64,000 nucleotides of DNA from Euprymna scolopes (lineage: Eukaryota): NCBI GenBank assembly GCA_053919585.1, contig CM132822.1, one strand, 5' to 3'. The notes beneath the pieces were generated by a model that saw nothing but the letters and a program-made list of their open reading frames with translations, had not been told where the DNA came from and made no database searches. Shown in pieces: positions 1-64,000 of this stretch. The position numbers and the translations under genes are program-made. The stretch's first letter is position 1; the number at the start of each line of letters is the position of its first letter.

Positions 1-12
1 TATTGTCTTATG

Positions 13-424
13 TTATTCTCCGCATTCAAGGGTTTTCCTTAATATTTCAGCCGTTTTCCTTATCATTAGGCGTTGTATTTTTGCAGCTATTCCTCTGATT
101 CCAATTTCTGCCATTCTTTTTTCCAGGCTTTTCGGGATTGTTCCTAGTGATCCTACTATTATCGGTACTATTTTGATTTTCTTCATCATCCAAATCCCTT
201 TTAACTTTCTGGCTAGTTCTGTGTATTTGCTTCGTTTCTCTTTTTCTTTCATAATCACCCTGTGGTCAGTTCGGACAGCAAAGTCTACGATTTGACAGGA
301 TTTCTCTTTCTTGTTAATTATTACGACATCTGGTCTTCTTGCTTGGATGGGTTTGTCCGTCTGTATGTCCATGTCCCATATGATTTTGTGGTTTTCGTTT
401 TCGAGTGCTGTTGCGGATTTATCC
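13..424 (-). mobile_element. 5'-truncated R4/Dong-type non-LTR retrotransposon, C-terminal restriction-like endonuclease (RLE) domain
   Basis: Minus-strand reading LENENHKIIWDMDIQTDKPIQARRPDVVIINKKEKSCQIVDFAV...KEKEKRSKY...VPIIVGSLG matches the WD.xIQTD...RPD...D...EK..KY RLE signature; the 5' junction abuts a (TAA)n tract. Confidence 0.85.

Positions 425-489
<65 letters not shown>
425..489. repeat. (TTA)n/(TAA)n microsatellite
   Basis: Perfect trinucleotide run. Confidence 0.98.
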
Positions 490-1351
490 GCCACGTATTT
501 TTGTTTCACTGTCGTTATGCTGATAGGCGGATCATAACAAATGACCATAGACTTTCAGCATCCTCTTTTACTCAATCTTTCGGCGCTTTCCGCAAGATTC
601 TGGCTTTTCCTAACAAGACAGTTTTCTGAAGTACTCCAGCGTTGAAAATTTCTCAATCCACTTGTCAAATCCTTTTCTCACGTCACATCACTCCAGGGCT
701 TCCATCGCAACACGAACGACTTCTACCTTCTTCAACTTCCACAATCTCCCTTTTTAAGTTTGCCTACTTTTCGATCTTTTCCTTTTTTTTTTCCTCCATA
801 TTTATATCAGTTATTCGTCATCATTAGATTTCTGTGTTGACTTCCGCCCACGGCCTCAATTTTAGGTTATCCATCTTTCATTTAACCCTGGAAACGATTC
901 TATGTTACAGATTTGGGTTATTATGCACTTAGGATGACTCTTGTCAAAATTCACATTAGCTTACTAAATCAATACTTAATATATAATAGATAGATCGAAT
1001 ATTTATATGAGCGTTGTTTTTCATATTATATGAAGTATTCTCAGAATTATGTCATGTAAACATGGAAAACTTAAAAACTATTTATTTGATCAGCTTGAAA
1101 TTTAACATCAATTCGTTATTGTAGGCAGTTCAACACATCAAATTTGGCAAACTTTGGTCAAAATTTCTACCTTAACCAAATTTTCCAACATTATAATTAA
1201 GGGTCAAAGCCAAGGCCCGAGGACCACTCAAGGTCCTCAAAGTTAATGAGTGTCAGGTTAGACAACACCATGATGATCTGTAATGGTGGAAATTTGATAG
1301 AAATTTATTATTAACAGGACAGCTTATCGGTATTTTGTCTCGCAGGCGAGT

Positions 1352-1362
1352 TGTGTGTGTGC

Positions 1363-1436
<74 letters not shown>
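1352..1436. repeat. (GT)n microsatellite
   Basis: Dinucleotide run. Confidence 0.98.
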
Positions 1437-1439
<3 letters not shown>

Positions 1440-2184
1440 AATAACTGTTGTTTGCATAGCAGTATTGCTTCCAACAAATCCTTTATCATAATTCTGGGTT
1501 CGGGCATAGTTTCGAGGACGAAGCCTTATTATCACAATGCCAGAGCGCCCTAACAGTATCTCACGATTATTTGTTGGATTATTTGTTTGGATTGTTGGAT
1601 TTGTTGTTTGGATTGCTATATCGAAGCTGATACAGATATAACCTTGTCTTGTATTTTCTTTATGTACTTTACTTTCTAAAAGATAAAGGCTAAGTTTATA
1701 CAGGAACGTGAAGTTTGAGTTGGTAATAAAACGTCGGCATTCTACTTCGATAGGAAATGGTTTTCCAACTTTTTCTGATACATTGTTCGTGTAGATTTTT
1801 ATACCTTTTCAACCCGACGCTGCCCAATCCAAATTTTATTCAAATGGAACTTAATTCAACGGCGAAAACTGTTTTCAAATTAACGGACGATATTGACGAT
1901 ATGCAAGACTGATTTGTTAACGTTATTTCATTTGGAAATACGATCCAGCGTTCTAAATCGAATGCAACTTGCCAGTCGGTACATCCATCAAATGATGATG
2001 ACTTCCTATTTTACATAGAGATTTTGAACTCTTATTATTAACGAAATAACTTGCTCTATTAGTGAGATTATGAGCTTTACTGGCACAACATATTTTTCGA
2101 TTAGTCATTACTGCTGGTTGGGCATTCTTTACCACTGGATCGCACGAGTCACGCAGCATCTGGAAAAGTCGCGCTTTACCCAAT

Positions 2185-4377
2185 TGTTCTGGGGTACAAA
2201 TCACCCCTATTTGAGAACTAAGTGAAATCAACCAGTCCTATAAATACCACTGGTTTCAGAGACTAAAGGAAGACATTCATGCTATGTTTAACCGCATGCT
2301 ACGAACACTTCCTTTCATACCACTTTAGTGGCTCCTGTATTCTTTATGATAAATACATATGTTACACTACTTTACACTACTTGTGGTTTCTTTCATTTGT
2401 AACCCCTAGCACAGGTCTACAACAACTGGCTGACGAGGACGATTCAAGAACTTCCTGGATCAATCTACAATAATTGCTAAAAACAATTGAATGACGAACA
2501 TTCGGGCAACGAATTCACTCTAAAAATAAAACAGCCATTGGAAGATAGTATTTGACGACCAAAAGGATTCAAGAAAAAAGAACACACGTGTATATTCGAA
2601 ATAATTTTCCTACACTCGGGGGAAATTCGAAACTTCAAAAGTATTTATTTTTCAAAAGTTCGGTGAATAACGGGAAAACTACTTGTCTACGTTGGAAAAA
2701 GACAACATTCGAGCTTAAAAATTCATAAATAAGGGATAAAGAACACTTCGAAAAAAGGACAACAATTCTTGCCGAGATAAGGATTTTACAAAGACGTCGC
2801 CAAAAAACCTTATGTTGCTGTTAAAAAAAGCTACTAAAACGTAAACTACGAGCTGAAAAAGAACTCATAAGACGAATTGCGTGGAGGATTATTATTACTG
2901 AATTTACGAGACCAAGTTTTCAGTAAGTACAAAAAACTTTGTCGTTCTAAAAAGCATGTCTTGCTTATAGGTCTTATGGTTAAAAGGCATTAGCGTTGGA
3001 AAAAGGAAAAAAACTCCAGCAAAAGTAAATGATATATTCTATTTTATTGGCTAAAGCGAGTATCTGCACAAATTAAAAAATCTTTTCAATGGTCGACGCG
3101 ACTGCACGTCGAAGAAAAAAAACGATTTCGCTAAGCACGATAAATAAAGTGTTAACGAGGAAAGGATATTCTTATTCGCACAGAGATCATAAAGAATAGC
3201 CAATATTAAATAAATGCTATAAACTCTCTCCCATAGAAAAGTAACTAATTCTTTTTAAGAAAAAAAGAAGAGAAAAAGGTGTAGGATCAACAAGGAATTG
3301 AACCCAGTACCTAAACGTTACGAAAATTGAAAAATGACAAACGAAATCTACTGCTTTCTGTATAAATGCAAACACCGAATTATTTTCTCAGAAGAATTGC
3401 CACACGAGGAAATAAATATGTGAAACAATATTCGTTAAATAACCAGGTACGAATTTTGTAAAGATTTTTTTTCAATAGAGTTGGTACTATAGGAAAAGTA
3501 AATCAACGAATTGGGTTGTTTTGTCATGGTAAGTAATTCCATACCGTTAAAAAAATCAAAATGGACGATTTTGCAAAACAAGTTTATGAAATGGTGAAAT
3601 TCTAACAAAGTCAACAATTAGAACTTGAGAAAAGGTTTCGAAAAGAGCAATTGGCAATACAGAAACAAAAGGAAGAGAAACAATTGGCAATACAGAAACA
3701 AAACGAAGAGAAACAGTTAAATTTAATAAAATATATCGAAGAAAAACGAGGAAGAGAAAAGAAAGAAATGAACGAACAAATATTGGAAAAGCAGTTAGAT
3801 TTAATTAAATTTTTCAAGGAAAAACAAGAAAGAGATAGGAACGGTCCATAAAAAGGATCGGGCGGATGGTTTACATTATCGAAGGTCCAAGATTTACGCA
3901 TAAGAAACATTTAAATCAAATTCGGAAACGGAGAACAGATGACGAAAGACAACCTCCTGCTGAACAAGAAAAAGTAATGGACCAAATATATGACACGTTC
4001 GACTTGGTAACACCACAAGCAGCGGACAACGCGGGTCCTCCAGGAAAAGGAAAATGACCGACCCGACAGAGATCAACCCCAAGAAAAAGAGCTATACGAT
4101 CATCCCAGGGGAATGAAAAGCTCGGGAGGGGGTGTTGTGGGGTACTAATCATCCCTATTTGAGAACTAAGTGGAATCAACCAGTCCTATGAATACCACTG
4201 GTTTCAGAGACTAAAGGAAAACATTCATACCATGTTTAACCGCATGCTACAAACACGTTCCTCTCATACCACGTTAGTAGTTCCTGTATTCTATATGATA
4301 AATACATATTATATTTTATACAATTTGCACTACTTGTGGTTTCTTTCATTTGAAACCCCTAGTACGGGTCTACAACA
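2185..4377 (+). mobile_element. Internally deleted (non-autonomous) Gypsy/Mag-type LTR retrotransposon
   Basis: Direct repeats 2185-2424 and 4133-4377 (TGTT...AACA); 5-bp TSD CCAAT at 2180-2184 and 4378-4382; PBS-like TGGCTGACGAGGA at 2427; PPT GGGAGGGGG at 4124-4132; coiled-coil gag-like stub (~3600-3850) and integrase C-terminal-like stub (RIGRMVYIIEG...KKHLNQIRKR, ~3853-3935); no RT/RNase H. Confidence 0.9.
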
Positions 4378-4387
4378 CCAATGTATA

Positions 4388-4905
4388 TGTTATATTGTTG
4401 CTCTATAATAAAGGGTTGAGTGTTTGTTGCGTCATCTCTAATAATGGATTAGAAGAGATGACGTGTTATATTATATATTTATGTTGTATCATAAAGGGAA
4501 TCGTGTGTGAGTGACATGTATTTTCAGAACCTACCTCTGCTTCTTCGATGTTGGACCATCTGGAATTTCTCGTCCTGGAGGGAGACTTCATACCTGTTTT
4601 TGGATGAAGATTCAATCACTCCAAGACAAGGAATTAGTTCTATAGTTTATTTCACTTTTACCAGAGGTCCTGCAGAAGGTGGAAAGTGAAATCGGCCTGT
4701 GTGGGTTCTTCTTTTACACACGTCAGCGTTCGTCCCCCCCCCCAGTGAAGAGGAGGAGACAACGGGAAGCCGTCCGTTGTCTTCTGAGTCCAAATCAAAT
4801 CTCAACGATTCAGCTAACCTGATCAAATGACTCACACGCAATCAAATCAGCTGATCTTTTACTTCCGGCCAACGTGTCTACACTATAACTCACCTCTTCC
4901 CCTCC

Positions 4906-4959
<54 letters not shown>

Positions 4960-4968
4960 TTCTTAACA
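4388..4968. mobile_element. Solo LTR carrying a terminal (CT)n tract (copy 1)
   Basis: Begins TGTTA, ends TAACA, flanked by 4-bp TSD TATA (4384-4387 / 4969-4972); homologous to 52250-52887. Confidence 0.8.
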
Positions 4969-5149
4969 TATATTCCTCAACAAGTGACGATGTTGAAAAC
5001 TTTAACTTCGTTAATGAACTTATAGTGCCATGTTTGTCAAGGAAATAATCACGCATAATCACTTTTACACAAACTTGCTGATCAGGGTTCTATTGTCTCA
5101 ATGTTTGTAACTGAGATCTCATAAGTCTGCATTTGTCACTATAACTTGG

Positions 5150-6207
5150 GAATTAATCCAAAGTAAAGCACCATAACTTGTCTTTGTTTAGGAGGTACTA
5201 CTTATGGATTGAGTGTAATCCATCTTTTAGCAAATAAACAAATTAGGTCCTGCCAACGATGTCGATCAGTTAGAGGTATATAATAAGAGGGACCAAGGCT
5301 CTTGACGCTTTTGTCGCGGTTGTCGGGATTTTGTTCCCATCGAACTAGGAATCTCGTTTATTTGATGTATCCTTTAATTATAGATAAACTGAAACATTTT
5401 GATAGCGTTATTTTCATTGTAGCCCATTTGAAGAGTTTCTGTAGGTTGGTAAGCATTTGTTTAATGCGTGATTTGGATTCTATAACTAAGGTTATATCAT
5501 CCATAAACGCCTTCATAAAAAGGATATTTTCTTATTGGTGTTGTTTTGGCATTACGCAATATCGTCTCCATGACCAATAAAAACAGTAGTAGAGAGATAA
5601 CACAGCCCATCATAACTTTTGTCAGTTGACTATTATTAGAAAATCTCAAATATGTACATTTGAAATTCATTAATATGAAATTTCTCATATCTTTCGGAAT
5701 CTAAAAAAAATTCATTGCTTTCTCAAGTAGTAGTGTCTTACTGAGCCATACACGTGAAGTTCGACCATTTATTATTTTAGCTGTTTTAATTCGGCTCCAT
5801 AACATAGAGCTATGTTCGATACAGCCTGCGAAGCAAAGAATTCCAGCCTTGACATAGCCATTGTCTAGCACAAAATTTAACATCCTTTTAGCAATAACAC
5901 CGAACACATCTATGTTGAGTAAGGAAATTGGCCGAAATGGGTGAAAGGTTTTGGAGATTTTTTCCTTTGATATGTGGGTTCCATCTGCCGATTCCCAATT
6001 CTCCGCGACGAACGTCTTTATGTATGCTACCCGTAAAACCCTCCAGAAAATTGTTAATAATATAAGGCATCTTTTATAAAGCTTATATGAAATATGTTTT
6101 TTTTCCGGTGAACTATTTGCTCTCGCTTTCCTGACATTTTTCTTTAGTTCATTCAATCTCAAAGGTGAATTATCGAAATTTACTCCCGATGAATGTGGAC
6201 TGTTTTC

Positions 6208-6210
<3 letters not shown>
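5150..6210 (-). mobile_element. Degenerate RT fragment of an RLE-type non-LTR element (HERO-like)
   Basis: VRKARANSSP...YKLYKRC...FRPISLLN...AKRM..F...NGYV..AGI....GCIEH, then MMGCVISLLLFLLVME (RT motif B equivalent); frameshifted; left boundary approximate. Confidence 0.7.

Positions 6211-6254
<44 letters not shown>
6211..6254. repeat. (TA)n microsatellite at the RTE 3' end
   Basis: Dinucleotide run. Confidence 0.95.
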
Positions 6255-6258
<4 letters not shown>

Positions 6259-8280
6259 GCTGCATCTTTCCAGATGATCGCCGTCACATTGAGTTCTTCC
6301 AATCTTGTCGGCCATGCCATCTCAGATGACTCTGCACTCCCGCCGTAGATTTGCAAATCTTGAAGCAGATGTGACATACAAATTGAGCAATTTCCACTGA
6401 GTTGACTTCCTCTGGAGGTTGAAGGGTACTCATATGAACAATCACATGTCTTCTCAAACCAGCAGTAGACTTGTAAAATTTGCTGCATGTTAAACAGATC
6501 GTTTGGTTCGGACTAATAGGTGCAAAGTTGACATGAACAGGAGTTTTGTGCGACTTAAGGTGGTTGACGTAGCCAGCTTTTGACAAAAGCACTCATTCAC
6601 AAGTGTCGCATTTCCAGCTCTGTGTGTCAATTACACTTTAGACCGTCAATTACACCTTTGCGAAGCTTTCGCTTCAGATTGCCGTGAGCCTGCTTTCTTT
6701 TCTCTAGAGCATCACAACTTTCACGTACAAGCTTTCGCCACTTCGGCCTTTGCAGAATAAGTTCTTCCCATGTGTCGATGTCGATTTGTAAGACTTTCAA
6801 ATTATTCTTTGTAGAGTGCCTGAACCTTTTCCTACGCTTGTGTTGAGGGCGCTTGCCATTTTCCAGCTCCCCGTAAAAAATTTGTTTTGGAAGCCTACAA
6901 TCTTTCATTCGAACCAGGTCGCCCACCCAATATGAAATCTGATTAAAAGGATCTCAACACTAGAGCAACATGCTCTCACAAGGACTTCAGTATTGCGTAC
7001 TTGTGCTTGCCACTTGATGCTTAAGATATGCCTCAAGCATTTTTGGTTAAATCGCTCAAACCATTTAATATGCCTTTGATGCAATGTCCATGTCTCCGAT
7101 GAATACAACAGTGTGGTTAGAACACAGATCTTGTAAACGCAGATCTTAGTCTTGTCTGTGATGCCACGATCAGACCGCACTCTCTTGTCCAACCTTCCAA
7201 AAGCTACAGATGCCTTCTGAATTCGTTCGCGGATTTCAGTGTCGAGACAGCCATCCCTCGACAGAACTACCAAGGTACACAAATGAATCAACTACTCCCA
7301 GTCTAGCACCACAGACCATGATGTTCGGTTCCACGTATGGCTGGCCTGGTGCAGGAGTGAATATCACTTTTGTTTTAGACAGACTGATCCTACAAAGCTA
7401 TCCATTATATGCTGCATATCAGTCTCAGTGTGCGACAAAAAACAACATCGTCTGCATACAATAACTCCTTGACCAAAATATGATGCAGCTTGGTTCTGGC
7501 ATTAAATCTTCTAAGATTAAAAATGCGACCTTTGGTTTGAAACTTTAACATGACACTCTTATCGCAATCCCGAAACGCATAAGCAAGTAGAGCAGCAACA
7601 TATATAGAGAAAAGAGTAGGGACATGAATATCACCTTGTTTGACAGCATTGTCAACTGGGATTTAATCAGACAATTTTCGGTTAAGCGGCACTCGAGCTT
7701 TCATGTCCCTGTGCTGTTCCTTGAATATTCTAAAACAGGTTGGAGGACACCCTACTTTTTCTAAGATTAACCAGAGAGCATCCTTGTTGACGGTGTCAAA
7801 TGCTTTGATTAGATCCACAAACACTTGATTCAGCGGTGTCTGTTGTTCAATGCATTTCGCCTGGACTTTCTGGGCTGAAAAACTCATATCCATAGTTCCT
7901 CTGCCAAACCTAAAGCCACTTTATGACTCTGAAATAGCATTAGGACAAACATTCTCCAGTAACCTGCTTAATAGAAGTCGTGCGAAAACTTTCCCAACAG
8001 CTTCCAAAAGCAAAATCCCGCGGTAGTGGTTACAAACATTCTTCTGTCCCTTTCCTTTAAAAAGGGTCACTAAGACACCATCAATCCATGCCTGTGGAAC
8101 AGGAGCACCTTCCTAGATTTCCTCAACAAAACCAAGGATAGCATTAGCAATATTCACACCTCCAATCTTAAGAAGTTTCACCGGAACACCATCCAAACCA
8201 AGTGCCTTGTCACTGCTGACTTGTGCGATTGCCAACTGCATATCAACCAGACTAGGCAAACGATCCATTCTGAAAATGAT
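6255..8280 (-). mobile_element. 5'-truncated, frameshifted RTE-clade LINE (RT plus three C-terminal C2H2 zinc fingers)
   Basis: KALGLDGVP; FVDLIKAFDTVN..ALW.IL...GCP; RIQKASVAFGRL; LTTLLYSSETWT; RLPKQIFYGEL..GKR; fingers CDTC..HLKSH, CLTC..HVIVH, CHIC..HLRWH. Confidence 0.9.
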
Positions 8281-8369
8281 ATCACATATACATATGCTAG
8301 CAGAGCCCGCTAACTGGCATTGTCCGGTGGAAGCATGCCCTCTCCTCTCGTAGAAAAATTGAAAGTATG

Positions 8370-9145
8370 GTTGTTGTTGTTGTTGTTGTCCAACAATCAA
8401 CCTCCTCATGTTAAGAAAGGTTTTTGGAATAGACACCCCCCAACCTCCTCGTGTTAAGAACGGCTCTCCGAATGGTCACCGACAACATTCTTATGTTAAT
8501 AACGGCTTTTCGGATGGTCACCGGCAACATTTCCATGTTAAGAACGGTTTTCGGAATGGTCACCGGCAACATTCTCACGTTAAGAAGGGCTTTCAAAATA
8601 GTGTGGGTGACTGTCAAAATAGATGCCACAAATTTAAATCTTGATAGTCGCTGTCAAATCCCCACGCAAAAACCAACAAAGAAGTTAGAGGGTGGTAGTG
8701 TCGGTCGGATATAATTAGATTTGATCCTCACCCGTGCGTACTAATCTGGCGGACAGTGATATAAAGTGCATAATACAGGCTTTATATGGAGAAAACTACT
8801 TGTATACGGCAAATATAAAGCAGATGTTCTTAATCAGGAGAGCGGGAAATTTTAAAAGTCGTCATTTTAAAGGAAAGTATGTAGGTGGAGCTAAGGTAAA
8901 AATTTCCCAACCAAAAAAATGTTTTATAATCAATCACCCCTCCTCCCCTTGTAAAAACAGTAAAGAACTGTTGCTGTTGTTATTGTTGTTGTTGTTGCTG
9001 CTGCCGCCCAACCCCCACGTTTCTCATGGTAAGAACGGCTTTCGGAACGGACACCTCCAATCTCTTTATGTTAAGAACAGCTTTCAGAACACACCCCTAA
9101 ACCTCCTCTGGTCACCCGCAACATTCCCATATTAAGAACGGCTCT
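8370..9145. repeat. Two blocks of a ~40-bp minisatellite, each preceded by (TTG)n
   Basis: Unit approx. ATGTTAAGAACGGCTTTCGGAATGGTCACCGGCAACATTCYC; ~5 copies at 8408-8600 and ~3 at 9025-9145. Confidence 0.75.
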
Positions 9146-10001
9146 TATTTAAAAAAAAAAAAAAAACTCGTCTTGTTAAGATTCGTTTTTATAATCTAAA
9201 ACGCTCACGACGCTAAAACCAACGAACGAACAGTATTTTCAGTCGATGACAACATTTAAGGAAGAATATTCAGCAACTTATTTCTAAAGCTTTATTACGA
9301 ATTACTTTTATTACGAATACTTTTGGGTAAGGAAAAAGTAAATGTTATGGCAATGTAATGTAAATATTCGTCGCTAACCTCTCGGAAATGCAACGATAAG
9401 GAAGTATATTTTTTCCAACTATGCGAGACGATATTGTGTGTGTAGCTAAATGTGGGGGCGTAACTATGAAAAGTTATGATTATGAGAGTTCTACAATATT
9501 TTCATTTGGTTTAATATTCAGAAAATGTTGATTCGTGTAGAGATAGAGGCCATATTGGAGAATATGCGAAGTGTTCGTTTTTGTGTAATCCAGAATAAAA
9601 AATTTTTACGTTTTCAGCCAATGAGAATATCCGGAATGCAAGTGGGAAGAAATCATTATTTTCGAAGAGAGAAGTGTAAAGGTAGTTGTATGTCTGTCAG
9701 TGTATGATGCAGTTAATAAAGGTGTCATGGAAATTTATTTATATTGAGTATATTTTACCCGGTCTTCACCGAAGTGGTGGGAGTACTTGTGGGGTAGAGG
9801 GAAAAATACGAACAACTTCGTCTAAATATTTTGTCGGTCGTGATGATGGCTCTCGTAGGATGTAATGTAAGAGTTTAATATAACGAATAACTGTGTCTGT
9901 AATGGCGTGCGAGAGTTACATAAGATGTGTAACAGTTTAGACATAAAAGAAATTGTATATGGCATCTGTTAGTGCAAACCTACGGTAATTTAGTCCAGAG
10001 T

Positions 10002-10193
10002 NNNNNNNNNNNNNNNNNNNNNNNNNNNNNNNNNNNNNNNNNNNNNNNNNNNNNNNNNNNNNNNNNNNNNNNNNNNNNNNNNNNNNNNNNNNNNNNNNNN
10101 NNNNNNNNNNNNNNNNNNNNNNNNNNNNNNNNNNNNNNNNNNNNNNNNNNNNNNNNNNNNNNNNNNNNNNNNNNNNNNNNNNNNNNNNNNNNN
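10002..10193. other. Assembly gap
   Basis: Run of N. Confidence 1.
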
Positions 10194-11040
10194 CCGCATA
10201 TTTATCCATATGACAGATCCTCTTTAGATTTTTGCGTGTCACCCCTTGAGAAGATATCGGTCATGTTTATTTAACCTTACTCCATAATATCTATATACGA
10301 AGCAAACCGAAAGGGACAATGGCCCATCGTTCTATAACGATTACGCTTCAATATAATCCTCTTCAGTTTTCTATTCTCCCTCCATTCTTTGCCCACTCAC
10401 AAACACACGACCCTCTTTGTCATCTCGGTTCTTCTTATTTTTCTTCTCCACCAGAGCTTCCCCCCCCCGCTCGATTTTCAGCCTTCAAGTTTTCTATCAA
10501 TCAAATTCTTTCTGAATCACTTGTTTTCAGTTCAGCCATGAAAGACGATTTCGTGCCAAAACGGACAGCGTATTTGATTGGCGCATCTTCTCTCACGCTG
10601 TCATGCGCATGTGTAAAAAAGGGAAAATAAATTGAAATAAAAAATATGGTGGGAAGTCATTGGACCCCCGCTCTGTCGTTTTCGCTTTTCTTTTCTCGGA
10701 ATTGTTATTTCAAATCTTAGCGTCCATATACTTATTCTTATTTTTTGTTTGGTTTTAACTATTTTGTATTTTTGTTTTATGTCTATTCATATAAATTAAG
10801 TATGTATATATCTGTGTGTGTGTGTTTATATGTTTATGTATATATGTTTGTGTATGTATGTTTATGTGTATATATATATATATATATATTGTGTATATTT
10901 AGGCAGCATATTCTCCTTTAAGCATATGTTGTTAAACAGCACAGCATTTTCTTGTTTGACAATTTTCCGTTTTATTTTTTCCAGTTTTCGAATAATCCTT
11001 CTTGTGTTATATGTAAAATGGTGTAAAAGTGTTCCGTAGT

Positions 11041-11079
11041 CTGCGAGCGCTTTCGGCGTTTCCGCCATCGTCAGGCTGG
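11041..11079 (-). ncRNA. Minimal type I hammerhead ribozyme in PLE pseudo-LTR (copy 1)
   Basis: GC-CUGACGA-U-GGCG(GAAA)CGCC-GAAA-GCGC-UC-GC; intact core, GNRA-capped stem II, palindromic stem III. Confidence 0.75.
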
Positions 11080-12666
11080 TTATATAAAAAGTCGTTTTAA
11101 AATTACGTCGAATGATAAGGTCGTGTTTTAAAATTACATCGTACTATAAGATCGTTTTTGGCTTATGTGGGCTATTTATATACAAATTTATTTGACAGTT
11201 TTTTTTGTTTTTGTTTTTTTATATATATATACATTAACAGAGGCATTTAAAAATATTTTTGCTGGATTCATAATTTATATTGTTTATTTTGGGTTGTCTC
11301 ACTTTTATATACAATGCCTCCAACACCTTCAGTCTCCTAACGTTAGAGTCTGTTTGTAAAATTTTGGTATTTTCTACCATGATGTTTCTAAATTGAGAAT
11401 GCTGGCAGCCATGTTTTTTTAAATGTTGCGCGATAGAGCTAGTATCGGAAAGATGAAGCGTTAGTCTACGGGACAACGTGTTGGTAATATGACCAATGTA
11501 AGAGGAACAGTTAGAGATACACTCTCCTATTGGGCAATTAAATTGATAAATTACATTGTTCTTTTCCAACACTTTGTCCGCTTGCGAAATATTGTTATTA
11601 ATTACGAGATTAGTCGTTTTCCGTTTTTTATAATTGATAATGAACTTCAACCCTCTACCGCTGCTGGGAGATACGTATCGTCGAATTATGTCTTTTAAGA
11701 CCCTTTCGTCTATGTGATAGTTTTTATGTAACTGGTTACAGTAAAATATATTTATGGGTGACGGATTATTATCCCTTTCCCTACCAGCAGCATGCCTTAA
11801 ATTGTTAATAAACAATTTAATTTCTTTATCCACTAGAAAGTTTGGAAAATGATTATTTATCAGTACCTGTTTTATGTTTCTTAATTCACTGTAGAATATT
11901 GTTTTTGGCCCGTTGGATAAGGTTTTTTATTATTGCTACCTTATAACGAAATGGGCATTCACTTCTATAATTTAGGATACATGAATTAAGAGATGTGGGC
12001 TTTTTAAACACTGAAGTAATAAATTCATCATTGTTGGAATCAATATAGACGTCTAAAAATGGTATCTTGTTATTTATGTTGAGCTCATAAGTAAAGTTAA
12101 GGACGGAACTAGTTTGAAATGTACATCTTAAATCCTCTATCTCTTTGATATTATCGGCAAGTATATGCATCATCAACGTATCTAACATAAATGTAAGGCT
12201 TTTTTGTAGAGTTGAATATTTTATTTTCCAGGTTGGCCTGTTCCTCTTACATTGGTCATACTACCAACACGTTGTCCCGTAGACTAACGCTTCATCTTTC
12301 CGATACTAGCTCTATCGCGCAACATTTAAAAAAACATGGCTGCCAGCATTCTCAATTTAGAAACATCATGGTAGAAAATACCAAAATTTTACAAACAGAC
12401 TCTAATGTTAGGAGACTGAAGGTGTTGGAGGCATTGTATATAAAAGTGAGACAACCCAAAATAAAAAATATAAATTATGAATCCAGCAAAAATATTTTTA
12501 AATGCCTCTGTTAATGTATATATATATTAAAAAAAAATTTAAAAAAACTGTCAAATAAATTTGTATATAAATAGCCCACATAAGCCAAAAACGATCTTAT
12601 AGTACGATGTAATTTTAAAACACGACCTTATCATTCGACGTAATTTTAAAACGACTTTTTATATAA

Positions 12667-12705
12667 CCAGCCTGACGATGGCGGAAACGCCGAAAGCGCT
12701 CGCAG
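12667..12705 (+). ncRNA. Minimal type I hammerhead ribozyme in PLE pseudo-LTR (copy 2)
   Basis: CUGACGA at 12672-12678, stem II 12680-12691, GAAA 12692-12695, predicted cleavage after C12701; stem I is only 2 canonical bp. Confidence 0.75.
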
Positions 12706-12812
12706 ACTACGGAACACTTTTACACCATTTTACATATAACACAAGAAGGATTATTCGAAAACTGGAAAAAATAAAACGGAAAATTGTCAAACAAGAAAAT
12801 GCTGTGCTGTTT

Positions 12813-12818
<6 letters not shown>

Positions 12819-12898
<80 letters not shown>
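12819..12898. repeat. (TA)n microsatellite
   Basis: Dinucleotide run. Confidence 0.97.
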
Positions 12899-12901
<3 letters not shown>

Positions 12902-14209
12902 TGTGTACAAGATTTGCTCCTAAACTGATTAACCAATGATAATGAATTTTGGAACACAGCTGTCAGGTGTAAGAGGTCTTATTGCGCGCTATTGTTTATG
13001 TAAAGGGGTGAAAAATAGAGGTAGAAGACCTTCGTGAAAATTAACATAGCTTGCAGAACAGCTATTAAATTCATCGCTCTCCAGTAGAAAACAGCACTTC
13101 CGCAAAAAGCATATGTGTAGATATAATCCAGTGACTATTTCGGTAATATATAAAATAGATATTTTAAAAAATAATATGTGTGTGTGCGTGATATAGTGAG
13201 TCTGTATAGCATGGGTCATTCGGGCAAGATCGCAGTGTAGTATCTGTTTTGATGCTATACTTCACCTTTTCTGTCTTCAGCTAGCGGAGAAGTCCTTCAT
13301 GACTGAGATAATTTTTATTTTTGTTATCCAGAGTGCCACTTTAAGGGAAACTCGATTTTCCCCACATTAAAAGCCAACCTTGTGTCTAACTCTGCCCCCT
13401 TGGGGAGGCAAGCAAATAGGAACATGGGTTTTTGTGTGTGTATATATACGAATCTCTTAATGTGTGCACTTGCATATTTATAAATGTCATCGTCTAAAAA
13501 TTGTGGTTGTAGGTGCGAGTATTTCTTTATGTGTATAATAGTGTGTCCATGTTTAGACATTCAGCAACACTTCCACAATTAACATAACATGGACAGCCAT
13601 TACGAATGACGAATAACCATTTCTAAGATTTACATCAACAAACTGAAAAAACATACCTTCTTTATTTTTTTATTTTTTTATCTATTTTATTTTATTTCAT
13701 TTATTTATGTTTTGGACGTTTCCTCCACTCTCTCCATTTTATGGTTCTGACATGTTGCCACGCTTCGGGTTTCTTTTCTTGGAAAACATCAAAACACGAT
13801 CTCTTTTATGTATAAACGTTTATTTCACGCCCTGAAGTTTGCGATGGCCACATCTTGCTAATCTCGTTCCCCGGCTTTCGAACGTGGAGACACTCTCTCA
13901 CGATCCTACTTCTAGCAAACCCCACTCTAGAATATCAACGTCTACTAACTAAAATATACGTGTACAACTGAAACCTTTAACTATTTCATCAGGTCACCAC
14001 ACACATAACTAAATATTCGCACTTACTTGCGGGAAATGGCCGTTTTTTTGTTTATCTAAAAATTGAATCTCAGCTAAATTTCTAACTGACATGTTTCTAT
14101 TAAAATATTTTATCTGAATATTTTCCTCTATACAACATTTACCAATATTATAAATAATCGATTAGAATTATCTGACGTTGCACCGGCACACTAAACACTA
14201 ATATAATAC

Positions 14210-14264
<55 letters not shown>

Positions 14265-14462
14265 TTCTATAGATTGATTTCTCAAGTGTAAATCCAATGA
14301 AACTCGCATGATTATTAAAGAGAGCTCAATGTAGGATACAGCTAGTATATAGTCAGTTTATTATAAAATCATTATTGATTACATATGTGCATATATGTTT
14401 TAGTGGAATCCTAATTCAAAGATACCACTCTATCAAACCAAAAGAGAAGCGATATTGAAACG

Positions 14463-15110
14463 AGAGTCAAAATTACATTCGTTTCTTATAAGATATTCGG
14501 GTGTGGTTTATGCTTTTGAAGAAAGTGGGGTGTTTACTTTGTGAGTATGAGCAGTAGGGGTTTTGGAGAGAGGTGTCAAGAAAGGAAGTAGGGTGGGTGT
14601 GAAGAAGGAGAAGAAAGTACGGTCCCGTGTGGTTAAGCTGTCGTAGCCGGGAGATAATGGAATTATTTTAACTTGGCAGTTGTTTATTGGCCTAAGTTTT
14701 CGCTTTGATCTGAAGTGAATTATACTCTTATTGTAGCTACTTCTTTATCTTAGTTTTTTATGGTTGTTTTGATCCTTTTCTGGTGGCGAATTCATTATAC
14801 GCCTATTTTATTGATAAGTTCTATTTATTTTTTATTCCTAGACCCACAAATTATTTCATTAATAGTTAAATAATTAGCTAAAATAACCTATAGGTCTAGC
14901 ACGCTTGTAATTTGAATATTGATATATACCCAAAAGAAGTATTATTGTGAAGCAGCGTTGCATAAGGAAACCTACCACATAACTAACTACTCTAACTACA
15001 TGATTTTGGGAACAGAATATTCCACCAATATAGACAAATATATGCTATTATGTACCTGTTTGCATGTATATGGTCTGAATAATCTCTCCCTATAACGAAG
15101 CATATAAACC

Positions 15111-15178
<68 letters not shown>

Positions 15179-15514
15179 AGGGAAAGATAAATAAAAGAAT
15201 GACAACCATCGAAATTAAGTTTACATATAGATATGAAAACCTTTGCCGCTGTAATCACTTCACATCGCGGAAGAATGGAAAATATAACTCCGAGTATACC
15301 ATCTTTATTTAAATGATATAAATAAGACTATATATCTGTTCAGACGGGATCGTTCTTTCCTTTTCCTCTTCCACCATCATCCCTACTTCCTCGCTTCATC
15401 ATACCTTCCTCCAAAACTTCTTCTGCTGACATTCACAAAATATACGCCTCACTTTCTTCTAGAGCGTAAACCACATCCGAATATTTTATAAAAAACGAAT
15501 GTAATTTTGGCTCT
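14463..15514. mobile_element. Old foldback/MITE-like element with ~170-bp diverged terminal inverted repeats
   Basis: 14463-14635 (AGAGTCAAAATTACATTCGTTT...GGTCCCGT) is the reverse complement of 15340-15514; no TSD recognised. Confidence 0.7.
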
Positions 15515-15721
15515 AAAATTTTACATATTTCAGATTGAAATTTAATTCTTACTGATTAGACATCAATTAAGCAAAATTCCCTAAACTTCATTTTTTCTGA
15601 AGACTTCTATAACTTAAACTTCAAATTTAAAAAAATGTTTCAAATCAAAATGATGTAAAAGAATTTGATCAAATTTTGAATAAGTTTTACTATCATTATT
15701 TGTTGATTTTAATCTTCGTAA

Positions 15722-16014
15722 GGGGGCATAACAATGGTACAAAAAAGGGCATAACAATGGTACAAAAAGGGCATAACAAATGGTACAAAAAGGGCATAAC
15801 AATGGTACAAAAAGGGCATAACAATGGTACAAAAAGGGCATAACAATGGTACAAAAAGGGCATAACAATGGTACAAAAAGGGCATAACAATGGTACAAAA
15901 AATGGCATAACAATGGTACAAAAAGGGCATAACAATGGTACAAAAAAGGGCATAACAATGGTACAAAAAAGGCATAACAATGGTACAAAAAGGACATAAC
16001 AATGGTACAAAAAG
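15722..16014. repeat. 22-23-bp minisatellite (GGCATAACAATGGTACAAAAAG) x13
   Basis: 13 tandem units varying mainly in A-run length. Confidence 0.97.
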
Positions 16015-16199
16015 TTAATAATCGATTTTTATTTGGTTTTACAATTTTTAATTTTAAGCACAATTTCTAAAAAAATATATATAAGAAGAAATTTTTATGC
16101 GAAAAACATTATTTCGTTCAATTTTCTGGTTAAGAAAAAAAAGTAACTTTTCATTACAACTAAACATACGGTTTTGATTTTGACGCCGATTCGTTTTAA

Positions 16200-17300
16200 T
16201 TCGTTTTTTTCCGATTGTTTACGTATTCCTATGTCGGCATAAGTCGTCTTTCTTCGGGTTCGAAGGGATGGTATTTTTTGTTTTGGAATCTTGAAAAGTT
16301 ATTGATTGATTTTGTGTATGTTTAAGAATAAAGTTATTAATTGATTTTTCTGTTTTGGATATATCTACTGAAATAATAACCTTATTATTTAAAAACACAT
16401 TTTGAACATGGAGAGAGGACCTATTAACTATTCGGTATTTTTACGTAACAGTTTAATAAACAAAAACTACCGTAACTTAAAATCGTACTAAAACTACCAC
16501 ATTTCGCTCATTGCCGAGTTACCGTTTGTTAGTTGTTAACTTGCTTTGATATAAAAGAGCACTTAGTTAAAGTTAGTATTCGATTTTTGTTTTTGGTTTT
16601 ATTAAAAAAAAAAAAAAGAGGCGTTAAAGATATCGAACAATTTTGTTTTGGTAAAGAAAAAAACAGTTGATTAAAGGTAAAACGTGAATTTCTATTTTGT
16701 TTTAGTAAAAATAAAACAATCGATTCTTTTCTTTTAGATAAAAACGCATTTCTGTTTACGTATTTCGCCGTTAAATGTTGGTTTTGCCTGGTTCAAAGCG
16801 ATGGTCTTATTTGTTTTTGCTTTTTTTTTTAATAAAAAAATTTAAAATAAACTTGCCCTGAAAAGATATTAATTGATTTTGTTTAAAGAAAATAAAATAA
16901 CTTATTAATCAATTTTGTTTGGAGTATTCTTCCAGTTTACGAATCGTGTTGGAATAATGACGTTATTATTTATACATTAACTTGTGGATTTAGTTTTTAA
17001 CTATTTTGTATTTACACTTGAAAGTTTAACAATAACAAATAAAAGACACTGTAAATATTTAAATTAACTAGAAAATTGTATTTTAAAATATCAGGGATAG
17101 TAAACTGCAGAATTACCATCTTTTCTTTAAATTTAAAAAGAACAGTTAATGAAAGTTTGTAATTGAGTTTGTTTTTCGTGTTATTAAAGACAGTCGTTAA
17201 AAGATATTGACCGATGATTTGTTTTAGTAAATAAAACTGTCTTTTAAAGTTAGAAAGTGAATTTCTATTTTTTTTAGTAAAAGTAAAAAAACACTTAATT
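16200..17300. repeat. Ancient diverged tandem duplication, period ~540-580 bp
   Basis: Matching anchors: GTTTACGTATT (16218/16755), GGTTC.AAG.GATGGT (16257/16790), GTGAATTTCTATTTT.TTTTAGTAAAA (16684/17257). Confidence 0.65.
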
Positions 17301-17810
17301 TTTTCGTTCAGTTAAAACAACGTAAAATAATAATGTGTTTTCTTTTTGTTTTATTTTCACCAAAAGGTAAAAAAAAGAATAGACGGTAACTTAACAATAG
17401 TTATATCTGTTGAGTGTGACTGTCGCAGGATGACTTCATTGTAAGAGAGAGAATATGTTTGTTACTTTCTTTTTAAGACTGTGTATTTGTGAGAAAAAAT
17501 TTAGTCGGAATAAATAAAATTAATTATAAACGGCGAATAATTGTGTCCGTAGTTTCATAAAACTTGCTTAAGGAAATACTGTTAATGTTGAGTTTAAAAT
17601 ATTTGCATAGAAAGTGTTCGATTATATTCCTCTTGTAACTTAAGAGATGCGGGATGAATCGAATTTACTTTATATAATCGAATAGAAGGAGAATATAACA
17701 CAATGGCTATCATTTTTGTCGTTTTTTTTTTTTGTTTTTTTTCAAATTATCAAAATGTGAAAAGAAATTGTTTGATTTTCGGTATAAAAAAAGCTACAAT
17801 AATATTAATC

Positions 17811-17873
17811 ATTGCTTTGAAGGTGGATGGGATTTGCTAATACTAGAAAAAAACCATCCACCTTCAAAGCAAT
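17811..17873. other. Perfect 20-bp inverted repeat hairpin
   Basis: ATTGCTTTGAAGGTGGATGG (17811-17830) / CCATCCACCTTCAAAGCAAT (17854-17873). Confidence 0.9.
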
Positions 17874-18443
17874 AAATTATCTTGTTCATTGTTGGGAACA
17901 GACACTCATTTTTGCTTGTTCAAAATGGTTCAATTTGTTCGCTTTATAGGCGTACAATTATTTAGTTAAATTAATTTGTACTTTAAAATTATAAGTTTAT
18001 TTGAACAGACGGTCATATATTATGTGGTCTGTGCGTAGCATATGATGCGAGGCTGTAATGACCAATAAAACTTTCCAATTATGAATGTACACACTGTTTA
18101 AAAAGAAACATATCTTTAGGTTAATGTGATTTTTTGTTGTTTGCTTTTAATGTACATTCTTAGTGCTGATGATCTGCCCGTACTAAAGTAAATGATATAC
18201 AGAGAATTATGTATAAAAATATTAGTGCGGGCCGAAACAATTGTACACTAACACAGAAAATAGATTTAATCTGTTTGAACGAGCATAAATGAGGGTATGT
18301 TCCCAATAAAGCGATATAATATTAACAGTATTTGTAACTGTAGTCTTACACTATTGAGCTATTTAAATGAACTTTTTGTCGTTTGTATTTTTATTCGAAT
18401 AAAAATTATAAAGATGTTATTTAATACATATACGCACACATCT

Positions 18444-18456
18444 ACCTATCTATCTA

Positions 18457-18526
<70 letters not shown>
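18444..18526. repeat. Compound (TATC)(TC)(TA) microsatellite
   Basis: Seen directly. Confidence 0.95.
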
Positions 18527-18529
<3 letters not shown>

Positions 18530-19308
18530 CATTTCACTCCAAACAAGGCACATTGCCACTTTGGTGTAGGGAGCTACTATCAGGGGCAACAACTACTGGG
18601 GTACTATGTAGAGATTTTGGGCAGCAAGATTTCGGTTCACGTTACACTTGAACTTCTGCACGTCAGTACAGTTGGGGAAGTAGGGACCTGGAATGGAATT
18701 CCAGAGTCTAGCCGTTCTGGGGAAGAAACTACTGGAGTAGAAAGAGCTTTTACATCTAGGGATCTCTACTGTGTGGGGGTGGGATTTAGCTGCCTGTCAG
18801 GTTTGTCGAGGGTGTCTACGTCGTGGGGGAACAAGTGTCTGCAGTTCGCCAGAGCATTCACCATTCAAGTATTTGTAGAACAGGCAGAGGGATGCAACAT
18901 TTCGTCGATGGGACAGAGGCTGAAGTTTAGATGCCAGTTCAGGGCCTATCAGATTGGCGACTCTCTTTTGAACCTTGTCTAGAAGCGAGAGACTAGTAGC
19001 AGATGCACCAGCACAAATGTGACAGCAATACTCCATACATGGGCGAATGGTGGCCTTATAGAGGTACAGGATACTTTCGAGTGTTAGTAGTTTTCTAGCA
19101 CGGTAGAGAGAGCCTACCTTCTTTGCAGCGGCCCTGGCAATGCTTTCAATGTAATTGTTCCAACTCATGTTTCCTGTGAACGTTAGACCAAGCAGTTTGA
19201 AAGATGTACTCTCACTGGCCATTGCTATTGGTGACAGAGAAGGTTTCTTGTAATTATTGAAGGAAACCAGTTTAGTCTTGGCAGCATTGAATGTGACCAT
19301 CCCTTGAC
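18527..19308 (-). mobile_element. CR1/Zenon-like LINE 3' fragment
   Basis: VTFNAAKTK...LLGLTF...SW..YI...AAKKVGSL.R...LYKATIRPCMEYCCH...LDKVQKR...LQPLSHRRNVASL; 3' UTR ends in the (TA)n tract. Confidence 0.88.
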
Positions 19309-19883
19309 TGATTTATACCATGACTTTTTATTTGCTACTAATCAAACGAGAACGGAATAATTTTGCAATTAATAAATGTTTTGGTAAATGATGGAAATTC
19401 AAAATGCAGTCTACAATAACGGAATCCATAAAAATTAATCTAATTTTAAAACAAAATTTAAAAAAATTTTTACTTTAGTTGCAATCTATTTTTCTTATTT
19501 TATTCGCTTCCAATTTGTTTGGTGCGAGAATCAATCGACGACGTGTTAAACTTGGCCAATGCAAACTGTGGCCACTTTACATCGAGCGATGTTATTGTTT
19601 CGAATCGTTTGTTTTTAATGGACAGACGTTTTTATGTTGTCTTTTTTACTTTCTGGCGTCGTTAATATCGACTTCCGGTACGTCTACACGTTTGGAAATA
19701 TACGCACGATACTAACATAGCTTTCCATTAGCTGAAACGTCTGAATCCTTTCGACGTTTGCAGTCATATTCTTGACGTTCTGCCAACAGTTTTCACACTA
19801 TATGCATTTCAAAGCTTCTTATCGATTTCCCCATATTGGAATGTTCTCTATAACTTTCTTTGAACTTTTTTCTATATAAAACA

Positions 19884-20702
19884 CTAGCAGTATTCATAAG
19901 CGTTGCCCGGGTGGAGATATATTGTTGTCCCAATATTTCCTAAGAAAAAATAATTTTATATATTTTCATATTTGCAATTTTTATATTGAAAGAGATGTTT
20001 TAAATAACTTTTCTAATTTCAGGTCATATTATAAAAACTGTTAGCGCGGTGGTGCTCTTAAAACATATTTGACGTTGCATTTCTCAAAATTATTGCGAGA
20101 TGCCGTCTCACTGCTTTAACGAATTAAAGAAAATTCTCGTTCATTTAAATTATTTTAAATCTTAAAAAGAATTATTTATGTGCTTAAAACTCTTGTAATA
20201 TATTATCCACTGCGATATTATTTTGTTTAATTTTATTTTTATAAAATGAAATTATCTGTTAAAAAGAACTTAGTTTCTTTAACTTCTAATATTTTGTGGA
20301 ATTATTGTGCATAATTGTCCTTGGTGACCTCAGATGTATTCGAAGGAATATTTTAATATTTTTTCCATCCCTAGAACGCCTTAACTCTTATGTAAACTTA
20401 AAAAGTTAATTTAAAGAATGAACTTTAAAATATATCTCTAACTAGAACAATTCTATTACAGCAAACATTTAATAATACGGAGTTAATTATTAAAATATAG
20501 TTTTTTTAATGTAATATGCAAATTAAGTTATTTCTTGAATGTAAATTTCCTTTGAATAAAAAGTATATATAGTAATCATGTTGAAATGAAAGTTTGTATA
20601 CCTTTGTTTTCAGTATGAAAATAATTCATTTGTGAAACAGTAAATGTTGTCCATCTTAATCAAATTGTGAAAAAAACAGACAGGAATACGATGATTTTAT
20701 TA

Positions 20703-20710
<8 letters not shown>
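19884..20710 (-). mobile_element. Degenerate non-autonomous Helitron-like copy
   Basis: Minus-strand 3' end CCCGGGCAACGC...TGCTAG as in the 21.4-23.7 kb family; 5' boundary approximate. Confidence 0.5.
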
Positions 20711-20768
<58 letters not shown>

Positions 20769-21402
20769 CCAGACTATATTAATAAAGGAAATCCAAAACT
20801 ATATTGGCAATGTATAAAATGTATTTATAATTACATATAATAAAATTCTAATAAAAAAAAGTATATATGTAAAAATATTTTTAACCTTTATATATCTAAT
20901 TTTAAATAAATAAGAATGTAAATATACTAAATACTAATCATAGTGGGATGATAAGTAGTTAAATGGATTAATCCGTAATCTTATAAATACAAGACTGATA
21001 AATTAAAAAATATATCCATTTTAAATGTGGAAGTTGGTGAATCACACAAGTAAGAAATTCATATTTATAGTATGAAAAGGTTAGTAACTGCAATTAAGAA
21101 TAGGAAATTGGATCAAATGTTTGTAACATGTCTTCTTCCTAAGATTAAGGGTGGTGGTGTTTGATCAACACTGCTAGGGAGCCATGATGTAATATACTGT
21201 TTTGTTTTTAAATCCCCGAAACAGTGTTTCATGGTAAACAACTGATGATCCCTTGATAAATAAATTATTGGTACTATAGTAAATTCGAGAGCCAGTTGAT
21301 GCAATGATTGCAGGTGATTAAATAACTTACTGACTAGATGGTTTTCTAACGAATGATAAAAAATATTTTTTGCATAGTTTTAAAGGTTGAAAACTTCAAA
21401 GA

Positions 21403-23702
21403 CTATATATGTGTGTGTGTTTGTGTGTGTGTGTGCGTGTGTCTGAGTACATTTCCCTACGCAATAGCTCTGTCAATTTGTAGTCTACAGACTCGGAATT
21501 TGATATACAGGGTACTGAGATTTTGGGAAAATCGATGTGATCCATTTTGGGCCAGAAATTTGGCGACTAAGGGGTCAAAGTTCAACGATTTGACCTTTGA
21601 GAACTCTACCAAACTCCTCCGGCAATTTTGGGTCTACGCACTTGACATTTTAGATATATGTACCTTGGACATGGATCTAACTTAATAACTTGATTTGAGC
21701 CCAAAACAATAAAATTTAAGGGGTCATAATAGGGGTCAAAGTTAAAAAAATTGACCTCTGCGGTCTCTTCCAAATTACTCAGACAATTTCTGGTCTAAAT
21801 ATTTGAAATTTTACATAAAGTGTATTCAGAGATAGGGCAAGCTTTTTCATCAGTTTGGATCGAAAAATTTTAGTTACCAATACATAAATGTATGTATGCA
21901 TGTCTGTTTGTATGTCTGCCTTAAACTTTCAATAGAGGCGACGGATTTTACCAAGAACAGTATCGTTTTAAAGTTCGACCTTTCATACAACAAATATAGA
22001 AAAATTGGCTAAAAACATTAATATCTCCCCTTCAACTAGGAACTTTTCTACAGGGGGGCACTTTTTTCGCCGATATTTTTGAAAGTTATCCTCTCCTTTA
22101 GATTGTCTAGCCTTAATTTGAAAAAATGTCGCTTCGGGTTTGGCGGTGGTCCTAACAGCATAAACGTTAGGTTTTACCCCGTTCTTTTCCTCCTTGCGAG
22201 CCTGCCTTCCTACTACCACTTTTTTTTTTTTTTTTTTTTTGCTCAACATACACATCCAAACACCCGGGCAACGCCGGGCGTCCATGCTAGTATATTATAA
22301 AAGTGAACGTGTTTGTGTGTCTGTCTGCGTGTCTGTGTACATTTTCCTTCGCAATAACTCTGTTAGTTTTCAGTCTACATACTCGAAATTATATATACAG
22401 GGTAGTGAGATTAGGGAAAATCGATGTGATCGGTTTTCGGCCAGATATTTGGCTGTTAAGAGGTCAAAGTTCAACCATTTGACCTTTGAGAACTCTACCA
22501 AACTCCTCCGACAATTTTGGGTTTAAACACTTGAAACTTGGACATGGATCTAACTTAATAACTTGATTTGAGCCCAAAGCAATAAATTTTAAGGGGTTAT
22601 AATAGGGGTCATAGTTAAAAATATTGACCGGGTTTTTTTGGGGGGGGTTGTTTTTTTTTGTTTGTTTTGTTTGTTTTTTTGTCTCAGCATACACCTCCAA
22701 ACACCCGAGCAACGTCGGGCACCCATGCTAGTATATCTATAAAAGTGAATGTGTCTGTGTGTCTGTGTGTCTGTCTATGTGTCTGTCTGTCTGTCTGTTG
22801 TGTACATTTCCCTACGCATTAACTCTGTCAATTTTAAGCCTACAGACTCGAAATTTCATATACAAGGTACTGAGATTAGGGAAAATCTTTGTGATCGATT
22901 TTCGGCCAGAAATTTGGCTGTTAAGAGGTCAAAGTTCAACGATTTGAGTTTTGAGAAGTCTACCAAACTCCTCCAACAATTTTGGGTCTAAACTTGAAAT
23001 TTTAGACATGGATCTAACTTAATAACTTGATTTTGGACATGGATCTAACTTAATAACTTGATTTGAGCCCAAAAAGTAGATGTTAAGGGGTCATAATAGG
23101 GTTCAATTTTTTTAAAAGACTGACCTCTGCGGTCTCTACCAAATTACTCAGACAATTTCTGGTCTAAACATTTGAAATTTGAGATAAAGGGTATTCAGAG
23201 ATAGGGCCAGCTTTTTAATCTGTTTGGGTCGAAAATTTTTAGTTACCAATTTATAAATGTATGTATATATGTATTGTATGTATGTATTATGTATGTATGT
23301 ACGTACGTATGTATGTGTGTACGTTTGTATGTCTGCCTAAAACTTTTGAAAGAGGAAACGAATTTTACCAACACTAGTATCGTTTTAAAGTCCGACCTTT
23401 CAGACGACAAATATCGAAAAATTGGTTAAAATCATTAATATCTTCACCTTTAACTGGGAACTTTTCTACAGGGGGGGGTCGCTTTTTTCGCCGATATTTT
23501 TTTAAATAATCTTCTTCTTTCGATTGTGTAGACTTAATTTTAAAAATGTAACTTCCGGTTTGGCGGTGTTCGTAACAGCATAGACGTCAGCTTTTCCCCC
23601 GTTCTTTTTCTCCTTCGCGGTACGGGTTCGAACCTGCATTATTACTACCACTTTTTTTTTTTTTTTTTTTTTGCTCAACGTACACATCCAAACCCTCGGG
23701 CA
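21403..23702 (+). mobile_element. Head-to-tail tandem array of three non-autonomous Helitron copies
   Basis: Units ~21403-22290, 22291-22731 (internally deleted) and 22732->gap share a body, start with TATA...(GT/GTCT)n and end in a GC hairpin (CCCGG-GCAACG-CCGGG) + CTAG. Confidence 0.85.
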
Positions 23703-23858
23703 NNNNNNNNNNNNNNNNNNNNNNNNNNNNNNNNNNNNNNNNNNNNNNNNNNNNNNNNNNNNNNNNNNNNNNNNNNNNNNNNNNNNNNNNNNNNNNNNNN
23801 NNNNNNNNNNNNNNNNNNNNNNNNNNNNNNNNNNNNNNNNNNNNNNNNNNNNNNNNNN
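23703..23858. other. Assembly gap
   Basis: Run of N; a CTAG follows at 23863. Confidence 1.
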
Positions 23859-24234
23859 GGAACTAGTTAAAGCAGTTGTCAACTATCTATTCGTTTTATT
23901 AATTTCATATTGTTAGTTTGTTGTGAGGAATTTTTGAAACCTTCATCTATGATATAATTGAATTAATTTGTTTGAGAGAGTTAATGTAAGAACAGATTGC
24001 TATATTCGATTAAAAAAGTAAGAGCGAATAAATTTAATTACGAAATTTTCAAATGGTATTAAAAGAGGACTTGAGCAACATTCAAATTAAATGGTTAACC
24101 GTTTTTATGTTAATATTAAGATTGTGCTGATAATGTAAGAGTGTGTTGATAATGTAATGTTCGTAAGAGAGAACGCCATCAGAGTGCTCAATTATAAAGA
24201 AAATATCAAAATAAGTGTAATATCTATTTATATT

Positions 24235-24436
24235 TGTGTTACAGAAGATCAAAACAACATCGGTACCGTCGATTTCAAATCAAACAAATGAGACCAATAT
24301 ATAGTCTTCTTTATCTTACACGAGTGTTTCATGCTTTTGTAATCATCAATACAGGATGTAATAATTGATGCTGGTTGCGGGACTCGAACCCAGTCAACCT
24401 TGGCTTTGCAGGCTGGCGTTGTTCCACTCAACTATC
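24235..24436 (-). mobile_element. tRNA-derived SINE (Cys-like anticodon loop)
   Basis: Minus strand: A box TAGTTGAGTGG, loop CTGCAAA, B box GGTTCGAGTCC; tail homologous to 62500-62550. Confidence 0.65.
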
Positions 24437-24747
24437 AAAAATTAACATTTTAAATGTAGGTGAATTAAGTTACTTATGAGGCCATCTAAGCGGACTTGTC
24501 ATGATTCACATAGCGATGACAAGATTCGAACAAACCGGAAATTTGTGATTAATGCACGCAGCTAACCTGCAGGTGTATTCTCAATTTTCCAAATAGGGTT
24601 CAATTTTTATTTTATTTAAAGGAGTTTATAACTATAATATTTTTTTAATAAATATTAATAATTTTTACTCACAGACACTAATGTTTCATGTTTACACAAT
24701 CATCAGTGCTAGAAGTGATAATTACTACTGGTCGCGTCATATGCAGT

Positions 24748-25335
24748 TTATATATGTATAAAAGTGAGAATGTGTGTGAGGACACTTCTCAACCCATATA
24801 CTCAACGAATTTTTTATCTACAGACTTGCGATTTCGTATATAGGATAATCAGACATGTTTAGAATGTTTAAATCGGTTTTCATCCGGAAAAACGGCTGCT
24901 AAGAAAATCAGTATGTGAGGTTGGTCGAATTTTTTCTGTTTTAAGCTGTTTCACGAATGCCCAAGCGCGGCCATGAAACATGGCAATTTCTTTCTGTTAA
25001 AAATAAGAAGATTTGAAAACATTTTGTAATGGTCGTCTTAAGCTGGCCTAATGGTTATCGTAATGAACTTACTCTCTTTAGGATTTGGTTTCGATCTCAG
25101 CTCGAGTATTTTTTTACTTACAAGAAATGAACTTTTTAGAAAAAAACATAATACTCGCATGCACATGTTTCAGTTTCTTTCCGTTTTTTTTTTTTACTTC
25201 ATTTTTTTAAAAGGAATTTAACGTTATGTTTAATAGCTACGGTATTTCTGTTTATAATAAATAAGAATTCTGCATTAATTAAAATATAATATTTATGCGT
25301 ATTTTACGACCGGGCAACGCCAGGTGGCATGCTAG
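24748..25335 (+). mobile_element. Non-autonomous Helitron copy with an internal tRNA-like segment
   Basis: 5' TATATGTATAAAAGTGA...GTGTG; 3' CCGGGCAACGCCAGG...GCTAG|T; internal TGGCCTAATGG...GGTTTCGATC at ~25044-25100. Confidence 0.7.
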
Positions 25336-25497
25336 TATAATAATAAAGAGGGTTTACTTTAACTTCAACCTTGATCCTCTCAACTTGATATCTTACTCAC
25401 TGAGCTCGTCAGATATATTTTAATACTCTGCGTCCATTATGACAATGTTTATTTCTATTTCAACTTATCTGTAGTTGTTTATTGTTCGTCAATTATG

Positions 25498-25514
25498 TTG
25501 ATTGTTGTTGTTGT

Positions 25515-25568
<54 letters not shown>

Positions 25569-25572
25569 CAGT
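25498..25572. repeat. (TTG)n-(TAG)n microsatellite
   Basis: Seen directly. Confidence 0.95.
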
Positions 25573-26049
25573 AGAGTAGTATTTTACTATGATTATTATT
25601 ATTTTATCGTTAGTACTAATATTATTATTAGTTTTATTATTAGTTTTTCTATTATCATTGCTGTCGTCATCGTCATGGTCATCAATTAAAGTAGATTAAT
25701 GTAATTATCAGCAAATCTGACCGTTGTCTCTTCCTATTATCGATGAATTGAAAGTTCATGATTAGAAATGAACGATTTCTGTGAAAACTAAAATTACTTC
25801 GTTAATCTAATCACGTGACGAGATGAAAACTGCTCTGAACCAGAATGTTCAAAGTTCTTGTTAAATAACATTCTTTCAATTTGAATTGCTTTTATATTCG
25901 CTAAAAAAAAAAAAGTATCATAGAATGTGTGGTTTAGTTTTAAAACGATTTTTAAATAATTCCCACAATTGTAAAAATAATGAAAATCATAAAAATAATG
26001 AACAGTTATAATGGTGATTGTTATAATGTGAAGTTGATCTGTCCTATTC

Positions 26050-26730
26050 GTGAATATATGAACTCTTCAAGACACTAATGCAAAGAGGCTTTTATGATGC
26101 ACTCTCGTCGCAACTCAAGTGATTTAGAAACTGCTAAGACTTAGTCTTGGCATTTTTGCCCTCGAGACTAAAGCCAACAAAATCTAAGTAATTTCTTAAA
26201 TGACTTTTACCTTTTGATTGTGCTGATCTTGTGAAGTTCTTGAAGGCCCGTCCTCCCAGGCTTTGCCCTTTTTCTTTGAGAATGATTAGTTTATTGCTAA
26301 CCGCTTGAGGCGTCCCTACTGAAAAATGCTAACATGGTTGCCCAAGTATTTTTGCGTGCTAGAGTGTTTTTTTCCGAAGGAGGGGGAGTTAGCTCTTAAA
26401 TCCCAGTTGCTGAGCGTGTCTAATCTTCATTAAAAGGAGACAAATATCAATTATTGACTGCTAAATACCAGTCGAGAATCCCTTCTCGGCAATCTGTCCG
26501 ACAAAAACTAGGCAATTTCGATGGCCTTTTATTTCTCAGGCTAGGGTATTTGTTCTGGATAGCCCTAGGAAATCTATCTTCTAAGTCGTGTCTTTCCTTT
26601 TTATTATGGCAAAGTTAATTTATTGTTAACTGCCTGAGGTACCCCGACTGCGAAATGATGACAGGGCTGCAGAGGCAATTTTTTAAAGGCCAGGTGGCTT
26701 CTGCTTTAATTGCGCTGATTTGATTGTTTC
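26050..26730 (-). mobile_element. Highly decayed non-LTR RT remnant
   Basis: Residual QLKQKPPG, EKGF..G and LRRECII motifs in RT order; many stops. Confidence 0.3.
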
Positions 26731-28451
26731 CACAGTGTCCCATGTTCTGTGATTGGAAGTAAATTGCCTCTGAAACATAATTTTCTTACATTTCTCTAAA
26801 TACGCAATCTCGTAAGTATACCACCGCATTGTCTTATTTATTATCGGCCCTTCACGACCAGAGCAGTAATCAGATTTAAAGAATTCAAAATAATCTGGCT
26901 CTCTCAATCGTTCAAATGGCAACCTCTTAAATAAATAGTATCATTTTATTACCTCTCATCTAAGGGGAGGGTCTAAGTTTTGTGATATCACAATCAAATA
27001 TGTGTTTGCTATCGAGTGCAAATCAATATGTCATAAGCAGTATAAGTGAATCATGCCTCGTGTATACAGCCAACGCTCATTCCTAAACGACAATTCATTC
27101 AACATCGGCTCTCGTCGTTCTCTGATGGCTTCCTGTAATGTGTTTCCATATTATTTTCCGTGCATCTTAAGATATAAGAGAAAAAATTTAAAGTATAAAA
27201 AAAATGATTAGAAAATTTACACATAAAAACATATTCGTAAATAAAAGATAACATTTTTTATCAAAATAATGAAAATTTTTAAGTTTAAAACGAAACAAAC
27301 ACACAAATGATTATTGCACGTCAGAAATAACAAATTAAACATTAAATAAATTAAAAAATACTAAAGGAACTAATTTGCATATGAGAGACTGCGTTAAGAA
27401 GGGCGAATTATTGAGAACAGCGAGTCAGGTGTTTGGCAGCGAAGAGAGCACGTCGAAGATGACCGTCCGTATAAATTACGACGTCAAGGAAAAGATTGCT
27501 GCCATTTTCTATTTAGATTACAAAACTATAAAATGTACAAGTCAGACAATAATAAGGAACTTGTATACATTTGCTAGTGTTAATTTATTGTTAATATTCA
27601 GTAAATAAAAAATATGAGAATATGATGCAATATATTTGAGAACTGTGACATAGTTTTGGTTACAGACGTGCAGACATTAAATCTCCAGTGGATTTTCTTT
27701 ATTCATTTTAATTATTTTTTGCGTACAAAGTTATGTACGAGAGTCGTTCCATAAGTAAGGTCTGTTTTTACTCATAACTTAACGCGTTGAGGAGCCACGT
27801 AGACAGGAATGGCACCATTGAAATAAACGATCTTTTGTGTATTTCAAATAGTCACCAGCATTCTCAATGGACTTTTGCCAGTTTTTTATACATCGGTCTT
27901 TACGAGCGTGGTTTGTCACTCACATCTGTCACCACTCTGAAATCGATGAACCTATCTCCTAACTGTGCTAACATTAGATACATCGGGTTCGTAAACCTCT
28001 AACAAGTGCTGATGAATGTTTAATTTTTTTGCATAAATGAATTTAATGATGCATCTCTGCTTCTAACACACGTCTATGACAGGGGTTGCTTTCATGGAGG
28101 CTCACACCGTCAATATCTGCAACAGATATATGAATCTTTCATAAACTAATTCAGTCATCGTAAGAATGCAAGTTGAAATTTCCTTCTGATCCATTCTGGT
28201 GGAATAAAATAGGAGGTATTACTTTTTGAACAACCATCCTATATAAACAAGATTATTTGTAAATGTTTAACAATTAACTGAAATGTGAGACGAGATTTTA
28301 AAAAAAATCGATTGTACTACACAGAAAACAAGAAAAGGGCATTTATTAATATTTTCTCGCTAGTTTAGCAGTACAAACTCACATAAATCTAATATTATAA
28401 AAAAAAACAATCATTTTGTGGTCGTGTATTCGCATCTAGCCATGATAAGTC

Positions 28452-28490
28452 ATGCTGATGAGTTGTAGTAACGGCGAAATACGTGTTCGT
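28452..28490 (+). ncRNA. Stand-alone minimal hammerhead ribozyme candidate
   Basis: AUG-CUGAUGA-GUUGU(AGUA)ACGGC-GAAA-UACGUG-UU-CGU; full core, 5-bp stem II, quasi-palindromic stem III. Confidence 0.55.
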
Positions 28491-28584
28491 CAATAACCAT
28501 TTCATATATATACATATAGTTTATTAATAAATATTAAGAATGTTTTTTATTTATTTTTATTACTTTTATACATGTATACTCCTC

Positions 28585-28587
<3 letters not shown>

Positions 28588-28656
<69 letters not shown>
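28588..28656. repeat. (TA)n-(GATA)n microsatellite
   Basis: Seen directly. Confidence 0.95.
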
Positions 28657-28657
<1 letters not shown>

Positions 28658-29012
28658 TATGCTAATTTAGTATTTATAGATACTTATTTCCCCCTAAATC
28701 GTGTGTTAATTTCTGATGGCCTGGAAGTAAAATATTGGCCTACAAGTCAAAATGCAGATTTTTTTGTTACTTTAAGAAAAAAAAGATATTTTGGTTATTA
28801 AACCATAAAATATAATTTTTTTTTTAATTTTGATTCATTCAATCAGTGGAAATACCTTTACCACTATTTATTAATATATTAGCGTGATAAATGAGAATGA
28901 TAACACCCACCCCCCACTAAGAAATATGTGTAGGTGAGTTCATCTTGATATTGGGTAGTTCCAAGTATGTAAATCCTTTCTTGAAACGATGTATTTATGT
29001 TTTTCTTTGCAG

Positions 29013-29345
29013 AGTTTGACCACTTCGTTCCCAATAATGAGTGGGATGTGGAAAAGACAACGACTGCCAGCTTCAAGTCTAGTCATATATCCAAGGGTGA
29101 TGACCGAAGATATTATAGCCATGCGGCTTTTACTTTGAAAATGAAAAGACGCCGTACTTACCACCTGGTGTCCACGTACATCCCATTTGTATTGCTGGCT
29201 TTACTCAATCTGGCCGCCCACGTGGTCCCTGTTATGTCCGGAGAAAAACTCATGTTGGCTACGACCACCCTGCTCGCTTATGCCGTATTGCTCAACGATA
29301 TTAATCGAAAGTTACCAGGAAATTCCGCTACGACCTCTGTCCTCG
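29013..29345 (+). CDS. Internal exon of a Cys-loop ligand-gated ion channel (nAChR-like, non-alpha): end of extracellular domain, TM1, TM2, TM2-3 loop
   Basis: Acceptor TTTTCTTTGCAG| at 29012, donor G|GTCAGT at 29345; 333 bp, phase 1-1, no stops; F..NNEWDV...FTLKMKRR..YH....IP..LL..LN.....VP..SGEK....TTLLAYAV......LP..S. Confidence 0.92.
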
Positions 29346-29869
29346 GTCAGTCATAATATTTTTGTCTTTCTTTTCTTCCTTCTTTCTTTTTCATCTCATT
29401 GTTTTTGTTTTTTTTTGTTTGATTTTTTTTTTGTTTTTTTTTTGTTTTTTTTACTTTCTTGTTTTCGTTTTAATGGCTTCTCTTTAATGACATTACACAT
29501 TTTACAGGTGAAACAAAATTACGATTCAATCAAAATTTTGTAAAGAAAATCGAAAGAGCCAAATATAATATACAAAATTAAGTCGATAGGCGTAAATAGT
29601 TCAAGTCGCTATTTAATTTTTCATAGCAAATTTATCATCTCCTTCCACAATGTTATTTGAAACAAAGTAATGTATTTTGCTTTAATTTCTTTCGGAAAAA
29701 TACTTAATCCTGCCAAGAATTACTTTTAAATGGAAGAATTTTCATTTATGATCTAAATAAAAGTGGCTGCTTACGAAATTAAAAAAAAAAGTTTTATTTC
29801 AATTTACAAGTAATTAAGATTTCTTATTCAATTTTTCTGTGAACCATTGAATATTTTAAAAGATCTATC

Positions 29870-30085
29870 CACTTTATTTGGATTCTTCAGACTGCTGTTC
29901 TCATCTGGAGTTTTATTTTCAGATTGTTTCAGTCGATATAATCTCCGACCTTCTTCAGGTGTATCTGGTCAAACTCGGGAATCTTTCTGTCAAACTCGGA
30001 AATCTTTCTGTCAAACTGAGAAATCTACACGGAATTTCAAACGGAAACGGCTCTAATTCCGTTATCTACGATTGGTTAGAAGGCA
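29870..30085 (-). mobile_element. Hammerhead-tailed SINE family, 3' part (copy a)
   Basis: Minus: ACAC-CTGAAGA-A-GGTCG-GAGATTATAT-CGACT-GAAA-CAAT; tandem AGATTCCCGAGTTTGAC sub-repeats. Confidence 0.7.
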
Positions 30086-30500
30086 TAAGTAATTATTTGT
30101 ATACTTCGAACTACTGTTCTCATTTTGAGTGTTACGGTCGATATTACCTCCGACCTTCTTATCAAACGGGAATTTTTCAGTTAAAATCAGGAATCTGCAC
30201 AAAATTTCGAACGTAATCCTTTATTTAATTCATGGGGTTTACATGTTTTCATCCCGTCAGCTATGACTGGTTAGAAGTCTTAAATAATTCGCAATTGTAC
30301 TTTGGGTGTCGATCGCACTGAGAATTTAACCTTCAACCTCCAGAAGAGTGTAAATCACAACTGAATTTTGCTAAGTAGTTTATCCACTACGCCAAGAGTG
30401 GACAAGATACACCTGAAGAAGACCGGAAGTTACAACGTTCTAAAATAACACTCAACATAAAAACATTTGTCCAAATAATACGAATAATACGAATAATAAA
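30086..30500 (-). mobile_element. Hammerhead-tailed SINE family with inverted 5' arm (copy b)
   Basis: Head TGGCGTAGTGGATAAACTAC on minus at ~30375-30394; plus-strand tail copy GACAAGATACACCTGAAGAAG... from ~30400. Confidence 0.75.
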
Positions 30501-30644
30501 TCGACATCTCAAAAATTCAGAAACGAAAGAAATCTATCCACTATTGTCTCATTCCCTTTTCCCTAACACTGTCGTCTTAAACAGAGCGATAGATTCTCTC
30601 ATATTATTTTAATTATTTGGATTATTGTGCTCATCTTAGATGTT

Positions 30645-30826
30645 ATTCTAACAACGTTTCAGCCGATGTAACTTTTTTCTCGGTTTAGTTTTTCTAACAA
30701 CGTTTCGGCCGATGTAACCTTTTTATCGGTTTAGTTTTTCTAACAACGTTTCGGCCTATGTAACTTTTTTCTCGGTTTAGTTTTTCTAACAACGTTTCGG
30801 CCGATGTAACCTTTTTATCGGTTTAA
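30645..30826. repeat. 46-bp tandem repeat (x4) derived from the 3' half of the SINE hammerhead
   Basis: CTAACAACGTTTCGGCCGATGTAAC...; reverse complement contains CATCGGCCGAAACGTTG. Confidence 0.85.
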
Positions 30827-31119
30827 TTTATTCTTGACTTTAGATCGACATTTTTTTCATTTCATATCACCGTCTTTTCTTAATTGCTTTTACACATTCT
30901 TAAACTCAAAATTCAATTCGAACTGGATACAGAGATTCGTATACTGTTTGTCGTGTAGCTTTATGAGGTGCAATCAAGAACCAATCAGAATCAAGATAAT
31001 GAGTTCACCAAATTACACGTAGCTTTTATCAGACAAAGTGTTTTATTTCTTATATCTTTTTTTTTCTTGCTTATTTTTTTTTTGTTGATTTTTTTTACTA
31101 TTCTATACAAATATTTTAT

Positions 31120-31540
31120 ATTACTTTGTTTCTTCGGGCTACAGTTCTCATTTTTGGTGTTATTTTTAGAACGATATAACATTAGATCTTCTTCAGGTGA
31201 ATCTTGTCGAACTTAGGAATCTTTCTGTCAAACTCCGAAATCTGCATCGTAATTCGAGCAGAATCCTTTATTTAATCTACGGGGGTAAAATGATCTTGTT
31301 CCGTCAGCCATGACTGAGTAGAAATCCTAAGTAATTCGCAATTTTATTTTTACTGTTGCCCGCACTGAACACTGAATCTTCAACCTCAAGAAGAGTGTCA
31401 CCTATAAAGGCATTTATCAAGTACTATATCCATTACGCCACGGATCCTTGCAAAAAGATTCCCGAGTTCGACATCGACCAAAACGTTGTGAAAATAACAC
31501 TCAAATTCCGAAGAATCCAAAGCCGAATATTAATCCTCGT
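31120..31540 (-). mobile_element. Hammerhead-tailed SINE family with inverted 5' arm (copy c)
   Basis: Head GCAAGGATCCGTGGCGTAATGG on minus starting at 31451; plus-strand tail ...ATCGACCAAAACGTTGTGAAAATAACACTC from 31452. Confidence 0.75.
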
Positions 31541-32424
31541 CTCCAAAATTCAGAAACAAAATATTGTTGTATTCATTTTCTTGTTTTTAAATCGCATTTT
31601 TTTTTTATATACATTTCCATTTTTTTTTTTTTTTTTTTTGTCATTGTTAGTCATCCTATTTTTATATTTTTTATTCCTAAAGGACGGGTAAAATGAATTT
31701 CTCGAACAAAATGCATAAAATCTTTATTTTAATTTTCACGTTATGGATTTTGATTAAAGAAGATTTATAAGTTTGCAAAGATTATCGAAAAAGGTGGACA
31801 ATATTGGAAATCTCGGGAAGCTTTGTTGTCACCCAGACTCTAGGGAACATCACTATCAATGGGTAATCTCTAATGATGACCCTAGTGAGAAGTCTTAGTC
31901 AGTACAAAAAAAAAAAAATAATAATAATAGCAGCAGCAGACATTTTACTATTTCAATACGATCGTTATCACCTGTTTCATAGATTCACTCATTGTTAAGC
32001 AATTTATATTTGATGTCGCTAAAGTTTTAAATGAATTACTTTCGCTTCATTTTTAGTTTTGATTCTAAATTAGATCTGTCAGTAAGTTATTTTGCTTTAC
32101 TTTAAACACGTTTTGCAGTCGCCGCCCTCTCTAGTAGAGATTGACATTAAAGAAATAAAAATGATAGAAATTATAGGAAATATAAATATGAGAGAGATTA
32201 ATAAGTAGTTACAGGTGGTAACACTGTACAACTAAAACGTCTAACGCTAACCCTAAAATTCATAAATTGACAAGTTGTGCAATGGCTAAAGTGTAAATAG
32301 ATGCAGTTCTACGTAATATTTTTTTCTAGGTTGATGTTAACTATTCAGTACAAACAATACTAAGAATATAATTTAAAATTATTACAAATTTCTATCAGGT
32401 TGTAATTTATGGAACAAAAATAAT

Positions 32425-32585
32425 CTACTCCCGTGAATTATGTATAGGGTTCAGTTCGAAATTCAGTACTGATTCCCAAGGCTGACAGAAACATTCTCGA
32501 ATTTGACAAGACGCACCTGGGAAAGAATGGGGGATTTCATCGGTCGAAATATTGTGGGAATAAAGTAGTCTAAATAATCCAAGTA
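32425..32585 (+). mobile_element. Decayed 3' fragment of the same SINE family
   Basis: GACAAGACGCACCTG...CATCGGTCGAAATATTGTG. Confidence 0.55.
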
Positions 32586-34269
32586 ATACAAATTATCATT
32601 TCTGATTTCAACAATTTCGATAAAGAAAAGGGGATTTAAAAGATTTGCTCAGCACCAATTAAGATGAGATCATTACGTGCATCTAATGTCAGAATGTCAG
32701 AGCTGAAATTGACCTAACTCATCCTTTACATTAAGAAACCACATAAGCAGACATCGTAAAACTCACATCACCGTCATTCTCCGAACATCTCATTCTAACC
32801 TAAGTTCGCGTCGTCTGCTACGAATAAATAATGTTGAAACACATCTTTCTCCTTTCTATCTTTTCTGTAGTTAAGCAATGTTGAGTCTTGTAGCTACTTA
32901 AATGAGTATTTGAAACCACCGGTGCCGTAAGCAGCACTCCATTCAGGTGTATAATTAAGTTGCTCGGAGGATAACTGCGGACAGACTGATGTTCTAACAT
33001 GAATTTTAATCTATCTGTTTCGTTTGCACATTTTAAAATTGGCAACAGGCATTTTGAGGATATTTGGAACTCGCTTTCAAATTTCCACTCCTCCTTCGAA
33101 AGGCCGGCTCTCTTTCTGTCTTGAATTCCCTTCACCCATGATTAATTCTGCCATTTGTTAGTTGTCACTATTCGACCACACAAAAGTTGACCACTCGGAT
33201 ATCCACCGAAGATAACGACCAAAGTCTCTCTTCTAAGGAGTTTACCTGCAGATAATTTTGGGTATTGCTTTTTCTTTTCTTTTTTTTCAAAAGGCCGGTC
33301 CCATCAGGACTCCCTATCCAATGAGATACTTACTTCACTTCAACCAAAGAAAACATCAGTTGCTTGACGGACTACAACCAGATATTTTAAATTCTCTGCG
33401 CCCCCGTTTCTTCCCTTGCTCAAGGCTCTATCTTCTACATCGTCTGCCACTCGAATGCATCACTGGAACACTTAGAATGTTTTGTGCAGCAGCAGCCATA
33501 TGCCAATGACCGAGCTAGTGTGCGCTGTGACTTCATGGCAGAGATTAAAAAAAAGCACACGTGTTCGAAGATACAAGTGTTTGGAGAAGTGACGTTCGAG
33601 ACGTGCCGAGAGAAGCGTGTCTTCGAGACGCGTGGGTGGCGTCAGAGCAGAGAAGAAAAGTCACATGCGACCGGAAAAGAAATGAACTTTGTAAACATTC
33701 AGAAAAATGTGTTGTTGAAAATACCAGATATAAAAGCCTTTGTTAAAAAAGAAAATGAGTCGAGTTATTTTCCTTTTTTCTGTTTCCTTGCGCCTGAGTT
33801 TACAACGTGCTGGGTCCGTTAAAATGTAATGGCAACGTTTAAAAAAAGTGTACAATGTTACACAATCCCCTCTGCGGTGTGCTTGATCAAGATTTAGCCT
33901 CAATCATCAATATCGAGTCTGGTGCGAAATACTTTGATTTTTACTAAATAAGCAGACAAAAATATCAGTAACAAAATGTTCCAGAATAATACATTTATCA
34001 TATTTTCATTTTGTTGAACTTTTATAATATTAATTACGGTAGAACATAAGCAAGAATATTTCTACTAATATTCCTTTACACAAAATTTCTTTTTTAATGA
34101 GTATATAAAATTATGCAAATGTGATAATGGCAGAAATTTTTGTAAACTACTTTCAATCTATAGGTGAACGGGATGTTAGTGTTTAATGCTGAAAAGAGTA
34201 CGCTTCTTTCCTTTAACAACTACAACCTTATCAACCACTGATTGTGATGGCAAACAACACCTTACCCGA

Positions 34270-34620
34270 AGGCTACTCCTTCAAACTCGTTGGTTAAACA
34301 TTCATAGGCAACATGAATTGGAGCGACTACATGAAAGACATTGCCAAGGTTGCTGCAAATAATGTGGGGTTCCTCTATTATGCTAGAAAATTACATCTTT
34401 ACAAATCTACGATTTGCTCCTGCGTGGAGTATTTGGGTTGGTGCATATATTACTAGTCTTTCACTCTTAGGCAGGATTCAAAAAGAGTTTCAAATTTAAT
34501 AGTTTCCGCACTAGCAACCAAGCTCAATCTCTCTCCCATCGTCACAATATTACAGCCCTGTGCCTGTTCTACAAGTACTTTAATGCAATGTACTCCGATG
34601 AACGTATAGCATACTCCCGA
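34270..34620 (+). mobile_element. Decayed CR1/Zenon-like fragment
   Basis: Nucleotide homology to 18800-19210 (CTTCAAACT..TTGGT, GTGGAGTATT, CCCATCG). Confidence 0.7.
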
Positions 34621-35108
34621 CAAACCATGCGGCATCCGTTAGCGACGGTATGACCAGAATTCACCTCCTAAGCCACTAAAGGGCTGATTATCGATGAAGG
34701 AGTTTTTCGACAGCTTTATTAACGATTGATATTTCTGAAGATCGACGTCACTATTCATTTTTTCGACGATCTACTAATGGTATTGTGACAATATACGTCG
34801 TAGTAACGAGACATGTGTGACAATCTAGTGATACTAGAACAGATAATCGGGAGATAGTAGCGTCCTGCCCTAAAATGCACCAAATATTTATCTTTTCGGC
34901 TTTCCCTTTGCAAAACTCAATTATGTTCTGCAAGGTCAGTGAATAGATATTTAAAGATATAAAAGATTGGACGCATGAAAACTTTTTCCAAAATTACTGG
35001 ATTCGGTATTAATTCATCTAAGTGGTGTTTTAGTACAGGCGTTGACTTTCCATCTCTTTGCTCGAGGCATTCATGAATTTATTGTTCCTCATCATTCAGA
35101 ACCGATTT

Positions 35109-38100
35109 TGGCATTAAATAATTCAGGTGTTGATATTAAATAATTCAGGTATTGACATTGAATAATTCAGGTGTTGATATTAAATAATTCAGGTATTGAC
35201 ATTGAATAATTCAGGTGTTGATATTAAATAATTCAGGTGTTGATATTAAATAATTCAGGTGTTGGCATTAAATAATTCAGGTGTTGACATTAAATAATTC
35301 ATGTGTTGATATTAAATAATTCAGGTGTTGACATTAAATAATTCAGGTGTTGGCATTAAATAATTCATGTGTTGACATTAAATAATTCAGGTGTTGACAT
35401 TAAATAATTCAGGTATTGATATTAAATAATTCACGTGTTGACATTAAATAATTCAGGTGTTGACATTAAATAATTCAGGTGTTGATATTAAATAATTCAG
35501 GTGTTGACATTAAATAATTCAGGTGTTGATATTAAATAATTCAGGTGTTGACATTCAATAATTCAGGTGTTGACATTAAATAATTCAGGTGTTGATATTA
35601 AATAATTCAGGTGTTGGCATTAAATAATTCAGGTGTTGACATTAAATAATTCAGGTATTGATATTAAATAATTCAGGTGTTGACATTAAATAATTCAGGT
35701 GTTGACATTAAATAATTCAGGTGTTGATATTAAATAATTCAGGTGTTGGCATTAAATAATTCATGTGTTGACATTAAATAATTCAGGTGTTGACATTAAA
35801 TAATTCGAAAGTGTTGGCATTAAATAATTCGAAAGTGTTGATATTAAATAATTCGAAAGTGTTGACATTAAATAATTCGAAAGTGTTGATATTAAATAAT
35901 TCGAAAGTGTTGACATTAAATAATTCGAAAGTGTTGACATTAAATAATTCAGGTGTTGGCATTAAATAATTCAAGTGTTGACATTAAATAATTCGAAAGT
36001 GTTGATATTAAATTATTCAGGTGTTGACATTAAATAATTCGAAAGTGTTGACATTAAATAATTCGAAAGTGTTGATATTAAATAATTCGAAAGTGTTGAT
36101 ATTAAATAATTCGAAAGTGTTGATATTAAATAATTCGAAAGTGTTGACATTAAATAATTCAGGTGTTGACATTAAATAATTCGAAAGTGTTGATATTAAA
36201 TAATTCGAAAGTGTTGACATTAAATAATTCGAAAGTGTTGACATTAAATAATTCGAAAGTGTTGACATTAAATAATTCGAAAGTGTTGACATTAAATAAT
36301 TCGAAAGTGTTGATATTAAATAATTCGAAAGTGTTGATATTAAATAATTCAGGTGTTGACATTAAATAATTCAGGTGTTTACATTAAATAATTCGAAAGT
36401 GTTGATATTAAATAATTCGAAAGTGTTGATATTAAATAATTCGAAAGTGTTGACATTAAATAATTCGAAAGTGTTGATATTAAATAATTCGAAAGTGTTG
36501 ACATTAAATAATTCGAAAGTGTTGATATTAAATAATTCGAAAGTGTTGACATTAAATAATTCGAAAGTGTTGATATTAAATAATTCGAAAGTGTTGATAT
36601 TAAATAATTCGAAAGTGTGTACATTAAATAATTCGAAAGTGTTGACATTAAATAATTCATGTGTTTACATTAAATAATTCGAAAGTGTTGATATTAAATA
36701 ATTCGAAAGTGTTGATATTAAATAATTCGAAAGTGTTGACATTAAATAATTCGAAAGTGTTGATATTAAATAATTCGAAAGTGTTGATATTAAATAATTC
36801 GAAAGTGTTGACATTAAATAATTCGAAAGTGTTGATATTAAATAATTCGAAAGTGTTGACATTAAATAATTCGAAAGTGTTGACATTAAATAATTCGAAA
36901 GTGTTGACATTAAATAATTCGAAAGTGTTGACATTAAATAATTCGAAAGTGTTGATATTAAATAATTCGAAAGTGTTGACATTAAATAATTCGAAAGTGT
37001 TGATATTAAATAATTCGAAAGTGTTGATATTAAATAATTCAGGTGTTGACATTAAATAATTCAGGTGTTTACATTAAATAATTCGAAAGTGTTGATATTA
37101 AATAATTCGAAAGTGTTGATATTAAATAATTCGAAAGTGTTGACATTAAATAATTCGAAAGTGTTGATATTAAATAATTCGAAAGTGTTGACATTAAATA
37201 ATTCGAAAGTGTTGATATTAAATAATTCGAAAGTGTTGACATTAAATAATTCGAAAGTGTTCATATTAAATAATTCGAAAGTGTTGATATTAAATAATTC
37301 GAAAGTGTTGACATTAAATAATTCGAAAGTGTTGACATTAAATAATTCAGGTGTTTACATTAAATAATTCGAAAGTGTTGATATTAAATAATTCGAAAGT
37401 GTTGATATTAAATAATTCGAAAGTGTTGATATTAAATAATTCGAAAGTGTTGACATTAAATAATTCGAAAGTGTTGATATTAAATAATTCGAAAGTGTTG
37501 ATATTAAATAATTCGAAAGTGTTGACATTAAATAATTCGAAAGTGTTGATATTAAATAATTCGAAAGTGTTGACATTAAATAATTCGAAAGTGTTGATAT
37601 TAAATAATTCGAAAGTGTTGGCATTAAATAATTCGAAAGTGTTGATATTAAATAATTCGAAAGTGTTGACATTAAATAATTCGAAAGTGTTGATATTAAA
37701 TAATTCGAAAGTGTTGATATTAAATAATTCGAAGTGTTGATATTAAATAATTCGAAAGTGTTGGCATTAAATAATTCGAAAGTGTTGACATTAAATAATT
37801 CGAAAGTGTTGACATTAAATAATTCGAAAGTGTTGACATTAAATAATTCAAGTGTTGACATTAAATAATTCGAAAGTGTTGATATTAAATAATTCGAAAG
37901 TGTTGACATTAAATAATTCGAAAGTGCTGATATTAAATAATTCGAAAGTTTTGACATTAAATAATTCGAAAGTGTTGACATTAAATAATTCGAAAGTGTT
38001 GACATTAAATAATTCGAAAGTGTTGACATTAAATAATTCGACAGTGTTGACATTAAATAATTCGAAAGTGTTGACATTAAATAATTCGAAAGTGTTGACA

Positions 38101-41100
38101 TTAAATAATTCGAAAGTGTTGACATTAAATAATTCGAAAGTGTTGACATTAAATAATTCAAGTGTTGGCATTAAATAATTCGAAAGTGTTGACATTAAAT
38201 AATTCGAAAGTGTTGATATTAAATAATTCGAAAGTGTTGACATTAAATAATTCGAAAGTGTTGACATTAAATAATTCGAAAGTGTTGACATTAAATAATT
38301 CAAGTGTTGACATTAAATAATTCGAAAGTGTTGACATTAAATAATTCGAAAGTGTTGATATTAAATAATTCGAAAGTGTTGACATTAAATAATTCGAAAG
38401 TGTTGACATTAAATAATTCGAAAGTGTTGACATTAAATAATTCGAAAGTGTTGACATTAAATAATTCGAAAGTGTTGACATTAAATAATTCGAAGGTGTT
38501 GACATTAAATAATTCGAAAGTGTTGACATTAAATAATTCGAAAGTGTTGACATTAAATAATTCGAAAGTGTTGACATTAAATAATTCGAAAGTGTTGACA
38601 TTAAATAATTCGAAAGTGTTGACATTAAATAATTCGAAAGTGTTGACATTAAATAATTCGAAAGTGTTGGCATTAAATAATTCGAAAATGTTGTCATTAA
38701 ATAATTCGAAAGTGTTGACATTAAATAATTCGAAAGTGTTGACATTAAATAATTCGAAAGTGTTGACATTAAATAATTCGAAAGTGTTGACATTGAATAA
38801 TTCGAAAGTGTTGACATTAAATAATTCGAAAGTGTTGACATTAAATAATTCGAAAGTGTTGACATTAAATAATTCGAAAGTGTTGGCATTAAATAATTCG
38901 AAAGTGTTGACATTAAATAATTCGAAAGTGTTGACATTAAATAATTCGAAAGTGTTGACATTAAATAATTCGAAAGTGTTGACATTAAATAATTCGAAAG
39001 TGTTGACATTAAATAATTCGAAAGTGTTGACATTAAATAATTCGACAGTGTTGACATTAAATAATTCGAAAGTGTTGACATTAAATAATTCGAAAGTGTT
39101 GACATTAAATAATTCGAAAGTGTTGACATTAAATAATTCGAAAGTGTTGATATTAAATAATTCGAAAGTGTTGATATTAAATAATTCGAAAATGTTGACA
39201 TTAAATAATTCGAAAGTGTTGACATTAAATAATTCGAAAGTGTTGACATTAAATAATTCGAAAGTGTTGACATTAAATAATTCGAAAGTGTTGACATTAA
39301 ATAATTCGAAAGTGTTGACATTAAATAATTCGAAAGTGTTGATATTAAATAATTCGAAAGTGTTGACATTAAATAATTCGAAAGTGTTGACATTAAATAA
39401 TTCGAAAGTGTTGACATTAAATAATTCGAAAGTGTTGATATTAAATAATTCGAAAGTGTTGATATTAAATAATTCGAAAGTGTTGACATTAAATAATTCG
39501 AAAGTGTTGACATTAAATAATTCATGTGTTGACATTAAATAATTCGAAAGTGTTGACATTAAATAATTCAAAAGTGTTGACATTAAATAATTCAGGTGTT
39601 GACATTAAATAATTCGAAAGTGTTGACATTAAATAATTCGAAAGTGTTGATATTAAATAATTCGAAAGTGTTGATATTAAATAATTCGAAAGTGTTGACA
39701 TTAAATAATTCGAAAGTGTTGACATTAAATAATTCGAAAGTGTTGACATTAAATAATTCGAAAGTGTTGATATTAAATAATTCGAAAGTGTTGACATTAA
39801 ATAATTCGAAAGTGTTGACATTAAATAATTCGAAAGTGTTGACATTAAATAATTCATGTGTTGACATTAAATAATTCGAAAGTGTTGACATTAAATAATT
39901 CGAAAGTGTTAACATTAAATAATTCGAAAGTGTTAACATTAAATAATTCGAAAGTGTTGACATTAAATAATTCGAAAGTGTTAACATTAAATAATTCGAA
40001 AGTGTTAACATTAAATAATTCGAAAGTGTTGACATTAAATAATTCGAAAGTGTTAACATTAAATAATTCGAAAGTGTTAACATTAAATAATTCGAAAATG
40101 TTAACATTAAATAATTCGAAAGTGTTGATATTAAATAATTCGAAAGTGTTAACATTAAATAATTCGAAAGTGTTGACATTAAATAATTCGAAAGTGTTGA
40201 CATTAAATAATTCGAAAGTGTTAACATTAAATAATTCGAAAGTGTTGACATTAAATAATTCGAAAGTGTTGACATTAAATAATTCGAAAGTGTTGACATT
40301 AAATAATTCGAAAGTGTTAACATTAAATAATTCGAAAGTGTTGACATTAAATAATTCGAAAGTGTTGACATTAAATAATTCGAAAGTGTTGATATTAAAT
40401 AATTCGAAAGTGTTAACATTAAATAATTCGAAAGTGTTAACATTAAATAATTCGAAAGTGTTAACATTAAATAATTCGAAAGTGTTAACATTAAATAATT
40501 CGAAAGTGTTAACATTAAATAATTCGAAAGTGTTGATATTAAATAATTCGAAAGTGTTAACATTAAATAATTCGAAAGTGTTAACATTAAATAATTCGAA
40601 AGTGTTGACATTAAATAATTCGAAAGTGTTAACATTAAATAATTCGAAAGTGTTGACATTAAATAATTCGAAAGTGTTGACATTAAATAATTCGAAAGTG
40701 TTGACATTAAATAATTCGAAAGTGTTGACATTAAATAATTCGAAAGTGTTGACATTAAATAATTCGAAAGTGTTGACATTAAATAATTCGAAAGTGTTGA
40801 CATTAAATAATTCGAAAGTGTTGATATTAAATAATTCGAAAGTGTTAACATTAAATAATTCGAAAGTGTTAACATTAAATAATTCGAAAGTGTTAACATT
40901 AAATAATTCGAAAGTGTTAACATTAAATAATTCGAAAGTGTTGATATTAAATAATTCGAAAGTGTTAACATTAAATAATTCGAAAGTGTTAACATTAAAT
41001 AATTCGAAAGTGTTGACATTAAATAATTCGAAAGTGTTGACATTAAATAATTCGAAAGTGTTGATATTAAATAATTCGAAAGTGTTGACATTAAATAATT

Positions 41101-44100
41101 CGAAAGTGTTGACATTAAATAATTCGAAAGTGTTGACATTAAATAATTCGAAAGTGTTGACATTAAATAATTCGAAAGTGTTGATATTAAATAATTGGAA
41201 AGTGTTGACATTAAATAATTCGAAAGTGTTGATATTAAATAATTCGAAAGTGTTGATATTAAATAATTCAGGTGTTGACATTAAATAATTCAGGTGTTTA
41301 CATTAAATAATTCGAAAGTGTTGATATTAAATAATTCGAAAGTGTTGATATTAAATAATTCGAAAGTGTTGACATTAAATAATTCGAAAGTGTTGATATT
41401 AAATAATTCGAAAGTGTTGACATTAAATAATTCGAAAGTGTTGATATTAAATAATTCGAAAGTGTTGACATTAAATAATTCGAAAGTGTTCATATTAAAT
41501 AATTCGAAAGTGTTGATATTAAATAATTCGAAAGTGTTGACATTAAATAATTCGAAAGTGTTGACATTAAATAATTCGAAAGTGTTGACATTAAATAATT
41601 CGAAAGTGTTGATATTAAATAATTCGAAAGTGTTGATATTAAATAATTCGAAAGTGTTGATATTAAATAATTCGAAAGTGTTGACATTAAATAATTCGAA
41701 AGTGTTGATATTAAATAATTCGAAAGTGTTGATATTAAATAATTCGAAAGTGTTGACATTAAATAATTCGAAAGTGTTGATATTAAATAATTCGAAAGTG
41801 TTGACATTAAATAATTCGAAAGTGTTGATATTAAATAATTCGAAAGTGTTGGAATTAAATAATTCGAAAGTGTTGATATTAAATAATTCGAAAGTGTTGA
41901 CATTAAATAATTCGAAAGTGTTGATATTAAATAATTCGAAAGTGTTGATATTAAATAATTCGAAGTGTTGATATTAAATAATTCGAAAGTGTTGGCATTA
42001 AATAATTCGAAAGTGTTGACATTAAATAATTCGAAAGTGTTGATATTAAATAATTCGAAAGTGTTAACATTAAATAATTCGAAAGTGTTAACATTAAATA
42101 ATTCGAAAGTGTTGATATTAAATAATTCGAAAGTGTTGACATTAAATAATTCGAAAGTGTTGATATTAAATAATTCGAAAGTGTTGACATTAAATAATTC
42201 GAAAGTGTTGACATTAAATAATTCGAAAGTGTTGACATTAAATAATTCGAAAGTGTTGACATTAAATAATTCGACAGTGTTGACATTAAATAATTCGAAA
42301 GTGTTGACATTAAATAATTCGAAAGTGTTGACATTAAATAATTCGAAAGTGTTGACATTAAATAATTCGAAAGTGTTGACATTAAATAATTCGAAAGTGT
42401 TGACATTAAATAATTCAAGTGTTGGCATTAAATAATTCGAAAGTGTTGACATTAAATAATTCGAAAGTGTTGATATTAAATAATTCGAAAGTGTTGACAT
42501 TAAATAATTCGAAAGTGTTGACATTAAATAATTCGAAAGTGTTGACATTAAATAATTCGAAAGTGTTGACATTAAATAATTCGAAAGTGTTGATATTAAA
42601 TAATTCGAAAGTGTTGACATTAAATAATTCGAAAGTGTTGACATTAAATAATTCGAAAGTGTTGACATTAAATAATTCGAAAGTGTTGACATTAAATAAT
42701 TCGAAAGTGTTGACATTAAATAATTCGAAAGTGTTGACATTAAATAATTCGAAAGTGTTGACATTAAATAATTCGAAAGTGTTGACATTAAATAATTCGA
42801 AAGTGTTGACATTAAATAATTCGAAAGTGTTGACATTAAATAATTCGAAAGTGTTGACATTAAATTATTCGAAAGTGTTGACATTAAATAATTCGAAAGT
42901 GTTGACATTAAATAATTCGAAAGTGTTGACATTAAATAATTCGAAAGTGTTGACATTAAATAATTCGAAGGTGTTGACATTAAATAATTCGAAAGTGTTG
43001 ACATTAAATAATTCGAAAGTGTTGACATTAAATAATTCGAAAGTGTTGACATTAAATAATTCGAAAGTGTTGACATTAAATAATTCGAAAGTGTTGACAT
43101 TAAATAATTCGAAAGTGTTGACATTAAAAAATTCGAAAGTGTTGGCATTAAATAATTTGAAAATGTTGTCATTAAATAATTCGAAAGTGTTGACATTAAA
43201 TAATTCGAAAGTGTTGACATTAAATAATTCGAAAGTGTTGACATTAAATAATTCGAAAGTGTTGACATTAAATAATTCGAAAGTGTTGACATTGAATAAT
43301 TCGAAAGTGTTGACATTAAATAATTCGAAAGTGTTGACATTAAATAATTCGAAAGTGTTGACATTAAATAATTCGAAAGTGTTGGCATTAAATAATTCGA
43401 AAGTGTTGACATTAAATAATTCGAAAGTGTTGACATTAAATAATTCGAAAGTGTTGACATTAAATAATTCGAAAGTGTTGACATTAAATAATTCGAAAGT
43501 GTTGACATTAAATAATTCGAAAGTGTTGACATTAAATAATTCGAAAGTGTTGACATTAAATAATTCGACAGTGTTGACATTAAATAATTCGAAAGTGTTG
43601 ACATTAAATAATTCGAAAGTGTTGACATTAAATAATTCGAAAGTGTTGACATTAAATAATTCGAAAGTGTTGATATTAAATAATTCGAAAGTGTTGATAT
43701 TAAATAATTCGAAAGTGTTGACATTAAATAATTCGAAAGTGTTGACATTAAATAATTCGAAAGTGTTGACATTAAATAATTCGAAAGTGTTGACATTAAA
43801 TAATTCGAAAGTGTTGACATTAAATAATTCGAAAGTGTTGACATTAAATAATTCGAAAGTGTTGATATTAAATAATTCGAAAGTGTTGACATTAAATAAT
43901 TCGAAAGTGTTGACATTAAATAATTCGAAAGTGTTGACATTAAATAATTCGAAAGTGTTGATATTAAATAATTCGAAAGTGTTGATATTAAATAATTCGA
44001 AAGTGTTGACATTAAATAATTCGAAAGTGTTGACATTAAATAATTCATGTGTTGACATTAAATAATTCGAAAGTGTTGACATTAAATAATTCAAAAGTGT

Positions 44101-45805
44101 TGACATTAAATAATTCAGGTGTTGACATTAAATAATTCGAAAGTGTTGACATTAAATAATTCGAAAGTGTTGATATTAAATAATTCGAAAGTGTTGATAT
44201 TAAATAATTCGAAAGTGTTGACATTAAATAATTCGAAAGTGTTGACATTAAATAATTCGAAAGTGTTGACATTAAATAATTCGAAAGTGTTGATATTAAA
44301 TAATTCGAAAGTGTTGATATTAAATAATTCGAAAGTGTTGACATAAAATAATTCGAAAGTGTTGACATTAAATAATTCATGTGTTGACATTAAATAATTC
44401 GAAAGTGTTGACATTAAATAATTCGAAAGTGTTAACATTAAATAATTCGAAAGTGTTAACATTAAATAATTCGAAAGTGTTGACATTAAATAATTCGAAA
44501 GTGTTAACATTAAATAATTCGAAAGTGTTAACATTAAATAATTCGAAAGTGTTGACATTAAATAATTCGAAAGTGTTAACATTAAATAATTCGAAAGTGT
44601 TAACATTAAATAATTCGAAAATGTTAACATTAAATAATTCGAAAGTGTTGATATTAAATAATTCGAAAGTGTTAACATTAAATAATTCGAAAGTGTTGAC
44701 ATTAAATAATTCGAAAGTGTTGACATTAAATAATTCGAAAGTGTTAACATTAAATAATTCGAAAGTGTTGACATTAAATAATTCGAAAGTGTTGACATTA
44801 AATAATTCGAAAGTGTTGACATTAAATAATTCGAAAGTGTTAACATTAAATAATTCGAAAGTGTTGACATTAAATAATTCGAAAGTGTTGACATTAAATA
44901 ATTCGAAAGTGTTGATATTAAATAATTCGAAAGTGTTAACATTAAATAATTCGAAAGTGTTAACATTAAATAATTCGAAAGTGTTAACATTAAATAATTC
45001 GAAAGTGTTAACATTAAATAATTCGAAAGTGTTAACATTAAATAATTCGAAAGTGTTGATATTAAATAATTCGAAAGTGTTAACATTAAATAATTCGAAA
45101 GTGTTAACATTAAATAATTCGAAAGTGTTGACATTAAATAATTCGAAAGTGTTAACATTAAATAATTCGAAAGTGTTGACATTAAATAATTCGAAAGTGT
45201 TGACATTAAATAATTCGAAAGTGTTGACATTAAATAATTCGAAAGTGTTGACATTAAATAATTCGAAAGTGTTGACATTAAATAATTCGAAAGTGTTGAC
45301 ATTAAATAATTCGAAAGTGTTGACATTAAATAATTCGAAAGTGTTGACATTAAATAATTCGAAAGTGTTGATATTAAATAATTCGAAAGTGTTAACATTA
45401 AATAATTCGAAAGTGTTAACATTAAATAATTCGAAAGTGTTAACATTAAATAATTCGAAAGTGTTAACATTAAATAATTCGAAAGTGTTGATATTAAATA
45501 ATTCGAAAGTGTTAACATTAAATAATTCGAAAGTGTTAACATTAAATAATTCGAAAGTGTTGACATTAAATAATTCGAAAGTGTTAACATTAAATAATTC
45601 GAAAGTGTTGACATTAAATAATTCGAAAGTGTTGACATTAAATAATTCGAAAGTGTTAACATTAAATAATTCGAAAGTGTTGACATTAAATAATTCGAAA
45701 GTGTTGACATTAAATAATTCGAAAGTGTTGACATTAAATAATTCGAAAGTGTTAACATTAAATAATTCGAAAGTGTTGACATTAAATAATTCGAAAGTGT
45801 TGATA
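35109..45805. repeat. 10.7-kb satellite array: 22-bp unit (CAGGTGTTGAYATTAAATAATT) to ~35790, then 24-bp unit (CGAAAGTGTTRAYATTAAATAATT)
   Basis: Roughly 30 x 22 bp plus ~415 x 24 bp, highly homogeneous, no unique spacers. Confidence 0.99.
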
Positions 45806-46057
45806 CGCCGTAAAACAAAACTAAACAAGCAAATTCTTTTTTATCGGTCGTTGCTGGTACATGATTTACTCATAACCAAATCTACTCCCGCCTGTCAGAT
45901 TTCGTAGCAGCCGAATAAAACTAAATTTTCCCGCCAAGAGAAAAAAGTTGTTATTTCAAAAACACCATTCACTCTAAAACACAAGGCAATGAGTTTGGAT
46001 TGACAACCAATATGAAAAACCTGTTTGATTCAAACAACAATATTCAGTATTAATTTA

Positions 46058-46145
46058 TTTGTTGCGGACTATTATTCTCATCTTTATTAGTTGTTTCACG
46101 ACCTTTCGGTCAACTATTCCTCTGGCCTTCGTCAAGTGGTAACCG
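46058..46145 (-). mobile_element. Variant hammerhead-like tail related to the SINE family
   Basis: CAC-TTGACGA-A-GGCCA-(loop)-TGACC-GAAA-GG-TC-GTG followed by AAAGATGAGAATAATAGTCCG. Confidence 0.6.
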
Positions 46146-47589
46146 CGACGGATAGGAACTTTAAATCTCCTAACTGCATTCTCAGCAATCACTGCTATCC
46201 GTAGTTGTTGTTGTCTCAATAATCAATTCCAATTAAAATAATATATAAACAATATTCAGGTTAGATTCCCATAAAAACATTAGTATTACTGCTACGACTA
46301 CAGATTGGCATAGATCTAAGAAAGAATTAACATAGAATTTCTTATATTATAAAATAGCAACTTGTCTTAAATGAATCGTATATAATAAACTATTTACCAA
46401 ATGATTCGGTATTGAATAACAATAAAAACGGTTGATGTACCGTAACATAAGGTCATGTCTTTGTCGCGTCTTTGTTTTTATTCATTTTGATTTTCTATCA
46501 AATTTATCGCTGACCCCATCTACAGACAATGTTTATAAACATCTTCTGTTTTATGTTCTTTCTTCTTATTCTTTATCTCAGTTATTGATTTTCTTTCATA
46601 AGCACAGTCTTCAAAATGTCATCGATTTAAAAAAATTTAATAACAGCAAAACTGTATTCCTGATGAATAGAAAACTTATACGCAACAATAGATATTATAT
46701 AAAAAAAAATGATATTTTATTGGCGTCCCTCCCAAATGTGAGGAGATAAGTTTATCAGCAGAACAAAGATATAGAAAGTGGGTTTAGTAGGCAGAAAATT
46801 GGGAGAAAGTTGTTCGCTAAGGTACACAAAAGATAGCATAAATAGGATTGTTAATCAAGATGTGATAGGCAAAAGATCGGACATAGAAATCAAAACATTT
46901 AGAGTTTTAGCGTGTGAGTTTTGCGACTGTTTGACGATATTTTTACGATAGTTTACGACAGTTGAAGATAGATTCCAGTTTGGGACAGTTGACGGCAGAT
47001 TGTAGCTGGAAGAAGATCGAAAGATGGCTAAGATCTGGATGTTCGCATTCAGACGTTTTACATGATCGTGTTACACACACCACCAGGACCAAACTGATAT
47101 TTACGGAACATGTCAGGGTTTGTGTTTTTCATATTTTCTCTTGTATTTTTTATATACTTGTAATCCACTGCGCGTCTCCCTAAACTACCGCCAATGTGAG
47201 AGATGATGCACGATCAGAAAAGAAGACCACGAAAACAGTGTTGGGGTCGACGATTGTCGTCGAGTGAGAGGAAGCACGTTGTATCTCAATGAATACCATT
47301 CAATGGAATGTCCATTTTTCTGCCACATATTTCTACAAATAATTGCTTGACATTTTCCAAAATTCATGGAATTATTTTCAAACGTCCTTTCAATAAATTA
47401 CTTTAATTGGTCAACTGTTTGTAGGGAGTAGAAAGTGGCTCTTGAGTTTATTTTCGTGACTGTTGTATTTCTTATTTTGTCCTTCATATTTGTCTCCATA
47501 TTTTTTTGAGTGATGTTTCCGACGAACGGGAGAAAGAATTGCTGTTTTCTAGATTAAAACCTATCCATATGACAGTCATCTTTGAATAG

Positions 47590-49465
47590 TTTTTTTTTTT
47601 TTTACATAGGCATCACCACTTATCAAGGCCAAGAGGCCACTCAAGGATAAGGGTTAAAGAGTGTACAGTAGACATTGGACAATATAGTTATCATTAGTAA
47701 TGAAAATTTGGTAAATTTGATAACGGCTCATCAAGAACTTATTTACGTTAGACTTGAACACAACCATATTGTAGTCAGCCGGAAAGCAGGAAAACGGAAG
47801 ACAATTCCACAAGCGTGCAGTTCTAAGAAAGAAGCTTTGTTCGTGGAATCTACGTTTAGGTTTAGGCACAGATAAATAGTGGGGGGAATTATTGATAGTG
47901 TGTAGAGCTAGACGAGTGTTTCTTGTGAAAGTTTGGCAAGGGGGGACCATAGATTGAAGCTCAGTTGAACACCTTCCATGAAAATAACGATAAAGCAGAG
48001 ACAAACTCGCAACATCTCTTCTGTGAGATAGAGGCTGCAAGGAAGAGAAAAGGACATCTCCTACGAGGCTACAAAGTCTATTTTGAACTCTATCAAGTCA
48101 GGACAAGTCTTTTCTAGCAGCTCCTGCCCAGATGTGGCAACAATGTTCCATCCTTGGACGTACCTGGCTCTTATATAGATAGAGAATAGCATCAGCAGTG
48201 AGATATTTACCGGATCGATAGAAAGATCCCACCATTTTTCCAGCGGCCTTGGCAACAGATTTGATGTACGTGTTTCATTTCAGATCAGGAGTAAAGGTCA
48301 AGCCCAGAAGCTTGTCAAAACTTGAGGCCTCCTGAAGACGAGAGCCATTCATTTCAATTGATGCCAGATGTGGATCAGAATGTTGATGATGTAAAGAGAG
48401 AAGCTTGGTTTTAGATGCATTAGAAGTAACCAGCCACTCCTTTCCCCATTGTACTACGTGCTCAAGATCAGAGAAAAGAGAATTGGAGAGAACTTGGTCG
48501 TTTATTGTCTTAGATGTGCTACCATAAATGGTAGTGTCGTCAGCATAAATGTCTACAAATGATGTAAGGATGTGATTTGGAAGATCATTAATGTAGATCA
48601 GGAAAAGAGTTGGGCCCGGGATGGACCCCTGAGGGACACCGGCATTAATACTGTGAGCTTCTGATTTTTGCCCCTCAACTACTACTCTTAAGAACCTATC
48701 AGAAAGAAATGATTTAATAATTGAGAAGACATTTCCAGCTATACCATAGCTAGAGATCTTATGAAGTAAACCTTTATGCTATACCCTATCAAAGGCTTTA
48801 GATATGTCAAGAGCAATTGCCCTAGAAAGATTGCCATCGTCGAGAGATTTGCTAATCCTATGAGATATAACTGTAAGCACATCTGCTGTAGATCTAGCAG
48901 AACGGAAACCATATTGAGTGTCACTAAGAAGGTTATTTTTGTTGAGATGGTTGATTACTTCTGTATTTAACACAGATTCCAACAACTTGCTCATGACGCA
49001 CAGGAGACTTATTGGCCTGTACTGAGAGGGGGATGAGCGATCACCTGAATTCTTAAATACAGGGCATACTGATGACATTTTCCAGGGAGATGGGAAGCAA
49101 TTCTCCTTAAGACAACGTTTAAACAGTTTTGTAAGTATGGGCGCTAGTTCTGGTTGAAGTTTTTTGAGTACTATAATTGGAATACCGTCAGGGCCAGTTG
49201 CTTTACTGGAATAAAGGTTTTTGATTAGCTTGGCAACATCACGTACAGATATACGTATATCACATAGCGTGTTTTCTGATACAGGAGGAAATATTGGAGG
49301 TTGGCGGCCTTGGTCGCAAAGGGTAGAATTAGCTGCAAAGTTCTTGACAAAAGAGTTTGGCTTTGTCTGATACTGACGAGATTACCTAAGGTCCATTGAT
49401 AATAGTTGGGATGGAGCACACGCTTCTGTTCAGGATTCTGTTTGCTATTTGCAAAAACTTGTTTT
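47590..49465 (-). mobile_element. 5'-truncated CR1/Zenon-like LINE with RT domain and poly(A) tail
   Basis: KATGPDGIP; YRPISLL; QYGFRSARST; LDISKAFDRV; GVPQGS..GP.LFLIYINDLP; IYADDTT; poly(A) at 47590-47603; several frameshifts/stops. Confidence 0.92.
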
Positions 49466-50145
49466 TGTTTTTTACCGTGAAGTATTATTGTCAGCTCTTT
49501 ACTTCAAATGTCCGCAGCGATTTTCATAAATAAAATAGTTTGTGCGTATCTTTAAAAAAATCAATTTTTAAGAAAGACAAGAAAAAAGTCACGAAAAATA
49601 AATTGCATCGTAACAAGCCATTTTGTCTTATTCAGTCTTATATAAAACTAAAACAAACGTAAATGAAAATAGTGTGATAAAAATAATGTTGTAATGTGGT
49701 GAAATAATTTTTTTGGGGGGGTGAAAGTTTTTTTGTTTTTTTTAAGAATACAGTTTTGATGTGATTAAAACTTTATATTGTGTTCTAAACTGGTATACTT
49801 ATTATCATATCTATCTTCTCCAAAACCAACACAACTTTATTTTCTGTGCCAAATACAGTTTAGATAATTGGTTGGTCTTTTTATGTTGCTTTCAAATTTA
49901 AGTCGAGTCGAAAGAAAAATGATCGAAATTAATGTTATCATTCTAAAACTCAGATAATCGTTTTTGATCATTTGTAGAATGGGAGAAAAGACAAGGTAGA
50001 TAAGAAATGAGAAAAGTAAGAAGATAATACGAATAAATGACACTAACGAGACCTCTGGAAATTCCACAGCAGACTCTTTCATAATAATATATTGATGGTG
50101 GCATTCTGTGGATATTCAACGTAAATGGAGACGCATTTATCTGAA

Positions 50146-50477
50146 CTAGCAGAGATACCCGGCGTAGTCCGGTTGTAAAATATGCTTAAATATGATATTT
50201 TAAGTTATGCAGATTTCGTATATATTATTATAGTAAATTTTCTATCGATTTTTAGATGTTTTAAAGTTGTGATTTCAAGAATAAAAATATATTCGTATGA
50301 CTTGGGTGCATCAGTTTGAATCGAAATCGAAACCAAAACTTATGAAAAATTCTTGGTAAAATTATTGATTTCAAGAAATGGAAGGTCATAATAATCAAAT
50401 GACAGCTGCTCAGAAGAAAAATATATAAGTATGATACATAAAATAACACGCACGCTATCGTATTACTATACAGAAGA
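50146..50477 (-). mobile_element. Short non-autonomous Helitron
   Basis: Minus strand 5' TC..., 3' CCGG-ACTACG-CCGG hairpin + CTAG; inserted between A and T. Confidence 0.7.
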
Positions 50478-51354
50478 TAAACGGTCGTTTGTCTAGTAAG
50501 TCTGCAAGCAACAAGAGACGTATAAACTTTATTAAGTTTATTCAGCAGAATCCTGGTTTTAGGCGATTGAACAGTGTGCTTATTTTTTGTCGTAACTGAT
50601 ATTTCCTAAGCTTATTCATGAAATCTATCCCCCATGAAGATTCGCTATCGATCTGTCTAAGGCCAAACTTTACCATCACTTCTATGTCTGAAACCGAAAC
50701 TATACTATTACTATCTTTTAATATAAAATTCCGTTTATTGTACTACTTCAGATTCATGTACTATATTTCAATGCTCAATCCAGGTAAGGAGAGTGTAGTA
50801 AATGTTCTATTATTCTTATTTCACCAACCTAAGCATTCCTTCCTTCTTTTGGGGGAGGTTAAGTCGTACCCGTTATTTTCCAATTTACTTGCACATCCTC
50901 GAAGGCAAAAATATACAAAAGCTCGGTTTTTAAAGGAGGCAGTATAGGACAAAAATTAAAAGTTGCCTCAGTCTAGAAGTCGACTAAGTTAAGCATCAGA
51001 ACAAATAATACACTTTGATCCTAGTCAAAAGGTCGTTATGTTATTACCATATGCTGCTAGGCATCACCTCTTCCTTTTTGAGGAGGGTATTATAGTATTT
51101 GTTATTATGATGCAATCGTACCATGCATTACCTCCGTTATTTTTATGGGTACGGTGCTGTTGTCAAGATATCATTCTGACAGGTATCATTTTTTTTTTCA
51201 TTTGAATGGCGCTGTAGTATAATTTAGTTAATCGAAAAAATGTGGGGTTCGTGTTTATTTTCCCCAGAAATTTCCTGTTTGTAAACGTCACAGGAAGTAG
51301 GCGATGTTAGTTAATCTGCTGACTTCCTTTAATTAATCTGAAAATCGTGCAAAT

Positions 51355-51684
51355 ATTACGTGTCCTTTCATCAGCATCAGCGGACATGCTGTTTTAAAAG
51401 CGTCGGTGGCCACGGCTCTCCAAATTGTAGAACCATAGTAATCTCGGGAAGACAAGTAAAACGGTAGTTTTCCCATTGCTTTCCGCCTTGATTCGGGAGT
51501 GCATCTCCTTTAGTGAGTTAAACGCGCCCCCAGATAACAAAACTGGAAATTTCTACTACTTGGAGCGGTACATACAGTACCTATCCTTCCCGAATGGACA
51601 CCCATCTGGTACTGGCCAATTCATCGTTACTTAAGTTCGGTGATCTGGCGAGAACCGGTGTGTCAGCGTGATTGTGCCGTGCCC
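51355..51684 (-). mobile_element. 5S rRNA-derived SINE (SINE3-like) or 5S pseudogene with attached body
   Basis: Minus 51684->51580: CACGCTGACACACCGGTTCTCGCCAGATCACCGAACTTAAG...AGTACCAGATGGGTGTCC..CGGGAA aligns with the 5' ~100 nt of 5S rRNA including the internal A and C boxes; followed by a GC-richer non-5S body. Confidence 0.75.
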
Positions 51685-51929
51685 TTTACATAATCTAATA
51701 CGATCCTTGCTGTTATATTACGTGTTTTTATTTAATCTGCCTTAATTATCTTACTCAATTTGAAAACCCAGCTACATGTGAAAAATTCATAATATTCATC
51801 ATTCACATAAAAATGCGTCTGTAAATAAATATATTTATTTGAAAATTAATCCTAACCCAATTAATCTTTTCGATAATATCATTTACTGGATTCGTATTGT
51901 TATATAGATTAATTTTAAATTCATCATAT

Positions 51930-52827
51930 TGTCTAATTGCGAACATAAACCTTTATTTAATCCATAGAAGTAGCAGACTCTCGTTCCGTCAGCCTTGAGC
52001 AAGGACCCGTGGCGTAGTGGATAAACTACTTGGTAAAATTCAGTTGTAAGTTACACTCTTTTGGGGGTGAAGATTCAATCCTCAGTGCGGGCGACACTCA
52101 ACATACGCCTTCTACTCAATCATGGCTGATGAAACAAGAACATGCTATCCCTGGAGATTAAATAAAAGGTCTAATTCGCAATTTCGTCTAAATGCCCGAG
52201 TTCATCAGAAAAATTCCCGTGTTCAACAAGACACACCTTAAGAATGGCGTGTTACGTTGTCGTATCATAAAATGAGCGTTTGTTGTATATTGGTTGAAAT
52301 TGGAATGGAGATGATATATTAAAACGTGTCTATTTATAAATGATTGAGTGTTTGATTATCTTATCAGAGTTAATGACGTTGTGTGTGTGATCGTCTAGTG
52401 GTCTTTCTATTACATATGTTCATATGCTGTTAAGTGTGAATGTGTGTGTGACATGTCATTTGAACATACCTTCTGTCATTTTGTTGCTTCGTCTGAGAGG
52501 GAGACTTGATACCTGTTTTTGGGGACGAAGATTTATTTCACACCAAGACAAGAAATTGGTTCTATAGTTTTTTTATTCACCTTCCAGTTTGTTCACAGAA
52601 GTAAGGAAAGTGAATTTGGCCTGTGGTTTCTTCTTCTAGGTCTTATTTCTACCACGTCAGCGTTCGTTCCCCACCCCCAGCGAAAGGGAGGAGATAACAG
52701 CGAAGCCGTCCACTCTCGTCCAAGTCGCAACCAAATCTCTTCGATTCAGCTAACTTGATCACATGATTCACACGCAATCAAATCAGCTGATATTGACTTC
52801 CAGTCAACGTGTCTACACTATAATTCA

Positions 52828-52884
<57 letters not shown>

Positions 52885-52970
52885 ACAGGCGGAAATTACA
52901 TCAACGAAACGTTGTGAAAATAACAGTTAAAATTAGAACAATAGTCCGAAGAATATAAATAATACGGGTT
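51930..52970 (+). mobile_element. Hammerhead-tailed SINE with inverted 5' arm (copy e), split by a solo LTR
   Basis: Inverted body 51930-51994; head GCAAGGACCCGTGGCGTAGTGG from 51999; B-box-like GATTCAATCC at ~52072; tail resumes at 52888 (...CATCAACGAAACGTTGTGAAAATAAC). Confidence 0.8.
52250..52887. mobile_element. Solo LTR carrying a terminal (CT)n tract (copy 2)
   Basis: TGTTA...TAACA with 4-bp TSD GGCG (52246-52249 / 52888-52891); removing it restores the SINE tail. Confidence 0.85.
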
Positions 52971-53694
52971 CAAACATTAGGTAGTGTTGAGTAACATTGA
53001 CTATTTCAAATATTCAACTCTCCTGTTGTAGAATAGTGTTGGAAAATCGCCAATCGCCACATGATCTACCTTTTTGTTCATAGAGGGAAACGGCTGTTCG
53101 TCTTACTTCTTATCAGGGAGTCGTTAGCTCATTGGATAGTTACGTATTCAGTAAGATTGATATAGCAGCGGTTGATCTTTTCTTTTACCTTATTTTTGTG
53201 GCTCTAATATAAGTAATTAAACAGAACCATAAATAATTATGTTAATTGCTCTGAGATTTGACTATATTCTTACAGTAATTTACTGCTAGTCGAGATGAAC
53301 TGTTTCTTCCAGCCTTTGTAGTGATATAGAAGTCGCAAAACTTGGCTCAATCACTTCCACGTCTAATTCTCCGGAGGAAAAAAATATATCAATTTTCTGT
53401 CATGTACTCCCTCCCATGATATAACTACGGGGATACTTTTTACTTAACTTTTAACTTAACTTTTAACTTAACTTCTAATAGAATATTGTCTTACTTAACT
53501 AAGCGCACGTGACATTTTCTAGTTTAAACCTTATTTTACTCAAACAACATCTTGAATTGTTACATTCTTTCAGATGATTCTCTTGGACGATTTAAAATGT
53601 TTATTATCTCTAAAACAAATTTAATATTAACATATCGTTGTCATCACATCAGTTGAGAACCTTGGATCAATCATTTTTTAACTCTTGTTACCCC

Positions 53695-54085
53695 CAAACA
53701 AGAGACATTGCCACTTGGACGTAAGGAATACTATTTCGGATCATGTCCACAGAGAGCTATTTGGAGAAATGAGCACAATATCTGTTCAAATTACATTTAG
53801 TTAGCACAGCCAGGGAAGAGGGAAACGGGGAAAAATTCGAAAGTTTTGCAGTCAGAAGAAAAGTATATTAGGCTTTCCTGGATCTGCACTTCTACAATTA
53901 AGTGTTGGCACTTGATTGATCGTGCTAGGTCAATTAGATTGGAGACTTTTGGGACCGTGTATAAGAATAAGACACTAGTGTTGAATACACCAACCCAAAT
54001 ATCGCAACAATATTCCATAGATGGGCTAATTGTAGCTTTTTAGAAATACAGGATACTCTTAGATGTGAGAAATTTTTTGTCCCTA
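53695..54085 (-). mobile_element. Decayed CR1/Zenon-like 3' fragment
   Basis: MEYCCDIWVG; 3' UTR homologous to 18540-18660. Confidence 0.7.
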
Positions 54086-54514
54086 TTTACTTTCCTCCCC
54101 ATGATGTAACAATTAGACAAAAGTCGTTTACAATGTGAGAGAAAGTGTAGCTCCCTTAAAAGGAGTACACTCAGTTAGGACAAAAATTTTTAAAAATGCC
54201 TGAATCTATAAACATTTTTCCTTCACAAAATGACAAAAAATACAAACTATAATATTAAAACAGATACTACATTTTACTCCTGATCAAAAGGCTAAAAAAA
54301 CACACGAACAATATTTGCGCTTCTCTGTGTATTGCACAAATGCCCTCGTTCTGGGTTCCCCTATTTGCATATTAACTATACATATTTTCATATGTAAGTA
54401 ATTAAATTGCAATCTCACATTTACACGTAAGGCGCATCGCACAGGAGTAAATGACAAGTTCATTTGCTACTCATACTTTATAGTGTTTACTCATATTCTC
54501 CCCGAACGGAGCTA

Positions 54515-55080
54515 ATTGACACTGAGGACGTAAGGGGTTACTATTAGAGACTTGAACAGCCAAATATCTGTTCGCATTACATTTAAACTTCTGCATTTTA
54601 GCAAAGTCACAAAAGCAAGAAACAGGGACGAAATTCCAAAGCCTAGCAGTTCGAAGGCAGAAACTATAAGAGTATAAAACTTTTCTTGCATATAGAAATA
54701 TTTACAGTGAATGGATGCGATTTTGATGCTTGCCAGGTTAGTCGAATGTATTTACGCCGAATGGGTATTTACAAGTTCGTCAGCGCACCTTTCATAAAAA
54801 TACTTGTAGAATAGGCACAGATATGCAACATTACAATGATGGGACATAGGTTGGGACTTGGTGGATAGTGCTTAGACCTATTAGATTAAAAATATTATTT
54901 TGGTCTCTGTCTAGATTAGAGAGGCTAAACGTGGCAACAATACTCCATGCATGGGTGAATGGTGGCTTTGTAGAGATACAGTATACTGGCAGGTGTGTGT
55001 AGTTTTCTAGCATTGTAGAAGGAGCCAACAACATTCTTTGCATCAGCCTTGCCAATGTCTTTTATGCATTACTGTTGATG
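54515..55080 (-). mobile_element. Decayed CR1/Zenon-like 3' fragment
   Basis: YLYKATIHPCMEYCCH by frame reading; homologous 3' UTR. Confidence 0.7.
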
Positions 55081-55509
55081 CCTGGTATGTGTTATCGCTG
55101 TTTAATGATGTTTTTACTCATAGTTTACATTTGAATACGACGTGCAAAATTGCCAATACTGACTCTGCTGTAAATGTCATCATTTATCCTTTACTTGTTT
55201 CAGCATTTACACTGGGCGAATTGATGTGGCTTTCTCTGAAGCTAAATGTATATTAGAAGTGATACCCAGTTATACCTGTCCACTGCAAAAGGGAGATTTT
55301 TAACAACGTTAGTTTCTATACGTTTTTTTTTTTGCAAAGAAATATCGTCATTTTTATTCATTTATTCATTTTGTACGAATAAAATTATTCTATCGTTGTC
55401 ATTAGTTTCCTCGATATCTTTCTAGTTAGAATTGTTCCTTGAAAGATAACAATTGTACGCAAGAGGTACCATGTGAAAGTTGGCAACCTCCTAAGTGAAA
55501 GCATTTCGA

Positions 55510-55583
55510 TTGAACGACCTGGATTCGAACTTAGAACACCCAGATTTTCAGTCTGTGTCGTTATCCACTTAGCCACAGTCACC
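55510..55583 (-). pseudogene. tRNA-like sequence (Phe-type GAA loop), SINE head or pseudo-tRNA
   Basis: TGGCTAAGTGG A box, CAGA-CTGAAAA-TCTG anticodon arm, GTTCGAATCC B box; acceptor and T stems imperfect. Confidence 0.6.
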
Positions 55584-56399
55584 TGAAACAATTCAGTTTA
55601 AAAATAGCATGGAAATTGCTTTAATAGAAAATATCTTTGGAATAATTCTACGGATAAAAATCTGAGAGCTATGGTTCAGTTAGTGTGAAGCTGATTCAGG
55701 ATCACACTTACTAACGAGACTATCACCAAAGTGTCCTCAAATATTAATGAACGGTAATAAAACAAAACATGCTATACATTAGTGAGCACGTCCGTCATGT
55801 GTTGTTACTCTTTCCGTGGCGGGTGCATAACATCATACACCCATGCAGTCTTATTGTTAGCAAGGTTTCGTTAATACGGGGTAACCCCACCCCCAAAAAA
55901 AGCTAAGTGGAGGCCATCTAGAACATATGGTGTAGAACGGAGAAAAAAGGCCAAAGACCCTAGGGTTTTGATGTGATGTTTTGAACATAATAAACTAGTT
56001 ATGACCAAAGTTTCATTTCATTCGGACAAAACAGTAAGAAACGGGGCCTAATTAGAGTTGGGGGCCCCTTTTTTTTAGTCACCCTGTACTCGCGTTGTTG
56101 TGTCATGTTTATCGATTGTTTATGAAGGACGCCGGTTTGTCTTTTAAGAATTTCTTTAACATAACAAGAGAGACAGAAATCGAATGCAAGTTTGTGCTCA
56201 CCGTCCTCCGCCTCCTTCTAGATTGTCCTTGACCGCCGTGTCCTTCATCTGTTCTCATTGGTGTCGGCAGGCTGAGTGAGGTAGAGCTGTTCTCCGATGG
56301 AAGTGGCGTAATTTTTTTTTTTTTACTTCCGCTTTTAGACTCTATCATCCTCTGTTTCTTCTTTCGCTATCTAACATATGGACTGAAGTTTATTTGTAA

Positions 56400-57166
56400 C
56401 TAGCAGTTCAGTCCGGCTTTGCTCAGGCCCTATATACTGTTCATAACTTGCCCTATGTGTGAATACTCTTTATGTAAAATTTAAAATGTTTAGACCAAAA
56501 ATTGTCTGAGTAATTTGGTAGAGACCGCAGAGGACAATTTTTTAAACTTTGACTCCAATTTTGTCCCCTTAACATTTATTGTTTTGGTCTCAAATCAAAA
56601 TAAAAGGTTTGACCCGTATCCAAGTTACTTAAACCTAAACTTTCAAGTGTTTAGATTCAAAATTGGTGGAGGAGTTTGGTGGAATCTACAAAGGTCAACT
56701 CTTTCAACTTTGACCTTTTGGCAGCGAAATTTTCGCCCCAAAACTGATTAAAATGCTTGCCGCATGTCTGAATACCCGTTATGTAAAATTTCAAATGTTT
56801 AGGCAAAAAATTGGCTGAATAGTTTTCTAGAGACCGCAAAGGTAAAATATTTTAATCTTTGACCCTTTGATAGTTCAAATTTTGTACCCAAACCGATTAA
56901 AAAGCTTGCCCTATTTCTGAATACCCTTTAAATAAAATTTCAAATTTTTAGACCAGAAATTGGAGGAGTGAATTGGTAGAGATCGCAGAGGTCAAATCGT
57001 TGAACTTTGACCCAAATTTCTGGTCGAAAACCGATTAAAAAGATTTTCTTAAATCTCAATACCCCTTGTATCAAATCTCGAGTCTGTAGACTGAAAATTG
57101 ACAGAGTAGTTTGGTAGGGAAATGCACACAGACACACAAACAATTTCACTTTTTTAGATATATAGA
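56400..57166 (-). mobile_element. Non-autonomous Helitron copy (same family as the 21.4-23.7 kb array)
   Basis: Minus strand 5' TCTATATATC...AAGTGA..GTGTGT, shared body with internal duplications, 3' CTAG; A|T target. Confidence 0.8.
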
Positions 57167-57828
57167 TAAACTGTGTATACAGAGTAGGTTGTAACGCTTC
57201 CATAGGTGATATTTTTATTCCATCTATTATTTACATTTGTCGTTTTGTTATCTCTAATTTCATTTGTTACAATTAACTTGAATCATCCTTTCTTAACCTG
57301 ACAAATCGATTTATCAAAATCGATTTAAAACAATCTTCCACGGTTGAAATCGTTTTTTTTTTTTGTTTTGTTTTGTCCTATTTTTTTATTTTTTCTTGAA
57401 AAATAACTGTTTTACTCACAATAGAACATGCACATTATCGATTACGTATTAATCGATTTCATCTCATTGAAATCGATTACAAATCGATTGTTGAATCGAT
57501 TATAAAATTAAAGTTTCCTCACTCGAACTTCGCACATCGCAGTTGCATTATAAAATTTGTAAAAGCTAAAGTTTGCAAATTTCCAAAACAAAAATTTGAT
57601 CTGATAAAAAAATTGTATTTAAAAATTATCAGTGACTTTTGAAGTGAAAAGAAAAGAAATATTAAATAATTACATTCAAACTAATTTTCACACACACTTC
57701 ATTAATCGCATGAAATAGAACAATACGCCTCTCGGGAAAGGTAAAATATAAAGTAATCCAAAAAGTTCTGTTCTGTTCATTTTTTAAGGAAAAAAAACGA
57801 AACGTTTCACAGTATGCGTAACTTATAT

Positions 57829-58780
57829 TTATTCTTCGAAATAATTGTCCTCAGCATCCAACGTGTCTCCAACTATTCATGCCCTTGCAGTAGACATGTA
57901 GAATGTGTTGGACGCAAAGAAGTGCGTGAAGACTTGGCACAGGTCTGCTTCATTGGTGAAGGATTTTCCATGAGTATAATTATACAGAGGTGATCAGATG
58001 GTGCAAGGTAAGGTGAATAAGATGGATGACATAAGTACCCTACCCATGGTATTCCTGATCACTGACGCGACATGCAGCCTGGCGTTGTCATGGTGAAAAA
58101 GCACACCTTTGCGATTCCCTATGGCTAGCTCCTCCTGATGTAATGCTTGTTGCATACGTTTCAATTATTGCAAGTATACGTCTCCAGTGAGCGTTTGATT
58201 AATCAGTAGCAGTTCATATTAAACCACGTGACGACCAGACACAAAGCATAATCTTTCGTGAGTACATAGGCGATCTTGCCGTGAGAGGGACAGCATCCTG
58301 AGGAGACAATCAATGTCTGAAATGTTTAGTAGTTTAGTACAGAATCCACTTTTTATCACTGGTAAGCACTCGATTGAATAGGGGTGAAAAGCAGCGATAC
58401 GCAATCTGCCACTTGCTGTCCATTGTGGATCTCCCACGGTGTTGGCAGAACTCACTTGTTCAGTTTATACGCTTCGTTGGCCAATGCAGGTGAAGTGTAT
58501 TTCATAGGAAACATTGAACTCTCTTACAATTTCAACACTCGTTAGACTGCTGTCTCCTTTAATGCTCACTTTCAGGACTCCGACTTGTGGTCGTCCACTG
58601 CGAGGATTATCACGGAGGGATAAATTTCCCGGCTTTAATTTAAACCAACGCCTTGTAACACGTTCATTTACAATGCTATTTCCAAAGATTGAACATGTGG
58701 CGACTTGATAAAGCTGCTGATAATTCCACTTTGAAGTCGTAAAGCAAACAGTCTCGAACGAGATCTTTAGACATTTCCAT
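57829..58780 (-). mobile_element. Mariner transposase pseudogene
   Basis: MEMSKDLVRDCLLYDF...PRSGRP...; NRKGVLFHHDNARLH; HPSYSPYLAPSD; GKSFTNEADL...FFAS...YFEE*; multiple frameshifts. Confidence 0.9.
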
Positions 58781-58884
58781 TCTTCTCACAGTTGTCCGTA
58801 TTATAACTGATGACCGAATACGTTGCGCGTGTTTTTTTTTTATGATACCTGAGGTTCCTACTTCCGGCTCTCCGAATTTTAAGA

Positions 58885-59350
58885 CAAATAACACCCTACC
58901 TGAGAATTCTTCCTTCAAACTTCTCGGCCTAAAATTCACTGGCAATATGAACTGGAACAAATATATTGAGGACATTGCGAAGGCTGCTGCAAAGAAGTTG
59001 GGTTCTCTCTAACGAGCTAGAAGATTACTCACACCTGAGAGTATCATGTAACCTCTACAATTTGCCCATGCATGAATATTGTTGCCCCATATGGGCTGGT
59101 GCATCTACCACTAGCCTCTCCCTCTTGAATAAGGTCCAAAAAAGAGTTTTTAATCAAATACGTCTCATATTGTCAACTAAGCTCCAACCCCTATCCCATC
59201 GCCGCTATGTTGCATTTCTGTGCTTGTTTTACGAATATTTTAATGGAATGTGCTCTGATGAACTCGTTGCACTTGTGCCTCCTCGACGTACATATCTCCG
59301 GTAAACCCGATTAGTAACAAAATCTCACCTCTTCACTGTTGAAGTCTCTG
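58885..59350 (+). mobile_element. CR1/Zenon-like fragment upstream of the mariner ORF
   Basis: EYCCPIWAGASTTSLSLLNKVQKRV...LQPLSHRR. Confidence 0.85.
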
Positions 59351-60669
59351 ATATATGTGTGTGTGTGTGTGTGCGTGTGTGTGTGCGTGTGCGTGTCTTA
59401 TATATATATAAAATAAAAAAATTTATAATCAACATTTCTTTACGTGTAAACCAAAAAAAAACACATCTCAATATAAAAAATATAAATATTTTTAAAGATA
59501 AATTTGAAAACTTTAAATGTCAGGAAAATGATAAAATCATATTTATTTGGTGTTGTAAGTCCAATATTTCGCTAAAAATAGCTTCATCAGGGTAATAAGC
59601 CAGTCCGTAGTTTTTTTGTTGTTGTTTTTTTTCCCCCCTTCATTTTTTTGTTATGAAGGAGATAAGTCCTTGGAGAACAAAAATTTAAATGTACGAGCTG
59701 TCCATTTTTTAACGTGTGCGTCGCTCCAGTTTCGAGCAGGAATATATGTTAAAAAAGGTAGTTACACACTATTTGAAGACATTTATTTTGAATAGAATTT
59801 AAAGTTAACTTTGAAAACTTTAAATGTCAGGAAAATGATAAAATCATTTTTATTTACTTTTGTTGGTGTTGTAAGCCTCATCAAGCTAATTTTTTATTGA
59901 AAGTTAAGACAAATTTGTATGTAAACATTTAAGATATATTTTTCTTATGTAAAAACATTCTCAACAAAATCAAAATCATGATTAAAAATAAACTTTGATT
60001 ATATCATATTTAGAAATGTTTTTATGCAAATTTTAAAATTAACATAGAATTACGTAATTATCAGAATAGACACTTCGTCATTATTACTTATTATACGCCG
60101 GTAAAAGTTAGCAAGACTTCCGCTAAACAAAAGCGGAAGTCGAAAAAAGCTATATTATTTTTTTTAAAATATGAAACGTTTTGTCTGCGGGATCAAAACA
60201 TTCATTGGAGTGAAAAACACGGTGTCGTTGATGGAAAAGGGGAGAGGAGAGGAAAAGATAGAAAGCGAAAGTGACCTAGACAGCTGGGTGGCCAGAAAAC
60301 CTCTCCTTCTATTTTTTTATTTTTCGCTAATACTTTTCGGTAAGAATGATAGCAAACGATATTCGTTTAAGAAAGTTTTTTTTTTTTAGTAAATTATCGT
60401 ATTTTAGTAAATCGCTTTAAATAAATTACTGCTGATACTATCGAAACTATTACCTATGCATACAATAAAAAGACAATAAAATTATAACACCAAACATTTA
60501 TCATGAACATTTGAAAGTTTCTGTTAATTAGACATTCAAAGAATCGTTCAACTGCACAAAACATACAGCATTTCAAAATATCATGTATTTATGATTTGAA
60601 TGACAGAAATCCGTTTTGATGGTGATTTAGTGATGGTACATGAAAGAAAACCTTCGTAACTATTCATTT

Positions 60670-60694
60670 GCACACACACACACACACACACACA

Positions 60695-60756
<62 letters not shown>
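60670..60756. repeat. (CA)-(TA)-(CA) compound microsatellite
   Basis: Seen directly. Confidence 0.95.
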
Positions 60757-60799
60757 TGTGAACATAAAAACATTTTTCAAAAATGAATTAATGTAAATA

Positions 60800-61378
60800 T
60801 TTATTATTTTGATTATTCGGATTGCTATTCTCACCTTCAGTTTTATTTTCACAACATTTCAGTCGATGTAACTTCTGCAAGGACCCATGGCGTAACAGGT
60901 ACAAATGTAAAATTCAGTTTTAAACGACACTCTTATGACGATTTAATTCTCTGTGCAGGAAATACTAAAAATACAATTGTGGTTTATTTAAGACTTGTAT
61001 CCGGTCATAGCTGACAAAAGAAGGGCATGCCAAATAAAGGGTATGTTTAAAATTAAATGCAGGTTCTCCGAGTTCGGTAGAAAGATACCCGAGTTCGATA
61101 AAGGGGAAACATTTACCCTTATTGGACGAAGTAAAAATTATAAACAGAGAAGAACTGTTGAGGTTAAGACTATCCAAAGCAGCAGCACATATGATTGGCA
61201 ACCGTCACCTACTAAGCAGACCTATTATAGAAGTTAGATTCCCGAGTTCGACGGAAAGATTCCTGAGTTTGACAAGATACACCTGAAGAAATTTGGAAGT
61301 TACATCGACCGAAACGTTGTGAAAATAACACTCAAGATTAGAAAAATGGTCCAAAGAATCCAAAGAATACGAATCAGA
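60800..61378 (+). mobile_element. Hammerhead-tailed SINE with inverted 5' arm (copy d)
   Basis: Inverted tail 60800-60876; head GCAAGGACCCATGGCGTA from 60877; CAC-CTGAAGA...CGACC-GAAA-CG-TT-GTG at 61280-61321. Confidence 0.8.
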
Positions 61379-62747
61379 AAGATTTTCTAAATTTTGTTCA
61401 AAATATTTGCGATGGTTGTTTTGAATTGTCTACTAATAAGAAGAAGAAAAAAAAAGCGACCATTATTATTATTTTTATTCACGTAAAAATCTTTTCTTTT
61501 CATTTTCTTCCATTTTTTGTCTCCCTCTTCATGATGGTTATCTTAATGATTGTGTTAAAAGATTATGTAAAGTGCTGTCTACCTTTCTTACACCCAGATT
61601 GGTCATTTTGGACATCGCAAGGTAAGGTTATCTTCCTACAGCCTGGTGACCTTTCAGGGGGAGCTTTGCACTGGACAGGCAGACAGGCAGCAATCTCAAT
61701 ATGGCCCCTCTACTTGATCTACTAATCAACAATTTACTTATTCTGCACTTTCACTTAACATTTTAATAAACAAAAGATAAACAATAGATTCATTTATTAA
61801 TAATTATTGAGTGAAGAATATACGCTGTTTTGTGAGGGTTTTTGCAAAAAGCGTTATTACTAGTTGTAGTAGATTGTTCCAGAAAAAAAATCTATAGTAC
61901 AAGCAACTTGGAAGAATCAAAACAGAAAATATGCAAACACAATTCTTCGTACTGCTTAACCATATATATATGTGTGTATGTGTGTACATATACACGTATA
62001 TATCTATACATATATATAAATACATATATAGATACTTATGCATATATTTATATGCATATATATATACATGCATATATATGCAAATATATATGCGTCTATA
62101 TATATATTTAATTTTAAAAAATAAAGACGCCATATAAATTGAACTTTCTGTTCTTTCTCTCTCACGTTCTCTCCCTTCTTTTTCTTTTCTAGCTATTCGT
62201 TAAATAGTACTACTTCTTGTAATCATATTTCCTATGTGTTTACTTTTAATGAACTAATCTGGTTTTATGTTTATTTTCATTATCTTAGACTGTTTATAAA
62301 CAGAAAGACAAAGAGGCAGAGAGAGAGAAAAGACAAGAAGATTGCGATTACAGAGGCGAGAGCGGATTGATACGTGGCGAATCAAACTACACGTACATGA
62401 AATAATAGACTGGCATTTCGGAGATATAAGTAAATGACACGACTTAAAAATGTTTTTAGTGTAATATGTAAAGATATATAGATTGATTTATTCATATGTT
62501 TGTTACAGAAGATCAGAACAACATCGATGCCATCCGTTTCAAATTAAAGCCTCTGTTCATGCCAGTCTCTTCCTCTGAAATAAGTATAAGCATAGGCTGT
62601 CCCTGTTTATATTTTAAACCGATAGTACCGATGTTTTTCTGATCTAATATATATATATATATAATTATTTCTTAATTTTTCTTAATAATCAAGAACTCTG
62701 CCGCTACTGTTACACACGCGCGCATGTGCGTGTATAATATTTCTATG

Positions 62748-62834
62748 CTTCCCGTTAGATCATTGAAGTTTAACGCCATTGACGCTGGCTTCTAGAACAT
62801 GGGTGATCATTTGGAAATACTAGGCGCTGTATGC
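62748..62834 (+). pseudogene. Degenerate 5S rRNA-derived fragment
   Basis: TCCCGTTAGATCATTGAAGTT...ATGGGTGATCATTTGGAAATACTAGGCGCTGTATGC aligns with the middle and 3' part of 5S rRNA. Confidence 0.6.
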
Positions 62835-63386
62835 CCTCTCCATCAACGAAGATATATATGTTGATTGGGGATCGCATGTGAATTTGTATTCCCTATAAAC
62901 TTTCCCATTCAAAATGCCCGAAGTTAATTTAAATGACTGGGGCCATAATAATAATGATGGCATAACATCCATTTTAAAAATGCAAATATTTTAGATTTGC
63001 AATGAATTTTATCTATAGTCATTAGACACAAATCAAACAAGATTCCTTGAATCTCTCTTTCTTCATAAAATTCTTTATTCCTTAATGTTTTACAATTTCT
63101 AGTTTTCTTCCCACACTAAGAAGTCGATCATTATGGAATACAATTGCACGCCTTCAGGCACTGTCATATGAGTTGTATATAGTTTTAGTTATTTGTATGA
63201 AAAATATAAAATGACGGGAGAAACCGTTATGAAAATTCAGATAACTTTAAATTTTAGTATGTTTTTCCGTCTCCAATAAAATAAATCCCGATCAAGGATA
63301 TGAGAAATAGGCGAAACTAGGGTCTAAGAGTTTTTGGTTATAGCTGGTTTGTGAGGAAAATGTAAATATATATTATATCTGACATT

Positions 63387-63686
63387 NNNNNNNNNNNNNN
63401 NNNNNNNNNNNNNNNNNNNNNNNNNNNNNNNNNNNNNNNNNNNNNNNNNNNNNNNNNNNNNNNNNNNNNNNNNNNNNNNNNNNNNNNNNNNNNNNNNNNN
63501 NNNNNNNNNNNNNNNNNNNNNNNNNNNNNNNNNNNNNNNNNNNNNNNNNNNNNNNNNNNNNNNNNNNNNNNNNNNNNNNNNNNNNNNNNNNNNNNNNNNN
63601 NNNNNNNNNNNNNNNNNNNNNNNNNNNNNNNNNNNNNNNNNNNNNNNNNNNNNNNNNNNNNNNNNNNNNNNNNNNNNNNNNNNNNN
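63387..63686. other. Assembly gap
   Basis: Run of N. Confidence 1.
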
Positions 63687-64000
63687 TATATGTATCATCC
63701 CCTCTGGTAGGATGTCTTTATTGTTACCAGGATTTATTAATCATTTTTAAAACTCATCATCCAAAATTCAAATCACGTAAAATCAAAAATTAGAATCAAA
63801 TATTCCAATATTCTAGCGTTTTCTTTTCGAAGCCGGTCGAACAACTTACTTCTAAACTGTTTCAATTATCAGTTAAAAAAGAATGAATACGTAAAATTAA
63901 GTCAATATTGTTTTTATAAAAATTACTCATTTGACTTTTTTTTTAATTAAAAATGGACTTTTTTGTTTCTTTGCTAATTGAGTTACTTTAAATCTTTGCG

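What the first reader, a model, noticed from the sequence alone, without database searches (positions are those of the whole stretch)
29870..61378. tRNA-headed SINE with a hammerhead-ribozyme tail and an inverted 5' arm: a candidate Penelope-dependent SINE
Seen: at least five copies (29870-30085, 30086-30500, 31120-31540, 51930-52970, 60800-61378) plus fragments (32425, 46058) of a ~330-450-bp non-coding element. The head GCAAGGACCCGTGGCGTAGTGG has a Pol III A box with a B-box-like G(G/A)TTCAATCC ~50 nt later. The tail consensus CAC-CUGAAGA-A-GGUCG-(10-nt loop)-CGACC-GAAA-CG-UU-GUG fits a minimal type I hammerhead (stem I CAC/GUG, palindromic ACGU stem III). There is no poly(A) tail. In four of four copies with a head, an inverted copy of downstream sequence of variable length is joined within a few bases of the head's start (junctions ~30399, 31451/2, 51994-9, 60876/7). 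Established: minimal hammerheads and inverted pseudo-LTRs are hallmarks of Penelope-like elements, whereas classical SINEs borrow LINE 3' tails. Inference: this is a Pol III SINE mobilised in trans by a PLE RT/GIY-YIG, with the ribozyme defining the RNA end. Caveat: every individual copy here has a damaged ribozyme; only the by-eye consensus is intact. I cannot say whether the family is already catalogued.
Basis: partly seen in the sequence, partly recalled or inferred. Interest (0 to 1): 0.9.

Follow-up and report, generated by a model that had tools for sequence, protein, structure and literature searches.

The report
Hammerhead-tailed SINE moved by Penelope elements
This is an old, very abundant short non-coding jumping element of a cephalopod: it has a Pol III-type promoter head and a minimal hammerhead motif in its tail, and its insertions carry the scars typical of Penelope-like retrotransposons, so Penelope enzymes rather than a LINE very probably copied it.

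Summary
The window holds about eight pieces of a 348/383-nt non-coding repeat. The head has A and B boxes. The tail reads CAC-CUGAAGA-A-GGUCGG-loop-UCGACC-GAAA-CG-UU|GUG. The exact motif occurs 2,592 times in this 5.9-Gb genome and never in the reversed control.

The inverted arm is real but is not tied to the head. About 70% of insertions are head-to-head inverted pairs with variable 5' truncation of either arm. These pairs are flanked by 8-15-bp target-site duplications, so each pair is one insertion event.

The element has two alternative 3' ends, 36 nt apart. In 28 of 33 pairs one arm carries this extra stretch and the other lacks it (p about 4e-5). This is the published "tail at one end only" signature of Penelope-like elements (PLEs). 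Two autonomous PLE families of the same genome, one of them in this window, show the same signature. They also carry hammerhead motifs of the same build, with compensatory helix changes.

Not supported:
- The ribozyme does not set the RNA end: copies run 53 or 89 nt past the cut site.
- The head is not recognisably a tRNA.
- No PLE with a matching tail was found.

Verdict: a new variant of a known kind, closest to Schistosoma SMalpha and to animal retrozymes. The scan has noted this kind before on other DNA of this genome.

The parts
29863..29873 (.). Left copy of the 11-bp target-site duplication ATCTATCCACT of the compound insertion
   Evidence: The exact motif is found only at 29863-29873 and 30532-30542
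29874..30094 (-). 5'-truncated copy (consensus 118-351) with the short 3' end. It lies head-to-tail directly behind the next copy, a partial tandem like a pseudo-LTR. The hammerhead core and helix II are kept; helices I and III are mutated.
   Evidence: Local alignment to the consensus; blastn
30092..30394 (-). Near full-length copy (consensus 12-344) with A and B boxes and the short 3' end
30401..30531 (+). Inverted arm (consensus 247-383) joined head-to-head to the previous copy; it carries the 36-nt tail
30532..30542 (.). Right copy of the 11-bp target-site duplication
30588..30812 (-). Four tandem units of about 48 bp made from the 3' half of a related hammerhead (loop II to about 14 nt past the cut site), followed by a short-type tail
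31115..31451 (-). Full-length copy (consensus 1-349) with the short 3' end; helix II is decayed
31471..31557 (+). Inverted arm (consensus 278-380) with the tail. The pair is flanked by AAATATTTT / AAATATTGT.
32411..32616 (+). Diverged solo 5'-truncated copy (consensus 153-373)
46041..46138 (-). Fragment of a sister hammerhead-bearing family (helix II GGCCAG/UUGRCC)
51935..51998 (-). Short inverted arm (consensus 142-205) abutting the head of the next copy with no gap
51999..52244 (+). Copy from position 1 to 266. It is interrupted by about 645 bp of unrelated DNA that includes a (CT)n run.
52890..52964 (+). Continuation of the same copy (consensus 270-345) with the short 3' end
60802..60875 (-). 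Inverted arm (consensus 272-345) that starts inside loop II of the hammerhead; short 3' end
60877..61374 (+). Full-length copy (consensus 1-251 and 212-350) with an internal block of about 130 bp at 61102-61235; short 3' end. The 5' strand of helix II is destroyed.
10889..12822 (.). Autonomous-type Penelope-like element of a second family, as two inverted arms facing outwards into (TA)n. Minimal hammerheads lie at 11042-11077(-) and 12669-12704(+). A reverse-transcriptase remnant lies at 11907-12101(-). A 35-nt tail is present on the left arm only. It serves as the comparator inside the window.

Best explanation
This is a non-autonomous, SINE-like retroposon family, 348 nt long, or 383 nt with the tail. 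It was copied into the genome by the reverse transcriptase/GIY-YIG endonuclease of a Penelope-like element (PLE), not by a LINE.

Proposed cycle:
1. Pol III starts about 11 nt upstream of the internal A box, at element position 1. It reads through the element, which has no run of four T, into flanking DNA. This step is inferred.
2. The PLE protein recognises the 3' module, about positions 250-383. This module has the layout of a PLE pseudo-LTR/ORF junction: a minimal type I hammerhead, then two internal start sites for reverse transcription, 53 and 89 nt past the ribozyme cut site. That the layout matches is shown. That the protein binds it is inferred.
3. The enzyme nicks both strands of an AT-rich target 8-15 bp apart. 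Each 3'-OH primes a cDNA, usually one from the upstream site and one from the downstream site.
4. The two cDNAs run towards the RNA 5' end and are joined where they meet. This gives a head-to-head inverted pair with variable inner ends, a 36-nt tail on one arm only, and a target-site duplication. The products are shown. The steps are inferred from the products and from the published in vitro behaviour of a PLE protein.

The hammerhead is retained under selection across families, but it was not cut in the RNAs that were copied. It more likely serves as part of the protein-binding module, or acts at another step. The family is old and probably dead: median identity to the consensus is 85%.
For: - Discrete unit. 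The consensus is sharp from position 1 to 383 and the upstream flank is unconserved. In an unbiased sample, 10 of 30 arms reach positions 1-19 and none runs further.
- Promoter motifs. The A box TGGCGTAGTGG is at 12 and the B box GGTTCAATCC at 77. The sense strand has no TTTT.
- Pairs are the main insertion form. 22 of 30 copies chosen only for an intact motif have an inverted partner.
- Pairs are single events. A target-site duplication scoring 8 or more flanks 17 of 33 pairs, against 1 of 33 controls. The window unit 29874-30531 has an 11-bp duplication.
- Tail on one arm only. 28 pairs are long plus short, 3 short plus short and 2 long plus long; binomial p = 3.8e-5.
- Match to the published PLE signature. 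PLEs show an inverted 5'-truncated copy and a 30-40-bp tail that is often at one end only (PMC8557442). A PLE protein cleaves and extends both strands and starts at two internal sites, with the tail lying between them (PMC11167929).
- Same signature in PLEs of this genome. PLE-1 encodes RVT_1 plus GIY-YIG. It has short and long ends 29 nt apart, and 6 of 7 pairs are one of each. PLE-2, in the window, has a 35-nt tail on one arm only.
- Hammerhead. The motif has the core CUGAAGA...GAAA and the unpaired A 5' of stem II that is described for PLE hammerheads (PMC4209133). Across the SINE, the sister family and PLE-1, 4 of 9 helix pairs show compensatory changes and 97.8% of cells pair, against 0 compensatory pairs in the slid controls.
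- Outward orientation. In the rows listed for PLE-1 and the sister family, neighbouring motifs lie almost only in the -/+ order, tails outward.
Against: - No autonomous PLE with the SINE's tail was found. Against PLE-1 only the 36-nt hammerhead aligns (z = 4.9), and against PLE-2 nothing does.
- PLE-1 and PLE-2 insert into (TA)n, the SINE does not: only 5 of 124 SINE flanks hold (TA)n. The sampled PLEs are therefore probably not the drivers.
- The head is not recognised as a tRNA. Pol III transcription is not shown.
- PolyA RNA-seq shows two-stranded multi-copy coverage, no depth in the flanks, and no pile-up of ends at position 1 or at the cut site.
- The Rfam hammerhead models do not score even intact copies.
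- The sample is 89 loci plus the window, not the whole genome.
Confidence: 0.8

Rival explanations
1. The 383-nt unit is not a separate SINE. It is the 3' end (pseudo-LTR or UTR) of an autonomous Penelope-like element that is almost always 5'-truncated, and the A/B-box resemblance is chance.
For: PLE insertions are heavily 5'-truncated (PMC8557442). The head is not recognisably a tRNA.
Against: 5' ends pile up sharply at positions 1-19 and no conserved sequence lies upstream. None of 60 SINE loci shows reverse-transcriptase or GIY-YIG coding sequence beside a copy (tblastn). Both the A and the B box are well conserved, and the head 27-mer has 1,351 near-exact copies.
Confidence: 0.08
2. It is a classical tRNA-type SINE mobilised by a LINE (for example RTE or CR1), and the inverted arms arise by twin priming.
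For: Most known SINEs, including the catalogued cephalopod Ceph-SINEs, use LINE machinery (PMC5786205). Twin priming gives 5' inversions.
Against: There is no poly(A), microsatellite or LINE-like tail. Both arms contain the same 3' region, which twin priming does not produce. The element has two fixed 3' ends 36 nt apart, used one per pair. Partial tandems occur. The Ceph-domain motifs are absent.
Confidence: 0.05
3. It is an animal non-LTR retrozyme: tandem hammerhead repeats are transcribed, self-cleaved, circularised and copied from the circle.
For: It is a non-coding element with a type I hammerhead. Retrozymes are proposed to depend on PLEs (PMC7229834; preprint 10.64898/2026.07.22.740005). 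A small local tandem lies at 30588-30812.
Against: Copies are dispersed singles or inverted pairs with target-site duplications, not tandem arrays of whole units. Units start at a fixed head and end 53 or 89 nt past the cut site, not at the cut site. No read ends fall at the cut site. The hammerhead is the minimal kind without helix III.
Confidence: 0.05
4. It is a MITE or other DNA transposon with terminal inverted repeats.
For: Inverted arms with flanking duplications look superficially like TIRs with target-site duplications.
Against: Arm lengths vary from 19 to 380 nt. The two arms are unequal. About 30% of copies have no inverted arm. The duplications vary in length.
Confidence: 0.02

Closest known systems
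SMalpha, the SINE-like retroposon of Schistosoma mansoni (Ferbeyre et al. 1998, as cited in PMC8490949 and PMC4209133)
   Same: A short non-coding, highly repeated retroposon that combines a Pol III-type internal promoter with a type I hammerhead, in a genome rich in Penelope-like elements.
   Different: From my own knowledge: SMalpha carries a canonical hammerhead with loop-loop contacts and is largely tandem on the W chromosome. Here the hammerhead is the minimal PLE type without helix III. Copies are dispersed and show the PLE insertion scars (inverted pairs, a tail at one end), which I did not find described for SMalpha.
Minimal hammerheads in pseudo-LTRs of Penelope-like elements (Cervera and de la Pena 2014, PMC4209133)
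   Same: The core CUGANGA...GAAA, a short helix I, no real helix III (the palindromic ACGU suggests dimers), an unpaired base 5' of stem II, and frequent dual motifs on opposite strands 100-700 bp apart.
   Different: Here the motif sits in an element with its own Pol III-type head and a fixed 5' end, not in a truncated coding PLE.
PLE insertion architecture and the 'tail' (Craig et al. 2021, PMC8557442; Frangieh et al. 2024, PMC11167929)
   Same: An inverted 5'-truncated copy, partial tandems, a 30-40-bp extension at one end only, and reverse-transcription start sites tens of nt downstream of the hammerhead.
   Different: Those papers describe autonomous elements; this element is a 383-nt passenger. 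In vitro no strand difference in start site was seen. Here 85% of the pairs whose two ends could be classified use one site per arm, and the tail-less arm is the more complete one in 21 of 28 pairs.
Animal non-LTR retrozymes (PMC7229834; preprint 10.64898/2026.07.22.740005) and non-autonomous Chlamys elements such as MRC1 (PMC8557442)
   Same: Non-coding passengers thought to use PLE enzymes, with similarity to the pseudo-LTR or 3' end of PLEs.
   Different: Retrozymes are tandem, carry classical hammerheads and give circular RNAs. Neither group is reported with a tRNA-type A/B-box head.
Ceph-SINEs of squids and cuttlefish (Akasaki et al. 2010, as described in PMC5786205)
   Same: SINEs of a few hundred bp with a Pol III-type head, in cephalopods.
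   Different: The published Ceph-domain strings (CCTTGGGAAAG, CCAGCTATGGGTTAAATAGT) are absent from the consensus. Ceph-SINE bodies derive from RTE LINEs. No hammerhead is reported for them in the text I could read.

Membership tests
SINE (Pol III, tRNA type) | Internal A box and B box at the 5' end | tested here: met
   TGGCGTAGTGG at 12-22 and GGTTCAATCC at 77-86 of the 30-copy consensus. The head 27-mer has 1,351 near-exact genomic copies and 0 in the control.
SINE (Pol III, tRNA type) | Head recognisably derived from a tRNA (cloverleaf or homology) | tested here: not met
   ARAGORN finds nothing in the window, the loci or the consensus, even at a relaxed threshold. The Rfam tRNA model gives no hit at E up to 10 on the window copies or on a full-length copy.
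SINE (Pol III, tRNA type) | Short, non-coding, high copy number, with a fixed 5' end | tested here: met
   383 nt; at least 6,581 first-look candidates; 5' ends cluster at positions 1-19 and no conserved sequence lies upstream.
SINE (Pol III, tRNA type) | 3' tail shared with an autonomous partner | tested here: inconclusive
   Only the 36-nt hammerhead is shared with PLE-1 (27 of 33 aligned bases, z = 4.9). Nothing is shared with PLE-2. Only two PLE families could be sampled.
SINE (Pol III, tRNA type) | Transcribed by Pol III from position 1 | tested here: inconclusive
   Three polyA RNA-seq runs show coverage on both strands from many copies and no pile-up of starts. PolyA libraries are unsuited to Pol III RNA.
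PLE-type integration (element dependent on Penelope-like elements) | Inverted 5'-truncated copy directly adjacent, with tails facing outward | tested here: met
   47 head-to-head pairs in 89 loci plus the window. 22 of 30 copies in the unbiased sample are paired.
PLE-type integration (element dependent on Penelope-like elements) | [quoted passage not shown] | tested here: met
   The 3' ends fall at about 348 and about 383. 28 of 33 pairs have one of each, p = 3.8e-5. The same holds for PLE-1 (6 of 7 pairs) and PLE-2.
PLE-type integration (element dependent on Penelope-like elements) | Partial head-to-tail tandems (pseudo-LTR) | tested here: met
   Window 29874-30394: consensus 12-344 is followed directly by consensus 118-351, inside one target-site duplication. 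L024 shows the same arrangement. How frequent this is was not measured.
PLE-type integration (element dependent on Penelope-like elements) | Target-site duplication around the whole compound unit | tested here: met
   17 of 33 pairs score 8 or more against 1 of 33 controls; typical length is 9-15 bp.
PLE-type integration (element dependent on Penelope-like elements) | Same target preference as the PLEs sampled in this genome, (TA)n microsatellites | tested here: not met
   Only 5 of 124 SINE flanks hold (TA)n. Nearly all the PLE-1 ends shown, and both PLE-2 ends, run into (TA)n or TA/CA-type repeats.
Hammerhead ribozyme, minimal type I (PLE type) | Conserved core CUGANGA ... GAAA and a cleavage triplet GUH | tested here: met
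   The consensus has CUGAAGA, GAAA and GUU|G. 2,592 exact genomic instances of core plus helix II.
Hammerhead ribozyme, minimal type I (PLE type) | Helices I and II maintained by compensatory change | tested here: met
   4 of 9 pairs change on both sides across the SINE, the sister family and PLE-1. 97.8% of cells pair, and the slid controls give 0. Only three independent lineages were compared.
Hammerhead ribozyme, minimal type I (PLE type) | Recognised by the curated covariance models (Rfam hammerhead families) | tested here: not met
   No hammerhead hit at E up to 10 on the window copies, nor on an intact full copy. None at E up to 1 on 18 loci with intact SINE, PLE-1 or sister-family motifs. 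These models expect a helix III.
Hammerhead ribozyme, minimal type I (PLE type) | Self-cleavage | not testable with these tools
   No read ends at the predicted site in polyA RNA-seq, which is weak evidence. Published PLE hammerheads cleave poorly, as dimers or with the help of protein (PMC4209133, PMC11167929).
Animal non-LTR retrozyme | Tandem arrays of whole hammerhead-bearing units | tested here: not met
   Copies are dispersed singles or inverted pairs with target-site duplications. There are only local partial tandems.
MITE | Terminal inverted repeats and target-site duplications of fixed length | tested here: not met
   Inner ends of the arms range over positions 1-321 and the two arms are unequal. 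About 30% of copies have no inverted arm.
Ceph-SINE superfamily | Ceph domain (CCTTGGGAAAG and the RTE-like block CCAGCTATGGGTTAAATAGT, as printed in PMC5786205) | tested here: not met
   Neither string, nor CCTTGGG, occurs on either strand of the consensus.

The most novel reading that the evidence does not exclude
These elements are a true SINE class whose partner is a Penelope-like element rather than a LINE. Their thousands of insertions are a natural record of the PLE mechanism that goes beyond the in vitro work. Each event uses both internal reverse-transcription start sites once, one per DNA strand (28 of 33 pairs). The cDNA started at the upstream site is usually the more complete one (21 of 28, p = 0.013). 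This fits a dimeric RT/endonuclease copying a single RNA with a leading and a trailing polymerase, where the trailing polymerase stops at a variable point and creates the inversion junction.
Probability: 0.3. Interest if true: 0.75.

Novelty: new variant of a known kind. Interest (0 to 1): 0.6.

Why it matters
SINEs are defined in textbooks as passengers of LINEs. PLEs are a third, poorly understood class of retrotransposon, and their passengers have so far been described as tandem retrozymes or as truncated copies.

A dispersed, Pol III-headed family with thousands of copies that carries every PLE insertion scar would show that PLE enzymes can drive a SINE-like amplification. It would also explain why many repeats in cephalopod and other invertebrate genomes look like palindromes that repeat finders mis-split.

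The family also gives a large natural data set on how PLEs integrate: both strands primed, two start sites, a tail at one end. Only one in vitro study exists on this so far. Finally, it bears on what the conserved minimal hammerhead is for, because the copied RNAs were not cut at it.

Tried and rejected
- Rfam at gathering and at E-value thresholds, on the window, on an intact full-length copy and on 18 loci: no hammerhead or tRNA hit. The curated models cannot see hammerheads that lack helix III, so I did not read this as absence.
- ARAGORN on the window, the loci and the consensus, also at a relaxed threshold: nothing.
- blastn of the SINE consensus against 30 PLE loci: no hit. Smith-Waterman with shuffles: only the hammerhead aligns to PLE-1 and nothing aligns to PLE-2.
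- tblastn of the PLE-1 ORF against all SINE loci: no coding remnant next to the SINEs. It did reveal the second PLE family in the window.
I did not try to read flanks by other means, so all statistics rest on 89 loci plus the window.
- RNA evidence: three polyA RNA-seq runs and one RNA contig set laid on L019:1300-2100. They gave multi-copy coverage on both strands, no coverage in the unique flanks and no discrete ends. This gives no support for cleavage or for a Pol III start, but the library type is wrong for that question.
- Folding of the 3' module: only helix II and a 7-bp stem (AGAUGAG/CUCAUCU) around the short end; the z-scores are not significant.
- Lunse et al. 2017 could not be read.
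- MITE, twin priming and retrozyme readings were considered and rejected, as set out under the rival explanations.
Only individual copies were described.

Full report
**What is in the window.**

The window is AT-rich (32% G+C). It lies on contig C40 of a 5.9-Gb genome. Earlier notes of the scan call it a cephalopod, and the public runs that hold its DNA are mollusc runs.

A whole-genome search with window:31120-31452:- gave at least 6,581 first-look candidates.

From 30 fetched copies I built a consensus. The element is a non-coding repeat, not a virus or provirus.

Conservation starts sharply at GCAAGGATCC... (position 1). It ends either near position 348 or near position 383. There is no poly(A).

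The A box TGGCGTAGTGG is at 12-22 and the B box GGTTCAATCC at 77-86. The tail reads CAC-CUGAAGA-A-GGUCGG-AGGUUACA-UCGACC-GAAA-CG-UU|GUG at 256-297. The exact core plus helix II occurs 2,592 times in the genome and never in the reversed control. The head 27-mer with up to two mismatches occurs 1,351 times.

**The inverted arm is general, and each pair is one event.**

I mapped the consensus on 89 loci plus the window and found 154 arms, among them 47 head-to-head pairs: a minus arm followed by a plus arm, tails outward.

In the 30 loci chosen only because they hold an intact motif, 22 copies have such a partner.

The inner ends vary over the whole element. In 28 pairs at least one arm reaches the head. 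In 19 pairs both arms are truncated. So the junction "at the head's start" is simply what results when one cDNA is full length.

The pairs are flanked by direct repeats. 17 of 33 score 8 or more, against 1 of 33 for a shifted control, and typical lengths are 9-15 bp.

In the window, 29874-30531 is one compound insertion between two copies of ATCTATCCACT. It consists of:
- a 5'-truncated copy (consensus 118-351);
- head-to-tail in front of it, a near-full copy (consensus 12-344);
- an inverted arm (consensus 247-383).

Variable and unequal arms, copies without any partner, and duplications of variable length exclude a MITE.

**The diagnostic feature: two 3' ends, one of each per pair.**

Outer ends fall into two classes, about 345-352 ("short") and about 380-383 ("long"). 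They differ by 36 nt.

Solo arms use both classes about equally (22 long, 20 short). Among the 33 pairs with two classifiable ends, 28 are long plus short, 3 short plus short and 2 long plus long. Random pairing predicts 50% mixed pairs; p = 3.8e-5. The tail-less arm is the more complete one in 21 of 28 pairs (p = 0.013).

This matches published descriptions of Penelope-like elements:
- An inverted 5'-truncated copy lies next to the element, partial tandems occur, and a 30-40-bp "tail" is often present at one end only (Craig et al. 2021, PMC8557442).
- A purified PLE protein cleaves and extends both DNA strands. It starts reverse transcription at two internal RNA sites, and the interval between them is the tail. 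Those sites lie some 90 nt downstream of the hammerhead cut site (Frangieh et al. 2024, PMC11167929).

In the SINE the predicted cut lies between positions 294 and 295. The two ends lie 53 and 89 nt further on.

**PLEs of the same genome show the same signature.**

A search for GIY-YIG gave 15,395 first-look candidates. 28 of the 30 fetched loci are one young family, here called PLE-1. [quoted passage not shown]

About 500 bp behind the ORF, PLE-1 carries CUC-UUGAAGA-A-GCCCG-CAUAAAU-CGGGC-GAAA-CG-UU|GAG. This motif has 4,429 exact copies.

PLE-1 ends either 37 nt past the cut or 29 nt further on, in both cases followed by (TA)n. In 6 of 7 inverted pairs one end is short and one is long.

The window holds a second family, PLE-2, at 10889-12822. 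It has a reverse-transcriptase remnant, two inverted arms, the hammerhead CUGACGA-U-GGCG-GAAA-CGCC-GAAA-GCGCUC, and a 35-nt tail on the left arm only.

In the rows listed, neighbouring motifs lie almost always in the -/+ order.

**The hammerhead.**

The motif has the conserved core, a GUU cleavage triplet, a 3-bp helix I and a 6-bp helix II. Helix III is absent apart from the palindrome ACGU. An unpaired A lies 5' of stem II.

This is how Cervera and de la Pena (PMC4209133) describe the minimal hammerheads of PLEs, including dual motifs on opposite strands 100-700 bp apart.

I compared the SINE, PLE-1 and a sister family with helix II GGCCAG/UUGGCC. The sister family has 7,446 exact copies, and the fragment at 46041-46138 belongs to it. 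Across these three, 4 of 9 helix pairs change on both sides and 97.8% of cells pair. Sliding the 3' partners gives no compensatory pair. With three lineages this is suggestive, not proof.

The Rfam hammerhead models do not score even intact copies. Formal membership by covariance model is therefore not met, which is expected for a motif without helix III.

**What is not supported.**

The ribozyme does not define the end of the copied RNA, since all copies continue 53 or 89 nt past the cut. This agrees with the in vitro finding that uncut RNA is the substrate.

The head has A and B boxes and the sense strand lacks TTTT. However, neither ARAGORN nor the Rfam tRNA model recognises a tRNA.

PolyA RNA-seq laid on a well-kept copy gives multi-copy reads from both strands. 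There is zero depth in the unique flanks and no pile-up of ends. Neither a Pol III start nor cleavage in vivo is therefore shown.

No partner was found. The SINE shares only the 36-nt hammerhead with PLE-1 (z = 4.9) and nothing with PLE-2. PLE-1 and PLE-2 sit in (TA)n, whereas only 5 of 124 SINE flanks do.

The family is old, with a median identity to the consensus of 85%. Its driver may be an older or extinct PLE lineage.

**Comparison and verdict.**

The closest things known are:
- SMalpha of Schistosoma, a SINE-like element with Pol III boxes and a canonical hammerhead;
- the minimal hammerheads of PLE pseudo-LTRs;
- animal non-LTR retrozymes, recently argued to be non-autonomous PLE derivatives;
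- non-autonomous Chlamys elements.

I found no description of a dispersed element with an A/B-box head that bears the PLE tail signature. Repbase and Dfam could not be searched. The Ceph-SINE domain strings printed in PMC5786205 are absent from the consensus.

I rate it a new variant of a known kind. Other agents of this scan reached similar readings on other DNA of this genome. I treated those notes as leads only.

Noticed in passing
window 51569-51684 (-): A 5S rRNA-like sequence scores just over the Rfam gathering score (38.6 against 38 bits), about 250 bp from a SINE copy. It is probably a 5S pseudogene or the head of a 5S-derived repeat. The giant-squid genome paper reports about 24,000 5S-derived loci (PMC6962438).
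   Followed up: no
L011:3076-3117(-), L008:2179-2220(-), window 46041-46138(-): A sister hammerhead-bearing family (CAC-CUGACGA-A-GGCCAG-loop-UUGGCC-GAAA-CA-UU-GUG) has 7,446 exact genomic motifs, more than the SINE studied here. In the listed rows it also occurs as close -/+ pairs. Its head and full structure were not worked out.
   Followed up: partly
window 30588-30812 (-): A 48-bp unit from loop II of the hammerhead to 14 nt past the cut site is repeated four times in tandem inside a tail copy. It may be a small satellite seeded by the element, or repeated template switching.
   Followed up: partly
L062-L090 (for example L080:915, L062:905/3032) and window 10889-12822: Both autonomous PLE families sit with nearly all of their 3' ends in (TA)n or TA/CA microsatellites. 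PLE-1 copies are about 95% identical to one another and many keep open frames of about 800 codons in the genome table, so this family looks recently active. PLE-1 has U instead of C at hammerhead core position 3, with G8 kept.
   Followed up: partly
L019:1462-1974: In three polyA RNA-seq runs the first-mate strand bias flips between the two inverted arms of one pair (about 1.3-1.5-fold each way). Transcripts that contain the element therefore favour one orientation of it. Which orientation depends on the library type, which I could not check.
   Followed up: no
window 52245-52889 and 61102-61235: Two SINE copies are interrupted by unrelated blocks: about 645 bp with a long (CT)n run, and about 130 bp after which consensus positions 212-251 are repeated. 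The nature of the inserts was not determined.
   Followed up: no
SINE consensus 312-318 and 361-367: A perfect 7-bp complement (AGAUGAG/CUCAUCU) brackets the short reverse-transcription start site. This recalls the stem-loop at the start site of the anole PLE (PMC11167929), but the fold energy is not better than that of shuffles.
   Followed up: partly
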